Assembly (NCBI GenBank): GCA_035438805.1
Contig: DAORJA010000002.1
Coordinates: forward strand, 1-41,994
Source: Candidatus Magasanikiibacteriota bacterium
GTDB lineage: Bacteria; Patescibacteriota; Patescibacteriia; Magasanikbacterales; UBA922
Reading direction: 5' to 3'
Length of the DNA stretch: 41,994 bases
In this document: positions 1 through 41,994 of the stretch, piece by piece
Layout: each line of letters opens with the position of its first letter
Numbering within the stretch: the first letter of the stretch is position 1
Translations under genes and position numbers: made by a program
The notes under the pieces: model-generated
What the model saw: only the letters and a program-made list of their open reading frames with translations
Database searches by the model: none
Told to the model about the DNA's origin: nothing

Positions 1-362
1 AGTATATTAATTTTATTCGAGATATTTCCGAAGATATTGGATTGGGGAGACAATATATTCCCCTGGAAGTACTTCGTCCATTCGGATTTGAGAATCTTAC
101 CGAAGCGACAGCCCTCGCTAATCCGCAAGCATTTAAAAATGTAATCCAACAAGAATTGGAGCGCTACCGTGAGTGGCAAAAGCAAGGAGAAGCGGGTTTT
201 AGTTATTTTTCTCGTCGGACTCTCTTACCTATAAAAACCGCTGCCGATATGTATCGTTACACAGCCAAGGTTATTGCGAGCGATCCATTTATTATTTTTA
301 AAACAAAAGTAAAACCATCTAAAGCTCGTATTGTGAAACAGTTAATTTGTAATCTTGTATGA
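1..362 (+). CDS. squalene/phytoene synthase family protein, C-terminal part (5' end outside window)
   Basis: Frame is open from the window edge. It reads YINFIRDISEDIGLGRQYIP, matching the SQS/PSY signature (N-x-x-R-D-x-x-E-D...R-x-Y-x-P). The stop overlaps the next start (ATGA at 359-362). Confidence 0.75.
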   Translation, partial: YINFIRDISEDIGLGRQYIPLEVLRPFGFENLTEATALANPQAFKNVIQQELERYREWQKQGEAGFSYFSRRTLLPIKTAADMYRYTAKVIASDPFIIFKTKVKPSKARIVKQLICNLV

Positions 363-1420
363 AAGAATATTTTGCCACGACCAAACAATCAATCGCACCA
401 TTTTTAAATGAATATATAACTGATCAGATTGCTTCGTATAAACCCGTAAATCGGTGGAGTGCAGATGCCTTGCGTCGACTTCGTGCCACAGCCAGTGAGG
501 GTAAAATGGTTCGGGGAGGATTAGTGTATATGGCCTATGAATTGGCGCAAAAAAAGCCAGATGAAACATGTCAAAAACTGGCGGCCGCAATTGAGATTGT
601 CCATACAGCCCTAGTTATACATGATGATATTATGGATTGTGATGGTTTACGTCGCGGTCAGCCCACCGTTTATCGCCAATATCAGACATTGGCACATGCC
701 AGTAAAAGCAAGCACGCGGATCATCTAGGTGAATCTCTCGGTGTATGTGTTGGAGATGTAGCGATATTTTTAAGCTTTGATCTGTTGGCATCTCTGCCTG
801 TGTCACAAGCAGTGTTAGGTCAGAAGCTGGTACAAATTTTTTCTCAGGAATTATGTAAGGTTGGTTTTGCGCAAATGCAAGATGTCTGGGCTGGATCGGT
901 GTCTCAATCGGTGACTATGGCTGAAATCCTCCGACTGTATAGGTACAAGACGGCGCGTTATACATTCTCGTTGCCCTTTATGCTAGGCGGCATAGCTGCT
1001 GGTCTCGCATCTGATACCGTGAACAGTTTGGCGAAGTTGGGAGAACATATTGGAATTATTTTCCAGATTAAAGATGATGAATTGGGTATGTATGGGGAGC
1101 AGGAAAAAATCGGTAAGCCATGTGGGTCAGATATTCGCGAAGGTAAGCAGACATTCTATTATTATTTTTTGTATAAGTATGCTACCAAAGCTGAGCAAAA
1201 ATTGCTTGGAACTATATTTGGTAATCCTGCCGCTGGAAAACAACAGTTACTGCAAGTTCGTGAACTGATTGTTAAATATAGCATTATAGATAAAATCCAG
1301 GTTCTGTTAGAAAAAGAAATCAAGGAAGCCAAGAAAATTATTGCGGGGCTTCCGTTTGACTCCAAACAAAAACAGCTTTTGGAGGACCTTCTCGCTTTTA
1401 ATCTTAACCGTTCAGCATGA
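359..1420 (+). CDS. polyprenyl diphosphate synthase (trans-IPPS, GGPP/FPP synthase-like)
   Basis: First Asp-rich motif IHDDIMDCDGLRRG. Second motif FQIKDDELG followed by GKPCGSDIREGKQT. 353 aa. The last Asp of the second motif is Gly. Confidence 0.85.
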   Translation: MKEYFATTKQSIAPFLNEYITDQIASYKPVNRWSADALRRLRATASEGKMVRGGLVYMAYELAQKKPDETCQKLAAAIEIVHTALVIHDDIMDCDGLRRGQPTVYRQYQTLAHASKSKHADHLGESLGVCVGDVAIFLSFDLLASLPVSQAVLGQKLVQIFSQELCKVGFAQMQDVWAGSVSQSVTMAEILRLYRYKTARYTFSLPFMLGGIAAGLASDTVNSLAKLGEHIGIIFQIKDDELGMYGEQEKIGKPCGSDIREGKQTFYYYFLYKYATKAEQKLLGTIFGNPAAGKQQLLQVRELIVKYSIIDKIQVLLEKEIKEAKKIIAGLPFDSKQKQLLEDLLAFNLNRSA

Positions 1421-2259
1421 TTAATTATCTATTATTCTTATACAGACTATCTCGGCCAAGATTTTGGTTGTATATAGCTGGGACCTATGTAGTGGGGTAT
1501 GCGGCTGGCATCACTAGTCTGCGAGATTTTTTAAACCCACAATTTTTTGTCTACGTATTTTTTTTTCTTATCCCAGCTAATATTTTTTTATACGGGGTAA
1601 ATGATTTATATGATGGTGACACAGACCAGTTTAATCAAAAAAAACGCGTTCAGGAGCAGCTGTTGGTGGTTTCGCAAATAGTCAAATTACGCATTACACT
1701 GCTAGTCATAACCATGGTAAACGTGGGAGTTTTAATTATTGCGAATTCGGTGTTGGTAGCTTTATTATTATGCTTATTTTATTTCCTGTCCTATTTTTAT
1801 AGTGCTCCGCCCCTACGGTTTAAAGCTCATCCTGGTATTGATTTTATATCAAACCTTTTATATGGCCTGCCTGGTTTTATAGGTTATGCACAAATTGTTG
1901 GGCATTTGCCTCCGTGGCCCATTATGATCGGTGTGTGCTGTTGGACCTGGGCTATGCATTTATTCTCGGCAGTTCCTGATATCTCAAGCGACGCCAAGGC
2001 AGGTCTTTCTACTACCGCAGTAGTGCTGGGTGTTCGGCAATCACTGGTTTTGTGCCTGGTATTATGGCTTATATCAGTTTTAGTTGTATGGCTGTATTTC
2101 CCCATATCTATTTTGGGTTTTATGGCCTTAGCCTATCTTTTTATTCCTTCATATCTTTTATTGTATCCGGGTCACGTGCAAAAAGCGTACTGGTATTTTC
2201 CTATATTAAATACCATTGTAGGTTTTGTATTATTTACAAGCGTGCTGTTTTTATTTTGA
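1417..2259 (+). CDS. UbiA-family prenyltransferase (carotenoid-elongase-like by context)
   Basis: Polytopic membrane protein. N-terminal LSRPRFWLY and Asp-rich NDLYDGDTD motif typical of UbiA enzymes. ATGA overlap with the upstream gene. Confidence 0.8.
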   Translation: MINYLLFLYRLSRPRFWLYIAGTYVVGYAAGITSLRDFLNPQFFVYVFFFLIPANIFLYGVNDLYDGDTDQFNQKKRVQEQLLVVSQIVKLRITLLVITMVNVGVLIIANSVLVALLLCLFYFLSYFYSAPPLRFKAHPGIDFISNLLYGLPGFIGYAQIVGHLPPWPIMIGVCCWTWAMHLFSAVPDISSDAKAGLSTTAVVLGVRQSLVLCLVLWLISVLVVWLYFPISILGFMALAYLFIPSYLLLYPGHVQKAYWYFPILNTIVGFVLFTSVLFLF

Positions 2260-2528
2260 TCGATGTATTATTCATTGGTCATTATTTTTATCGGGTGTAC
2301 TTTTCGCTAAAATATTACATCAAGAGTAGAAAAGTTCAGAAGCTATCCATGTATTGGAGCAATAAAAAACAGACCTATAGGCCAGTTTTTTATAATTGTA
2401 TTTACGTAATCTTTTCTAAGGATATGGCCCACTTACCTATATTTTTAAATTCAATGATTGAAGTGTTCAAAGTAGAGAGAGCGCGAACTATAGGTAAGAT
2501 TAAAATTATGCTATACTGTCTGCATTAA

Positions 2529-3200
2529 TTGCCAAATATGTGCTTTTCTCCAGCAGCCAGCTTTACCGCAAGCGCACTTCTCACGGTGGCAGGTACTGCC
2601 GCAGTCATTAAAAATCATAAAGTAAAGAAAGCTCTGCCAATCGCAGTGATTCCACTTATTTTTGCAATCCAGCAAGCAATTGAGGGAATGTTGTGGTTGA
2701 ATATTCAGGGGAGTGGGGAACATACGTTATTATTTACATATCTCTTTCTTTTTTTTGCACTCTTCTGGTGGCCAGCGTACGTACCATTGAGCGTGTACCT
2801 ACTTGAAACCATTCCTCGACGGAAGCATATACTTATCGGACTGTTAGGAGCTGGAATAATGCTGGGGATTGCACTCTATGGAGCATTCATTATGCGGCCA
2901 GCGGCAGCTACGGTCGTAAATAGTTGTCTGTATTATGATTACACCACTTCTTTTGGCACGCTCGCAATCGTAGTCTATGGACTCACGACAATTGTTGCAG
3001 GTCTTATGTCGAGTAATCGCAACGTGAAATTTCTATATTTTGTGTTCTGGATTTTGGCACTTGTTGCTTGGAAACTCTACTTAGTCAATTTTACCTCAGT
3101 TTGGTGCTTTTTTGGTGCTATCGTGAGCGCAATTATCTGCTGGTTTGATTTTTCAGTTAAACCGAAAAAAATCTACAAAAAATTATTTTCTGCTAAATAA
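2529..3200 (+). CDS. hypothetical integral membrane protein
   Basis: 223-aa ORF with about 6 hydrophobic segments. The track start is TTG; an in-frame ATG lies at 2538. No recognisable catalytic motif. Confidence 0.55.
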   Translation: MPNMCFSPAASFTASALLTVAGTAAVIKNHKVKKALPIAVIPLIFAIQQAIEGMLWLNIQGSGEHTLLFTYLFLFFALFWWPAYVPLSVYLLETIPRRKHILIGLLGAGIMLGIALYGAFIMRPAAATVVNSCLYYDYTTSFGTLAIVVYGLTTIVAGLMSSNRNVKFLYFVFWILALVAWKLYLVNFTSVWCFFGAIVSAIICWFDFSVKPKKIYKKLFSAK

Positions 3201-3274
3201 AAAGTGAACGTGTAGATAGTAGACATATATACATAATAGGTGTAGGGTAGAAATAGGGGGTATAACGCCTGTAT

Positions 3275-3958
3275 ATGTTTAGACTTCATGCGGACAATGT
3301 ACTTGTTCGGATGAATGATAGAGATGCAGAAAAAATAAAGGATTTTTTACATGTCTCGTTTTTCATCCTAATTCAAGTTCTGGTCATCACGGAATACATT
3401 TTTAGTCCAAAAAAAGGATTGGATATCTTTTGGTTTTGCAATCATGTGTCAATTATATACGCATATGCGCTCTATACGCATCGTCCTCAGATGGTCGTCG
3501 GGGTTATGCAGGTAGGGATCTTTGTTCAGATCGTATGGCTTATCAGCTTTACGAGCCATATCATGGGTATTGGAAATATGGACACTACTGCATACATGTT
3601 CGAAGGATCCTTTGATTATGCAAAAATGATCACTCTTATCGTCCACATACTCCTTCCTACCAGTATAATCTGGCTGTTACGAAAAAAGCGGCCTAGACTT
3701 ATATCTTTGCTATATTCAGCAGTTTATTGTTGTTTTCTCTATGTTACCGCACATCTATTTACCCCTAGAGAGGAAAATATTAATTGCGTGTTTAATCCTT
3801 GTACAGTATTTGTACCGAAGTCGGGATATACGGTGCTATGGCCTTTCTATGCCGGGATTATGGTGTGTATAAACCATGGAATATATCGCTTGTCCTTCAG
3901 GTTATTTGCTAGAAAACCTGAAAAAGCGAGTGTGTTATATCTGGTACCAAGCAAGTAA
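3275..3958 (+). CDS. hypothetical integral membrane protein
   Basis: 227-aa ORF with ATG start and multiple hydrophobic helices. Same strand as the isoprenoid genes. Confidence 0.55.
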   Translation: MFRLHADNVLVRMNDRDAEKIKDFLHVSFFILIQVLVITEYIFSPKKGLDIFWFCNHVSIIYAYALYTHRPQMVVGVMQVGIFVQIVWLISFTSHIMGIGNMDTTAYMFEGSFDYAKMITLIVHILLPTSIIWLLRKKRPRLISLLYSAVYCCFLYVTAHLFTPREENINCVFNPCTVFVPKSGYTVLWPFYAGIMVCINHGIYRLSFRLFARKPEKASVLYLVPSK

Positions 3959-4030
3959 TCCACAATTTGAACCAAAAAAGTGTCCAAAAAGGCGTTGTGT
4001 TTTTTTATATAACTGAGTACAATAGGCGTC

Positions 4031-5227
4031 ATGAAAAAAGTATTACTGTTTACCATTTTTATCGTAGTCCTGGGCTTTACTGGATGGTATGTCTGGAAGA
4101 ATATTCTGTGGTTCCGGGCGGGTGATCCAGGGGGTGCTATGGAGAAAGCGAGGACAGAAGCGATCGATCGCGTGCTTGATGCTCGCCGTGCTCGAGTGGA
4201 AGAAAATAAAGAGGTAGACCCGTTTGGTGAAGACGGTATTGTTCGCGTACTGTTGATTGGGCTTGATAAGCGCGTCGGTCAGACTACTGGACATTGTGAT
4301 GTAATTCAGATGATTACGATTGATACGAAGCAGGAAAAAGTTACGATCACTGCAGTGCCTCGTGGAACCTATTCACCGCTACCTCCAGGAACGGGCGTTA
4401 CTTCGTCTGATTATTATGTATCGAATTCATGTGGACTCGGTGGAATTGAATATGGCATCAATCAGATTGAAAAAATCCTTGGTATGAAGGCGGATTATCT
4501 AGTGATTGTTGGATTCTCAGAAACATTGGGAGTACTCCGAAGCTTGCGCCTTCCAACTACCGAGACACTTCAATGGCTCCGTCAGAGACACGCGTACGCA
4601 ATTGGTGAACCGCAGCGTGCACACAATCATTCAACATTTTTGAAACAAATGTTGCTCGGGTACGTTCCAGACGAGCCGTCAAAAATGGATAAGGCGCTTC
4701 ATTATGTCGTGTATAAGATTGTAAAAACAGATTTGTCATTTGATGAAGCAGAAGCAATTGTGACCGCACTCTCAAAAATGAAAATATCTGAACATTCAGA
4801 TAATATTACGCTCGCAATGCGTCCAGCACATACCGTCGCAGACATTCCGTATATTCCTGATGAATTGGAGGAATATTTGGATAGCACACTTGGTAGAATC
4901 AAAGGTAGTCTTGGAGAAAATGATTATAGCGGAACATCAAGAGATCAAATACAAAAGACACTATTAGACATGATTGAAGCAAAGAAAAAAGATCCGCAAT
5001 TTATCACATGGGCATTTGAAAATAATTTGTGGCTTCAGATTGAAGATGAGCCTACTCGATTGCAAGCGCAATATGACTTCCTCAAATCCTATTTGAAACT
5101 AGAAAAAGATGAAGCAAAAAGAAAAACTCTGATTGCTGATTATACTCTTGAGATGGAGCATGGAGGTCAGGAACAGTGGGCAGTCAAAGGGCGAGAATTA
5201 CTGGCAGAAGAAATTGAAAAAAAGTAA
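4031..5227 (+). CDS. LCP (LytR-CpsA-Psr)-like cell-envelope protein, divergent
   Basis: N-terminal TM anchor. The core VRVLLIGLDKRVGQTTGHCDVIQMITIDTKQEKVTITAVPRGTY ... MKADYLVIVGFSE aligns with the LCP consensus (LLLG.D.R...RSDTIML...SIPRDTY...IDYYV.V.F). RSD is replaced by HCD and PRD by PRG. Confidence 0.55.
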   Translation: MKKVLLFTIFIVVLGFTGWYVWKNILWFRAGDPGGAMEKARTEAIDRVLDARRARVEENKEVDPFGEDGIVRVLLIGLDKRVGQTTGHCDVIQMITIDTKQEKVTITAVPRGTYSPLPPGTGVTSSDYYVSNSCGLGGIEYGINQIEKILGMKADYLVIVGFSETLGVLRSLRLPTTETLQWLRQRHAYAIGEPQRAHNHSTFLKQMLLGYVPDEPSKMDKALHYVVYKIVKTDLSFDEAEAIVTALSKMKISEHSDNITLAMRPAHTVADIPYIPDELEEYLDSTLGRIKGSLGENDYSGTSRDQIQKTLLDMIEAKKKDPQFITWAFENNLWLQIEDEPTRLQAQYDFLKSYLKLEKDEAKRKTLIADYTLEMEHGGQEQWAVKGRELLAEEIEKK

Positions 5228-5228
5228 A

Positions 5229-5260
5229 ACAAAAAAGGCGCTTACTCTAGCGCTCTTTTT
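5229..5260. terminator. bidirectional hairpin terminator between convergent LCP-like gene and greA
   Basis: A-run, then GGCGCT-tactct-AGCGCT, then T-run. Overlaps the greA stop codon. Confidence 0.45.
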
Positions 5261-5747
5261 GTATAATGAGATATTCAATTTTTTTCTTGCCAATGTCGAC
5301 AGCAATTGTCTCACCAACCTTTTTTCCGATCAAAGCTTCACCAATTGGTGAATGGTGTGAAATGATTCCTTGATCCGGATCGGTTTCAGCAGAACCAAGA
5401 ATCTGATATGTTTTTCGTCGCCCCTCACTTTCAAGTGTTACACGGTCTCCCAGTTCAATAATATCGCTATCAGAATGAGAAGAAATTATCTGAGCTTGTT
5501 TAAGTTGGTTTTCGAGCACAAGAATTCTCTGATTGACTGCTCGAAGTTTTCCTTTTGCCAGTTGATATTCCACATTTTCAGAAAAATCGCCAAGTTCTGC
5601 CAATCGAGCTACTTCTTTTGCAAGTAGCGGCCGTTCGTTCTGTAATCGTGCGAGTTTGCGTGTAAGCTGATCTAGTTTATCTTGTGTAATAAAAGGATCA
5701 AGCGGTGTATGTGCATATTTGCCGGGTTTTCGGTAGGGGAGTTGCAT
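5247..5747 (-). CDS. greA: transcription elongation factor GreA
   Basis: ITQDKLDQLTRKLARLQNERPLLAKEVARLAELGDFSENVEYQLAKGKL coiled-coil plus a C-terminal FKBP-like domain. The track start (TTG at 5756) overlaps a predicted -10 box, so ATG at 5747 is preferred. Confidence 0.85.
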   Translation of the reverse strand: MQLPYRKPGKYAHTPLDPFITQDKLDQLTRKLARLQNERPLLAKEVARLAELGDFSENVEYQLAKGKLRAVNQRILVLENQLKQAQIISSHSDSDIIELGDRVTLESEGRRKTYQILGSAETDPDQGIISHHSPIGEALIGKKVGETIAVDIGKKKIEYLIIQKER

Positions 5748-5781
5748 AGGACACAATCATAGCAACTATATTTCATTTTGA

Positions 5782-5809
5782 CAAAAAAACACCAGAAAAA
5801 ATCTGATGT
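5782..5809 (-). terminator. Rho-independent terminator downstream of GC-rich sigma gene
   Basis: Minus strand reads ACATCAGA-tttt-TCTGGTGT followed by TTTTTTT. The one non-Watson-Crick pair is G.U only on the minus-strand RNA. Confidence 0.6.
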
Positions 5810-5944
5810 GTTTTGGTAACGGAGCCATGGAAAGCTCCTAGTGTTGTTCTACTGCTTCTGTGTCCATCCGCTCGTGTGGGAGCGCATAGAAGCAAACCTA
5901 TATACGACTTGAGTGGCTCGATCATGAGCAATCCACTGTAGGTA

Positions 5945-6538
5945 TCAGGAACGAGCATAGCGGCTGAGCTGATGTTCCATGTTTTGCCGGGCATGGAAGA
6001 GTCGGCTCATTACCGTTCCAATCGGACACCCAAGTGTGAGAGCGATTTCTTCGTAAGTCATGCCATGGAGTTCTCGCATCTCGAACACCATTCGGTGTTT
6101 AGGAGACAGGGTCTTCAGTGCGGCTGCCATGTGAGTGTTACGTTCGTGGTGCAAGGTCACCTCCTCCGGAGAGGGAATGTCTGCATGCATACGAATGTAA
6201 CCTTTCGCTTCAACATGTGCCGCAGAGTCCACGTACTCGGTCAATGCCGCTCGCTTCTCCTTGCGAATGAGGTCGATACACGTGTTCTTCGTGAGCATCC
6301 ATAGCCAGGTGGAAAACTTCGATTTTTCATCAAACGTTTCCAGGTGGGTGAGAACTTTCACGAAGACATCATGCACGATGTCTTTTACTGTTTCGAGATT
6401 GCGAATCATGGGATACGCAATCTTCAAGACCAGTCCGCGGTATCTCTGGTAGAGCTCTCGGAACGCTCGGCGGTCGCCCTCTTTGCAGAGTTTGATGAGG
6501 TCTCTTTCGTCAGTTGTCGTAGGCTTGTCTTTTTTCAA
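5945..6538 (-). CDS. ECF-type sigma-70 family RNA polymerase sigma factor (GC-rich, orphan)
   Basis: Region 2 (FRELYQRYRGLVLKIAYPMIRNLETVKDIVHDVFVKV...FSTWLWMLTKNTCIDLIRK) and region 4 (LSPKHRMVFEMRELHGMTYEEIALTLGCPIGTVMSRLFHAR). A TTG at 6538 is preceded by GGAGG (6545-6549) at a 6-nt spacing. The longer track start at 6619 lies inside the predicted -35 box. Confidence 0.8.
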   Translation of the reverse strand: MKKDKPTTTDERDLIKLCKEGDRRAFRELYQRYRGLVLKIAYPMIRNLETVKDIVHDVFVKVLTHLETFDEKSKFSTWLWMLTKNTCIDLIRKEKRAALTEYVDSAAHVEAKGYIRMHADIPSPEEVTLHHERNTHMAAALKTLSPKHRMVFEMRELHGMTYEEIALTLGCPIGTVMSRLFHARQNMEHQLSRYARS

Positions 6539-6590
6539 GGTGCACCTCCGTAATGTCGCTCTAGCTCCCTCAATAGGCACATTGTATCTA

Positions 6591-6619
6591 AACATAGCAA
6601 TAGTACAAAAAATCGTCAA
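6591..6619 (-). promoter_or_regulatory. sigma-70-type promoter for the GC-rich sigma gene
   Basis: Minus strand: TTGACG (6619-6614), 17 nt, TATGTT (6596-6591). Confidence 0.45.
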
Positions 6620-6669
6620 GAAAATTTTGCTAGGTAGAGTCTAGTTCTATATAAAAAGTGTATAAGTGG

Positions 6670-6698
6670 TTGACACATACCTAGTATGGGGCTATAGT
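6670..6698 (+). promoter_or_regulatory. sigma-70-type promoter of a small transcription unit
   Basis: TTGACA (6670-6675), 17 nt, TATAGT (6693-6698). Confidence 0.5.
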
Positions 6699-6778
6699 AA
6701 AAATAGTGCTTACTCACACTGCATTTTTTGTAAGTAGCTCGAGCACTTTCAGAAAATAGCAGAATTAATTAAAAACAT

Positions 6779-6877
6779 ATGGTTTATATAGAAGATGATA
6801 AAAAAGAAGAGCAGGACGTAGATAACTTTGAACTCGGCAAGAAAATAGCTGAGGAAGAAAAAGAAGATGAAAGCTAA
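6779..6877 (+). CDS. candidate micro-ORF, 32 aa, highly acidic
   Basis: ATG..TAA encoding MVYIEDDKKEEQDVDNFELGKKIAEEEKEDES. Lies between the predicted promoter and terminator. No SD. Confidence 0.2.
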   Translation: MVYIEDDKKEEQDVDNFELGKKIAEEEKEDES

Positions 6878-6918
6878 GTCCTGATCAAGGAGGATGTTTA
6901 TTCTTAACCCCAATTCAT

Positions 6919-7056
6919 ATGGCAAGTAAAGCTGGATTATTTTTTGGAGCAATGGACGCGGGTAGAAAAGATGCAAAAGAAGCTGCTGAGAAAAAGAAGG
7001 CTGAAAGCAAAAAACTGCATGATCGTGTGGAAAAAAGTGATCATAAAGATAGTTAA
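6919..7056 (+). CDS. candidate micro-ORF, 45 aa, lysine-rich
   Basis: MASKAGLFFGAMDAGRKDAKEAAEKKKAESKKLHDRVEKSDHKDS. AAGGAGG at 6889-6895 is 23 nt upstream, which is far. A terminator follows 13 nt after the stop. Confidence 0.3.
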   Translation: MASKAGLFFGAMDAGRKDAKEAAEKKKAESKKLHDRVEKSDHKDS

Positions 7057-7069
7057 TAAGAAAGTAGTC

Positions 7070-7097
7070 AAAACTAGCCTTACCTAAGGCTAGTTTT
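7070..7097 (+). terminator. Rho-independent terminator
   Basis: AAAACTAGCCT-tacctа-like loop-AGGCTAGTTTT: an 11-bp stem ending in a T-run. Confidence 0.6.
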
Positions 7098-7168
7098 AAT
7101 TACGTAACGCGATGTGAAATAAAGTATATGATATAGTTGTAGTATAGGTAGCTCCTGAATTTCATTTT

Positions 7169-7723
7169 ATGGATCCACTCCGAACGGATGAGGAACTGGC
7201 ATTGGATGTACAGCAAGGAAATAGCGAAGCCTTTAGCATGTTATTCAATCGGTATGAACAAAAAATGCTTCGATATGGCAAGCGGTTTTTGTATACCTAT
7301 GAAGATTTGGAAGACGCAGTTCAGGAAGTGTTTATTAAAGCATATAAAAATGTTCAAAGTTTTAATACGACTAAAAAATTTTCGACCTGGCTCTACCGTA
7401 TTGCGCACAATACATTTATCAATGTAATCAAAAAGAATGGGAGAGAACCTGTATCATTTTTCGACTTTGATACCTTGGTGAAAATTCCATCCAAAACTAC
7501 AGACACTCTTGAAGATGATTTTTTGAAAGCACAGGATTCTGAGTCATTAGCTGGTATAATGAAAAAGCTTTCTCCGAAATATCGTGAAGCATTGGTACTA
7601 TTTTATTTTGAAGAATTGGAGTATAAAGAAATAGCAGAGGTCCTGAAAATACCAACTTCTACAGTAGGAGTCAGAATCACAAGAGGCAGAGCAATGCTCA
7701 AAAAAATGATTTCTAATACATAA
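7169..7723 (+). CDS. ECF-type sigma-70 family sigma factor
   Basis: Region 2 (AFSMLFNRYEQKMLRYGKRFL...DAVQEVFIKAYKN...FSTWLYRIAHNTFINVIKK) and region 4 (LSPKYREALVLFYFEELEYKEIAEVLKIPTSTVGVRITRGR). Confidence 0.85.
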   Translation: MDPLRTDEELALDVQQGNSEAFSMLFNRYEQKMLRYGKRFLYTYEDLEDAVQEVFIKAYKNVQSFNTTKKFSTWLYRIAHNTFINVIKKNGREPVSFFDFDTLVKIPSKTTDTLEDDFLKAQDSESLAGIMKKLSPKYREALVLFYFEELEYKEIAEVLKIPTSTVGVRITRGRAMLKKMISNT

Positions 7724-7725
7724 GT

Positions 7726-8424
7726 ATGCAGGAAGAACACAAAAAAACTAATATCGATCACATCCTCGAATCCATTAAGAAGGGTGAATTAAAAATGCGT
7801 CCCAAATGGCATTTTGTACTGAAAACAGTGCTTCTCATTTTAGGTTCAGTTATTTTGGCATTATCAATATTTTATCTAGTTAGTCTGATTATTTTTGGAC
7901 TTCGTGAAACAGGAGTTATTTTTACGCCGGGCTTCGGTGTACGAGGGACTATTTTGTTCCTGCGTTCATTGCCATGGCTTCTCATTCTATTGGTAGGAAT
8001 ATTTTTAATTATTCTAGAAATTCTCGTACGTTCATATTCATTCACGTATAAGACGCCGCTTATCTATTCAGCAGCAGTAATTGTACTTATTGCTTGTATC
8101 GGTGGATGGGTTGTTGCGCGTACACCATTGCACGCGGTCATTATGCGCCGTGCGCCAGATTTCAATATTCCTTTCGTGGGCGGGGGATACCGTGATATAC
8201 AGCATCCTATGTTCAAAGACGTACATGTCGGAAAAATCATGATAATTACTCCAAAAGGTTTTAATATACAAGATCCGCGAAATGAAATACTTATGGTGAT
8301 TATTACACCACAAACAAAAATCATGAGAGGAATAGAATTTCGTACAGGTGATCATGTAATGATTATGGGTCCACGATTTGAGAGTACTATAGAGGCATTT
8401 GGCGTACGGAAAATACCAGAATGA
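7726..8424 (+). CDS. membrane protein, putative anti-sigma partner (by position)
   Basis: Starts 2 nt after the sigma gene stop. Short cytoplasmic N-terminus followed by about 4 TM helices. No recognisable domain. Confidence 0.6.
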   Translation: MQEEHKKTNIDHILESIKKGELKMRPKWHFVLKTVLLILGSVILALSIFYLVSLIIFGLRETGVIFTPGFGVRGTILFLRSLPWLLILLVGIFLIILEILVRSYSFTYKTPLIYSAAVIVLIACIGGWVVARTPLHAVIMRRAPDFNIPFVGGGYRDIQHPMFKDVHVGKIMIITPKGFNIQDPRNEILMVIITPQTKIMRGIEFRTGDHVMIMGPRFESTIEAFGVRKIPE

Positions 8425-8502
8425 AATAAATAGTTTAGAGTAAATGTAGTAGTATATGTAGCCCGGGAAACACTATACTAAATAATTGTTACATATACTA
8501 CT

Positions 8503-9006
8503 ATGAAAAAAAGCATTACATATGCAGTATTACCTGCAATAGCACTTGCACTCTTGGGCGCAGGTGCGGTATCGGCACAAGGGATGGGAGTGGGCGGCAG
8601 TATTCGAGGTGGAGGACCAGAAGGAGGATTCTTTATCTTCAATAATGCTGATCCAGGAGAATTCGCGAGCCATCAAACTCAGATGTTTACAAGCCAAGCA
8701 GAACTTACAGGATTAAGTGTAGATGAGATCAAGGAAGCATGGGCACAAGGAAAAAATCTTGATGAATTGCTCACTGAAAAAGGTATTGATCCTGAAACAA
8801 TTCGAGCAAAAATGAAAACTGCGCATGAAGAAAAAATGAAAGAACAAATTCAGTCACTTGTGACAAAAGGGGTAATCACCCAGGCGCAAGCTGACAAGCG
8901 AATCGAATTCATGAAAAATCATAAACCCGATCCTCGAGGAAACAAAATGCATCGATTTAGCAATCGAGCTGAAACCACTAGAGGTGCTGCAGAAGTATCC
9001 TCATAA
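8503..9006 (+). CDS. secreted hypothetical protein
   Basis: Signal peptide MKKSITYAVLPAIALALLGAGAVSAQG followed by a helical, charged mature part. Confidence 0.65.
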   Translation: MKKSITYAVLPAIALALLGAGAVSAQGMGVGGSIRGGGPEGGFFIFNNADPGEFASHQTQMFTSQAELTGLSVDEIKEAWAQGKNLDELLTEKGIDPETIRAKMKTAHEEKMKEQIQSLVTKGVITQAQADKRIEFMKNHKPDPRGNKMHRFSNRAETTRGAAEVSS

Positions 9007-9016
9007 AGAATAAATT

Positions 9017-9045
9017 AAAAACCCGGACTATACATCCGGGTTTTT
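9017..9045. terminator. bidirectional Rho-independent terminator
   Basis: AAAAACCCGGA-ctataca-TCCGGGTTTTT, located between convergent genes. Confidence 0.7.
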
Positions 9046-9054
9046 AATATCGCG

Positions 9055-9750
9055 TTAAATTTCGTAGATCACATCTTTTCGTTCAACCACTATTTTCCAA
9101 CCACGCTGCTTTGCTGTCTCAAACAACTCTTTGCTTGGATTAAAAGCAATCGGATGCTCTACCAGATTCAGAAACGCTACGTCACCACTGGTGTCGCCAA
9201 CGCCAATTGATCCTTCAAGTGTAAGATTGTTTTCTGCGCAAAAATTCTTGAGCGTCGTATCTTTTACTTCATATGAAGGAAACAGGACATCACCCGTGTA
9301 GACACCTTCTTCTGAGCCGTAGATAGTTCCGTATGCTTTATCGAATTTCCAATCAATCGTAAACGCATCTACAATTTCACGAGGTGATCCAGAAATCGCA
9401 AGAAGCACATAATCTTTTCGGAGTCCTTCAATCAAATTTCTTGTGTATACATACACATGCTCCATTTTTTCTTGGACAACATATCGACTTACTTTTTCAA
9501 TGTCCTCAACGACTTTTCTTCTGAGACGATTTTTGTATGAGCGAATCAGGGACTGTTCAAAGTCGCGATAATGACCACGGCGGTTGATCCAGTCATCGTG
9601 GTATTCCTCAATTTCTTTCAGGACAATAGAAGGAAAGATATCATACTCGACCAATGCTTTGAACAATTCAAAATGCAGGTTCGAGCGGAAGATCGTGCCA
9701 TCAATGTCGAAAACAGCAATTTTTTTCTTAGTTTCTTCCATAAAACTCAC
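9055..9750 (-). CDS. HAD-IB family hydrolase (phosphoserine-phosphatase-like)
   Basis: Motif I VFDIDGTIF and motif IV GVGDTSGDVAFL, with a cap domain between them. Confidence 0.8.
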   Translation of the reverse strand: MSFMEETKKKIAVFDIDGTIFRSNLHFELFKALVEYDIFPSIVLKEIEEYHDDWINRRGHYRDFEQSLIRSYKNRLRRKVVEDIEKVSRYVVQEKMEHVYVYTRNLIEGLRKDYVLLAISGSPREIVDAFTIDWKFDKAYGTIYGSEEGVYTGDVLFPSYEVKDTTLKNFCAENNLTLEGSIGVGDTSGDVAFLNLVEHPIAFNPSKELFETAKQRGWKIVVERKDVIYEI

Positions 9751-9877
9751 TCACAAGTATAAAGAAAACAGTATACGCTATATAGGCATTTTGTGCAAGA
9801 CGAAAGTATCCGCACCCGATTGAACAATCTGATAGACTGAACAATACGGGTACGGATAACGACACTAGTCTCGAGAA

Positions 9878-10246
9878 TTAGGCGACTGCCAAGTCTTGGC
9901 CATAGCCCGCATCGTGCGCCACCTCTCCCGGTCTGGGTTTGGGAAGCGTGTACGTCATCATAGCAGTCTTTTTCGTGAAGTCGAACTTCTCGATCCAGAC
10001 CGACGGACGTTCGTCATCCATGCGGTAGTAACCTTCGATCTTCAGATGATCCTTCGATTTGGCGATCAGGCCGAGACTCCAGATGCGACAGGAGTGCTGG
10101 ACCAGTTCACCAGATTTCGAGTCTCTTCCGTAGAAGGTCACTTCACTGTCACTGAAGAAGTCGCGAGAAGTCGCGAACTTCATGATCAGGTCAGCGTAGC
10201 TCGGATTTTTGTCACCCTCGATCAGCATCGTAAACACTTGGGCCAT
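9878..10246 (-). CDS. hypothetical protein, GC-rich island B
   Basis: 122-aa ORF with ATG start. SD AAGGAGAGAG lies at 10254-10263 (minus strand). About 50% GC by hand count. A long hairpin (9807-9858) lies downstream. No motif recognised. Confidence 0.6.
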   Translation of the reverse strand: MAQVFTMLIEGDKNPSYADLIMKFATSRDFFSDSEVTFYGRDSKSGELVQHSCRIWSLGLIAKSKDHLKIEGYYRMDDERPSVWIEKFDFTKKTAMMTYTLPKPRPGEVAHDAGYGQDLAVA

Positions 10247-10433
10247 GTGGCCACTCTCTCCTTGGACGGCATTAGTGACGGAGACACTACTCCTCGGTAT
10301 GCCGTAAAACCTGAGGAAGGTAATAGCGTAGCATGTTATTCTCTATGAGAAAATATGTCTGTGTGTATAAAATAGGATATGTTACTTTTTGTACTGTTTA
10401 ACGTATACTATACAAAGATTATAATATGCAACT

Positions 10434-11000
10434 ATGCCTTTAGGTTTTTTTGAGGACAAAATGGTGCAGGCCCAACAAGGGGACCGTAATGCTTTTGGTG
10501 AAGTCTATGATGAGTTTGTAAAAAAACTCTACGATTATGCTTTTTTTCGCGTAAAGGATAAACAAACAGCAGAAGATATCGTAGCGGACACATTTATAAA
10601 AGCGCTTGAACATATAAGCTCATTTGACCCGAACAAAGGCTCCGCTGCATCATGGCTTTATCGAATAGCAAGAAATACCTTGGTTGATCAATATAGATCA
10701 CATAAAAAAACTACAGCATTTCCTGAAGATTTTGATGTTGCAGACACTGCAGATTTAAAAACCCACATAGAAAATAGAGATATGCTGAGGAACGTAGAAA
10801 CTGCATTGGAGAAATTATCAGAGCGTGAACGTGAAATTATTATACTTCGAGTATGGGATGAACTTTCATACAAAGAGATTTCAGAAGTATTGGGAAAAAG
10901 TGAAGCAAGTTTGAAAATGGCTGCATCACGGGCATTGAAAGCATTGCGTACACAATTGCCTGTCGCACTCTACATTGCTCTGTTACTCCAGATGAAGTAG
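10434..11000 (+). CDS. ECF-type sigma-70 family sigma factor
   Basis: NAFGEVYDEFVKKLYDYAFFRV...DIVADTFIKALEH...AASWLYRIARNTLVDQYR, and LSEREREIIILRVWDELSYKEISEVLGKSEASLKMAASRALKAL. Confidence 0.85.
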   Translation: MPLGFFEDKMVQAQQGDRNAFGEVYDEFVKKLYDYAFFRVKDKQTAEDIVADTFIKALEHISSFDPNKGSAASWLYRIARNTLVDQYRSHKKTTAFPEDFDVADTADLKTHIENRDMLRNVETALEKLSEREREIIILRVWDELSYKEISEVLGKSEASLKMAASRALKALRTQLPVALYIALLLQMK

Positions 11001-11056
11001 ATCGTAGTACAAGTGTAAGGATATCCCAATATATAACATAATTTACTAACAGTAGT

Positions 11057-12586
11057 ATGGAAAAAAATATTCAATTTATTCTCGAAGAGCTCTACCAGAT
11101 TGACCCTGAACTAAAAAGTCATGAGATAGAGATCGCACAAATTGTTGAGCGTATGATACAAAACAAACCAAACACACAATTAGATGAAACATTTGCTCGT
11201 GAACTGAAAAGCAAAGTTCTTGAAAAGTTTTCACATCAGACAGTGAAAGAGACAAAGAGCTTTTCATTTTTCAGATCAAAATTTGTATATACACTAAGCG
11301 GGGCAATTGCAACGCTCGCAATCGCATTTCCGGTGGTGTATTTCAGTACAGATTTGTCAGCCAAATTTTTGGAAAATAGTTTTACTGCAGGGACACGAGT
11401 AGTACGGGCTGAAGCAAATGCGTTCGGTCCATTGTCACCGGTCACGGTAAATGCGAGTAATACTGAGGGTGCACAGCCACAAGTGTCTAATATGGCGCTC
11501 GGCATGGGTGGGGATTCGTCAAAACGCATGGACACCTCAATGATTTACAATCCCGTCTATACAAATTATAATTTCACATTTTCGGGCGAACTCCCAGAAC
11601 TGAGTGGAGACATCGAAGTATTGAAGCGTGAGTCGGGAATTGATGCGGCAAAGCAATACGCAGGAATTTTGCAGAAAATAAAGCTTGGCATTTTTGATCT
11701 TGGAAAATTAAAACAAGCACAGGTGCAGAATTTTTCTCTTGCAGAAGATCGTGACAAAGGATATATCATAAACGTAGACATGGTTGGTGGATATGTTTCA
11801 ATTTCAGAAAACTATTCCAAATGGCATACACTTCGAACAGAAATCGATTGCGTGAATGGAATGTGCAGTGACCCAAACATGCTTTCAATCGATGAAGTAC
11901 CTGAAGATAGTACGTTAACCAATGTTTCTGATGCATTCCTCAAAGAGTATGGAATTGATATGAGCTCATATGGTAAAGGAGTGGTAGATTCACGATGGAG
12001 AGTGGGGTATGAGGCTGCAGAAGATAAAAGTGCATTCTATATTTCAAACATTCAAACCGTAGTGTACCAGCTGATGATTAATGATAAGCCAGTATATGAA
12101 GAATATGGCGAGCCTATGGGTATTCGCGTGAATATCAACACTCAGGAAATGAAAGTAACGAATGTGGAAGGAATCATGACGAAAACTTTCAGTGGATCAT
12201 CGTATGAGGGCGAAACGGATGAGGCACGACTCCGAGCAATTATTGAAAAAGCACGAATGGTAGAATATGCTGAGCCAACGAAAACAGTAGATGGTGAACT
12301 TGAAAATGCTACACTCGGATATATGCGTCGATGGCAGTATAATGAAACCAATGGAAATTCTACAGAAATATTTGTTCCAGCAATCATTGTGGAAGTAAAA
12401 GATTTCGAACGACTGCAAGCTGAAGGATTGTGGCAGAGTAAAGTAATAATCCCACTTGCAAAAGAAATGCTGTCTGAACTTGAAAATCAGGAGCCGATTC
12501 AGATTATGCCATTTGAACCAATGTTCAAAGATGCAGTAATCAATCCAGTACCAATGTCAGAACCAGCAGTGGAGCCTAGAGGATAA
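11057..12586 (+). CDS. single-pass membrane protein, putative anti-sigma factor (by position)
   Basis: About 75-aa cytoplasmic helical N-terminus, one TM helix (FVYTLSGAIATLAIAFPVVYF) and about 410 aa outside the membrane. Directly follows the sigma gene. Confidence 0.6.
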   Translation: MEKNIQFILEELYQIDPELKSHEIEIAQIVERMIQNKPNTQLDETFARELKSKVLEKFSHQTVKETKSFSFFRSKFVYTLSGAIATLAIAFPVVYFSTDLSAKFLENSFTAGTRVVRAEANAFGPLSPVTVNASNTEGAQPQVSNMALGMGGDSSKRMDTSMIYNPVYTNYNFTFSGELPELSGDIEVLKRESGIDAAKQYAGILQKIKLGIFDLGKLKQAQVQNFSLAEDRDKGYIINVDMVGGYVSISENYSKWHTLRTEIDCVNGMCSDPNMLSIDEVPEDSTLTNVSDAFLKEYGIDMSSYGKGVVDSRWRVGYEAAEDKSAFYISNIQTVVYQLMINDKPVYEEYGEPMGIRVNINTQEMKVTNVEGIMTKTFSGSSYEGETDEARLRAIIEKARMVEYAEPTKTVDGELENATLGYMRRWQYNETNGNSTEIFVPAIIVEVKDFERLQAEGLWQSKVIIPLAKEMLSELENQEPIQIMPFEPMFKDAVINPVPMSEPAVEPRG

Positions 12587-12595
12587 TGAAAAAGT

Positions 12596-12624
12596 AAAAC
12601 ACACGATTGAATGTCGTGTGTTTT
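12596..12624 (+). terminator. Rho-independent terminator
   Basis: AAAACACACGA-ttgaatg-TCGTGTGTTTT. Confidence 0.7.
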
Positions 12625-12643
12625 CATGTTAATCTGTTAGCAT

Positions 12644-13786
12644 ATGCACCCCAACTTTTGGAAATACTTTGCTATTAGCAGCGTTATAGTAACCTGTATT
12701 GTTGTTATTATTGGCACATGGATGTTTTGGCTTTCTCGTACGCCACAATCCAATACACATGCTCCAGATACGATTAATACTGTTACTGAACAAGATTCAG
12801 ATAAGGAGAATCTAAAACCAGTTGTGCCAGAAAAAGATAGATTAACCATACTTGCAGCAGGGGATATCATGCTTGATCGGACCATGTTGTTATTAGCACA
12901 GAAATATAATGACTTTGGGTATTCATTCCGAATGATTTCTTCAACGCTAAAACAAGCTGACATCCGCATTGCAAATCTTGAAGGCCCGATCACGACCAAT
13001 AGATCAATTTCAAATGGCGAGGGTGGGGCACGGTTTAGCTTTACCTTCTCTCCAAAAGTTACTACAACCCTCAAAGAAAATTTTGATGTGGTAAGTCTTG
13101 CGAATAATCACACTACGAATTTTGGGTTTGAAGGGCTTGACCAGACGAGGGATTTTCTTGACAACGCAGGAATAGAATGGTTTGGTGATCCGAATAACCG
13201 CAAAGAAGAAAAGCTTTCAATAATTGTAGAAAAAAATGGAATTAAGATCGGTGTAGTTGGATATCACCAGCTAGTAGAAGAGGGATTTGAAAATGTGATT
13301 GCAGAAGTACAGAAGATTCGTCCCGAAGTAGATGTGATTATTGCGTACCCACATTGGGGAATTGAATATGTGACCAATACTCCATCAGTATTACAGAAAA
13401 AAGAAGCGCATGAATTGATTGATGCAGGGGTAGATATAATAATCGGGGCACATCCCCATGTGATAGAGCCAGTAGAGCTGTATAAAGATAAAATTATATT
13501 TTACAGTCTAGGAAATTTTGTATTCGATCAATATTTCTCACTTCAGACCATGCAAGGGCTGTTACTCAAAATAGCACTTGAGAAAGATACTGAAAATGTT
13601 AACGCGAGAATAAATCTAGTTCCAATACACATCAATAAGCAAAGTCAGCCCTTTGTTGCGGAAACTGAAGAGCGAGAACAAATTTTGGGTGCACTTTCAC
13701 AGTTCTCAATCGGTGACGAAGAATTAAAACAGGGAGTCAAAGTAGGAAAAATTGAAATAGTTTTCCCGTTGGCGCAAATGAAGTAA
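12644..13786 (+). CDS. CapA family protein (PGA_cap metallophosphatase-like)
   Basis: LAAGDIMLDR, IANLEGPIT, VSLANNHTTNFG, PHWGIEY, GAHPHVIEP and YSLGNFVFDQ motifs, with an N-terminal TM anchor. Confidence 0.85.
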   Translation: MHPNFWKYFAISSVIVTCIVVIIGTWMFWLSRTPQSNTHAPDTINTVTEQDSDKENLKPVVPEKDRLTILAAGDIMLDRTMLLLAQKYNDFGYSFRMISSTLKQADIRIANLEGPITTNRSISNGEGGARFSFTFSPKVTTTLKENFDVVSLANNHTTNFGFEGLDQTRDFLDNAGIEWFGDPNNRKEEKLSIIVEKNGIKIGVVGYHQLVEEGFENVIAEVQKIRPEVDVIIAYPHWGIEYVTNTPSVLQKKEAHELIDAGVDIIIGAHPHVIEPVELYKDKIIFYSLGNFVFDQYFSLQTMQGLLLKIALEKDTENVNARINLVPIHINKQSQPFVAETEEREQILGALSQFSIGDEELKQGVKVGKIEIVFPLAQMK

Positions 13787-13843
13787 GAGGAGTATAGTGA
13801 ATTTATACGTAATTTTACTTTCATTCTTAAGCTATACACTTGT

Positions 13844-14116
13844 ATGAGATACATGGACTATATGGGAGGGTGGTCAACTCCAGGATTTTTGGCAGGATTT
13901 GGAGGGTTTGTGTTGCTATTTGTACTTTGGTCTCTGATCTGGAAAGGTCTGGCGCTATGGCACGCTGGACGGCGTGGAGAAAAGGGTTGGTTTATTGCAT
14001 TGCTTATTATTAATACCATGGGAATTTTGGAGATTATTTACCTATTTGCGGTTGCAAAGATTAATCTAACATCCGCTAGTACAAGCTCCAAGTCGGTAGA
14101 ACCCCCACAGACATAG
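13844..14116 (+). CDS. small two-TM membrane protein (DUF5652-like)
   Basis: LWSLIWKGLALWHAGRRGEKGWFIALLIINTMGILEIIYLF resembles the DUF5652 pattern, recalled from memory and not searched. Confidence 0.55.
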   Translation: MRYMDYMGGWSTPGFLAGFGGFVLLFVLWSLIWKGLALWHAGRRGEKGWFIALLIINTMGILEIIYLFAVAKINLTSASTSSKSVEPPQT

Positions 14117-14195
14117 TTTATCCACATTGACGACTCAAAAATAGGGTTTTATACTACATTACTTGTATAAGTTTATTATTAAATAATAGAAAACT

Positions 14196-14660
14196 ATGAA
14201 AAAGACTTTCTTTCTCGCGGCCGTATTTCTTCTCGTAGGTGCTGGCTGCTCTACTACGTCGAATACTACAATTACCCCTTCTGTTCCTGAAACACAGACA
14301 AACGTAGATACTACAAGTGATTCAGGAGATACAAATGAGAGTAATGTGGGAGTTAACGTCGATGCAAATGTAGGTATCGTACAGGACGTGGTGGATGTGA
14401 CGGTGGTCGGTACAAACATGGTATTTGATGTAAAAGAGATTAAAGTAAAAAAAGGAGACAAAGTTCGAGTTACATTCAAAAATGCTGAAGGTTTCCATGA
14501 CTGGGTACTCGATGAATTTGATGTAAAGACAAAACAGATTGGTGCAGGGCAGGAAGAAGTAGTGGAATTTACTGCTGACAAAACTGGAACATTTGAATAC
14601 TACTGTAGTGTAGGCAAACACAGACAAATGGGTATGAAAGGAAATTTGATTGTTGAATAA
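14196..14660 (+). CDS. cupredoxin (type-1 blue copper) lipoprotein
   Basis: Lipobox LLVGAGC. Candidate copper ligands are H in EGFHDW and C-x4-H-x2-M in YYCSVGKHRQMGM. Confidence 0.8.
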   Translation: MKKTFFLAAVFLLVGAGCSTTSNTTITPSVPETQTNVDTTSDSGDTNESNVGVNVDANVGIVQDVVDVTVVGTNMVFDVKEIKVKKGDKVRVTFKNAEGFHDWVLDEFDVKTKQIGAGQEEVVEFTADKTGTFEYYCSVGKHRQMGMKGNLIVE

Positions 14661-14679
14661 TATAGTATTATAAAGATTG

Positions 14680-14710
14680 AAAAGCGCCATACTCTGGTGC
14701 TTTTCTTTTT
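14680..14710 (+). terminator. Rho-independent terminator
   Basis: AAAGCGCCA-tactc-TGGTGCTTT followed by TCTTTTTT. Confidence 0.65.
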
Positions 14711-14754
14711 TACAAACAAATGTTAGACTTTGTGTATAATTATAGCTAAAAGAT

Positions 14755-15168
14755 ATGCCAAAATTTTTTACTGAGTTCAAAAAATTCGCAATGCGAGGAA
14801 GTGTGGTAGATATGACAATTGGTATAATTGTAGGAGGTGCTTTTGGAAAAATTGTCACTTCTCTAGTAAATGATATTATCATGCCTCCGTTGGGCCTCCT
14901 GATCGGTGGAGTAAATTTCAAAGATTTAAAAGTATTATTGAAACCGGGAGAATTTGGATCAGGTGGAGAAGTGATAACACCAGAAGTTGCATTTAATTAT
15001 GGAGCTTTTATCCAAAATATTTTTGATTTCTTGATTATTGCGCTCGCTATATTCCTCATGGTTCGTATAATCAATAAGTTTGCAAAAAAAGAAGAGGAAA
15101 AGCCAGCCACAGCCCCAAAACAAGAGGTACTTTTGGAAGAAATTCGCGATCTTTTGAAGAAAAGATAG
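14755..15168 (+). CDS. mscL: large-conductance mechanosensitive channel
   Basis: [40 protein letters not shown] is the canonical MscL N-terminus. 137 aa. Confidence 0.9.
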
Positions 15169-15214
15169 ATGCTTGTTACGCGCTTGTACCTACTTATTAT
15201 TTCCTCTATACTAG

Positions 15215-15237
15215 AAAAGCCCATAACTCGGGCTTTT
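15215..15237 (+). terminator. Rho-independent terminator
   Basis: AAAAGCCC-ataactc-GGGCTTTT. Confidence 0.65.
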
Positions 15238-15248
15238 AAGTTATACCT

Positions 15249-16883
15249 ATGAAAGCATCTGATATTCTAGTCCGTGCGCTCGAAGGTGAAGGAGTTGAGT
15301 ACATTTTTGGTATTCCTGGAGAAGAAAATCTTGATTTTTTGGATTCACTCAGCCGTTCATCGATTAGACTCATTGTCACTCGTCATGAGCAAAGTGCTGG
15401 ATTTATGGCTGCTACATACGGTCGTTTGACCGGAAAAGTTGGGGTATGTCTTTCAACTCTGGGTCCTGGCGCAACCAATCTAGTCACTCCTGCAGCATTT
15501 GCAGGACTAGGTGCTATGCCTATGCTCATGATTACGGGTCAGAAACCAATAAAGAAAAGCAAACAAGGACATTTTCAGATTATTGATACCGTACAGATGA
15601 TGCGGCCGCTCACCAAATTTACCAAACAAATTGTGCATGCGCAGAGTATTCCTGGACTTGTTCATGAGGCAGTAAGAGTGGCGACTGAAGAACGCCCAGG
15701 AGCAGTACACCTGGAATTACCCGAAGATATTGCAGCGGAAGATGTGGAGAATCCAATGTTTTTTGAAAATACACAAGTGAGGCGTCCTGCTGCAGAAGAA
15801 AAAGCGATTGCTCGTGCAGTAGAAATGATCGAGCATTCAAAACAGCCGCTTATTCTAGTAGGCGCTGGTGCAAATCGAAAATTAGTGAGTAAATCACTAC
15901 TTCAATTTATTGAAAAAACAAAAATTCCTTTCTTCACTACACAAATGGGGAAAGGGGTGATTGATGAATCGCATCCACTCTATATTGGATGTGCCGCACT
16001 CTCAGCAAATGATTATTTACACTGCGCTGTTGAAAAAGCTGATTTGATTATCAATGTGGGGCATGATGTGGTAGAAAAGCCACCATTTTTCATGAAAGAA
16101 AGTCAAAAAGTAATTCATGTGAATTTTTGCGCTGCACATATTGATAGTGTGTATTTCCCACAATGGGAAGTAGTAGGGGATATTGGCAACGCGCTGTGGC
16201 AAATGACTGAGCGGATTACCCCACAAGACTGGGATAGTACGTACCCACTCAAAATCAAAGGGTACATGGAAGATAAATTGAATGAGCTGCTCCCATATTC
16301 GTTTCCAATGAAACCACAACATATTGTAAGAGATGTTCGTGAGCTTTTGCCACGCGATGGAATTGTTTCGCTCGATAATGGAATGTACAAGCTGTGGTTT
16401 GCGCGATATTTCAAGGCATATGAGAGAAATACGATATTGCTTGATAACGCGCTTGCAACCATGGGAGCTGGATTGCCAGGTGCGATTGCTGCAAAATTAG
16501 TATACCCAAAGAAAAAAGTAGTTGTGGTTGCAGGAGATGGAGGATTTATGATGAATTCTCAAGAGCTTGAAACAGCACTTCGGCTCAAACTTCACTTCAC
16601 CGTACTTCTCCTTAATGATAATGGGTATGGTATGATCAAATGGAAACAAGAAAGCATGAAATTGAGAGATTTTGGGCTTAATTTTGGTAATCCTGATTTT
16701 GTAAAATACGCAGAAAGCTATGGAGCAGTAGGACATCGGGTGACAAAGGAAAAAACATTGCGTGACATACTCAAATATACCCTCGATGCTCCAGGGATTC
16801 ATGTAGTTGAGATTCCAGTTGATTATTCGGAAAATTATCGAGTGTTTACCAAAGAATTGCATGACAAAGTGTGCCCTGTGTAG
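15249..16883 (+). CDS. thiamine-diphosphate-dependent enzyme, acetolactate synthase (AlsS)-like
   Basis: N-terminal IFGIPGEENLDFLD...RHEQSAGFMAATYGRLTGKVGVCLSTLGPGATN and C-terminal TPP motif GDGGFMMNSQELET...LNDNGYG. 544 aa. Confidence 0.85.
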   Translation: MKASDILVRALEGEGVEYIFGIPGEENLDFLDSLSRSSIRLIVTRHEQSAGFMAATYGRLTGKVGVCLSTLGPGATNLVTPAAFAGLGAMPMLMITGQKPIKKSKQGHFQIIDTVQMMRPLTKFTKQIVHAQSIPGLVHEAVRVATEERPGAVHLELPEDIAAEDVENPMFFENTQVRRPAAEEKAIARAVEMIEHSKQPLILVGAGANRKLVSKSLLQFIEKTKIPFFTTQMGKGVIDESHPLYIGCAALSANDYLHCAVEKADLIINVGHDVVEKPPFFMKESQKVIHVNFCAAHIDSVYFPQWEVVGDIGNALWQMTERITPQDWDSTYPLKIKGYMEDKLNELLPYSFPMKPQHIVRDVRELLPRDGIVSLDNGMYKLWFARYFKAYERNTILLDNALATMGAGLPGAIAAKLVYPKKKVVVVAGDGGFMMNSQELETALRLKLHFTVLLLNDNGYGMIKWKQESMKLRDFGLNFGNPDFVKYAESYGAVGHRVTKEKTLRDILKYTLDAPGIHVVEIPVDYSENYRVFTKELHDKVCPV

Positions 16884-16890
16884 TATTCGT

Positions 16891-17011
16891 GTCATTCCGA
16901 GGGAGGAGTGCATCCGACGAGTCGAGGAATCCCTTGTGTAAGGTAAGACTAGCTTAATACAAGGGATTCCTCGACTCCACTACGCTATTGCTTCGTTCCG
17001 CTCGGAATGAC
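16891..17011. repeat. nested palindromic intergenic element
   Basis: Outer arms are GTCATTCCGAG (16891-16901) and CTCGGAATGAC (17001-17011). Inner perfect 19-bp arms are GAGTCGAGGAATCCCTTGT (16919-16937) and ACAAGGGATTCCTCGACTC (16959-16977). Confidence 0.8.
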
Positions 17012-17025
17012 AAATACAAAATTCT

Positions 17026-18390
17026 ATGCCTATCATTTCTCACAATCCAGCAACAGGTGAGGATATACAAAAATTTCATGAACTGACGGATGAAGAGATA
17101 CAGGAAAAAATTGCAAAGGCACAATCGGCATTTAATGTATACAAAAAATTTTCTATAGAAAAAAGAAGTGAAATGTTGAAGAGTGTTGCTGCACATCTTC
17201 GGGAGAATAAAGTTGCGTATGGAACTCTAATTACTGAAGAAATTGGCAGGCCACTCGCTCCTTCAATTGCTGAGATTGAAAAATGCGCGCTAGCCTGTGA
17301 TTATTATGCTGAGCAGGGACCTGAAATGCTTAAGCCGGAGATGGTTGTGACTGAAGCAAGAGAAAGTTATGTGACGCTCGAACCACTGGGAATTGTATTT
17401 GCAGTGATGCCTTGGAATTTTCCATTCTGGCAAGTGCTTCGTTTTGCAGCTCCTGCGCTCATTGCAGGTAATGTTGGTCTATTGAAGCCTGCGTCAAATG
17501 TACCTCGCTGTGCTGAAGCTATTGAAAGTATATTCCTCAAATGTGGGTATGATGAAGGGATATTCCAGAATCTATTTGTAAGTGGAGGACGAACTGAAAT
17601 TATTATTCGTGACCCACGTGTGAAAGCTGTTACCCTCACTGGAAGTGAATGGGCTGGGAGAAAAGTTGCAGAAATCGCAGGAGATGAAATCAAACCATCA
17701 GTTCTAGAACTTGGTGGGAGCGATGCGTTTATTGTGCTTGCAAGTGCAGACATTGAAAAGGCTGCACGTGTGGGAGCTCAAGCTCGATTGCAAAATTGCG
17801 GACAGAGCTGTATCGCGGCAAAACGATTTATTATCGAAGAATCAGTGTACGATAAATTTTTAGAGTTATTTACGATTGAATTCAAAAACTTTGTACCAGA
17901 TGATCCAAAAAATCCTGATACCAAGATTGGTCCGGTTGCTACACAATCAGGATTAGAAGATGTAGAAAAGCAAGTCGTGTCTTCAATTGAAAAAGGAGCG
18001 AGTGTTGCAATTGGCGGAAAAAGAATTGAAAAGCCAGGTTATTTTTATAGCCCCACTATTTTGACGGGAGTAAAATCAGGCATGCCAGCGTACAATGAAG
18101 AAATTTTTGGACCAGTAGCTTCTGTGATCAAAGTAAGAGATGAAGCAGAGGCAATTACAGTCGCAAATGACTCTCCGTTTGGACTTGGAAGCTCTCTATG
18201 GTCAAATGATCGTGAACAAATTGAACGTATTATTCCGCAAATTGAGGCTGGCTGTGTATTCGTAAATTCAATGGTAAAGTCTGATCCGCGTCTTCCTTTT
18301 GGTGGAGTCAAAAAATCAGGATATGGACGTGAACTCTCATACTTCGGACTTCGAGAGTTTGTAAATGTAAAAACTGTTTCGATTGAATAA
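17026..18390 (+). CDS. NAD(P)-dependent aldehyde dehydrogenase (succinate-semialdehyde DH-like)
   Basis: ALDH fold motifs: FPFWQV, LELGGSDAF (catalytic Glu), NCGQSCIAAKR (catalytic Cys) and EEIFGPV. Confidence 0.85.
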   Translation: MPIISHNPATGEDIQKFHELTDEEIQEKIAKAQSAFNVYKKFSIEKRSEMLKSVAAHLRENKVAYGTLITEEIGRPLAPSIAEIEKCALACDYYAEQGPEMLKPEMVVTEARESYVTLEPLGIVFAVMPWNFPFWQVLRFAAPALIAGNVGLLKPASNVPRCAEAIESIFLKCGYDEGIFQNLFVSGGRTEIIIRDPRVKAVTLTGSEWAGRKVAEIAGDEIKPSVLELGGSDAFIVLASADIEKAARVGAQARLQNCGQSCIAAKRFIIEESVYDKFLELFTIEFKNFVPDDPKNPDTKIGPVATQSGLEDVEKQVVSSIEKGASVAIGGKRIEKPGYFYSPTILTGVKSGMPAYNEEIFGPVASVIKVRDEAEAITVANDSPFGLGSSLWSNDREQIERIIPQIEAGCVFVNSMVKSDPRLPFGGVKKSGYGRELSYFGLREFVNVKTVSIE

Positions 18391-18445
18391 TGAAATGTGG
18401 GACGTAGATATGATATACTGTTAATACAGTATTGTTTCTATTTGT

Positions 18446-20329
18446 ATGTCTGTCGACAAAAAAATTCTTGCACAAACCTTTGCACAATCGTGTCGTGCGT
18501 CAATTTTGGAAATGACTGCTCATGCGGGCAGTGGTCATCCAGGCGGATCACTCTCATCAATTGATTATCTTTCAGTACTCTATACTTCAATAATTTCACA
18601 AACTGGTGAACCAGTATTTATTTCAAATGGACATATTTCACCGGCAGTATATTCGGTATTAGCTGAAATGGGCTGGGTTTCAAAAAAAGAAATGATTGAG
18701 GGATTTAGAAAATGTGGTTCAAAATTTGAAGGGCATGTGACACGCCATGTGCCAGGTGTGTGGTATGGGACGGGACCTCTCGCAATCGGACTTTCAGTCG
18801 CGTGTGGGACTGCTCTTGGGTATAAAATAAAAAAACTCAAACAAAGAGTATACGCAGTGATTGGTGATGGGGAAGGAAATGAAGGGCAGATTTACGAAGC
18901 CATGAATTTTGCGCATAAATACAAACTAGACAACTTGATTGTTATGATGGATTATAATCATGTTCAGTTGTCAGACGCTACTGAGCGTATCATGCCATAT
19001 AATCCTGTAGAAATTTTTAAAGCTGGTGGATGGAATGTGCTTGAAATTGATGGACATAATTATGATGATATTTTTGAAGCATTAGAAATTGCCAAGAATC
19101 AAAATGGACATCCGACGTTTATTTGTGCAAGTACCATCATGGGCAAAGGAGTAGATTTTATGGAAGCTGACGGAGCTGACTATAAAGCTACGTGGCACGG
19201 GAAGGCTCCAAGCAAAGAACAAATAATTGAAGCTGTAGCAGCGCTTAGTATAAATCCAGACGAAGAAAAAATGCTAAAGAAATTTAGAAAAAGTATTCTT
19301 ATCAAGCCACCAGTGTGGAAAGATACAGAATTTGGAGCAGCTGTTAAAATAAAATCAGGAAAAGTAAAATTGTATGCAGTGGATACTCTTACTGATTGTC
19401 GAAGTGCATATGGTGTGGCTCTTGTTGATCTTGCAAAGTTGAATAAAAATATTGTGGCACTCACTGCAGATCTCGGAGGATCAGTAAAAACTGATGGAGT
19501 ACAAAAAACATATCCTAATCGTCATATTGAGTGTGGAGTTGCAGAGCAGCTCATGGTCTCAGCCTCAGCGGGGCTTGAAATAGCGGGCTTTGTGCCGTTC
19601 TGCTCTACATTTGGGGCATTTATGACAAGCCGTGCAAAAGATCAAGCTCGGGTAAATGATATTAATGAAACGAATGTAAAAATGGTTGCAACTCACTGTG
19701 GACTCTCTGTCGGAGAAGATGGGCCAACGCATCAGGCAATTGATGATTCTTCTTCAGTCGTAGGATTTTTCAATACTATGCAATTGGAACCTGCTGACCC
19801 GAATCATTGCGATAGGCTCGTTCGTTTCGCCGCAACACACCAAGGTAATGTGTATATGCGTATGGGAAGACATAAAATCCCAGTACTCACTACTGGATCA
19901 GGAAAACCTTTTTATAATGAAAAGTACGTGTATACCTATGGTAAGACTGATGTTTTACGCAAGGGTGATTCCCTGACGATTGTTGCAATGGGCGGAGTAG
20001 TAGTTGAAGCACTTCACGCATGGGAACAATTAAAGTCAGGCGGAGTTTCAGTAGAAGTGATTATTGCAAGTTCAATCAAAGCTTTTGATGAAACGGTGTT
20101 TGAATCAATCAAAAAAACTGGCATGGTAATAACGGTTGAAGATCATAATCCATATGCAGGGCTCGGTGGAATGCTTGCACGAGAATGTGCTAGTCGAGGA
20201 ATAGTGTATCAAAAGTATGAAATGCTTGGTGTGAGAGAATACCAGTTATCAGGTACTGCAGAAGAGCTTTATCATGCAGCCGGAATTGATACTGGAGCTA
20301 TTGTGGCAAAAGTAAAGGCTATGCTATAA
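18446..20329 (+). CDS. tkt: transketolase
   Basis: GSGHPGGSLS, the GDGEGNEGQIYEA TPP-binding motif, a pyrimidine-binding domain and a C-terminal domain. 627 aa. Confidence 0.9.
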   Translation: MSVDKKILAQTFAQSCRASILEMTAHAGSGHPGGSLSSIDYLSVLYTSIISQTGEPVFISNGHISPAVYSVLAEMGWVSKKEMIEGFRKCGSKFEGHVTRHVPGVWYGTGPLAIGLSVACGTALGYKIKKLKQRVYAVIGDGEGNEGQIYEAMNFAHKYKLDNLIVMMDYNHVQLSDATERIMPYNPVEIFKAGGWNVLEIDGHNYDDIFEALEIAKNQNGHPTFICASTIMGKGVDFMEADGADYKATWHGKAPSKEQIIEAVAALSINPDEEKMLKKFRKSILIKPPVWKDTEFGAAVKIKSGKVKLYAVDTLTDCRSAYGVALVDLAKLNKNIVALTADLGGSVKTDGVQKTYPNRHIECGVAEQLMVSASAGLEIAGFVPFCSTFGAFMTSRAKDQARVNDINETNVKMVATHCGLSVGEDGPTHQAIDDSSSVVGFFNTMQLEPADPNHCDRLVRFAATHQGNVYMRMGRHKIPVLTTGSGKPFYNEKYVYTYGKTDVLRKGDSLTIVAMGGVVVEALHAWEQLKSGGVSVEVIIASSIKAFDETVFESIKKTGMVITVEDHNPYAGLGGMLARECASRGIVYQKYEMLGVREYQLSGTAEELYHAAGIDTGAIVAKVKAML

Positions 20330-20353
20330 TCAACTGCGGTGTAATTAATCATT

Positions 20354-20929
20354 TTGTATATACCTAACATAGTGATTACAATTCCCACGTTAAACGAATG
20401 GAAAGAGGTCAGAGCTCTAAGGCTTCAAGCTCTCAAAAATGAACCTCATGCATTTAAGAATGGTTATCACGAAGAAATACAATTGACTGAGAATGAATGG
20501 AAAAAGAAAATTTATAATTCATCCCGAAATAATCGGGATGAATTTTTTATTATAGCAAAAGTAGATAATCGAATTGTAGGAATGGTGGGTGCTGACTTGA
20601 GAGACGAGAAGACATGGTGTCTTAAATCAGTGTTTGTTGCATACGAGTATAGGGGACAGGGGATTGGAACACGACTTCTTGAGGAAGTAATAGAAAAGCT
20701 TGAAAGAAATTATCATGCACGCATGATCGAGCTCACGGTAAACATACTGCAAATAGCGGCAATTCGAGTGTATACTAAGTGTGGATTTGTGGTGAGGGAG
20801 ATTATGGAAAATCAAGAATCAGGCGATGGAAAAAAATATACTAAGTTTAATATGTATCGGAATTTTTGTCCGATTACCATGCAGGGACATGTAAATGATT
20901 TTGAAAAAACATTGCTTATCCACAGATAA
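20354..20929 (+). CDS. GNAT family N-acetyltransferase
   Basis: Acetyl-CoA motif A VAYEYRGQGIGTRLLEEV. TTG start in the track, so the exact start is uncertain. Confidence 0.75.
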   Translation: MYIPNIVITIPTLNEWKEVRALRLQALKNEPHAFKNGYHEEIQLTENEWKKKIYNSSRNNRDEFFIIAKVDNRIVGMVGADLRDEKTWCLKSVFVAYEYRGQGIGTRLLEEVIEKLERNYHARMIELTVNILQIAAIRVYTKCGFVVREIMENQESGDGKKYTKFNMYRNFCPITMQGHVNDFEKTLLIHR

Positions 20930-20941
20930 TATATAATTTAT

Positions 20942-20969
20942 TTGACGTGAAATCCTGCCATGGTATATT
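20942..20969 (+). promoter_or_regulatory. sigma-70-type promoter with extended -10, upstream of the GC-rich non-coding island
   Basis: TTGACG (20942-20947), 16 nt, then TGgTATATT (-10 at 20964-20969). Confidence 0.4.
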
Positions 20970-21052
20970 AAACATAGATTAAAATACAAAACAGTTTCAC
21001 CCCAGCATCTATTCTGTAGAACTTGTAGTATAGATGGTGCTGTGAATGTTTA

Positions 21053-21400
21053 GGGGGCAAAACAATCGCTCGCACCGACATGTGCCATTTCCCGTTCCCG
21101 TTTCCTTTTCGCTCCTTCCGTGCCCCTGGCTATCTTTCCCTCAACCTGGCCTGTTGTAGGCCCTCAACTGTTGCGACTCTCGTCGTCTTAGTCCTTCGAG
21201 GCCCTTCTGGCCTCGCTCTGAGAAACGCACCGCCTATCGTGCACAAAAGCGGTGTGAGCGCAGTCAGTTCACGTAGTCGAGAGACAAGAAGAAAAGGGGT
21301 CCATGACCCCATCCTAGCCAGCAGACCTTCGGGTCGACCAAGTTCCTTCGTCCCATGAGGGGCGGCAATCACACGTACCAACGTGTGTGCGCCGCCCCTC
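21053..21400 (+). ncRNA. candidate structured non-coding RNA of unknown class (strand tentative)
   Basis: About 57% GC in an AT-rich genome. Only mutually antisense, RBS-less ORFs are present. Local hairpins: GGCCT/AGGCC 21148-21162, GAGGCC/GGCCTC 21198-21214, CACCGC/GCGGTG 21228-21254, GGGGTC/GACCCC 21296-21310, GACC-UUCG-GGUC 21324-21335 and a 44-nt terminal hairpin at 21357-21400. Plus strand is favoured only by the upstream promoter. Confidence 0.4.
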
Positions 21401-21443
21401 CGTACACCTTTGTTTTCTTAATTGTTAAGGAGGCAAAAGCAAC

Positions 21444-21476
21444 ACAAAATAACCGACTATAAATCGGTTATTTTGT
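21444..21476. terminator. bidirectional Rho-independent terminator
   Basis: ACAAAATAACCGA-ctataaa-TCGGTTATTTTGT, immediately after the stop of the minus-strand membrane gene. Confidence 0.65.
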
Positions 21477-21483
21477 TTGTAGG

Positions 21484-22719
21484 TTAGTGGGTATGTGAAT
21501 GATGATGTACTTCTTTAAGAGAATTTTCAGGTTTGATTTTACTATAATATTTTGCAGCAATGAGTGTGGTGAATGGAACTGCAATAATCAAGGTGATACT
21601 TCCGATAATCATTCGTATGACTTCTTCCATAATAATCTCGCTATTTAGCGTTACCCAGGCTGGTCGCTCATAAATTTTGAAGAGTAGAATAAGTGGAAGA
21701 GATGCTCCGGTGTATGCAAGGACGAGCGTATTTACGAGAGATAAAATATGTTCACGACCGACTAATGATGCGCGGCCATACAATTCTCGCGCAGATAATT
21801 CAGGATTAGCATAATAAATTTGTTCAACAACAGCTGCTTGTGCTGTAGTAATATCATCAAGTATTCCCAAGACTCCAATGATAATACCGCCGAGCAATAA
21901 TCCGCGAAGATTGATCATGACACCTGGAGCAAACTGGAGATAAAAGGCTTCTTCACTACCCATGCCAAATAGATGGGTAAATATTACAAAAAAATACGAG
22001 AGTACAAGGGCTACACTAATAGAGATAATAGTTCCGACAAGCGCGATTGAGGTGCGCGCATGAAATCCATGCGCGATGTACAGTGAAGTGGCTGCAATAA
22101 TACTGGTACCAATTAGGCTCACCAGCAAGGGATTTGCCCCATGTATGATCTGGGGAACAATGTACCATGCAATGACTCCAAAGCTCACGAGAAGGCCTGC
22201 AAATGCTCTAAATCCATGAAATTTGGTAAGTATGAGGGTAATGAGCACAAATATAGACAAAACGATCCATAGAGCATCCAGGCGGTACATATCGCTAATA
22301 TAGTACTGGGTCTCTCCAGCAATAACGCTTTTTCCGACTACCAATGAATCTCCAATTTTTAATTGCCTATTTTCTCGATCTTTAAGAACTTCATTGGTGA
22401 CCATGACTATACTACCATCTTCAAATCCGGAAGTGATTAATACTTCTATTTCTTGGATCAATATTTTCTCTCCTTCACCGTAACCCTCAGCTTCTCTTTC
22501 ACTAATAATGTGATTAACTTTTCCTCGGTAGAAAACATCGCTTACTTCTGTAGGTTCTTCAGGGTTTGTGTTAGTAGTTTCAGGGAATGTAAACGAGGGG
22601 TCATTTTGAATTGATTCACTCACCGATCCAGCCATGGGCTCTGCCGAAGCGACATAGGGAAATGTGAAAGTATTCAAAAAAAAGATAAATAGAAAAAAAG
22701 GAAATAAAATTTTTTTCAT
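21484..22719 (-). CDS. YibE/F-like integral membrane protein
   Basis: Signal/anchor, about 130-aa extracytoplasmic domain, then about 7 TM helices with LGILDDITTAQAAVVEQI. Ends in an HHHSHTH tail. Family call is from memory. Confidence 0.6.
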   Translation of the reverse strand: MKKILFPFFLFIFFLNTFTFPYVASAEPMAGSVSESIQNDPSFTFPETTNTNPEEPTEVSDVFYRGKVNHIISEREAEGYGEGEKILIQEIEVLITSGFEDGSIVMVTNEVLKDRENRQLKIGDSLVVGKSVIAGETQYYISDMYRLDALWIVLSIFVLITLILTKFHGFRAFAGLLVSFGVIAWYIVPQIIHGANPLLVSLIGTSIIAATSLYIAHGFHARTSIALVGTIISISVALVLSYFFVIFTHLFGMGSEEAFYLQFAPGVMINLRGLLLGGIIIGVLGILDDITTAQAAVVEQIYYANPELSARELYGRASLVGREHILSLVNTLVLAYTGASLPLILLFKIYERPAWVTLNSEIIMEEVIRMIIGSITLIIAVPFTTLIAAKYYSKIKPENSLKEVHHHSHTH

Positions 22720-22767
22720 AATTGATTATACGTTTATCACTATAGTGTATTACAAATTCAAAAAAAA

Positions 22768-22794
22768 GAAAACCGATTTTTAGTCGGTTTTCTT
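22768..22794 (-). terminator. Rho-independent terminator
   Basis: AAGAAAACCGA-tttttag-TCGGTTTTCTT. A T-run follows on the minus strand. Confidence 0.65.
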
Positions 22795-22809
22795 TGTTCA
22801 GGAGATCGT

Positions 22810-23460
22810 TTATTCTGCTGCTTTTACAGAATCGCACATACTCTTGTAATCTGGACCATCATTTTCAAAATTTGATTCAGATCCAATTCCATGACATGCA
22901 ATGAATTTTCCGTTAACTTCTTTTATCTGCACCCATGCTTTACGATTCACCTGCGTAGCCCAGCTTGGATCAGGCCCTACGGTAAAGATTGCTTCACCAT
23001 TCTGAGAGCTATCTTTGACTACTCCTGGATAGGTAGCTTCAAGATACTTCTGCTCATGTGCGAGTGCTGCATCAATGCTTGAAACTCCAGGTACAACGCG
23101 AAGTGCAAAAGCATTAGAACTAAAGTCGTAGATATAAAATTTGCCACTTCCATCTAAAGTACATTTCCATGTTTTGTCTGGAGGACAGGTTACTTGAACA
23201 CCAATTTCGTTGTCTACAAGTGTATTGCGGTGTGTATTTCCAGCTTCAGTGTTAGGAACATCTTTTGTTTGTGCTCCAGTAGATTGTCCGACACTGTAGT
23301 CTGTTGTTGGCTGTGTTCCTACATCTTCTGTAGTATTTGCCTGAGTACCCGTATTTACAGAGGTATCTGTCTTAGGGGTGGTCGAGGTGGATGAACATCC
23401 AGCACCAACGAGAACGAGTGCAAGGGCACCCACGAGAAGTGAACTACTCTTTTTACGCAT
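22810..23460 (-). CDS. hypothetical lipoprotein
   Basis: Lipobox LVGAGCSS, a Thr/Asn-rich linker and a globular C-terminal domain. Confidence 0.65.
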   Translation of the reverse strand: MRKKSSSLLVGALALVLVGAGCSSTSTTPKTDTSVNTGTQANTTEDVGTQPTTDYSVGQSTGAQTKDVPNTEAGNTHRNTLVDNEIGVQVTCPPDKTWKCTLDGSGKFYIYDFSSNAFALRVVPGVSSIDAALAHEQKYLEATYPGVVKDSSQNGEAIFTVGPDPSWATQVNRKAWVQIKEVNGKFIACHGIGSESNFENDGPDYKSMCDSVKAAE

Positions 23461-23630
23461 AGAGCAAATTAGTTACTATTACTAAATTAAATATATATTC
23501 TAGAGTATACGAGTCGCAAGAAATAAGCAATCAAATATGTGGATAGAGTGTGTAAACCTACACATTCCACACAATCGACTATTGGTTAATTTCGAAAAAC
23601 TCTCAGATTTAGTGCTAAATCTTGCAGACC

Positions 23631-23676
23631 TAAAAAGCAAAACGACCACCATTTCTGGTAGTCGTCCATCTTTGCT
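23631..23676 (-). terminator. hairpin terminator-like element in non-coding region
   Basis: Minus strand reads AGCAAAG-atgg-ACGACTACCA-gaaa-TGGTGGTCGT-TTTGCT followed by TTTTT. Confidence 0.4.
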
Positions 23677-23734
23677 CCGTTGACTATGTCTTTACCGAGC
23701 TTTTATATATTTACCGAACTGTGACTATATAAAC

Positions 23735-23763
23735 AAAAACAGCCTAGTGATTAAGCTGTTTTT
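23735..23763. terminator. hairpin terminator downstream of GC-rich ORF D
   Basis: AAAAACAGC, 11-nt loop, GCTGTTTTT. Preceded on the minus strand by a perfect 9-bp GC hairpin GGCCGACCG/CGGTCGGCC (23770-23800). Confidence 0.5.
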
Positions 23764-23880
23764 GAGAGTGGCCGACCGTTATTCGCGCTATCGGTCGGCC
23801 GAGCACTAGACTTTCGCTTCCTCGTCATTGTGTGACAGGGATACAACGTAGGACTAATGCTTCATGCCACTCGGATCAAC

Positions 23881-24369
23881 TTAGGTGGGATGGTCGTACG
23901 GCAGCGGCGACGCGGCGATTTGCTGCGCGAGCATGGCCGTCTGGATGATCTTTTCCGGATCATCCGGATACATGCGCACGAGCGCGTCGCACATGGCCAA
24001 CCCCTGCATGACCGAACGAATGTCCCCCTCGATGAAAATACCATCGACACAATCCACGTGTCCATGATCCGAAGTGCACATCATGAAGTTGTAGAATTGA
24101 GTGGAACCTGACGGCGGTATGTAGGAGCTGACCTGCTTGCGAACCGCATCGGTATCCTCGGGAAGTCCCTTCTCGCTTGCTTCGATCAGTGCCCCCTCAA
24201 TTTGAGAGAAGGTGACCAGACCCTGACTGAAGTTGCGATTGAACTCCCTCTTGAGATCCATCTTCTCCACGATGAACCAAAATTGCTGCCCAGGCACTGC
24301 CAGGCAGACATGGACGAGCTTAAGCTCCTTCCAGAGCGGGTGCTCGACTTCGTGATTGAAAAGACTCAT
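23881..24369 (-). CDS. hypothetical protein, GC-rich island D
   Basis: 162-aa ORF with ATG start. SD GAGGAGGA lies at 24377-24384 (minus strand), 7 nt from the ATG. Contains CTSDHGHVDC (possible metal site). No family recognised. Confidence 0.6.
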   Translation of the reverse strand: MSLFNHEVEHPLWKELKLVHVCLAVPGQQFWFIVEKMDLKREFNRNFSQGLVTFSQIEGALIEASEKGLPEDTDAVRKQVSSYIPPSGSTQFYNFMMCTSDHGHVDCVDGIFIEGDIRSVMQGLAMCDALVRMYPDDPEKIIQTAMLAQQIAASPLPYDHPT

Positions 24370-24395
24370 TCGCTATTCCTCCTCGAATGTTGATC

Positions 24396-24497
24396 ACACG
24401 CGTGGCGCGTGTCCCCTATGATAGTAACGTGATTTGAGTGGTATATGAAGGGGAATAATACTCCAAATTGATTTCAGAGCATAATCCCCCTTCATAT
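24396..24497 (-). promoter_or_regulatory. structured 5' leader of ORF D
   Basis: Palindrome ACACGCG-tgg-CGCGTGT (24396-24412). A perfect 11-bp stem ATATGAAGGGG/CCCCTTCATAT (24443-24453 / 24487-24497) encloses a 33-nt loop. Candidate promoter TTGACT-17-TGgTATTTC lies at 24547-24519 (minus strand). Confidence 0.35.
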
Positions 24498-24575
24498 GAT
24501 TAGAAAGAACAGAATTAAGAAATACCATAAAATTTTGTAAAAGTCAAAGGAGGAGAGTTCGACCCCCATTTGACC

Positions 24576-24610
24576 TTAACAAAAATCTCCGCTTGGATAA
24601 GCGAAGATTT
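24576..24610 (-). terminator. Rho-independent terminator of tRNA-Asn
   Basis: Minus-strand RNA forms AAAUCUUCGCUU-aucc-AAGCGGAGAUUU (12 bp including one G.U) followed by UUUUUG. On the plus strand the same pair is a C.A mismatch. Confidence 0.7.
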
Positions 24611-24616
24611 TAGGTG

Positions 24617-24986
24617 CTCGGCGGGCGGGGCTCGAACCCGCGACCCACTGGTTACAGTATCCTCTCTCTTTCAAGAGAGACTGGACTATGTCATCACCCA
24701 TGCCATACCTGGCAGAATAAATTCTCCAAGAGCCTGGGGGTGCGGAGCGCTTCCCGCCCCGACGATGTCGGGGAAGTACTCCCATAAAGGGATAGTCTCT
24801 GAACCTTCCTAATCCATTACTAATTCCAGTAAAACTGGAGTATCGGACTAGGCTTGGCTGCAGGTTACCCTATGAAAAAATCCATAGTAGCGGTTTCCTG
24901 CAATTCACTCCGTTGGCATCCTGACATTACTATCAGGAGCTGCTAATTTTTAACAGCCAGTTGCTCTACCGCTGAGCTACCGCCGA
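24617..24986 (-). tRNA. tRNA-Asn(GTT) interrupted by a group I intron (exon 1 24986-24953, exon 2 24654-24617)
   Basis: The joined exons give TCGGCGG-TA-GCTC-AGCGGTA-GAGC-A-ACTGG-CTGTTAA-CCAGT-GGGTC-GCGGG-TTCGAGC-CCCGC-CCGCCGA-G. This is a 72-nt cloverleaf with all stems Watson-Crick. CCA is not encoded. Confidence 0.9.
24655..24952 (-). ncRNA. group I self-splicing intron (IC3-like), 298 nt, no ORF
   Basis: P1 pairs exon GCUGU with intron GCAGC, with a U.G pair at the 5' splice site. The intron ends in G. P7 halves are GACUAU and AUAGUC. Core tracts CCUGCAGCCAAGCC and GGAAGGUUCAGAGACUAUCCC resemble the Azoarcus and cyanobacterial tRNA introns. A P9-like UCUCUCU-UGAA-AGAGAGA hairpin is present. 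Confidence 0.8.
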
Positions 24987-25007
24987 ATATATGCGTAAAC
25001 CTGCTAC

Positions 25008-25036
25008 AGCATACTATATAAATCGTGTTTAGTCAA
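25008..25036 (-). promoter_or_regulatory. sigma-70-type promoter of tRNA-Asn
   Basis: Minus strand: TTGACT (25036-25031), 17 nt, TATGCT (25013-25008). Lies about 20 nt upstream of the tRNA 5' end. Confidence 0.5.
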
Positions 25037-25120
25037 TCAGTATTGAAGATATATATGGTAGGGTATATCCACATGTGCATTTGCTAACAAAAAATCCTTT
25101 GTCTTTAGGTAGTGGGATTT

Positions 25121-25149
25121 ATATACAAAAACCGCTCGTCCGAGCGGTT
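25121..25149 (-). terminator. Rho-independent terminator after def
   Basis: CCGCTC-gtcc-GAGCGG flanked by A- and T-runs. Confidence 0.6.
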
Positions 25150-25161
25150 GTATTTTTTGGA

Positions 25162-25659
25162 TTATTTTTTTATTTCTTTTAGATCGACTGCTTTGGTAGT
25201 AAACAATACTCCATCCAAATGATCAACTTCGTGCTGTATTACGCGGGCAAAGAAATTTCGAGCTTCAAATGATAACTTATTGCCATGTCGATCAAGCGCC
25301 TCTACATGTATTGCTGAGTATCTTTTGACAGTACCGTAGACCCCAGGGATCGATAAGCATCCTTCTTGGTCATTATTTGTTTTTTTACTGGTTTTTACCC
25401 ACGTTGGATTAATAAGAACTAAATCATCATAAGGAACGGTAGTCTTTCGGTCCATCTTGATTGCTTCTTTTCCAATAATACATACACGTACTGAATGATT
25501 AACTTGTGGAGCGGCTAGTCCTATACCTTCACTTTCATACATCTTCGGGATCATTGCAGAAATTAACTCTTGAATTTTAGGTGTGTTAATTTCTGCGAGC
25601 GTAAGTTCTCGCGCTGGAGTTTCGAGGATTTTGTCTGGAACAGTAATTATAGTAAGCAT
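25162..25659 (-). CDS. def: peptide deformylase
   Basis: Motifs GIGLAAPQV, EGCLSIPG and QHEVDHLDG. Confidence 0.92.
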   Translation of the reverse strand: MLTIITVPDKILETPARELTLAEINTPKIQELISAMIPKMYESEGIGLAAPQVNHSVRVCIIGKEAIKMDRKTTVPYDDLVLINPTWVKTSKKTNNDQEGCLSIPGVYGTVKRYSAIHVEALDRHGNKLSFEARNFFARVIQHEVDHLDGVLFTTKAVDLKEIKK

Positions 25660-25671
25660 ACGAAGATAAAA

Positions 25672-27591
25672 CTAGGGAGAAAAAATGGAAATTGGATTAA
25701 GATCAACTACGCATCCTGTTGGCAAATAAGGAGTAAGTAATTCAGCGACACGGCGAACATCTTTTGGGGCAGTTTTTACGATCACTCCCCACCAATACAT
25801 CCCTTTGTGGTAGGCAGGATGAGTTTCAAAGATTTCGCTTACCGTAGCAATAATATTAGCTTGTGTCAATTGTCGCGTAATATCTTCCCTGAAATGTTCA
25901 GCCCGTGTCCGTGTACCAGACTTGTGTACTGAGGATAAAGTATATTTTATCACACTTTGATACGGTGAGTAACCTAATTTTTGTCGCAGGCTTAATTCTG
26001 TGCGGTAAATCCGGTCAGGTTCTGAAAAAAGTTTAAAAATAGGTTTGTCAGAAGAATTAGTCTCTATAATAAATTGAGAGTTAGTATTTCTGAGATAATT
26101 AAACGTACTTAGTAAATGAACCACATGTTCAAATGTTTGAAATTCGGGAATGGCCAGATATCGCTCAAGATCAAGAATGACATAGAGCCCAGTAGATTCA
26201 GGTCTAATGTGCGGGAATATCTTTTCTGTTCCAATAATCACGCGAGGAGTACTGTCGTTAAGTTTTGCGAGTGTATCGGCAGAAGTATTATCATCGATTC
26301 GAAATACAGGAATCAAAATATCTTCCTTGGTAAATAATTCTGAAAAATATGAAGCAATTTTTTCAGTTCCGGCTCCACGTAGAAGCATCATGGTTGATTT
26401 GCATACACTGCAAGTTGTAGGAAGTGGGCGTTGTTCATCTCCATGGGTTCCGTGCATCATCCGAGTATCCTCACGGTATGTCATAGGTAATCCTGTGAGG
26501 GGAGAAGTTTCAATGTGTCCGCAATTTTTGCATACAACCATTGTTGCAAATCCTTTACGTTGTACGAGTATTACAATATCTTGTGATTTTTTTGTAGCAA
26601 CTTCTACGATTCTCTCTTCAGTTATAATAGAGGACACTCGTCCATCACGTGGTTGCGGTGTATGTTCAATAATATGGATGGTCTCATGTATTGCTTTTCT
26701 GGTTTCAAATAGTAAGCCGCCAGAATACGTTGAACCATTTGCTATGCAGGGCATTTTTTCTTTTACAATTTTGTAATATAGGTCAAAACTTGGTGAAAAG
26801 CTGGTGTAAATACACTGAGACTGGTATTGCGTGCCAAGAAGACGCACGACATCTCGCGCATGGTATTTGGGCTGCTGATCATAACTCTTGTACTGTTCGT
26901 CATGCTCATGGGTAATGATAATTCGATCAAGGCGGGTAAAAGGCAAAGCAAGACTGCTTCTCGTACCAAGAATAATTATTGGGTCAATATTGTTGCGTAC
27001 TCTAAGCCATAAGTTGAATTTGTCTTTCTCGCTAAGATCTGATTGCCATATAACAACTTCGGGTGAGTTATTTTTTTGGAGAATATTTTTTAATGTTTCA
27101 ATCTGTGTCACTTCAGGAACCAGAATGAGAGTAGTGTGTACATGATCAAGAGAAGAAAAAAACCGAGCTTCTTCTTCTGCGGTATTATAAAGAACGTAGG
27201 ATTCTTCGAATTTACTCTCCGGAATGGATACTAGTGTATGAGGTTCAAGAGCAATTTTTTTTATTTTCCTCTTCTGTATTGGTAATGATGAAGTTTTATA
27301 TAGAGTCGCAAGGGATGTTGCATACAGAATAGAGAGTTCACGTAATACGCTTTGCGTAGCAGGAGGGAATAATGGTATATCATGAACAATCGCAGTAATT
27401 GGTTTGTATGCATAGTTGGAATTTTGTGCAGCGGAAACCGAAATTACCACTCCGAATTCAAGTGTTTTGCGAAGTTGAATTTGTACGAGCTGTCCTTGCG
27501 CAATAGTATCCTCAAGTTCTGTAGGAATCGAGTAATCAAACAATGAAGTATGCCGCGGAAGACGCTTCAGTGGGACAATAGTCGCTATCAT
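25672..27591 (-). CDS. priA: primosomal protein N' (PriA)-like protein with degenerate ATPase motifs
   Basis: PriA-like order: N-terminal 3'-DNA-binding-like domain, LILVPEV...IILGTRSSLALPF...HEHDEQYKSYDQQPKYHARDV, and zinc-finger CxxC pairs (CKNC, CSVC). No GxGKT Walker A is present, and DEEH is replaced by THEH. Confidence 0.7.
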   Translation of the reverse strand: MIATIVPLKRLPRHTSLFDYSIPTELEDTIAQGQLVQIQLRKTLEFGVVISVSAAQNSNYAYKPITAIVHDIPLFPPATQSVLRELSILYATSLATLYKTSSLPIQKRKIKKIALEPHTLVSIPESKFEESYVLYNTAEEEARFFSSLDHVHTTLILVPEVTQIETLKNILQKNNSPEVVIWQSDLSEKDKFNLWLRVRNNIDPIIILGTRSSLALPFTRLDRIIITHEHDEQYKSYDQQPKYHARDVVRLLGTQYQSQCIYTSFSPSFDLYYKIVKEKMPCIANGSTYSGGLLFETRKAIHETIHIIEHTPQPRDGRVSSIITEERIVEVATKKSQDIVILVQRKGFATMVVCKNCGHIETSPLTGLPMTYREDTRMMHGTHGDEQRPLPTTCSVCKSTMMLLRGAGTEKIASYFSELFTKEDILIPVFRIDDNTSADTLAKLNDSTPRVIIGTEKIFPHIRPESTGLYVILDLERYLAIPEFQTFEHVVHLLSTFNYLRNTNSQFIIETNSSDKPIFKLFSEPDRIYRTELSLRQKLGYSPYQSVIKYTLSSVHKSGTRTRAEHFREDITRQLTQANIIATVSEIFETHPAYHKGMYWWGVIVKTAPKDVRRVAELLTPYLPTGCVVDLNPISIFSP

Positions 27592-27601
27592 GAATGTGCG
27601 T

Positions 27602-28396
27602 TTAGGAGAAAACGAATTCTGCTGTGAGGTATCCTACGCCAAAAGGATGTTCATACGCAAGGCGTTTGAATTCGTAGTTGATGTTCTTGAGTGATCCGAG
27701 AAGCATGAGCAGCGGCTTATATCCCGTTTCAGCTGCAGATTCTATAAATTCAGGATCAAGGGTCGCAATGCCGCTTGTATTGTGTGATTGGAGGAGTTCA
27801 ATAATTGTGTCATCAAATTTTTTTCCAGCTTCACGGAATCCAGCCGGTGAATCAGTGGTGATGCCGTGTGAAAGATTTGCTGAAGCAATAAGCGCGACAC
27901 GTTTGTCTGAATCCATGCAGACTTCTTTAATGAGATTACCAAAACTAAGGTGAGTTTTGGCGTCCAAATCGCACGGACCTATAGGTAATACTTTTATATG
28001 TGTAAGATGTCCTGCAAGAGAGTGGAGAGGGACGGTGGAACCATGATCAAGTTTGTCTTCGCTTATGAGCTTGAGTGGTATATTTTCTCTGCTTGCACCA
28101 TGAGCGATCTTTGCTGCAAAGTCAGGAGATCCAACAAATTCTCGGGTAAGCGAATGGTCACCGAATTCTTCAAATGAAGACGTAAACTTAGTGTGAGCAT
28201 TTATTACAAACGTATCAGAGTGGGCCTGAAAGTGTGGAGTAAAAATAATAATCAAATGGGGTTTTGAAAGATACAAATTTTCTTCGAGTGTTGAAAGTGC
28301 CTCGATCGTTTTAATTGCTTTGTCGCGGTCAGACCCACCAACAGGTGGAACAAGCACTGGTGAATGGGGGACAATGGCTCCAAATACGAGAGGCAT
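27602..28396 (-). CDS. LigB-family (class III extradiol dioxygenase subunit B-like) protein
   Basis: AIVPHSPVL, DHGSTVPL and SANLSH motifs. ATG at 28396 is preferred (11 nt after the upstream stop). The track uses GTG at 28429, which overlaps the upstream gene. Confidence 0.65.
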   Translation of the reverse strand: MPLVFGAIVPHSPVLVPPVGGSDRDKAIKTIEALSTLEENLYLSKPHLIIIFTPHFQAHSDTFVINAHTKFTSSFEEFGDHSLTREFVGSPDFAAKIAHGASRENIPLKLISEDKLDHGSTVPLHSLAGHLTHIKVLPIGPCDLDAKTHLSFGNLIKEVCMDSDKRVALIASANLSHGITTDSPAGFREAGKKFDDTIIELLQSHNTSGIATLDPEFIESAAETGYKPLLMLLGSLKNINYEFKRLAYEHPFGVGYLTAEFVFS

Positions 28397-28407
28397 AAGT
28401 AGGGGGG

Positions 28408-30702
28408 TTAGAAATTTTTGAGTGCCCACGAAGCAAATCGATTTGGCTCGTCGAATCGAGATTCGAGACCAAAGTCAGGATTACCCATGGTAAGAAGAAT
28501 GAATTTTTTACCGTCCTGGTTTCTTTCGACGAGCATGATAAGACAACTGCCTGATTCATAGAGAAAACCAGTCTTGCTTGCGAGTATAGTGTATGGCAAA
28601 TCTCGCTTGAGTAGTGTGTTGCTGTGGATTTCCGTATGTCTTACGGTGGCATCACTGCTCGTGAGCTCGTCATATGAATACCGTCCAGTACCCAGGGCTG
28701 TCGCTATCGTATCACTTTTAATGGCTTCGCGGAATAGGGTCAATACTTCCTTACCAGTTCCCACATTCGCAGGATCATACCCATAGGAATCAGTAAAATA
28801 CATGTCAGTAAGGCCCAAACGCTGTGCTTCTATATTCATAAGCTTTGCAAAACTCTGAACAGTATATCCAAGACTGTCTGCGAGCATCACAGAAGCGGTA
28901 TTGTTCGAGCCAATAAGCATGGAGTAGAGAATATCCTTATTTTGGAGGGTGTCACCCTCAGCTACTGCAAAATTGTGATACGCAGATTTATGTTTTGATG
29001 CGGTGTAGGTTGTTGAATCAGTAAGGGGTAGTTGTTGATCAATTAGTACATGAGCGGTCATGAGCTTGGTAAGTGAAGCAAGTGGGCGCACAGTGTCTAT
29101 ATTTTTCCCCGCTAGAATAGTACCGTCGGTATCAGCGACAATATACGAGTCAATCGGAGTTTCAAATGTAGTGCCTATAAATGAAACATGGTCCGCGGGA
29201 GTCCGGACCATGTAATCGACTGGTTTTTTGGTTTCAGTTGTAGGTGTTTGAGTGGTGGGTGGTAGAGTATTAACGGTGGTTTGAGTGGAATTAGAAGAGG
29301 TTGAAGTCGAAGGTTTCAGATAAATTGGTTCTCCAGTCTCATGTGCCATTCCTACATATTCATTTACCCATACAATATTTTTTGGATTAAATCCAAGTCC
29401 ATTAAACACATCTTCACTCGCAATGTGTCGTTTCTTGCCTTTTTCTACGACGTATACTTCATTAAATCCTTTGATTCCAAACACAGTACCATCTTTGAGG
29501 ATTACCGGAGGACCAAATGTTGCCCCCAGTGTTCCTACCTGGTCAGTCGAGAGTTTTTCAAGTTGCAAGTGGGAAAAGTTAGTTTTGAGAATTGCTGGAT
29601 CAAATATCGGATGCATTAATCCTTCATCCACAAAATATACATTTTTTGATTCCTTGATTTCAATGATACGGCCCAGTGGAGTCGTCGCTCCGGTACCTTC
29701 AATCATTTTGCCGAGGATGTATGGATCGAGGTCACTTGAGCTTACGTTGATAATCTCATCAGGATTATATCCAATCTGTTTGAGAGTTTCGGCGCTTGCA
29801 AAAGGACGTTTGAAATCATAGTCAAGTAGATAATAGGTAGATCCATCAAATGCTATCGAATAGTTGGGAAGAGAAATATTTTTTCCTTCAGCATAGCGGG
29901 AAAGTTCGCTCACAGGAACTGTGAGGATTAATTTTGGATCAAAACGTGTTGCAAGGGCGCTCATGCTCGTAAATCTTCGTTTTTCTCCATCCTGAATCAG
30001 ATATACATCAGGCGCATCTGCAGTTTTTATGAGCGATCCGTCAGGGTACACTTGATCAAACCATTCTTGCCATAATTTCCAAAAATTCAAATTTCCTTGA
30101 AGATGAGGAGTGTAGGTATAGAGGAATGCGGTCGCATAATTTGCAGGAGTAACTATTGCATCATCAATAGTATAGGTAGTCATTGCTCGTTTGATCCACC
30201 CTTGAGAGTTAACGTTGTCGTAATACCAGCGCATGATGCCTGCGGCACTGTCCACTTGTGTTCCAAATCCTTTGTGTTTCTGAATATCCGGATCACTCAT
30301 GGAGCAACTATCACACACACCATATCCGGTAGCCCAATCCAATTGTTTTTGTGTTGGATTGTCTTCAGAAATCAAACTTTGCTCCTTCTGTAGTTTGACA
30401 AGAACATATTTTGGATTGATTCTATTGTCTACAGCAGCTTGGTAAATAATGTCAGATGCGGGTCGTTCAATTCCATCTTTATCCGGAGTGGTGAGATTTG
30501 CAATATAGCTTCCTTTATCAGTAAGGAATGCTTGGATATCTTCACGGTTCATACTCTGCCAATTCTGCATCTCTTCGTCACTCAAGAGGTAATTAGGATC
30601 AAAAGTGGCTGCAGAGAGGGAACTCGGGAGAGTTAAAATAAGCGAAACAAAACCAAATAAAGCCTTTTTATATAATTGCATAGGAATTTTAATTATAAGC
30701 AT
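28408..30702 (-). CDS. secreted D-alanyl-D-alanine carboxypeptidase (peptidase S11) with large N-terminal extension
   Basis: The C-terminal domain has SLTK (SxxK), SNN (SxN) and KTG motifs. About 480 aa of uncharacterised N-terminal region. A signal peptide is obvious if the start is ATG 30681 (MQLYKKALFGFVSLILTLPSSLSA). Confidence 0.8.
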   Translation of the reverse strand: MLIIKIPMQLYKKALFGFVSLILTLPSSLSAATFDPNYLLSDEEMQNWQSMNREDIQAFLTDKGSYIANLTTPDKDGIERPASDIIYQAAVDNRINPKYVLVKLQKEQSLISEDNPTQKQLDWATGYGVCDSCSMSDPDIQKHKGFGTQVDSAAGIMRWYYDNVNSQGWIKRAMTTYTIDDAIVTPANYATAFLYTYTPHLQGNLNFWKLWQEWFDQVYPDGSLIKTADAPDVYLIQDGEKRRFTSMSALATRFDPKLILTVPVSELSRYAEGKNISLPNYSIAFDGSTYYLLDYDFKRPFASAETLKQIGYNPDEIINVSSSDLDPYILGKMIEGTGATTPLGRIIEIKESKNVYFVDEGLMHPIFDPAILKTNFSHLQLEKLSTDQVGTLGATFGPPVILKDGTVFGIKGFNEVYVVEKGKKRHIASEDVFNGLGFNPKNIVWVNEYVGMAHETGEPIYLKPSTSTSSNSTQTTVNTLPPTTQTPTTETKKPVDYMVRTPADHVSFIGTTFETPIDSYIVADTDGTILAGKNIDTVRPLASLTKLMTAHVLIDQQLPLTDSTTYTASKHKSAYHNFAVAEGDTLQNKDILYSMLIGSNNTASVMLADSLGYTVQSFAKLMNIEAQRLGLTDMYFTDSYGYDPANVGTGKEVLTLFREAIKSDTIATALGTGRYSYDELTSSDATVRHTEIHSNTLLKRDLPYTILASKTGFLYESGSCLIMLVERNQDGKKFILLTMGNPDFGLESRFDEPNRFASWALKNF

Positions 30703-30834
30703 AGTCTAGTATAGCAAAAAAAGTACGAGCTCTCCAGTATTATGCACAAAGTTTTGGCAAAATAGCTAAGCTGAGCTATATAATAATCCCGAAATGTTGA
30801 AATTTTTTTCTGCTGTGGTAATAAGGAGTGCGTC

Positions 30835-30945
30835 ATGCTGAAGATGATTCTCGAGTTCATTCAATTTCTGGACGACCTGATCCTTCGCTGGTGGCTCAGA
30901 AGCGGCAGCTCAAAGCTCCTCGCGACCAGTTACACCGACGCCTGA
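30835..30945 (+). CDS. candidate 36-aa peptide, GC-rich island E
   Basis: AAGGAG (30823-30828) lies 6 nt before the ATG. Encodes MLKMILEFIQFLDDLILRWWLRSGSSKLLATSYTDA. A terminator hairpin follows immediately. Confidence 0.35.
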   Translation: MLKMILEFIQFLDDLILRWWLRSGSSKLLATSYTDA

Positions 30946-30946
30946 A

Positions 30947-30978
30947 CCCTCGTACACAATACGGGGGCTTAATTTTTT
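30947..30978 (+). terminator. Rho-independent terminator
   Basis: CCCTCGTA-cacaa-TACGGGGG followed by CTTAATTTTTT. Confidence 0.55.
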
Positions 30979-31098
30979 AGACACATCCGTTGCATATTAC
31001 AGTTGACAGAATTACATAAAAAAATTAGGCTAGCATTAGCGCCTTGTGTCATAGTGATCAATGGTCGCTGGTACACAGTTAGCCAAAGGAAAAAGGAA

Positions 31099-31650
31099 AT
31101 GCAACGCATCTTCGCCGCATTCCACTTCGTCATGGTGTTAGTGCTCAGTCAGTTTTCCGTCTCCTGCGACGGTAATCTCTCGGACACCTGCGCCATCTCC
31201 AATCCCTGCACATCGGTCATCGACTACGATCAATCCTCGATCGAGAAGATGCTGCACGATGTTCGGGCCGACTACGTCGACCCGAGCTTCACGAGCAGTA
31301 ACTACCCGTTCAAGAGTCACGGAACTATCACCAAAGATCTGGTATTCGTGGAAGTCGAAGTCTCGATGTCCACCGAAGAATTAATCGCGGAGATAGCCGA
31401 ACGCAGTCTCGAACTCGCGAACCTCGAGGACATGCTCGCGTTTGGGGCGCAATACCCGCCAGGAATGGTCTGGGAGCGTCCTATCGTCGTCTTCGGCTCA
31501 GATCGCGAAGACTCACCGGGTGTATGGGTCTCACCCTGCCTAGATGTGATCGAGCGAGATAGCCGGAATGCGTTCACCGCAGTGATACCGGTCTACTCAA
31601 ACGAACCTTCGTGGCAGACCGACACACGCATTCTAGCAGTAAGACCATAA
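31099..31650 (+). CDS. hypothetical lipoprotein, GC-rich island E
   Basis: ATG at 31099 is preceded by AAAGGAAAAAGGAA. Signal plus lipobox MQRIFAAFHFVMVLVLSQFSVSC. 183 aa. The track's TTG start at 31003 lies in AT-rich promoter-like sequence. Confidence 0.6.
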   Translation: MQRIFAAFHFVMVLVLSQFSVSCDGNLSDTCAISNPCTSVIDYDQSSIEKMLHDVRADYVDPSFTSSNYPFKSHGTITKDLVFVEVEVSMSTEELIAEIAERSLELANLEDMLAFGAQYPPGMVWERPIVVFGSDREDSPGVWVSPCLDVIERDSRNAFTAVIPVYSNEPSWQTDTRILAVRP

Positions 31651-31676
31651 CAGGTCTTCGCACCTCACCCTGCTCG

Positions 31677-31708
31677 CCTCCGTATCACTACGGGGGCTTT
31701 CATTTTGT
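31677..31708 (+). terminator. Rho-independent terminator
   Basis: CCTCCGTA-tcac-TACGGGGG followed by CTTTCATTTTGTTT. Near-copy of the hairpin at 30947-30978. Confidence 0.55.
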
Positions 31709-31750
31709 TTACAATAAGCGTTTTTTCTGCTACGATTTCCTTAAAATTAT

Positions 31751-32419
31751 ATGACACTCTATATTGTTGCAACGCCGATTGGTAATCTTGCTGATATAAC
31801 ATCCCGTGGTCTTGAAGTACTTTCTTCGGTAGATTTGATACTGTGCGAAGATACCCGTGTAACCGCAAACCTGCTTACTCGGTATAATGTGAAAAAAGAG
31901 ACCAAAAGTTACCATCACCATTCAACTGATGCCGTTATAAACGAAATTATTGAGCTTTTGAGGAATGGAAAGAACTTAGCCTGCGTATCTGATGCAGGAA
32001 CCCCAGGAATTAGTGATCCAGGAAATATATTGGTTTCAAAGGTTCGAGAAGCGCTGCCAGAATGCCAAATCATTCCCATTCCGGGAGCAAGTGCAGTCAT
32101 TTCAGCGCTTTCAGTATCAGGTTTTCCAACAGATAAATTTTTGTTCCTCGGTTTTCCTCCGCACAAGAAAGGCAGAAAATCTTTTTTTGAGGAAGTAGCG
32201 AATGCTGAGTATACCGTAGCGTTTTACGAATCAAATCACAGAATTAAAAAAACAATTTCAGAACTAACCGAAGTTTTGGAAAATACGAGACAAGTTGTTC
32301 TATGCCGAGAACTTACCAAAAAATTTGAAACAACATATGTAGGAACGATTGAACAAATTAAAGACACGAATATTTCAGAAAAAGGGGAGTTTGTAGTAAT
32401 CGTACGAGGTAAAAGATAA
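31751..32419 (+). CDS. rsmI: 16S rRNA (cytidine1402-2'-O)-methyltransferase
   Basis: LYIVATPIGNLADITSRGLEVLSSVDLILCEDTR N-terminus and SDAGTPGISDPG motif. Confidence 0.9.
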   Translation: MTLYIVATPIGNLADITSRGLEVLSSVDLILCEDTRVTANLLTRYNVKKETKSYHHHSTDAVINEIIELLRNGKNLACVSDAGTPGISDPGNILVSKVREALPECQIIPIPGASAVISALSVSGFPTDKFLFLGFPPHKKGRKSFFEEVANAEYTVAFYESNHRIKKTISELTEVLENTRQVVLCRELTKKFETTYVGTIEQIKDTNISEKGEFVVIVRGKR

Positions 32420-32429
32420 ACACTATATT

Positions 32430-33962
32430 ATGAAAACAAAAAAACCATTCTACATTTCAACAGCAATTCCATACGTAAATGCCAGACCTCATATAGGGTA
32501 CGCTTTAGAATGTGTGCAGACGGATGCAAGAGCACGTTTTGAACGACTACAAGGTCGCGATGTATTTTTTTTGACTGGAACAGATGAGAACTCGCTCAAG
32601 AATGTTCAGGCTGCAGAAAAAGCCGGTGAGAAGGTGGAAAAATTTGTTGATGAACATGCAGAAAATTTCAAAGAATTAAAAACTATCCTCAATATTTCCT
32701 ACAATGATTTTATTCGAACGACTGAAAAACGGCATTTTGATGGAGCACAAAAACTTTGGGAAAAGTTCAAACCAGAAGACATATACAAAAAAGAATATAA
32801 AGGATTGTATTGTGTTGGGTGCGAAGCATTTTACATCGAAGAAGAGTTGATCGATGGAAAATTATGTCCTGAACACAAAAAACCAGTTGAAATTGTGGAA
32901 GAAGAAAATTACTTTTTCAAGCTTGGTAATTATTCAAAACAACTTCGAGAATTAGTTGAAAAAAACGTAATCAAAATTTATCCAGAAGCTCGCAAGAACG
33001 AGTGGCTTGCATTTATCGACCGCGGACTCGAGGATTTTAGTATTTCACGCTCACACGAGCGTGCGCATGGCTGGGGAGTGCCTGTGCCAGGAGATGACTC
33101 ACAGATCATGTATGTGTGGGTAGATGCTCTATCAAATTATATTACCGCGCTTGATTATAGTGGAAAGGGGAAAGAATTCGAGACATACTGGATTCAGAAT
33201 AATGATCGCCAAGTTGCGCATGTAATAGGAAAGGGAATCGGTAAATTCCACGTACTCTACTGGCCAGCATTTTTACTCTCAGCTGAGGTTCCATTGCCAA
33301 CTGAAATATTCATTCATGGCTATGTGACTGTTGAAGGAGAAAAAATTAGTAAGTCACTCGGGAATGTTATTGATCCGGGCGAAGTAGTAGAAAAATACGG
33401 AGTAGATGCTACTCGCTACTATCTACTCGGCGCAATTCCTGCGGCACAGGATGGAGATTTTTCATATGCACGATTTGAAGAATTTTACACAGCGCACCTT
33501 GCAAATGGAATTGGGAATCTCACGCATCGAATTCTTACCATGCTCGAAAAGTATACTGAGAGTAAAGTTCCAGAAAAAAATACTGAAGATATTTTTAATG
33601 TTGAAAGTTTTTGGAAGGAATACCTAACTTCATTTGAACATTACTCATTTGACGAAGTGATTCAACATATTAATAAACTGACGACTCAAATCGATACTGC
33701 TATTTCTTCATACAAACCGTGGGAAAAAGCAAAAGCAGGCGAGGATATTACTGGTCACTTGTATCAAATTTCAGAAGGTCTATTCCATCTTGGAGTTTCA
33801 TTACTTCCACTAATTCCATCTGCTGCAGAAAAAATTCTTGTTTCACTTGGAGTAGAGTCTGGTAAACTTGTATTATCTGAAATTACGAAGTGGGGGAATC
33901 TAGAAGCAGGACAAAAAATTAAAAAAGGCGACCCAGTGTTTCCAAGGCTAGAAAAAGAATAA
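32430..33962 (+). CDS. metG: methionine--tRNA ligase
   Basis: HIGH-type motif PHIGYA, KMSKS-type motif KISKSLGN, and class I connective peptide CVGCEAF...CPEH. Confidence 0.92.
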   Translation: MKTKKPFYISTAIPYVNARPHIGYALECVQTDARARFERLQGRDVFFLTGTDENSLKNVQAAEKAGEKVEKFVDEHAENFKELKTILNISYNDFIRTTEKRHFDGAQKLWEKFKPEDIYKKEYKGLYCVGCEAFYIEEELIDGKLCPEHKKPVEIVEEENYFFKLGNYSKQLRELVEKNVIKIYPEARKNEWLAFIDRGLEDFSISRSHERAHGWGVPVPGDDSQIMYVWVDALSNYITALDYSGKGKEFETYWIQNNDRQVAHVIGKGIGKFHVLYWPAFLLSAEVPLPTEIFIHGYVTVEGEKISKSLGNVIDPGEVVEKYGVDATRYYLLGAIPAAQDGDFSYARFEEFYTAHLANGIGNLTHRILTMLEKYTESKVPEKNTEDIFNVESFWKEYLTSFEHYSFDEVIQHINKLTTQIDTAISSYKPWEKAKAGEDITGHLYQISEGLFHLGVSLLPLIPSAAEKILVSLGVESGKLVLSEITKWGNLEAGQKIKKGDPVFPRLEKE

Positions 33963-33963
33963 T

Positions 33964-34275
33964 ATGATTTTTCCTCCTAAAAAATTTCAAGTTCGACTTG
34001 CAATAATTGGCGCTGGAGTGGGTGTCATTGGAGGATTATTGGTTATTTTGTTGCTAAATATGTGCTTTGCAAACGATAGCATGTTTTTGTGCTATCTAGG
34101 TACGTTCATGACTTACATATTTATGTATTTACCCACGATAACGATTGGAAAAATCTGCACTGCAAATCCGAGTTTCTTATGTTTGCTTTTTGCTCCAGCA
34201 TTATTCTTTGCAATTACTTTTTTTATATTCGGGAGTATACTGTGGGTGGTTAAAAATAATAAGAATAAAGTGTGA
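33964..34275 (+). CDS. small membrane protein (paralog 1)
   Basis: 103 aa with 3 hydrophobic helices. Shares N-terminal FPPKKFQV and C-terminal ILWVVKNNKNK with the next ORF. Confidence 0.55.
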   Translation: MIFPPKKFQVRLAIIGAGVGVIGGLLVILLLNMCFANDSMFLCYLGTFMTYIFMYLPTITIGKICTANPSFLCLLFAPALFFAITFFIFGSILWVVKNNKNKV

Positions 34276-34631
34276 AATTAACTTTTCCTCCAAAAAAACT
34301 ACAAATTAAATATGCTCTTAGTGGATTAGCATTTGGCATGTCTATTTCATTAATACTATTTATACTGAACCATGTGATGGGATACCTTCCCGATACCCCT
34401 CTTTTCTTTTTTTGGCGAATCTTCGTTGGTCTCATAAGCGTTATATGGCTTATTTCGTACTTTGCTATTGGCTCGTGGCTGCCATTTGTCGTCACTTCAA
34501 ATGCTGTCATTGACCCTGCACTGTGGGTTATAGCGCTCCCTTCGGTGATATTTTATGTATTTTTATTTTGGTTTGTTGGAAATATATTGTGGATTATTAA
34601 AAACAGAAAATCCAATAATCAACCTAAATAA
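34272..34631 (+). CDS. small membrane protein (paralog 2)
   Basis: 119 aa. GTGA overlap with the previous ORF. FPPKKLQI ... ILWIIKNRKSNN. Confidence 0.55.
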   Translation: MKLTFPPKKLQIKYALSGLAFGMSISLILFILNHVMGYLPDTPLFFFWRIFVGLISVIWLISYFAIGSWLPFVVTSNAVIDPALWVIALPSVIFYVFLFWFVGNILWIIKNRKSNNQPK

Positions 34632-34658
34632 TCTTTTTTTACATTTCCTTAGTAAATT

Positions 34659-35192
34659 ATGAATTTCCTCGACATCATAATCATTATAACTGTTGCCATA
34701 TTTGCTCTTATGGGGCTGTGGCTTGGACTGCTTCATACCATCGGATCATTGTTCGGCACCGTAGTGGGAGCGTACATTGCAAGTAGATATTATGAGGGTG
34801 GGGCGCAATGGCTCATGAATACAGTTGGCTGGGGTGAGAATGTATCACGAGTAGTTATGTTTATCGCAATATTTTTTATTATCACTCGTGCAATTGGTGC
34901 AGCATTTTGGCTTATTGGTAAAGTGGGGGGAATGATTATTCCGATTCCATTCAAACAAGTATTAAACCGTTTTTTGGGCATGATTGTTGGCGCGGCTGAA
35001 GGAATTCTGACCGTTGGACTCGTACTTTATTTTATCGACAAATTTCCATTGGGTGACCGCGTGATGGATTCAATACTTTCGTCTACGTTTGCGCCTTCAG
35101 TAATTGCATTCGCTTCAATTCTCATACCATTGTTTCCTGAAGCTTTGAAAGCACTTGAAACAACGGTAGATAAAATAGAAAGTTCACTATGA
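34659..35192 (+). CDS. cvpA: CvpA family membrane protein
   Basis: MNFLDIIIIITVAIFALMGLWLGLLHTIGSL is a typical CvpA N-terminus. 4 TM helices. Confidence 0.75.
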   Translation: MNFLDIIIIITVAIFALMGLWLGLLHTIGSLFGTVVGAYIASRYYEGGAQWLMNTVGWGENVSRVVMFIAIFFIITRAIGAAFWLIGKVGGMIIPIPFKQVLNRFLGMIVGAAEGILTVGLVLYFIDKFPLGDRVMDSILSSTFAPSVIAFASILIPLFPEALKALETTVDKIESSL

Positions 35193-36052
35193 TGATCGAT
35201 ACTCATTGCCATATTCACTTCAAAGCATTTGAAAACAATCGTGATGAAGTTATCGCACGTGCAAAAGAAAAGAACATGATTTTGAATTTGGTTGGTACGC
35301 AAGAAAGTACTAGTAAAAAAGGAGTCGACATGGCAGAGAAGTATGACTGGATGTATGCCACGATCGGACTTCATCCGATTCATATTCATGAAGTAGATGT
35401 GTATGAGGAAACAACGAATTTTACGTCGCGCGGTGAAGATTTTAATCCTGAATTCTATCGTGAGCTTGCGAAAAATCCTAGGGTGATTGCAGTAGGGGAA
35501 ACAGGACTTGATCGATTTCATATTCCAAAAGATCAATCAGAGAAAGACATTCTTGCAGCACAGAGTGACGTATTTCGAAAACATTATGACGTAGCCGAAG
35601 AATCTGGATTGCCGCTTGTCATGCATGTTCGTGATGCGCATGATGAAATGATTGACCTTCTTCAGCAAATTAAAAAAGAAAAAGGATCGCTCATTCGTGG
35701 TGTGGTGCACTGCTACACAGGGAATTGGGCTCAGGCAGAAAAATATCTGGAGCTTGGGTTTAATCTCGGGTTTACTGGCGTTGTTACCTTTCCCGCAAAA
35801 AAGACCAATCCAGAGCCTCAGCTTGAGCTTGAGAAAGTAGTAGCCAATATTCCTCTTGATCGAATATTGGTTGAGACTGATGCGCCTTTTCTTGCGCCGC
35901 AAGCATATCGAGGTGAACAGTGTGAGCCATGGATGGTTGAAGAAGTGATTAAGAAGTTTGCAGCAGTACGTGGAAAAACAATTGATGAGATGACTAGTCA
36001 GATTAACCAAAACACACTACACTTATTCACACGAATTAAATTAGCTAATTAA
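35189..36052 (+). CDS. TatD family metal-dependent hydrolase
   Basis: IDTHCHI, GETGLD, HVRDA, VHCYTG and ETDAPFL motifs. ATGA overlap with cvpA. Confidence 0.9.
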   Translation: MMIDTHCHIHFKAFENNRDEVIARAKEKNMILNLVGTQESTSKKGVDMAEKYDWMYATIGLHPIHIHEVDVYEETTNFTSRGEDFNPEFYRELAKNPRVIAVGETGLDRFHIPKDQSEKDILAAQSDVFRKHYDVAEESGLPLVMHVRDAHDEMIDLLQQIKKEKGSLIRGVVHCYTGNWAQAEKYLELGFNLGFTGVVTFPAKKTNPEPQLELEKVVANIPLDRILVETDAPFLAPQAYRGEQCEPWMVEEVIKKFAAVRGKTIDEMTSQINQNTLHLFTRIKLAN

Positions 36053-36055
36053 AGT

Positions 36056-36985
36056 ATGATTCACGCACTATTAGTAATTCTCGGTCTGGTCGTGTTTGAA
36101 GTGATCAGTTCAATCGATAACGCCATTGTAAACGCGCATGTATTGAAAACTCTGCCAGACAAGTATCGAAAGATATTTTTGGTATGGGGCCTTTTGCTTG
36201 CAGTAGTAGTAGTGCGTGGGCTTTTGCCTTTTATTATCATCTGGATTGCAAACCCGGCAATGGGATTGGGAGAAGTGTGGCATGTCGCATTTTCAGAAGG
36301 GGGTATTGGAGACGCGCTTGATGAATCTCGACCACTTCTGCTTCTCGGTGGTGGAATGTATTTGATCATGGTATTCCTTGGCTGGTTGTTTTTGGAAGAA
36401 AAAAAGTATGCATTTCTTGTGGAACATTTTATCCATAAACAAGGCATCTGGTTTTACTTCATTTCATCATTACTCTTTACCACCGTGATCTGGCTTGCCC
36501 TGAAAACGAATCCAGCACTTGCTTTGGCAACGGCAGTTGGTACCACTGCGTACTTCTTGACCGATGGGTTCAAGCGCAATGCTGAGGAAAAAGAAAAACA
36601 ATTGATGAGTGGCTCATCTAATATGAGTGCGTGGAGTAAAATTCTCTATCTTGAAATTCTCGATGCATCATTCTCAATCGATGGTGTGATTGGAGCGTTT
36701 GCTTTCACCATGTCAGTGCCATTGATCCTTATTGGAAATGGAATTGGAGCTTTCGTTGTTCGTGAATTTACGATAAAAGGAATCAACTTGATTTCAAAAT
36801 ACGCATACTTAAAAAATGGAGCGATGTATTCAATTGGAGTACTCGGGACTATTATGGCACTTGAAGCATTCCATGTACATGTTCCTACATGGCTCGCACC
36901 AGTAAATACGATTGTAATTGGGGGAACATTCCTTATTCTTTCAATACGTGAAATGAAAATGGCTGAGAAGAAAAAAATAGCTTAA
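36056..36985 (+). CDS. DUF475/TerC-like integral membrane protein
   Basis: YLEILDASFSIDGVIGAFAFT and SSIDNAIVNA repeats typical of DUF475 (from memory). About 8 TM helices. Confidence 0.65.
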   Translation: MIHALLVILGLVVFEVISSIDNAIVNAHVLKTLPDKYRKIFLVWGLLLAVVVVRGLLPFIIIWIANPAMGLGEVWHVAFSEGGIGDALDESRPLLLLGGGMYLIMVFLGWLFLEEKKYAFLVEHFIHKQGIWFYFISSLLFTTVIWLALKTNPALALATAVGTTAYFLTDGFKRNAEEKEKQLMSGSSNMSAWSKILYLEILDASFSIDGVIGAFAFTMSVPLILIGNGIGAFVVREFTIKGINLISKYAYLKNGAMYSIGVLGTIMALEAFHVHVPTWLAPVNTIVIGGTFLILSIREMKMAEKKKIA

Positions 36986-37002
36986 AGAAAATGGATAAGA
37001 AT

Positions 37003-37027
37003 AAAATCCCCAGCGGTGGGGATTTTT
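37003..37027 (+). terminator. Rho-independent terminator
   Basis: AAAATCCCCA-gcgg-TGGGGATTTT. Confidence 0.7.
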
Positions 37028-37109
37028 AATATAAAGTTATAAACACTTGAAATAAAATGAATTGAAGCGTATAATGCTTTGGTCTTTTTTTATTGAAAAA
37101 CAAAAAAAT

Positions 37110-38873
37110 ATGAAAAAAATACTATCAGCTTATTTGATTCTGCTTGGTGCACTGGTCGGAACTATAGTAATTTCACGATTTTCTGAAGAGTTTTTCGCGC
37201 TGTTTCACCAGAGTTCAGATGAGCATCTGCTTATAGCTTTTTTTAGCATATCGGTTTTGTGTATTTTGAGTTTTGTTATTTATCATCTTTCAGTAAAAAC
37301 AGTTTTTCCTTCATTTGTTGTTGCTATCTTTTTTGGAATCGCAGCACAACCTTTGCTTGGGGGAATTGTTGGTGAAAAAAGTTTACTTAATGTAATTGTG
37401 GGTGCAGGAGCAACATTGATATTATTTAGTGGTGGACTCGAAACTCCTTTTGAAAATTTCAAAAAAATAATCTGGAAAATTCTCTCGCTTTCTTTTCTTG
37501 GACTCCTCTTTACGGCAGTGGTATTTTCATTTGGTGTACATGCAATTGGAAATCTTGTCGGAATCACAGTACCCATCTCTGTGGCGGTGTTGCTCGGTGC
37601 TATTCTAGCGTCTACGGATCCGGCTGCAATAATTCCCGTACTTAGACGTCTTCGTTTTCAAAAACGTGCTACCAAAGATCTGATTATTTCTGAAAGCGCA
37701 GTTACTGATGTAACTGGAACCCTACTTACTCTTGCATTTATTGGTATATTGGCTCACAACAGCCTCGCATCAATTAGTGCTAGTTATACAGGATTATTTA
37801 CTCGAGAAGTAGGGCATATATTGTTTGAAGAGATACTATTCGGAGTTATTTTTGGAGGTATTGGTTATTTACTACTAAATTTTCTTTCAAAATTTACCAA
37901 AAACGGTGGAGAAGAATCCGAAGCGCATGCTGCATATTTTCTCTTTGTACCAATTGCAATTTTCACACTTGCTGTAGCGTTCGGCGGAAGCGGGTATTTA
38001 GCAGCTTTTGTTGCTGGATTATTATTTGTGATGAGTAAGCATTTACATCATACTGAGAGATTTTTCAACCACACGATTGAAGGTTTTTTTAAGCCAACAA
38101 TATTTATTCTACTTGGTGCGCTTGTTGATGTTGATAGTCTTATTCAGTATGCGGGAATTGGTATACTTGCAGCCGTACTCTTTATGTTTGTTATTCGCCC
38201 AATTTCAGTTTTAATTGCCCTTGGGCCTTTTTCATTCTTCGGCAAGGAACGATTTAATATTCGAGAGCTATTTTTTATTTCATTTGTTCGAGAAACTGGA
38301 GCAATTCCTGCAGTACTGCTCGTGACCGTAGTAAGCAGCGGTATTTCTGGTCTTGATGGTCTGGTTCCTATTGGAATGTGGGTTATCCTTGCAACACTTA
38401 TTATTGAACCTCCGCTTACACCATGGGTAGCTAAATATTTAAAAGTAGCAACGCCTATCTCTGATAAAAAAGCGTTACATTTAAGCAGGATATCTCCATT
38501 TGTAGTGCTAGGCTCTCGTGGATATTCATTTATGGATCGTCTACCAAGAGTAGCTGAATGGGCAAGTAAACATCATATCCATAGTGTTGTATTATTGCAT
38601 TGCCTGGAAGATAAGTATACAGAAGAACTCGCAAAAGATATTGGGGAACAAGCGGAGGTAGCATTCAAGCAGATTAATGAAAAACGTTCAGCTGTGGGAG
38701 AGTCCGATATTGATTTTGAGTACATTAGTCGTAAAGGATTTTTGCAGGACAATATAGATGAAATATCGAGACAAAGGAGCAATGTAACAACGATATTCGT
38801 CGGAAGAAAAGTGCTCGATTTTCGTTTGGAAGATATAAAGAAATTATCAGTACCGATTTTCTTTATAGACTAA
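37110..38873 (+). CDS. cation:proton antiporter (CPA1/NhaP-type) with C-terminal USP-like domain
   Basis: About 12 TM helices with ASTDPAA and ISESAVTD motifs. The C-terminal roughly 150 aa have an alpha/beta pattern. ATG at 37110 (MKKILSAYL) is preferred to the TTG at 37062. Confidence 0.85.
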   Translation: MKKILSAYLILLGALVGTIVISRFSEEFFALFHQSSDEHLLIAFFSISVLCILSFVIYHLSVKTVFPSFVVAIFFGIAAQPLLGGIVGEKSLLNVIVGAGATLILFSGGLETPFENFKKIIWKILSLSFLGLLFTAVVFSFGVHAIGNLVGITVPISVAVLLGAILASTDPAAIIPVLRRLRFQKRATKDLIISESAVTDVTGTLLTLAFIGILAHNSLASISASYTGLFTREVGHILFEEILFGVIFGGIGYLLLNFLSKFTKNGGEESEAHAAYFLFVPIAIFTLAVAFGGSGYLAAFVAGLLFVMSKHLHHTERFFNHTIEGFFKPTIFILLGALVDVDSLIQYAGIGILAAVLFMFVIRPISVLIALGPFSFFGKERFNIRELFFISFVRETGAIPAVLLVTVVSSGISGLDGLVPIGMWVILATLIIEPPLTPWVAKYLKVATPISDKKALHLSRISPFVVLGSRGYSFMDRLPRVAEWASKHHIHSVVLLHCLEDKYTEELAKDIGEQAEVAFKQINEKRSAVGESDIDFEYISRKGFLQDNIDEISRQRSNVTTIFVGRKVLDFRLEDIKKLSVPIFFID

Positions 38874-38882
38874 AACGTGTTT

Positions 38883-38907
38883 TAAGAGCTAGAACAAAGC
38901 TCTTTTT
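38883..38907 (+). terminator. Rho-independent terminator
   Basis: AAGAGCT-agaacaa-AGCTCTT followed by TTTT. Confidence 0.6.
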
Positions 38908-39014
38908 TGTTAAAACAGAGTAAAAAAAGAGTAGTATAGTGGGGTGTTAGATTGGTGAGGAAATGCTCTATGCTAGGTGATAGCTTAGTTTTTGGGGATA
39001 AACACAAAATTATA

Positions 39015-39043
39015 TTGACAAATTGCCAAATTTCCTCTACACT
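39015..39043 (+). promoter_or_regulatory. sigma-70-type promoter of the atp operon
   Basis: TTGACA (39015-39020), 17 nt, TACACT (39038-39043). Confidence 0.5.
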
Positions 39044-39057
39044 TGAGGTCGCTTTCT

Positions 39058-39333
39058 ATGGAAACCCCAAACCCTAAAAAATCGACTGATCGAGAGTATA
39101 TAATGCTGGGGCTAGCAATCATCGGGGACTTTGGGGCAACTATTGCGATTCCTGTTGTTGCCTTCGTTCTTATAGGGCAATGGCTCGAAGGGAAGTATGG
39201 TCACGAACCGTGGTTTACGATAAGTGGGTTTGTACTTGCAGCACTTATCTCAGGAAGAATGATTTATACGAAAGCAAAGGAATACAACGCGAAATATCAA
39301 GCAATAGAAAAAAGTAAGACTGAAAATAAATAA
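39058..39333 (+). CDS. AtpZ/AtpI family protein
   Basis: Two TM helices. LGLAIIGDFGATIAIPVVAFVLIGQWLEGKYGHEPWFTISGFVLAALISG. ATG at 39058 is used because the track's TTG at 39043 overlaps the -10 box. Confidence 0.65.
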   Translation: METPNPKKSTDREYIMLGLAIIGDFGATIAIPVVAFVLIGQWLEGKYGHEPWFTISGFVLAALISGRMIYTKAKEYNAKYQAIEKSKTENK

Positions 39334-39336
39334 GAT

Positions 39337-40128
39337 ATGGCTGAAATTCACATTCCAGGATTAGCACCAGAAGTATTGTTCCATGTGGGACCGGTTCCGG
39401 TTACCAATACTATTGTGAATGTGTGGATTGCACTGATAATTTTTCTCATCATGGGAATTGCGATCAAGCGCAAAATTGCCATGCGACCAGGAAAATTCCA
39501 AAATGGATTTGAATATATTTTAGAACTCTTGCTCCCATATTTTGACCAAGTAACTGGAGATCGAAAAAAGACTATTCGCTTTTTGCCAATTGTCGGAACG
39601 ATCTTCTTTTTTATTTTACTATCAAATTGGTTGGGCCTTCTTCCAGGAACAGGAAGTATTACAGTAGGACACAACATGCTACTTCGTCCAGCGAACACAG
39701 ATTTGAATCTCACCGTTGTCATGGCTCTCGTGTCAGTTATAGCTTCACACGTATTTGCGTTTATCAGTATTGGAGTGTTCACACACCTAGGAAAATTCGT
39801 ACAATTCGGTAATGTAATTCGAAGCATCAAGAAAGGTCCAATGGCAATATTCTCAGCGTTGATTGAGTTCGCTGTAGGATTACTCGAAATCGTGAGTGAA
39901 ATGGCAAAAATATTGTCTCTCTCACTTCGTTTATTTGGAAACATTTTTGCAGGTGAAGTATTGATTTCAGTAATGTCAGCGCTTGTTGCAGCGCTCGTAC
40001 CAACTCCATTCATGTTGCTTGAATTATTGGTTGGTCTTATCCAGGCTGCAGTATTTGCGATGCTGACGCTTGTATATATGACTGTAGCATCATCTGCTCC
40101 ACACGGTGCAGAAGAGGGACACCACTAG
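39337..40128 (+). CDS. atpB: F0F1 ATP synthase subunit a
   Basis: LSLSLRLFGNIFAGE motif with the essential Arg. 5-6 TM helices. Confidence 0.9.
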   Translation: MAEIHIPGLAPEVLFHVGPVPVTNTIVNVWIALIIFLIMGIAIKRKIAMRPGKFQNGFEYILELLLPYFDQVTGDRKKTIRFLPIVGTIFFFILLSNWLGLLPGTGSITVGHNMLLRPANTDLNLTVVMALVSVIASHVFAFISIGVFTHLGKFVQFGNVIRSIKKGPMAIFSALIEFAVGLLEIVSEMAKILSLSLRLFGNIFAGEVLISVMSALVAALVPTPFMLLELLVGLIQAAVFAMLTLVYMTVASSAPHGAEEGHH

Positions 40129-40138
40129 AGGGTAGTCT

Positions 40139-40163
40139 TCACAGAAGAATTATTCTTCTGTGA
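40139..40163 (+). promoter_or_regulatory. intra-operon hairpin between atpB and atpE
   Basis: Perfect 11-bp stem TCACAGAAGAA-ttа-like 3-nt loop-TTCTTCTGTGA followed by T-rich sequence. Confidence 0.4.
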
Positions 40164-40201
40164 TATTATTCTTTAAGTGAGGCACTAATCCGCGAGTATA
40201 A

Positions 40202-40486
<285 letters not shown>

Positions 40487-40583
40487 TTCGATCAGTATCC
40501 TTGGAGAGTAATCTTCAGGGATACTACATTGATTTATTTCCCGCAAAGCGGGTCCGCCTTGGGCGGAGTAACTCGAATTTATT

Positions 40584-41207
40584 ATGCATTTAGTACATAA
40601 TGGAGAAGACCAAACATTAACACAAGCAGACTATGCTGAAGTTCAGGTTACCGAAATTATGGCAGAAGAACGTACAGCGGCAGAAGTCGGCCATGAAACA
40701 GCAACAACAGATGGTGGAGTTCTTGCGAGTCTTGGTATTAATGGTCCATTGTTTATATTCCAACTAATTAATTTTGCGCTTGTTGCGGCAGTCGTGTGGT
40801 TCTTGATTTTGAAGCCACTAACCAAAAAAATGGAAGAGCGAAAAAACATTATTGATGAAAGCCTTGATCGAGCAAAAGAAATTGAAACCAATCTCAAAAT
40901 GAGTGAGGTAACATTTCAGGAAAAATTAGAGAGTGCAAAGAAAGAAGCAAACGCAATTATTGCTGGAGCTCAAGAAGAAGCTACACGGGTACAGGAGAAT
41001 ATGAAGCAGAAAACAAAAGATGAAGTAGAAGCACTCGTACTTCAAGCAAAGAAAAATATTGAAATTGAAAAAACAGAAATGCAGGCAAGCCTCCGAAAAG
41101 AAACGGTAGAGATTGTAGTCACTGCAATGGAAAAAGTATTGGGTGAAAAAATGGATGATAAAAAAGACCAGAAATTTGTTGAAGATATTTTGAAAACAAT
41201 CAAATAA
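40584..41207 (+). CDS. atpF: F0F1 ATP synthase subunit b (with ~45-aa N-terminal extension)
   Basis: One TM helix (LFIFQLINFALVAAVVWFLILKPL), then a long charged helix. The true start is possibly the internal Met (MAEERTAA). Confidence 0.85.
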   Translation: MHLVHNGEDQTLTQADYAEVQVTEIMAEERTAAEVGHETATTDGGVLASLGINGPLFIFQLINFALVAAVVWFLILKPLTKKMEERKNIIDESLDRAKEIETNLKMSEVTFQEKLESAKKEANAIIAGAQEEATRVQENMKQKTKDEVEALVLQAKKNIEIEKTEMQASLRKETVEIVVTAMEKVLGEKMDDKKDQKFVEDILKTIK

Positions 41208-41209
41208 GT

Positions 41210-41593
41210 ATGGCAAAATTGCTTACCCGACAATACGGAAAAATTTTATTTGAAAGTACTAAAGGACTCAAAGGCCTTGAGCTTGAGAGTGTAATTAAAA
41301 ATTTCCTATTGTTTTTACAGAGTAAGCAAATGCTTTCAAAAGCAGATCGGATCATGAAGGAATACGAAAGATACGCAAAAGAAGCTCAAGGAATAAAAAT
41401 GATTGAGATCGTGAGCGCAAGAAAGTTGACAGAAAGCGCAATAAAAGAAATTAGTAAGCATTTTGGAGAAAAGGTAGAGGCGACGGTGACGATTGATCCA
41501 AAACTGCTGGGAGGAATCATGATTAAAACAGAAAATGAGATTCTCGATGGAAGTATCAAAGGGCAATTGGAAAAATTAAAACAACAACTATAA
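41210..41593 (+). CDS. atpH: F0F1 ATP synthase subunit delta (short, 127 aa)
   Basis: C-terminal OSCP signature [29 protein letters not shown]. Confidence 0.8.
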
Positions 41594-41609
41594 TTCTCAC
41601 ATAAGTTAT

Positions 41610-41994
41610 ATGGCATATACCGATCAAGTGATTGCATCACTGAAGAAAAATATCGAATCATTCAAAAAAGAAGTCCAAGTAGAAGAAGTGGGTACGGTTA
41701 TTGAGATTGGAGATGGAATCGCACGCATGAGTGGGCTTGAGAAATGTCAGGCCCAGGAAATGTTGGAATTCCCAGGTAATACATTTGGTATTGCCTTGAA
41801 CCTTCAAGAAGAAACTGTTGGTGCAGTAATCTTGGGTTCATATCAACATATCAAAGAAGGCGACACGGTAAAACGCACGGGCCGCATTATGTCAATTCCA
41901 GTAGATGATGCTCTCATTGGCCGTGTGGTAAATGCGATAGGTGAACCAATTGATGGAAAAGGAGCCATTAATACCAAAACATTTTATCCAGTAG
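41610..41994 (+). CDS. atpA: F0F1 ATP synthase subunit alpha, N-terminal part (3' end outside window)
   Basis: My translation gives [11 protein letters not shown]...[49 protein letters not shown]...[30 protein letters not shown]. Open to the window end, so absent from the ORF track. Confidence 0.9.

Follow-up and report, generated by a model that had tools for sequence, protein, structure and literature searches.

The window analysed here, a 41,994-nt stretch of DNA, belongs to Candidatus Magasanikbacteria (CPR) and retains synteny with relatives; the question it raises is how several short GC-rich patches came to lie within otherwise AT-rich DNA. The initial annotation had listed five of them and favoured repeated acquisition from a higher-GC donor. 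Across 300-nt windows the median GC was 0.400 (robust s.d. 0.040), and all five patches were reproduced by sliding-window GC at concordant coordinates (z = 3.4–4.6). This included patch A (window starts 5851-6201, peak GC 0.533), patch B (9801-10051, 0.533), patch C (21001-21201, 0.580), patch D (23701-24151, 0.567) and patch E (31051-31451, 0.577). Hand-counted GC values in the initial annotation were exact (0.50 for 9961-10020, 0.57 for 21121-21180 and 0.40 for 9121-9180), and a sixth GC-rich run, absent from its list, was found at 24551-24900 (GC 0.52, z = 3.0). No shared repeats were found between patches.

The deviation extended to codon usage. GC3 of the five cassette CDSs (A, B, D, E1 and E2) was 0.60–0.76, compared to 0.326 ± 0.041 in native genes (z = 6.6–10.6). 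Unlike native genes, these CDSs favoured C-ending codons, and the cassettes had a common TC/GA-rich dinucleotide signature foreign to native genes (rho TC 1.5, GA 1.4 and GC 0.8–0.9 versus 1.03, 1.06 and 1.18, respectively). The deviant composition claimed for these genes was therefore confirmed, and it departs from the host genome as that of a genomic island does. Horizontal gene transfer is documented in Patescibacteria, whose genomic islands and islets have been catalogued as compositional islands, often located beside tRNA genes (PMC12455944). The composition of the cassettes is consistent with the reading initially offered, that is, five separate recent acquisitions from an SD-using, higher-GC donor (the episymbiont's host or a phage) with un-ameliorated traits, although for reasons given below we consider it unlikely.

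As the window is a metagenome-type contig, the patches might also be an assembly artefact in which reads of a GC-richer organism were wrongly joined to AT-rich sequence. This explanation is effectively refuted. The same junctions occurred in independent assemblies from other samples for B (L016, L017), E2 (L002), D (L099) and C (L010, L003), and the cassettes have precise promoter/terminator boundaries.

Shine-Dalgarno (SD) sites also set the cassettes apart. Duplex energies were computed against CACCUCCUUU, assuming an anti-SD-competent 16S rRNA tail in this organism; an Rfam scan of the 41,994-nt window found no 16S rRNA gene. All five SD strings were present at exactly the coordinates originally reported, with energies of −13.1 (A), −9.2 (B), −11.6 (D), −7.7 (E1) and −5.8 kcal/mol (E2). 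The claim of a strong SD on every coding patch held for A, B, D and E1 (−7.7 to −13.1) but not for E2, whose site is weak: 15% of randomly chosen positions within island sequence gave −5.8 or lower. Native genes were indeed largely SD-free (n = 39, median +0.4 kcal/mol, 3/39 at −6 or lower; Mann-Whitney versus cassettes, P = 3e−4), and 4/39 reached −9 or lower when any start codon within the first 40 codons was allowed. The exception already named, atpE (40256..40486, ATP synthase subunit c), does carry an upstream SD (AGGAAGGA). A TANNNT box was located 4–12 nt upstream of the start in 17 of the 39 native genes. Start regions were also more strongly folded in the cassettes (−7.7 to −12.9 kcal/mol) than in native genes (−5.7 ± 2.8 kcal/mol; P = 0.002).

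The cassettes appear to share a layout in which a sigma-70-like promoter in AT-rich DNA would precede a GC-rich hairpin leader (~30–150 nt), an SD 5–9 nt before the start, a GC-rich ORF, a GC-rich 3' hairpin and a terminator. Hairpin and terminator scans agreed with the original description that such structures flank each patch; likewise, domain scans detected no integrase or transposase in or adjoining any patch. Promoter-like sites were taken from consensus scans, in which the number of matches did not exceed shuffled expectation. Cassette A (5789..6619, minus strand) comprises a promoter-like site (6619..6591, TTGACG-17-TATGTT, consensus scan), an SD (GGAGG, 6549..6545), a CDS with a TTG start (6538..5945, GC3 0.60) encoding a 197-aa ECF-type sigma factor, a 3' hairpin (5838..5821) and a terminator (5809..5789). 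A longer ORF starting at 6619 was rejected in favour of the TTG at 6538. The protein possesses regions 2 and 4 only, as in ECF (group 4) sigma-70 factors, matching Pfam Sigma70_r2 (PF04542, 1.4e−18), Sigma70_r4_2 (PF08281, 8.9e−16) and Sigma70_ECF, as well as NCBIfam sigma70-ECF (TIGR02937) at 8.6e−34, above the cut-off. A further match was to phrog_1740, which carries a phage sigma factor annotation, and the protein shares 28% identity with each of two native ECF sigma factors nearby. No co-transcribed anti-sigma factor was found before the terminator; downstream there is one overlapping 73-aa ORF (5994..5773), which, judged on composition, is not coding-like. The metagenome scan returned no relative of A above 40% identity (best match 27–40%), as recent import would predict. 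Loci examined in relatives exclude the region of cassette A, and evidence for persistence comes from B, D and E2.

Cassette B (9807..10345, minus strand) consists of a conserved leader of ~80 nt, an SD (AAGGAGAGAG, 10263..10254), a CDS encoding 122 aa of unassigned family (10246..9878) and a long 3' hairpin (about 9858..9807). Fold prediction pairs CUUCCUC (10319..10313) in the leader with the SD, and translation of B may be conditional on this predicted masking. Orthologues of B (P0003 and P0004; 61% identity, 122 aa each) occur in identical context in L016 and L017 and are likewise SD-led. Differences between these two were distributed 5/8/28 over the codon positions, showing that B encodes a protein maintained by purifying selection. 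GC3 was 0.63–0.72 across all three orthologues, and the leader and 3' hairpin were 88–100% identical compared to 68–78% for the CDS. Polarised third-position substitutions included nine GC-to-AT and six AT-to-GC changes, which tells only marginally against neutral decay (P = 0.064).

Patch E holds two plus-strand cassettes. E1 (30754..30978) comprises a promoter-like site (30754-30782, TTGGCA-17-TATATA, consensus scan), an SD (AAGGAG, 30823-30828), an ORF with a predicted 36-aa product (30835-30945, GC3 0.76) and a terminator (30947-30967 plus T run), and is absent from L002 and L004. E2 (31003..31697) has a promoter that is doubtful because 22 nt separate TTGACA (31003-31008) from TAGCAT (31031-31036), the weak SD (AAAGGA, 31085-31090), a CDS for 183 aa with an N-terminal hydrophobic signal-like segment (31099-31650, GC3 0.67) and a terminator hairpin (31676-31697). 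An E2 orthologue (35–39% identical, GC3 0.71) occupies the same slot in L002 (2933..2364), with its own SD (GGAGAAGGAG) and a similar terminator; the slot is empty in L004. Four-fold sites of E2 had diverged as much as those of the flanking native genes (K4 about 1.0 versus 0.96–1.16). After about one substitution per site, however, GC4 of the two orthologues was 0.78/0.89, compared to 0.24–0.41 in the native flanks.

Cassette D (23734..24547, minus strand) has a promoter-like site (TTGACT 24547..24542, a 16-nt spacer and GTATTT 24525..24520; consensus scan), a 21-bp leader hairpin (24497..24443), an SD (GAGGAGGA, 24384..24377), a CDS encoding 162 aa (24369..23881, GC3 0.71), a 3' hairpin (23800..23770) and a terminator (23764..23734). 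The only small homologue found, P0007 on L099, is 27–36% identical with a GC3 of 0.76. This counterpart is GC-rich and SD-led and has AT-rich flanks; its promoter and its leader and 3' hairpins are homologous to those of D, and the 3' hairpin shows compensatory changes (four-fold sites, K4 1.38, GC4 0.79/0.63, 19 sites). D is probably conserved in this manner, the 981 nt of L099 being too short to place the slot of the counterpart. D was absent from 6/6 syntenic loci of relatives and adjoins a tRNA-Asn gene, in its variable 3' flank, within a hypervariable region. D-like domains are also repeated in giant jumbo-phage proteins, and on L100 and L101 giant proteins with this domain are encoded beside T4-type capsid, neck or sheath genes.

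Occurrence of the cassettes among relatives was patchy. In addition to the absences from slots C, D and E, unrelated cassettes that share the dinucleotide signature were found in other intergenic slots of L001 and L002. This included one in L002 bearing an RNAP alpha-CTD-like domain and one in L001 (19624..20106) without a clear SD. This polymorphism in presence and absence is that of a genomic island, and together with deviant composition, a position beside a tRNA gene and the phage-related domain of D, it supports the part of the initial interpretation that invoked acquisition. Recency and a higher-GC donor were not upheld. B (L016, L017) and E2 (L002) kept both their slot and composition and, together with the GC-rich, SD-led counterpart of D, argue against five discrete recent events. 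B, E2 and D counterparts retained regulatory sequences and GC-rich composition at K4 values of about 0.6–1.4, although the number of four-fold sites was small (E2, 27; D, 19; B, 33–47), and AT-rich, native-type promoter regions were co-conserved with the cassettes. No donor-like homologue of B, D or E was detected among 5.8 billion proteins, nor of D among 1.84 billion cluster representatives, and none was found in viral contigs. The only relatives recovered were located on AT-rich Magasanikbacteria-like contigs or were distant phage repeats in 41%-GC DNA, and no donor lineage was identifiable.

A further point against recent import of five genes is that patch C does not represent a gene, consistent with its original description as non-coding but not with its inclusion among the acquisitions. 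Its ORFs were not conserved: indels disrupted the reading frame, and differences by codon position were 15/17/18. We counted 20 compensatory pairs, compared to 8.1 ± 2.1 in shuffles (0/500 reached this number) and 2–7 in slid controls. Patch C (20942..21420, probably plus strand) is therefore presented as a candidate conserved, structured non-coding RNA of about 440 nt, with a promoter-like site (20942-20969, TTGACG-16-TGgTATATT, consensus scan), a 5' hairpin (20996-21046) followed by a GC-rich core, and a terminal hairpin (21357-21400) followed by CCUCCGUACACCUUUGUUUUC. L010 and L003 have homologues in this slot, which is empty in L002, L004 and L005 and contains a different cassette in L001. 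No Rfam 15 covariance model gave a match in 21040-21440 at E ≤ 1, and ARAGORN detected no tmRNA or tRNA in the patch. The candidate transcript contains CUCCUU and CCCCUCCGUACACCUUUG motifs.

The sixth patch (24617..24986, minus strand) likewise corresponds to RNA, namely a tRNA-Asn(GUU) gene containing a group I intron. The 298-nt intron (24952..24655), predicted to lie between U35 and U36, matches the full Rfam RF00028 model (85.7 bits, threshold 50, E = 1.3e−20, positions 1-253), with a U before the putative 5' splice site and a terminal G. Joining the exons (24986..24953 and 24654..24617) would yield a 72-nt tRNA-Asn(GUU), and these match the intron-less tRNA-Asn at the same genomic place in L002 and L005 (83–95% identity). 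The intron is also present in L001 (92% identical), L004 and L010. Group I introns in bacterial tRNA genes are known from cyanobacterial tRNA-Leu(UAA) and tRNA-fMet. The intron resembles those of bacterial tRNA anticodon loops in its full model match within the loop, its U and terminal G, the lack of an intron ORF and its variable presence among relatives. However, it differs from the cyanobacterial examples in its host gene, tRNA-Asn(GUU), and in being carried by a CPR bacterium. A full-text literature search found no paper on a group I intron in bacterial tRNA-Asn, which does not in itself prove novelty. Structured RNAs in AT-rich genomes are ordinarily GC-rich, and this accounts for the composition of both patch C and the intron patch.

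The alternative originally proposed, a distinct translational class, was also weighed. It explains the comparison with relatives no less well than recent import does. In its strict form, GC-rich structured mRNAs with SD-dependent initiation would be under selection (mRNA stability, conditional translation) and foreign origin would be unneeded. Composition outlasting about one substitution per four-fold site, the conservation of untranslated structures above that of proteins and the predicted SD masking in B are all consistent with this. Cassette CDSs in the window also formed more stable folds than versions with shuffled synonymous codons (z = −2.4 to −3.6, native mean −0.5; 12 cassettes versus 14 native genes, P = 0.011), but the excess was uneven, with z = +0.67 for the E orthologue of L002. 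A precedent exists in SD-blind Bacteroidia, in which an SD-dependent class includes, for example, rpsU and prfB in Flavobacterium johnsoniae (PMC7797042, PMC9976891, PMC13000453, PMC13000457), the few SD-led genes forming a specialised regulon (PMC7797042, PMC9976891, PMC13000453). The window displays the same pattern, core genes without an SD and very few genes with a strong one. However, the phylum is different. In Bacteroidia, 16S rRNA has an anti-SD that is sequestered by bS21, bS18 and bS6; among the window proteins scanned against family libraries, none matched these three. In this window, the SD marks rapidly evolving accessory ORFs of alien composition rather than ribosomal or release-factor genes, and many native genes look leaderless rather than A-rich-leadered. 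A purely native class is further opposed by patchiness among close relatives and the filling of one slot by unrelated cassettes, both typical of accessory or mobile genes, by orphan or near-orphan, fast-evolving proteins, and by a D domain otherwise found in phage proteins. We regard a wholly native origin, maintained by a postulated selective agent, as improbable.

On balance, the evidence leans towards A, B, D, E1 and E2 being long-resident accessory cassettes, probably of foreign (phage or mobile) ancestry, that form an SD-dependent, leadered class. They are situated in the intergenic spacers that separate core genes, including the variable 3' flank of the tRNA-Asn gene. Relatives retain the same odd composition, so the cassettes are not fresh imports, and long residence in the clade is suggested by B and E2, kept in their slots, and by D with its homologous regulatory sequences. 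In all three, untranslated RNA structures were under tighter conservation than the rapidly evolving proteins. Judging from composition, uneven distribution and a single phage-related domain, their ultimate origin is probably foreign, and phage or another mobile gene pool is the best lead. Core genes appear to start leaderless or on short A/T-rich leaders. The SD may have been retained on the cassettes because a GC-rich, folded leader could not be loaded in that way and would need SD/anti-SD pairing.

These long-resident cassettes resemble the catalogued Patescibacteria islands in their atypical GC, GC3 and oligonucleotides, patchiness, orphan or accessory content and, for one cassette, a tRNA flank (PMC12455944). 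In contrast to such islands, they are single-gene units of 0.2–0.8 kb without integrase, transposase, flanking direct repeats, att sites or an identifiable donor, they include AT-rich native-type promoters within the conserved unit, and their composition is un-ameliorated at about one synonymous-site substitution. Integron gene cassettes were also considered and rejected, given the promoter-like sites of the units, ordinary terminator hairpins, dispersed singleton occurrence and lack of an integrase; no R''/R' core sites of attC were seen on reading the 3' hairpins. Phage morons, which sit among phage genes as self-contained units of promoter, gene and terminator with deviant composition, offer another comparison. 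The cassettes share with them one small ORF, an own promoter and terminator, odd composition and conserved neighbours, and the D domain otherwise occurs in phage proteins, but they lie between chromosomal housekeeping genes rather than in a prophage, with no phage genes nearby in the window.

A more speculative extension, which we put forward with low confidence, is that selection maintains a second gene "dialect" of possibly phage-derived, rapidly evolving accessory ORFs with GC-rich, C-ending codons and structured, leadered, SD-dependent mRNAs alongside the AT-rich, leaderless or SD-independent core. The whole class would then be translated or silenced together, and control could be exerted through availability of the 16S anti-SD or by an anti-SD-like RNA such as the patch-C transcript.

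Compositional islands are usually treated as a clock, alien composition being taken as a sign of a young insertion and expected to blur with time. In this case, the cassettes keep alien synonymous composition, SD sites and RNA structures even though the neutral sites of relatives have turned over about once. CPR bacteria cannot yet be grown or manipulated, and five SD-led versus about forty SD-less genes within 42 kb offer test cases for SD pairing by CPR ribosomes. If the pattern holds on complete genomes, either an unsampled GC-rich gene pool would be re-seeding the same slots, or selection would be keeping a subset of genes in a separate coding and initiation style. Either option would shed light on gene flow in CPR bacteria and on the control of their translation.

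Composition along the window was profiled in 300-nt sliding windows (median GC 0.400, robust sd 0.040). Five GC-rich runs were detected, with window starts at 5851-6201, 9801-10051, 21001-21201, 23701-24151 and 31051-31451 and peaks of 0.533-0.580 (z 3.4-4.6), together with a sixth at 24551-24900 that was absent from the list in the initial annotation. The three hand counts of GC and the five Shine-Dalgarno (SD) strings reported in that annotation were all exact on recomputation, and its central observation, GC-rich, SD-led patches in an AT-rich, SD-poor genome, was confirmed by the GC profile, third-codon-position GC (GC3) and SD energies. GC3 was 0.60 in A (-, 5789..6619), 0.68 in B (-, 9807..10345), 0.71 in D (-, 23734..24547), 0.76 in E1 (+, 30754..30978) and 0.67 in E2 (+, 31003..31697), compared to 0.326 ± 0.041 in native genes (n = 39). 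This GC excess was located at third codon positions, with GC1 and GC2 ordinary, and thus reflects codon usage rather than amino-acid content. Codons ending in C were common to all cassettes (TTC 79%, TAC 83%, ATC 62%), and dinucleotide rho was ~1.5 for TC, ~1.4 for GA and 0.8-0.9 for GC in cassettes versus 1.03, 1.06 and 1.18, respectively, in native genes.

Gene starts differed as well. SD/anti-SD duplex energies were -13.1 (A), -9.2 (B), -11.6 (D), -7.7 (E1) and -5.8 kcal/mol (E2, a weak SD), significantly stronger than at native starts (median +0.4; P = 3e-4), and -9 was reached by only 4/39 native genes with all alternative starts in the first 40 codons competing. The one native exception previously singled out, atpE (40256..40486), does carry an SD-like AGGAAGGA. 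A TANNNT box lay 4-12 nt upstream of the start codon, without an SD, at 17 of the 39 native starts (e.g. 30702 -, 10434 +, 22719 -, 4031 +), which suggests widespread leaderless or very short-leadered native mRNAs. Start regions of the cassettes folded more stably (-7.7 to -12.9 kcal/mol) than those of native genes (-5.7 ± 2.8 kcal/mol; P = 0.002).

All coding units were built alike. A TTGAC-type promoter-like site lies in AT-rich DNA and is followed by a GC-rich hairpin leader, the SD and the ORF; a GC-rich 3' hairpin and a terminator close the unit. No repeats were common to the patches, and common cassette ends, att or attC-like sites were therefore rejected. An ECF-type promoter motif common to the cassettes, with A as the regulator, was likewise dropped, as -35 boxes of the TTGAC type were seen by eye instead. 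Cassette A encodes an ECF-type sigma factor from a TTG start (6538..5945, -); it matches PHROG 1740, annotated as a sigma factor, and shares 28% identity with each of the native ECF sigmas at 7169 and 10434. Three ECF sigma genes thus fall within 5 kb inside the window (5945-6538, 7169-7723 and 10434-11000), the latter two being native, AT-rich and divergent from cassettes A and B, respectively. B, D and E2 encode proteins of 122, 162 and 183 aa, that of E2 with a signal-like N-terminus. E1 contains a 36-aa ORF, MLKMILEFIQFLDDLILRWWLRSGSSKLLATSYTDA (30835-30945, +), with a good SD and its own terminator; its predicted product could be a small membrane-active peptide, and it was not found in the related loci L002 or L004. 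Neither Pfam, NCBIfam, PHROGs and PADLOC scans (B, D, E1, E2) nor PDB sequence searches returned a significant match. AlphaFold2 models of B (pLDDT 41, 3-sequence alignment) and D (pLDDT 39, 2 sequences) were unusable.

We used the YibE/F-like gene, located between C and D, to retrieve 15 loci from a reference-genome collection containing one genome per species. The closest came from Candidatus Magasanikbacteria MAGs (L001, 72% identity; L002-L005 and L010, ~65%) and retained the gene order RsmI, DD-carboxypeptidase, LigB-like, PriA, Def, tRNA-Asn, variable region, YibE/F, GNAT and so on. For E2, the identical slot in L002 held an orthologue with 35-39% identity; its GC3 was 0.71, and it had the SD GGAGAAGGAG and a terminator, CCGTA...TACGGGGG, resembling that of the window. 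In L004 this slot was a 127-bp spacer. Two B orthologues (61% identical, 122 aa) were found on the short contigs L016 and L017, with identical neighbours, namely a divergent native ECF sigma gene and a downstream HAD hydrolase gene. The SD and an almost identical leader were common to all three genes, and GC3 was 0.63-0.72 throughout. The leader and 3' hairpin were 88-100% identical, compared to 68-78% for the coding sequence, and differences per codon position (B, L016 vs L017) were 5/8/28, which marks B as a genuine gene under purifying selection. The counterpart of D, P0007, was recovered by exhaustive HMMER search (190 aa; identity 27-36%, varying with the aligned span) and shares the motifs C..DHGH and QQ[IV]AASPLP[YF]. 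Its contig, L099, is 981 nt long and too short to place the slot. There, AT-rich flanks enclose a coding sequence with GC3 of 0.76, and the promoter, the terminator and both hairpins (leader and 3', the latter with compensatory changes) are recognisably homologous to those of D.

Further unrelated GC-rich ORFs, most with an SD, were present in L001 and L002 at positions where the window has empty slots; one in L001 occupied the slot of patch C. No other GC-rich cassettes were detected in the 9-21 kb inspected of L004, L005 and L010 (9 kb for L010). A 160-aa GC-rich cassette (19624..20106) in L001 19561-20484 is flanked by a ~110-nt duplication of the 5' end of its PGA_cap-family neighbour; part of the 3' end of the gene upstream is duplicated there too. 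The arrangement looks like the footprint of an insertion or recombination event. In L002, a 179-aa cassette (20192-20731, +; GC3 0.67) lies between a PGA_cap-family gene and its upstream neighbour and contains an RNA polymerase alpha C-terminal-domain-like segment (PF03118, E = 4.6e-6). L001 also contains two apparent GC-rich, SD-led ORFs, one of which (8042..8470) was discarded as antisense to a RimK-like gene; the second is at 6698..7084.

The patchy slots and alien composition fit recent, repeated acquisition from a higher-GC, SD-using donor, as initially proposed. Four-fold degenerate sites, compared for divergence (K4) and GC (GC4) on small site numbers, argue for greater age: native flanking genes gave K4 = 0.96-1.16 and GC4 of 0.24-0.41 between the window and L002, E2 an equal K4 of 1.0 with GC4 of 0.78/0.89, D versus L099 a K4 of 1.38 with GC4 of 0.79/0.63, and B a K4 of 0.63 with GC4 of 0.60-0.74. 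Such retention is contrary to neutral decay towards host composition and should not happen under it. Two explanations are left: either selection or a different mutational regime holds the composition, or the slots are re-seeded from an unsampled GC-rich pool. Polarised third positions in B (9 GC-to-AT vs 6 AT-to-GC) fit stationarity, with decay only marginally rejected (P = 0.064). Compared to synonymous codon shuffles, cassette coding sequences in the window formed more stable folds (z = -2.4 to -3.6; native mean -0.5). The excess was significant for 12 cassettes against 14 native genes (P = 0.011), which hints that mRNA structure is under selection, but it was not uniform, as the E orthologue of L002 gave z = +0.67.

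The comparison with relatives adds weight to the alternative offered initially, that the genes form a distinct translational class. Core mRNAs would be leaderless or A/T-rich at their starts, and a GC-rich folded leader would need SD/anti-SD pairing for 30S recruitment. Given this need, the SD would travel with GC-richness, whatever the origin of the cassette. No 16S rRNA gene occurs within the window, and SD use by the ribosome of this organism is assumed. The B leader is nearly invariant in three genomes (window 10247-10333, -; L016 222-331; L017 143-252), including an invariant CUUCCUC upstream that is predicted to pair with the SD AAGGAGAG. The leader varies too little to show covariation; the predicted pairing suggests a possible translational switch and conditional translation of B. 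A precedent comes from the SD-poor Bacteroidia, in which genes with an SD can make up a specialised regulon (PMC7797042, PMC9976891, PMC13000453).

No donor was found for any cassette in protein, metagenome or viral-contig searches. A word-indexed search of 5.8 billion proteins returned only D itself, nothing for E2 and only the two orthologues of B; metagenome scans for A gave only ECF sigmas (22-40% identity). Viral contig scans (A, B, D, E2) yielded only a 28%-identical sigma factor for A and, for D, a spurious word match to a DNA polymerase on L098. Looking up the contig of D by exact sequence returned nothing. The best lead on cassette origin is phage. The ~110-aa core of D, present as a single copy in the cassette, recurs in 4-8 copies within giant proteins of 1,800-4,400 aa, including those at L100 8001-16544, L101 5567-18721 and L102 8001-16067 (2,688-4,384 aa, 5-8 repeats). 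The L100 protein (P0005) adjoins a Gp23 capsid gene, gp13 and a tail sheath gene, that of L101 (P0006) adjoins gp13 and a weak gp15 match, and the neighbours of P0008 (L102) carry no annotation. By gene content, L100 and L101 look like jumbo-phage structural modules with T4-type genes. Several L100 genes have strong SDs; at 41% GC, this phage, the only such locus checked for composition, is not itself the GC-rich source.

The sixth GC-rich patch corresponds to tRNA-Asn(GUU) (24986..24617, -), whose anticodon is split at U35/U36 by a 298-nt ORF-less group I intron (24655-24952; RF00028, 85.7 bits); ARAGORN reports no tRNA-Asn(GUU) gene at 24617-24986. The intron was found in L001 (92% identical), L004 and L010 and was absent from L002 and L005, and a full-text literature search returned no paper on a group I intron in a bacterial tRNA-Asn gene. 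The 3' flank of this tRNA is a hot spot, hypervariable among relatives: it holds cassette D in the window (23461-24616), a 752-aa AAA_13/PDC-S06 defence-like ATPase, a RimK-like ATP-grasp protein and duplicated lipoproteins in L001 (2922-10001), and CsoR/CopA-type copper-resistance genes in L005 (2799-8640).

Patch C (20942-21420, probably +) is a conserved, structured, non-coding GC-rich element with homologues in the same slot in L010 (8554-9074) and L003 (1550-2068). Its ORFs (~92 aa) are not conserved, with frame-breaking indels and codon-position differences of 15/17/18. RNAalifold gave ~95 pairs, of which 20 had compensatory changes, versus 8.1 ± 2.1 in shuffles (0/500) and 2-7 in slid controls, the structure being derived from the same three sequences as the count. 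A decayed gene was rejected on these pairs and the non-triplet indels. A plus-strand transcript of ~440 nt is supported by a promoter-like site at 20942-20969 (TTGACG-16-TGgTATATT), which is conserved, and by a terminal hairpin at 21357-21400. No Rfam family matched, and a tmRNA or RNase P RNA was rejected given no ARAGORN or Rfam match, no signature motifs on reading the sequence and the absence of the element from several relatives. The element was not present in L001, L002, L004 and L005, and is therefore accessory rather than housekeeping; we consider it a candidate unclassified structured RNA. Anti-SD-like motifs on its plus strand (GCUCCUU and CCCCUCCGUACACCUUUG) are kept in all three copies and could matter where few genes carry an SD.

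HGT islets are known in Patescibacteria (PMC12455944). Recent, repeated acquisition has only partial support: it accounts for the alien composition and patchy slots; against it, diverged counterparts stay GC-rich and SD-led, and no donor emerged. On balance, we lean slightly towards reading the coding patches as accessory cassettes of long residence, whose ancestry is probably foreign or phage. What is new here is that an alien composition persists, together with the SD, across diverged counterparts.

Follow-up and report, generated by a model that had tools for sequence, protein, structure and literature searches.

A candidate new family of large structured non-coding RNA in the spacer between convergent GNAT and YibE/F genes of Candidatus Magasanikbacteria

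Results

Genomic setting and non-coding character of the island

The DNA analysed was a stretch of 41,994 nucleotides from a Candidatus Magasanikiibacteriota bacterium (assembly GCA_035438805.1, contig DAORJA010000002.1, positions 1 to 41,994), referred to here as the window. Its YibE/F protein assigns the window to Candidatus Magasanikbacteria, a group of ultra-small (CPR) bacteria. The gene order at the locus is aldehyde dehydrogenase, transketolase, a GNAT acetyltransferase gene and then a convergent gene for a YibE/F membrane protein. A GC-rich island lies between the last two, which the first-pass annotation, made from the sequence letters, had named and oriented in the same way as Pfam did (Table 1). 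The island demonstrated 55-62% GC in 100-nt windows across 21050-21399, in line with that annotation, while its background figure of 38% was slightly low; the rest of the 42-kb window is mostly 34-45% GC, and ~40% is closer. GC-rich protein-coding islets with good ribosome-binding sites were also present elsewhere in the window, at 9878-10246, 23881-24369 and 31100-31650.

Table 1. Predicted features of the locus, with the positions of the related elements at other loci (prefix L)
Feature	Position	Strand	Basis or remark
GNAT acetyltransferase gene	20354-20929	+	Pfam
Sigma-70-type promoter, TTGACG-16-TATATT	20942-20969	+	promoter scan, 10/12 matches plus TG
Promoter -35 box, TTGACG	20942-20947	+	
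Promoter extended -10, TG	20961-20962	+	
Promoter -10 box, TATATT	20964-20969	+	
Predicted transcription start	~20975-20977	+	
P1, 5' hairpin, GUUUCACC ... GGUGAA	20994-21046	+	base conserved, middle variable
P2 helix, GGGGGC (21053-21058)/UGCCCC (21121-21126)	21053-21126	+	window MFE
Variable multi-hairpin centre, closing helix CUGGCUA (21126-21132)/UAGCCAG (21315-21321)	21126-21321	+	MFE and centroid folds
Hairpin GGCCUGUUGUAGGCC	21148-21162	+	inner hairpin of centre
Hairpin GAGGCC..GGCCUC	21198-21214	+	inner hairpin of centre
Hairpin CACCGC..GCGGUG	21228-21254	+	inner hairpin of centre
Hairpin GGGGUC..GACCCC	21296-21310	+	inner hairpin of centre
Small hairpin GACC-UUCG-GGUC	21324-21335	+	present in sequence
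Conserved segment AAGUUCCUUCGUCCCAU	21340-21356	+	near-invariant in five homologues, partly paired
Hairpin A, GAGGGGCGGC ... GCCGCCCCUC, 44 nt	21357-21400	+	
Linker CGUACA	21401-21406	+	invariant; CGCCCCUCCGUACA identical in 5/5 homologues
Hairpin B, pyrimidine arm CCUUUGUUUUCUUAA with purine Shine-Dalgarno-like arm UUAAGGAGGCAAAAG	21407-21439	+	
Intrinsic terminator, AAAAUAACCGA-CUAUAAA-UCGGUUAUUUU plus U-rich tail	about 21444-21479	bidirectional	terminator scan; also ends YibE/F
YibE/F membrane protein gene	21484-22719	-	Pfam
Element A copy	L004:1550-2080		
Element A copy	L011:8554-9080		
Element A copy	L090:5690-6260		identical to L091
Element A copy	L092:5243-5810		
Family B RNA	L090:5235-5700 and L096:5760-6470		not a published family

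The sole long ORFs in the island, again as first annotated, were an antisense pair of 92 aa (plus strand) and 83 aa (minus strand), and neither had a Pfam match. When searched against billions of predicted proteins, the 83-aa ORF yielded nothing and the 92-aa ORF yielded only two matches, a repeat protein and a similar low-complexity protein, both artefacts; a 146-aa gene call in the island of the related locus L090 (115-aa part queried) matched only itself. The three codon phases had even shares of the mismatches between homologues (37/29/28 and 34/27/34), and indels of 1 and 2 nt separated close pairs of homologues. Frameshifts made the ORFs in L090 and L092 switch frame part-way, and those of the window and L004 were unrelated. 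The element contains no conserved reading frame, and the earlier statement that the island lacks a coding signal was borne out by the missing codon periodicity, the frameshifting indels and the lack of protein homologues for the two long ORFs and the L090 call.

Comparison with known RNA families

The whole window was scanned with cmscan against Rfam 15 at gathering thresholds, and no family was assigned to the island. The one intron in the window, of group I, was located by the same scan at 24662-24962. When the island was scanned at E <= 10, no family reached its threshold, in agreement with the first annotator, who had matched the island to no known family; besides an RsaE-like match considered in the Discussion, the matches were chance-level ones to terminator-like small RNAs. 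The related loci yielded above-threshold Rfam matches only to group I introns located elsewhere, no tRNA or tmRNA was detected by ARAGORN, and a search of the literature on structured RNAs of CPR bacteria found nothing relevant.

Three classes of RNA were considered and rejected. A housekeeping RNA (RNase P, tmRNA, SRP or 6S) had no match in Rfam or by ARAGORN, and many close relatives live without the element. A transposon guide RNA (HEARO/IscB omega RNA or TnpB reRNA) had no Rfam match at E <= 10 and no associated gene among the scanned ORFs of the window. A group I or group II intron likewise had no Rfam match on the island at E <= 10, and no reverse transcriptase gene was present among the scanned ORFs of the window.

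Homologues, selection and covariation

Four other independent loci with the element at the same site were identified by nhmmer (E 1e-54 to 1e-173), and the MAFFT alignment consisted of five sequences in three sub-clades. The RNA of L090 and L092 was 89% identical, compared to 47-49% identity at four-fold sites of YibE/F and transketolase. The corresponding values were 82% and 59% for L004 and L011, and 60% and 42-43% for the window and L092. The RNA is far more alike than the four-fold sites; purifying selection thus acts on the element, which is no pseudogene in decay.

RNAalifold yielded 89 consensus pairs, with 90% of the alignment cells paired compared to 83.3% in shuffles. Compensatory two-sided changes were observed in 21 of the 89 pairs, whereas shuffled alignments had 10.9 +/- 2.2 (0/500 shuffles reached 21) and slid controls had 0-7. 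The homologues thus demonstrated compensatory changes rather than codon-like substitution, as the first-pass reading of a structured RNA predicts. Because the alignment holds five sequences from three sub-clades and itself served to derive the structure, the covariation is supportive rather than conclusive evidence that base pairing has been maintained through compensatory changes.

Promoter, terminator and strand

The first-pass annotation had proposed a promoter with an extended -10 box pointing into the island on the plus strand. The promoter was recovered by the scan (Table 1), and the pattern TTGAC-N14-TGnTATAnT was found on the plus strand in 5/5 copies, with variation in the 14 intervening bases. 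Preservation of the -35, TG and -10 elements while the spacer varies is what a working promoter would show, and it is the main evidence for the plus strand. At the other end, the terminator has 13 pairs, with 98.5% pairing across the five-copy alignment. The terminator core recurs at 22759-22794 in the window and so is probably just typical of this genome. Promoter elements and terminator were both kept in 5/5 copies, as in an independent non-coding RNA gene, and transcription is predicted.

Folding did not separate the strands. The consensus energies of the two strands differed modestly (-73.9 vs -64.3), the minus strand of the homologues folded about equally well, and neither the folding energy nor the counts of G-U versus A-C pairs discriminated between them. 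A conserved promoter on the minus strand was not found, and that strand would be entered only via the YibE/F terminator. The data suggest that the RNA is read from the plus strand, an assignment that rests on the promoter.

Predicted architecture

The plus strand from 20977 to 21480 had a minimum free energy (MFE) of -176.6 kcal/mol compared to -134.6 +/- 6.0 for dinucleotide shuffles (z = -6.99; 0/100 shuffles as good). The z-scores of the L004 and L090 homologues were -10.1 and -10.65, and the minus strand of the window also folded well (z = -5.69). Every hairpin listed in the first-pass annotation is present in the sequence. Its proposed long-range pair, CUGGCUA with UAGCCAG, appeared in the MFE fold as well, with the 3' strand one base off the position first given for it. 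The five independent folds and the RNAalifold consensus had a common plan, which consists of P1, P2, a closed variable centre, a small hairpin and a 3' module.

P1 corresponds to the RNAalifold helix at columns 42-61/70-89, with 18 pairs, 4 of them with compensatory changes, and 86.7% of cells paired. P2 encloses the C/U-rich tract UUUCCCGUUCCCGUUUCCUUUUCGCUCCUUCC. This tract had been described as anti-Shine-Dalgarno-like, a claim that found no support: it was largely paired with the G-rich strand of P2 in every homologue and is thus not obviously a free seed. The putative P2 equivalents are GGAGCGAG/CUUGCUCC in L004 and L011 and GGGGCG/CGCUCC in L090 and L092. The centre holds three or four hairpins within a closing helix whose sequence differs per clade, with helices at the equivalent position in the separate folds of L004 (GACUUCGCUUC/GAAGCAGUC) and L090 (CUUGCUUCG/CAAGCAAG). 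MAFFT leaves these strands unaligned, so it is from the separate folds that we infer P2 and the closing helix to be equivalent across clades.

Many indels separate the clades in the centre. When compared with the other clades, the hairpin at 21296-21310 and the extended one at 21198-21214 are insertions, and the UUCG hairpin and GGGGUC/GACCCC are among the GC hairpins specific to the lineage of the window, absent or different in the homologues. These lineage-specific insertions indicate that the hairpin density of the island is partly an expansion of a tolerant centre. A hairpin was found at the position of 21324-21335 in all homologues, with differing stem and loop sequences.

The 3' module was near-invariant and comprises AGUUCUUUCGUCCCAU, hairpin A (GGGGCGAC/GUCGCCCC), CCGUACA, hairpin B with its AAGGAG-containing purine arm, and the terminator. 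The outer stem of hairpin A has 9 pairs, 100% paired in 5/5 sequences, with one compensatory change from A-U to G-C, and the inner stem varies. Hairpin B has 10 pairs (95.9% of cells paired, 2 compensatory pairs), and its stem is fully re-written in L004 as UUCUCAUCUCCU/AGGAGAUGAAAA. The conserved segment at 21340-21356 is partly paired in helix 7 of the consensus (RNAalifold columns 335-340 with 396-401), which has 6 pairs and one-sided changes only.

Distribution and a second RNA at the same spacer

The element was absent from L089, L093, L094, L097/L098, L120 and L121/L122, in which the gap between GNAT and YibE/F is only 17-70 nt. The YibE/F proteins of the relatives without the element were 60-80% identical, and L089 was the closest by this measure (80%). 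Two out of ten close YibE/F relatives examined contributed new copies (L090/L091 and L092). Its absence from many close relatives makes the element an accessory gene.

The pattern GGGGCG-N15-45-CGCCCCTCCGTACA, which all five copies satisfy, was used to scan 241 million metagenomic contigs. The scan yielded 21 matches, all of them in high-GC contigs unrelated by nhmmer and attributable only to chance. Three patterns run against viral contigs yielded chance matches or none, and no match was obtained by blastn in phage and plasmid collections. Each locus had a single copy, and the 384 kb of related DNA contained no other. Family A, as we call the element and its homologues, is rare in current data and so far occurs in one Candidatus Magasanikbacteria clade.

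The spacer is a hot spot at which other GC-rich DNA was found as well. L002 carries a GC-rich 81-aa ORF with its own ribosome-binding site. In L090, a second promoter-to-terminator unit (family B) lies directly behind element A, and a longer family B unit lies beside a DUF559 endonuclease gene in L096. The two family B copies were 67% identical, compared to 32% at four-fold sites, and family B had no match in Rfam. Family B is like family A in its promoter type (TTGACA-N14-TGgTAnAAn), its genomic slot and its GC-rich structured body, but no sequence similarity was detected between the bodies of the two families, and family B is absent from the window. Its last ~100 nt form a 3' module homologous to that of family A, made of a GC hairpin ending in CCCCUC, (C/G)(G/A)(U/A)ACAC, a hairpin CUUU(G/C)NUUUUCU/AGGAGANAAGAG and a terminator; this module matched the family A profile with E = 1.2e-5.

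Discussion

We lean towards reading ~20976-21479 of the plus strand as an independently transcribed gene for a structured non-coding RNA of ~505 nt that belongs to an undescribed family, A. The first-pass annotation had proposed a non-coding, candidate novel structured RNA on the plus strand, and the Rfam, homologue, protein and promoter results support that proposal. Our verdict is a genuine new family of large structured non-coding RNA with a narrow distribution, for which a mechanism can so far only be inferred. The gene would be an accessory one, vertically inherited at the GNAT/YibE-F spacer and lost repeatedly, and its ~505-nt transcript may act in trans as a regulatory or protein-binding RNA. 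The invariant 3' module may be the business end, or functional handle, of the RNA, and the GC-rich centre may be a scaffold that tolerates hairpin insertions. The module is proposed as the handle because two families with unrelated bodies share it, and because hairpin B, preceded by CCUCC, resembles a Shine-Dalgarno/anti-Shine-Dalgarno duplex. Our most specific guess is that the CCUCC, pyrimidine-arm and AAGGAG elements interact with ribosome-binding sites or with a duplex-recognising protein. Such an interaction is weakly supported. In the predicted folds, the C/U-rich and CCCC motifs are for the most part paired. The complement of the conserved segment at 21340-21356 was found nowhere else in the window, no complementary target was found in the 42 kb, no gene for a partner protein was present nearby among the scanned ORFs, and the RNA yielded no known motif.

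CPR/Patescibacteria have tiny genomes, and we know of almost no experimentally known regulatory RNAs in this group. A conserved structured RNA of ~0.5 kb with a strong predicted promoter is large for a bacterial non-coding RNA, and RNAs of such size and complexity have often proved to be ribozymes or ribonucleoprotein scaffolds. The dispensability of the element among close relatives and the 3' module that it shares with family B offer a testable handle on the functions of accessory RNAs. We consider its interest moderate, given its size, the selection signal, a host whose biology is poorly known and the modular link with a second family, and limited by the very narrow phylogenetic range, the small alignment and the lack of a functional clue.

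The island might instead be cargo carried by a mobile or integrative cassette, or by a module for defence or addiction, with the GNAT/YibE-F spacer as its target; the RNA would then serve that element and not the host. We regard this as unlikely, although it fits several observations. Presence is patchy (L089, L093, L094, L097, L098, L120 and L121 are without the island), the island is much GC-richer than the host genome, and elsewhere the spacer holds the other GC-rich cargo described above, namely the L002 ORF, family B in L090 and L096, and the L096 endonuclease gene. The palindrome TTAGCTAA lies on both sides of element A in L090, against a background of about one per 48 kb. Compared with L089, the window contains a clean extra segment of ~535 bp. 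It starts within the -35 box, stops where the terminator ends, and has TATTTG and TTATTTTG as its bounds. Loss by microhomology explains a segment with such bounds at least as well as insertion does, and the fact that the -35 box spans the left junction fits microhomology deletion better. Among the scanned ORFs of the window, none encoded a transposase, integrase, reverse transcriptase or IscB/TnpB-type nuclease, and the flanking repeats were inconsistent across loci. The single copy per locus and the empty phage and plasmid searches also argue against a cassette. The divergence of the RNA parallels that of the host genes, which favours vertical descent with repeated loss.

A purely local role appears improbable. 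The island would then be a long structured 3' UTR of GNAT, or an insulator or bidirectional terminator between convergent genes, and would have no function in trans. All 5/5 copies lie directly downstream of GNAT, and no terminator was found between the GNAT stop (20929) and the island, so read-through from GNAT would include the island. The island also provides the only hairpin terminator of the spacer, and the empty L089 site has none. Against this, a dedicated near-consensus promoter is kept in all copies, and ~400 nt of selected, covarying structure far exceeds what a terminator needs. GNAT and YibE/F manage without the element in most relatives, and family B in L090 lies behind family A and not behind GNAT.

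Two further readings are very doubtful. The first, that a GC-rich protein gene was acquired horizontally and the island is a fragment of it in decay, is largely refuted. The genome does have GC-rich coding islets with good ribosome-binding sites, and the L002 ORF occupies the identical site, but conservation of the element is far above that of neutral sites, and its promoter and hairpins are conserved. The even codon phases, the frameshifting indels between close relatives and the protein searches, empty except for two low-complexity artefacts, speak against it as well.

The second such reading would make the 3' part, 21357-21478, a divergent member of the RsaE/RoxS C-rich regulatory small RNAs. 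RsaE is a stand-alone RNA of ~100 nt found in Bacillota. In the island scan, RF01820 gave a full-length model match to this segment (34.3 bits, E = 7.7e-4), and the layout of the last 120 nt is shared, with a hairpin, a C-rich linker (CCCCUCC..CCUUUGUU) and a terminator. The score is, however, less than half of the gathering cut-off (79), and the match was missing from the L090 homologue when that was scanned at E <= 5. The CCCC run lies inside the predicted stem of hairpin A and not in a loop, and every CCCC occurrence was paired in the predicted MFE fold of each homologue, whereas CCCC is expected to be unpaired in RsaE. The phylum is also a different one, and the segment here is the tail of a much longer RNA of 500 nt from a CPR bacterium.

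The least probable reading, which the first-pass annotation had raised, is a functional RNA on the minus strand that titrates CsrA via GGA motifs in the manner of CsrB/RsmZ: the minus strand of the window has 12 GGA motifs and folds well (z = -5.7), but the reading fails because the GGA counts equal the expectation from composition (observed/expected 12/10.7, 9/8.7, 7/7.8, 7/8.0 and 9/7.8 in the five homologues), only 0-3 GGA per homologue are unpaired in the predicted folds, no CsrB/Rsm family was matched in Rfam even at E <= 10, and the conserved promoter is on the opposite strand. CsrA was not found among the scanned ORFs of the 42-kb window (those of at least 100 aa, up to 37 kb).

Family A, taken as a structured RNA gene, may be compared with raiA, OLE, ROOL and GOLLD, the orphan large structured non-coding RNAs that Breaker/Weinberg-type searches found in GC-rich intergenic regions of AT-rich genomes. 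Element A shares with them a GC-rich non-coding island of several hundred nucleotides in a lower-GC genome, a covariation-supported multi-helix junction, a promoter and terminator of its own, and a function that is not known. None of the four matches it in Rfam 15. Its distribution is far narrower (five loci in one CPR clade), and its centre is poorly conserved, only the ends being invariant in sequence.

RNAIII of Staphylococcus aureus, a multi-hairpin regulatory RNA of ~500 nt with a dedicated promoter, offers an analogy in form only. Both have hairpin modules between long-range helices and pyrimidine-rich elements that could pair with ribosome-binding sites. The two have no similarity in sequence or in Rfam; unlike RNAIII, element A has no embedded peptide gene, no link to a quorum-sensing locus and no C-rich motifs in hairpin loops.

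A broader arrangement is conceivable, although we would not expect it: families A and B, and possibly more, would be large modular RNAs specific to CPR bacteria, in which a 3' handle recruits a common partner, the bodies are interchangeable and cassettes are exchanged at a hot spot between convergent genes. The partner could be the ribosome or the translation-initiation machinery, or a dedicated RNA-binding protein, and the GC-rich bodies would supply specificity. The handle in such a system would consist of the GC hairpin, the ACAC linker, the hairpin that mimics a Shine-Dalgarno/anti-Shine-Dalgarno duplex, and the terminator.

Variable contents of the GNAT/YibE-F spacer

The spacer between the convergent GNAT and YibE/F genes, which holds the structured RNA of the window (element A), also houses a second GC-rich, conserved RNA gene family, termed B, in the related loci L090 and L096. 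Family B has its own promoter (TTGACA-N14-TGgTAnAAn) and its own terminator, and an Rfam search of the family yielded no match. The two copies were 67% identical (four-fold sites, 32%), and the L096 copy carries approximately 290 nt more than that of L090, inserted within or after hairpin B. The 3' module of family B, comprising a GC hairpin, a linker, hairpin B and the terminator, is homologous to that of element A.

The cargo of the spacer differs by genome, with a gene for an 81-aa basic protein in L002 and a DUF559 gene in L096, and it has the appearance of a hot spot for insertions. The 8-bp palindrome TTAGCTAA lies to either side of element A in L090 and after the terminator of element A in L004; it is absent at the window's copy, and occurs elsewhere in related DNA about once per 48 kb. 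It may mark a target site or a site of recombination, or be left over from the ancestral spacer.

Features of the spacer in related loci and of the window
Feature	Location	Strand	Remarks
81-aa basic protein gene	L002:11300-11560	-	GC-rich; own promoter-like and ribosome-binding sites
DUF559 (Vsr-like endonuclease) gene	L096:5343-5765	+	GC-rich hairpins on flanks
Family B RNA gene	L090:5235-5700	-	GC-rich, conserved; own promoter and terminator
Family B RNA gene	L096:5760-6470	-	GC-rich, conserved; own promoter and terminator
Palindrome TTAGCTAA	L090:5701-5708, 6237-6244		Both sides of element A
Palindrome TTAGCTAA	L004:1563-1570		After element A terminator
ECF-type sigma factor gene	5945-6619	-	
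ECF-type sigma factor gene	7169-7723	+	
GC-rich islet, coding-like	9878-10246	-	Good ribosome-binding site
ECF-type sigma factor gene	10434-11000	+	
Perfect 12-bp hairpin, then T-run	20516-20544	+	Terminator-like on both strands
Terminator between 216-aa gene and YibE/F	22759-22794	-	Core AACCGACUAAAAAUCGGUU
GC-rich islet, coding-like	23881-24369	-	Good ribosome-binding site
tRNA gene split by group I intron	24590-25000	-	RF00028 match, exon reading
GC-rich islet, coding-like	30836-30946	+	Good ribosome-binding site; with next, followed by hairpin terminators
GC-rich islet, coding-like	31100-31650	+	Good ribosome-binding site; as above

Other features of the window

The 12-bp terminator-like hairpin sits within the GNAT reading frame, and the peptide from this segment, NSSRNNRDEFFIIA, is kept in relatives, among which GNAT gene calls range from 103 to 191 aa. 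The core AACCGACUAAAAAUCGGUU is shared by the terminator between the 216-aa gene and YibE/F and the bidirectional terminator of the GC-rich island, which suggests a terminator hairpin sequence used repeatedly in this genome. The window also has three genes for ECF-type sigma factors inside 5 kb, which is notable given a small CPR genome.

Judged by their good ribosome-binding sites and, for the 30836-31650 pair, the hairpin terminators that follow, four further GC-rich islets look protein-coding; those scanned against Pfam gave no match, and they are probably small genes gained horizontally. One lies directly downstream of the intron-containing tRNA gene.

The Rfam search of the window placed a group I intron at 24962-24662 on the minus strand (RF00028, 85.7 bits). 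The exons, once read, yield the anticodon loop CU-GUU-AA, and the split gene is therefore tRNA-Asn(GUU), which ARAGORN did not detect in the window. The intron is inserted after U35; its 5' splice site has a U-G pair and its last base is G. The same intron was also present in L002, L011, L090, L092 and L095.

Follow-up and report, generated by a model that had tools for sequence, protein, structure and literature searches.

The window, as we call the whole 41,994-nt stretch of DNA analyzed here, carries on its minus strand a gene for tRNA-Asn(GUU) that is interrupted by a group I intron of type Asn.4Ug with no ORF of its own, in a CPR/Patescibacteria host near Magasanikbacteria. We put the probability of this reading, which is drawn from sequence comparison, at about 90%, because the intron matched the Rfam model, the spliced exons gave a cloverleaf, the splice sites obeyed the U.G/omega-G rule, helices P1 to P9 covaried across relatives, and the sequence was strongly constrained. 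The intron is a further member of a type that has already been catalogued and is common in CPR bacteria.

The tRNA-Asn exons and their flanks

The 5' exon (24953..24986, minus strand; 34 nt) covers tRNA positions 1-35 and ends in CUGU, with U-1 at 24953, while the 3' exon (24617..24654, minus strand; 38 nt) covers positions 36-73, starting with UAACC and ending with the discriminator G. An earlier note on this DNA had placed the exons at 24986-24953 and 24654-24617 and described a 72-nt cloverleaf with the anticodon loop CUGUUAA, and these coordinates proved exact: joined, the two segments gave a canonical 72-nt tRNA with that loop, which ARAGORN called as tRNA-Asn(gtt). The intron thus sits after anticodon-loop nucleotide 4, between tRNA positions 35 and 36, and splicing would be expected to create the junction GGCUGU/UAACCAGU. 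This was the only tRNA gene in the window; ARAGORN in default mode called no tRNA gene anywhere in the window, which is what a split gene would lead one to expect. CCA is not encoded at the 3' end.

We also considered the label that ARAGORN in intron mode (-i) gave to the unspliced locus, tRNA-Thr(tgt), with the intron shifted by 2 nt (or 6 nt). A U at position -1 and a terminal G fit both registers in many relatives, but the 2-nt-shifted register makes the window intron end in C, and the -1 U would then face an A instead of forming a U.G wobble with the guide GCAGC. The acceptor end of the spliced product (UCGGCGG...CCGCCGA-G) has U1-A72 and the G73 discriminator, the pattern of bacterial tRNA-Asn, and a 5' U and 3' A-G were found in the tRNAs of all 46 listed members of the intron family (window included). 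The same 46 share exon ends in CUGU, a U-1 and omega-G at an Asn-compatible site, and CUGU/...G/UAA (slashes marking the splice sites) as their sole common register. Exon 1 moreover matched annotated phage tRNA-Asn genes in a blastn search against phages, whose matches were all short and fell in the core or in the exons. A tRNA-Thr gene is on these grounds extremely improbable, and we rejected the intron-mode placements, both here and at other loci (where the labels included Gln, Arg, Asp, and Thr), in favor of the U-1/omega-G rule.

The earlier note had further proposed that the tRNA-Asn gene has its own promoter (25036-25008) and a terminator. A consensus scan did find a promoter-like TTGACT-17-TATGCT at 25008..25036 (minus strand), ~22 nt upstream of where the tRNA starts and matching 9/12 consensus positions, but such sites were not enriched over shuffled sequence (three found against 2.3 expected), so that the site is present at a level no better than chance expectation. 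A comparable TTGACA...TATACT lies upstream of the ortholog in genome L307. As for the terminator, just 3' of the tRNA a terminator-like element (24577..24611, minus strand) consists of a hairpin at ~24611-24582 with a predicted fold of -17.3 kcal/mol (z = -3.24) followed by a U-run.

Fold and conservation of the intron

The 298-nt intron (24655..24952, minus strand; intron nucleotide i is window position 24953 - i) matched Rfam RF00028 (Intron_gpI) over the full model (1-253) with 85.7 bits (E=1.3e-20), well above the gathering cutoff of 50 bits, which bears out the claim of a group I intron; the ortholog introns scored 88-104 bits. The intron ends at 24655 in omega-G, the terminal G that the earlier note had pointed to, and its 298 nt hold no ORF longer than 43 aa, in agreement with the claimed absence of a homing-endonuclease ORF. 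Every helix from P1 to P9 forms in the window, all 83 modelled pairs are standard, and the family-invariant core nucleotides are all kept.

We evaluated this structure on 33 aligned homologs of the intron, all from tRNA-Asn genes. The modelled pairs formed in 92.6% of cells, compared with 74.6% in shuffled alignments and 33-45% in slid-partner controls, the latter comparison favoring the structure since the model was taken from the window sequence. The covariation score was 0.478 against 0.14, with none of 500 shuffles reaching the observed value, and compensatory changes were found in P1, P2, P3, P4, P6a, P8, and P9. The pattern used to retrieve the 33 introns fixed the P4 3' strand, both P6 strands, and the P7 5' strand, so invariance at P4 3', P6, and P7 5' is partly by construction. 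Distal P5, P6b, and P7.2 were left out of the refined pair count as they were unalignable across the family with MAFFT.

P1 (24939..24957; this and all following helices are on the minus strand) is formed by exon GCUGU and intron UAA pairing with the internal guide UUAGCAGC, in which GCAGC at intron nucleotides 10-14 pairs with exon GCUGU and places a U-1.G10 wobble at the 5' splice site, just as the earlier note had proposed. This U.G pair was found in 33/33 aligned introns, and the P1 pair next to it on the intron side covaries (AU 12, GC 9, CG 8, GU 2, UA 2) and is unpaired in none. As read from the sequence, the guide UUA can also pair with UAA, the three bases that open the 3' exon, as a P10 of only 3 bp, which is not conserved across the wider family. 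P2 (24920..24937) is a hairpin with the GNRA loop GUAA that is paired in 91.7% of cells, with compensatory changes at 7/7 pairs. The 5' strand of P3 (24906..24912) pairs with its 3' strand (24743..24749, read 24749-24743), a pairing seen in family covariation (97.4% paired, 4/7 pairs compensatory). Between P3 and P7 lies the P4-P5-P6/P6a/P6b domain (24803..24902) containing the tract CCUGCAGCCAAGCC, in which P4 was 100% paired, the base of P5 98.5%, and P6a 84.8% with 8/8 pairs covarying, while P6 proper was invariant. P7 was likewise invariant and 100% paired: its 5' strand (24793..24799), G(A)GACUA with one A bulged out, pairs with UAGUCC at 24688-24683 (24683..24688), and this 3' strand was identical in 33/33 introns and lies outside the search pattern. 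The P7 halves that the earlier note had singled out were present (as GACUA/UAGUC), as were both core tracts quoted alongside them.

Two extra hairpins, P7.1 (24792-24780) and P7.2 (24776-24750), lie between P7 and P3' (24750..24792), and all of their pairs form in the window. P7.1 was 91.7% paired in the 15 aligned members that have it, about half of the family being without this hairpin as aligned, and P7.2 showed compensatory changes between the window and L307. P8 (24696..24741) has a base of ACCC/GGGU and a variable distal part; it was 96.2% paired and 3/4 pairs covaried (e.g., CG 15 / UA 15). P9 (24661..24680) has a GAAA tetraloop, was 78.6% paired with 7/8 pairs covarying, and also carried compensatory changes between the window and L307. 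The UC/GA hairpin that the earlier note had drawn just before the 3' splice site is present, but its UGAA-loop register, 1 nt off, was only 45% paired across the family, and for this reason we adopted the GAAA-loop register. Taken with the pairing percentages given above, the conserved P3-P8 and P4-P6 domains with their P3/P7 pseudoknot are present in the intron, and the core that the note had asked to see folded does fold.

Orthologous introns occur in genomes L079 and L307. The window intron was 94.3% identical to that of L079, the nearest genome, while the adjacent def gene was 81.5% identical and the spacers 49-58%, which suggests that the intron is under purifying selection, being more conserved than the flanking coding DNA and spacers. 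These data bear on whether the intron could be a dead remnant in a tRNA-Asn pseudogene, with Asn codons decoded by an intact copy elsewhere. A related genome, L081, does have an intact tRNA-Asn(GTT) ~3 kb from its split copy, and the window intron has lost any endonuclease ORF (see below); yet the core helices are all intact, no family-invariant core nucleotide has changed, the intron outstrips its neighbors in identity, the differences from L079 at paired intron positions preserve pairing in 5/5 cases, and compensatory changes between the window and L307 extend into the tRNA stems of the exons. We therefore regard a pseudogene as very improbable compared with a split gene that would still yield tRNA-Asn(GUU).

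A catalogued intron type and its place beside IC3

The earlier note had observed that tRNA-Asn was not among the classical bacterial hosts of tRNA group I introns, and indeed it lies outside the four classical ones; the implied novelty fails, however, because Asn.4Ug introns have been catalogued with the seed Pam37.Asn.4Ug (Williams KP, bioRxiv 2020, doi 10.1101/2020.01.27.920355) and are common in genomes. A single-sequence nhmmer search against the Williams seeds was too weak (<=6 bits), so we used a profile of the family, which matched the Pam37.Asn.4Ug seed, hand-copied from the Williams 2020 supplement, nearly end to end with 82.9 bits (E=6.8e-27). The window intron follows the Asn.4Ug position rule (CUGU/...G/UAA, U-1, omega-G) and resembles the seed in host tRNA, insertion point, U-1/omega-G, and core sequence, as well as in having an extra hairpin between P7 and P3'. 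It differs from the seed in belonging to a sub-variant with two hairpins there (UCCC..GGGA, then a second stem) where Pam37 has a GUGAG..CCUAACAAUAAU hairpin, in its short L1, in the absence of a P2.1-like insert, and in the genome that carries it. A scan of species-representative genomes found at least 45 further cases, mostly in Patescibacteria (CPR).

Longer relatives at the same tRNA-Asn site carry an ORF for an HNH homing endonuclease of ~103-116 aa in L1, and the window intron probably descends from a mobile element whose endonuclease gene it no longer has. The Synechocystis tRNA-fMet intron, which encodes I-Ssp6803I, resembles these relatives in having an ORF of homing-endonuclease type; it differs in that the ORF of the relatives is of the HNH family and located in L1, and in that the window copy has none. 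The 31-nt spliced-junction sequence was found uninterrupted in 62 metagenome contigs, but none of these 62 tRNA-Asn genes was syntenic with, or near-identical at full length to, the window gene as an intron-less allele of the site would be, and the metagenome scan thus gave no evidence of presence/absence polymorphism. In viral contigs the core pattern had many matches, essentially none of which were in tRNA genes.

The intron had been described as IC3-like, closely resembling in its core tracts the introns of Azoarcus tRNA-Ile and cyanobacterial tRNA-Leu, and this description fits only in a loose sense. Classical IC3 introns, i.e., those of Azoarcus tRNA-Ile(CAU), cyanobacterial/plastid tRNA-Leu(UAA), cyanobacterial tRNA-fMet, and Agrobacterium tRNA-Arg(CCU), are like it small and mostly ORF-less anticodon-loop ribozymes in which P1 uses anticodon-loop bases, P2 and P9 have GNRA tetraloops, P5abc is absent, and the J3/4-P4, P6, and J6/7-P7 tracts are similar. 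The compact periphery of IC3 was found in the window intron (P2 GUAA loop, short P5 with no P5abc, P6/P6a, P9 GAAA loop), along with the shared core tracts GCCAAGC and GAAGGU.. AGAGACUA. However, the window intron differs from the classical introns in its tRNA, its loop position (35/36), and its P7.1/P7.2 hairpins at 24792-24750, where the classical IC3 seeds of the Williams alignment have just 2-3 nt between P7 and P3'. The family profile gave 3.9 bits with the Azoarcus-type seed, 2.4 with fMet.2Ug, no match with Arg.5Ug, and a partial match of 27 bits with Leu.3Ug, against 63-83 bits with the types that bear P7.1 (Asn, Phe, Lys, and Leu.1). The IC3 Leu intron was among the better partial matches without P7.1, and a tmRNA IA3-type seed gave none. 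Weighing the tracts and tetraloops against the low IC3 scores and the hairpins, which are foreign to classical IC3 tRNA introns, we consider it unlikely that this is an ordinary IC3 intron of close kinship to those of Azoarcus tRNA-Ile and cyanobacterial tRNA-Leu.

The Williams SS_cons shows the same P7-P3' insertion, as do the seeds for Asn.4Ug, Lys.2Ug, Phe.2Ug, and Leu.1Ug. Phe.2Ug, Lys.2Ug, and Leu.1Ug share with the window intron, besides the P7.1 insertion and profile scores of 63-71 bits, the core elements GUGAAUU(C/G), (U/G)(U/C)AGAGACUA, AGCGCC, and GAUGAGAUAGUCC, while their guides differ because their host tRNAs and loop positions differ. We offer as a tentative proposal, less probable than the assignment to Asn.4Ug itself, that the P7.1/P7.2 tRNA introns (Asn.4Ug, Phe.2Ug, Lys.2Ug, Leu.1Ug) may form a subgroup structurally distinct from classical IC3, that Asn.4Ug may have been spread in CPR bacteria by the L1 HNH endonucleases acting on tRNA-Asn genes, and that the split gene may be the sole source of tRNA-Asn in reduced genomes like that of the window. 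Description of the P7.1-bearing clade was found in one preprint only, and no splicing assay for it was found in the literature.

Proposed splicing and meaning for the host

The two-step, guanosine-initiated mechanism of classical IC3 introns is expected for the window intron. Transcription, probably from its own promoter, would give a ~400-nt precursor in which the intron would fold, as the covariation indicates, into the P1-P9 ribozyme core, with the guide GCAGC and exon end GCUGU setting the U.G pair observed at the 5' splice site. By analogy with other group I introns, exogenous guanosine bound in P7 would then attack the 5' splice site, after which omega-G (24655) would take over the G-binding site and the 3'-OH of exon 1 would attack the 3' splice site, the alignment perhaps helped by the 3-bp P10 between guide UUA and exon-2 UAA. 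Exon ligation would restore the loop CUGUUAA, and RNase P, 3' trimming, and CCA addition would finish the tRNA. Self-splicing has been shown experimentally for classical IC3 introns, while the Asn.4Ug type is known here from its sequence, and our literature search found no experimental or transcript evidence of Asn.4Ug splicing.

Proteins are known to assist the splicing of some mitochondrial and phage group I introns, and we considered that this real group I intron might not act autonomously in vivo but require a host protein, either a chaperone or a cofactor resembling an aminoacyl-tRNA synthetase, for efficient splicing, with P7.1/P7.2 serving as a protein-binding or stabilizing module. The conservation of P7.1/P7.2 in the clade and their absence from small self-sufficient IC3 introns would fit such a role. 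Against it, the L2 GNRA and L9 GAAA tetraloops are protein-free stabilizers of small bacterial tRNA introns, P7.1 is missing from about half of the family as aligned, and no gene in the window is indicated as a cofactor. Dependence on a cofactor is thus quite unlikely, somewhat more so than membership in IC3, and we favor an intron that splices by the route outlined above.

As to the host, MetRS homologs of the window gene were named Magasanikbacteria. The "Gammaproteobacteria" label of L079 was rejected in favor of a CPR/Magasanikbacteria-like assignment, given the MetRS homologs and a tRNA near-identical to that of the Patescibacteria-labelled L068. The window also encodes an LCP-family transferase, YibE/F, and a short PRK12267-type MetRS, a combination suggestive of a CPR placement.

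tRNAscan-SE 2.0 was not designed for group I intron detection (PMC8450103). Default tRNA finders miss the split gene, and therefore such genomes appear to be without tRNA-Asn; this apparent loss distorts completeness checks and decoding inferences in CPR bacteria, a problem on which Lui et al. 2021 (PMC8172020) touch briefly. The window intron leaves knowledge of how group I introns work unchanged, and adds a well-supported case of a ribozyme lodged in a core part of the translation machinery of an ultra-small bacterium. The earlier note had pointed out that splicing is essential if this is the only tRNA-Asn gene; the related genome L081 has an intact tRNA-Asn besides its split one. Should tRNA-Asn come from the split gene alone, the translation of every Asn codon would depend on that ribozyme.

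The split tRNA-Asn gene and its surroundings

ARAGORN run in normal mode over the whole 42-kb window found zero tRNA genes, as expected because the tRNA-Asn gene is split. On the minus strand, joining the 5' exon (24986-24953, 34 nt) to the 3' exon (24654-24617, 38 nt) gives TCGGCGGTAGCTCAGCGGTAGAGCAACTGGCTGT|TAACCAGTGGGTCGCGGGTTCGAGCCCCGCCCGCCGAG, which ARAGORN called as tRNA-Asn(gtt) with a regular cloverleaf, in agreement with the exons proposed in the earlier note on this DNA. The spliced tRNA has the anticodon loop CUGUUAA, U1-A72 and discriminator G73, and the CCA end is not encoded in the 3' exon sequence. The intervening 298 nt (24952-24655, minus strand) matched Rfam RF00028 (Intron_gpI) at model positions 1-253 with 85.7 bits (gathering score 50, E=1.3e-20), the sole Rfam match within the window. 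We also found in it the features the note had described: a guide GCAGC (intron nt 10-14) that faces exon GCUGU and places a U.G pair at the splice site, a terminal G, P7 halves GACUA/UAGUC and both quoted core tracts. No ORF in the intron exceeds 43 aa. A tRNA-Thr(tgt) proposed by ARAGORN's intron mode was rejected, as its intron would end in C with a U-A rather than a U.G splice-site pair. The reported finding is real and its interpretation correct.

With about 40% G+C, the window is an unremarkable stretch of bacterial chromosome. It encodes def, priA, a LigB/Memo-like protein, a D-Ala-D-Ala carboxypeptidase, transketolase and acetolactate synthase, together with rsmI-metG-tatD, an operon for the F-type ATP synthase and three sigma factors of the ECF type. 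Upstream of the tRNA lies def, with a terminator-like hairpin at 25149-25130. The promoter that the earlier note proposed for the tRNA at 25036-25008 is a sigma-70-like match (9/12 positions), but such a match is not above chance expectation for the region. The proposed terminator is convincing: directly after the tRNA there is a hairpin of -17.3 kcal/mol (z = -3.2) followed by a U-run. Opposite the 3' half of the intron, the 3' exon and the terminator, the plus strand has an 80-aa ORF with a TTG start (24570-24812); this antisense ORF is presumably spurious, and gene callers may report it instead of the tRNA. Just 3' of the split tRNA in the relative L307 (GCA_002293825.1), a 186-aa gene has been called.

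Since the best-scoring named homologs of the window's MetRS (66-71% identity) were all from Candidatus Magasanikbacteria, and the window tRNA was nearly identical to that of locus L068, labelled Patescibacteria, we place the host in the CPR/Patescibacteria, and the label "uncultured Gammaproteobacteria" on L079, the nearest representative genome, looks wrong. The same title is carried by six further TPA-assembled MAGs with CPR-type tRNA-Asn introns (L044, L052, L056, L081, L088 and L120), and there too it looks wrong. The three ECF-type sigma genes lie within 5 kb (5945-6619(-), 7169-7723(+), 10434-11000(+)), notable regulatory capacity for a CPR genome that is presumably reduced; two of them are followed by ORFs, of 232 aa and 509 aa, that match no Pfam family and may encode anti-sigma partners. 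In close relatives the ATP synthase a-c-b genes are tandemly duplicated ahead of delta-alpha-gamma-beta (L303:13318-17218, L307:13723-17345); among the Pfam-scanned window genes there are one a-subunit (39337-40128), one b-subunit and delta, after which the window ends. About 7.5 kb downstream of metG, the Magasanikbacteria relative L309 has a 668-aa reverse-transcriptase (RVT_1) gene (19055-21061(+)), whose product may be a group II intron protein or belong to a retron.

Fold, covariation and constraint

Our model of the window intron comprises P1, P2, P3, P4, P5, P6/6a/6b, P7, P7.1, P7.2, P8 and P9, and all of its 83 pairs are standard. We then searched species-representative genomes with the core pattern GCAGCCAAG-N25-55-GGTTCAGAGACTA, re-deriving splice sites by the rule of a U as last 5'-exon base (U-1) and a terminal intron G (omega-G). 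The pattern occurred at at least 120 loci; among the matches listed, at least 45 were tRNA-Asn(GUU) genes split at the identical CUGU|...G|UAA site; tRNA-Asn and tRNA(CAU) are the two hosts that this tally assigns. The tRNA(CAU) genes, about 28 of those listed and mostly from Isosphaeraceae/Planctomycetota, share the core motif at the site CUCAU|...G|AA (L003, L008, L010, L017, L021, L023, L025, L049 and L051 among them); they are a pooled class that may be initiator, elongator Met or Ile2, and ARAGORN's intron mode miscalls them as Gln(ctg) or Arg(ccg).

In an alignment of 33 shorter tRNA-Asn introns, the window copy among them, 92.6% of cells had a standard pair (74.6% when shuffled) and the covariation score was 0.478 (0.14 when shuffled); none of 500 shuffles matched either value. 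Sliding the 3' partners gave 33-45% and 0.07-0.11, a control that favours the model, which was itself built on the window sequence. Compensatory changes occurred at 7/7 pairs of P2, 4/7 of P3, 2/6 of P4, 8/8 of P6a, 3/4 of P8 and 7/8 of P9, and in P1 the intron pair adjacent to the splice site covaries (AU 12, GC 9, CG 8, GU 2, UA 2, unpaired 0). The invariance of the P4 3' strand, both P6 strands and the P7 5' strand is partly by construction, these being fixed in the search pattern; the P7 3' strand UAGUCC is outside the pattern, yet invariant. The UC/GA hairpin that the earlier note saw near the 3' end is present, but in its UGAA-loop register it is only 45% paired across the 33 sequences; P9 fits the family solely with a GAAA tetraloop.

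Ortholog comparison gave a line of evidence independent of the family covariation. L079 is syntenic with the window, with amino-acid identities of 88% (def), 74% (priA), 88% (LigB-like) and 85% (Peptidase S11 protein). At the nucleotide level identity was 94.3% for the intron, 81.5% for the def coding sequence, 58% for the def-tRNA spacer and 49% for the 250 nt downstream of the tRNA. All five intron differences at paired positions preserve pairing, including a double change in P6a (U-A to C-G). In the remoter L307 (MetRS 76% identical), the same tRNA-Asn contains a homologous intron of 278 nt (RF00028, 89 bits), and there are compensatory changes in P9, P7.2 and the tRNA T-stem and acceptor stem. 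Judged from these comparisons, covariation and ortholog constraint together are the signature of a functional ribozyme within a functional tRNA gene.

The fold, the 5' splice-site U.G and the 3' omega-G are established. Splicing at the predicted sites exactly restores the tRNA-Asn anticodon loop, and the guide UUA could form a 3-bp P10 with exon-2 UAA. By the established group I mechanism, guanosine would attack the 5' splice site, omega-G would displace it from the P7 binding site and the exons would be ligated, with tRNA end-processing and CCA addition expected to follow the ordinary route. The tetraloops of L2 (GUAA) and L9 (GAAA) suggest tetraloop-receptor bracing, by analogy with small bacterial tRNA introns.

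Endonuclease-bearing relatives and mobility

Among the matches listed, eight family members had introns of 465-585 nt. In five, at the same site and with introns of 544-585 nt (L005:3068-3627(-), L035:3539-4125(+), L056:4120-4698(-), L066:3934-4534(-), L108:3235-3835(+)), the longest ORF is sense-strand and 103-116 aa long. We scanned four of these five ORFs with HNH profiles: that of L056 matched PHROG HNH families (E=3.7e-29), that of L035 scored 26 bits against Pfam HNH (cutoff 21.4), those of L056 and L066 fell slightly below this cutoff, and that of L005 had no match in the Pfam scan. In L052 and L055, whose introns are about as long, the longest ORF lies on the antisense strand and shows no obvious HNH signature. 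Because the guide begins only at nt 319-333 in all seven, the extra sequence lies in loop L1. Going by these matches, the intron family probably spread through the L1 HNH-family protein acting as a homing endonuclease; the window intron is a version without it.

At the syntenic site the relatives L303 and L309 lack tRNA and intron, and in L307 both are inverted relative to the window. A metagenome scan for the uninterrupted tRNA-Asn junction found it in 62 contigs, all from unrelated organisms, and no true empty-site allele. The core pattern also occurred in at least 120 viral contigs (L183-L302), giant-virus MAGs included, almost never in tRNA genes (2 doubtful calls). The megaphage Prevotella phage Lak-A1 (MK250015.1, 208714-210150, reverse complement; L310) shares the intron core at about 560-860, outside tRNA genes and under the Rfam gathering score, with the UAUCCC..GGGAGUA P7.1 hairpin, AGCGCC and AUAGUCC, and has a large insert rich in A/U following the 5' strand of P4; this is probably a group I intron located in a gene for a protein.

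Relation to catalogued tRNA introns

The earlier note's view that tRNA-Asn is outside the classical hosts holds for the four known ones, Leu(UAA), fMet, Ile(CAU) and Arg(CCU), all IC3 per the database cited by Williams (bioRxiv 2020, doi 10.1101/2020.01.27.920355), but Williams enlarged the list to 21 settings, and the seed alignment there includes a tRNA-Asn intron, Pam37.Asn.4Ug. It shares with the window intron the identical loop position and an extra hairpin between P7 and P3'. A profile built from the window's intron family scored this seed at 82.9 bits over its full length, the P7.1-bearing Phe.2Ug, Lys.2Ug and Leu.1Ug at 63-71 bits, and the classical IC3 seeds Leu.3Ug, Ile2.5Ug (Azoarcus-type) and fMet.2Ug at 27 (a partial match), 3.9 and 2.4 bits; classical IC3 Arg.5Ug and the IA3-type tmRNA intron gave no match. 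"IC3-like" thus describes the general build, but the closest kin are P7.1-bearing types (63-83 bits versus 27 or less). Given the scores, the window intron is a member of the previously catalogued Asn.4Ug type, a type common among CPR bacteria, with at least 45 species-representative genomes carrying it. In our literature search only Williams' preprint listed tRNA-Asn among the bacterial hosts of group I introns, and no splicing assay was reported for this type.

Splicing would be essential, as the earlier note proposed, if this were the only tRNA-Asn gene of the genome. The split gene is not always the sole copy, as L081 carries an intact tRNA-Asn(GTT) gene and a split tRNA-Asn gene about 3 kb apart (L081:7072-7145(-), L081:3661-4021(-)), the intact sequence clearly unlike the split one. 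Group I introns made tRNAs hard to find in completed genomes, nearly all CPR (Lui et al. 2021, PMC8172020), and tRNAscan-SE 2.0 was not designed for group I intron detection (PMC8450103). The main value of the finding is in annotation, a tRNA-Asn hidden from tRNA finders, and the window intron is a clean candidate for a first biochemical test of the P7.1/P7.2-bearing tRNA-intron clade.
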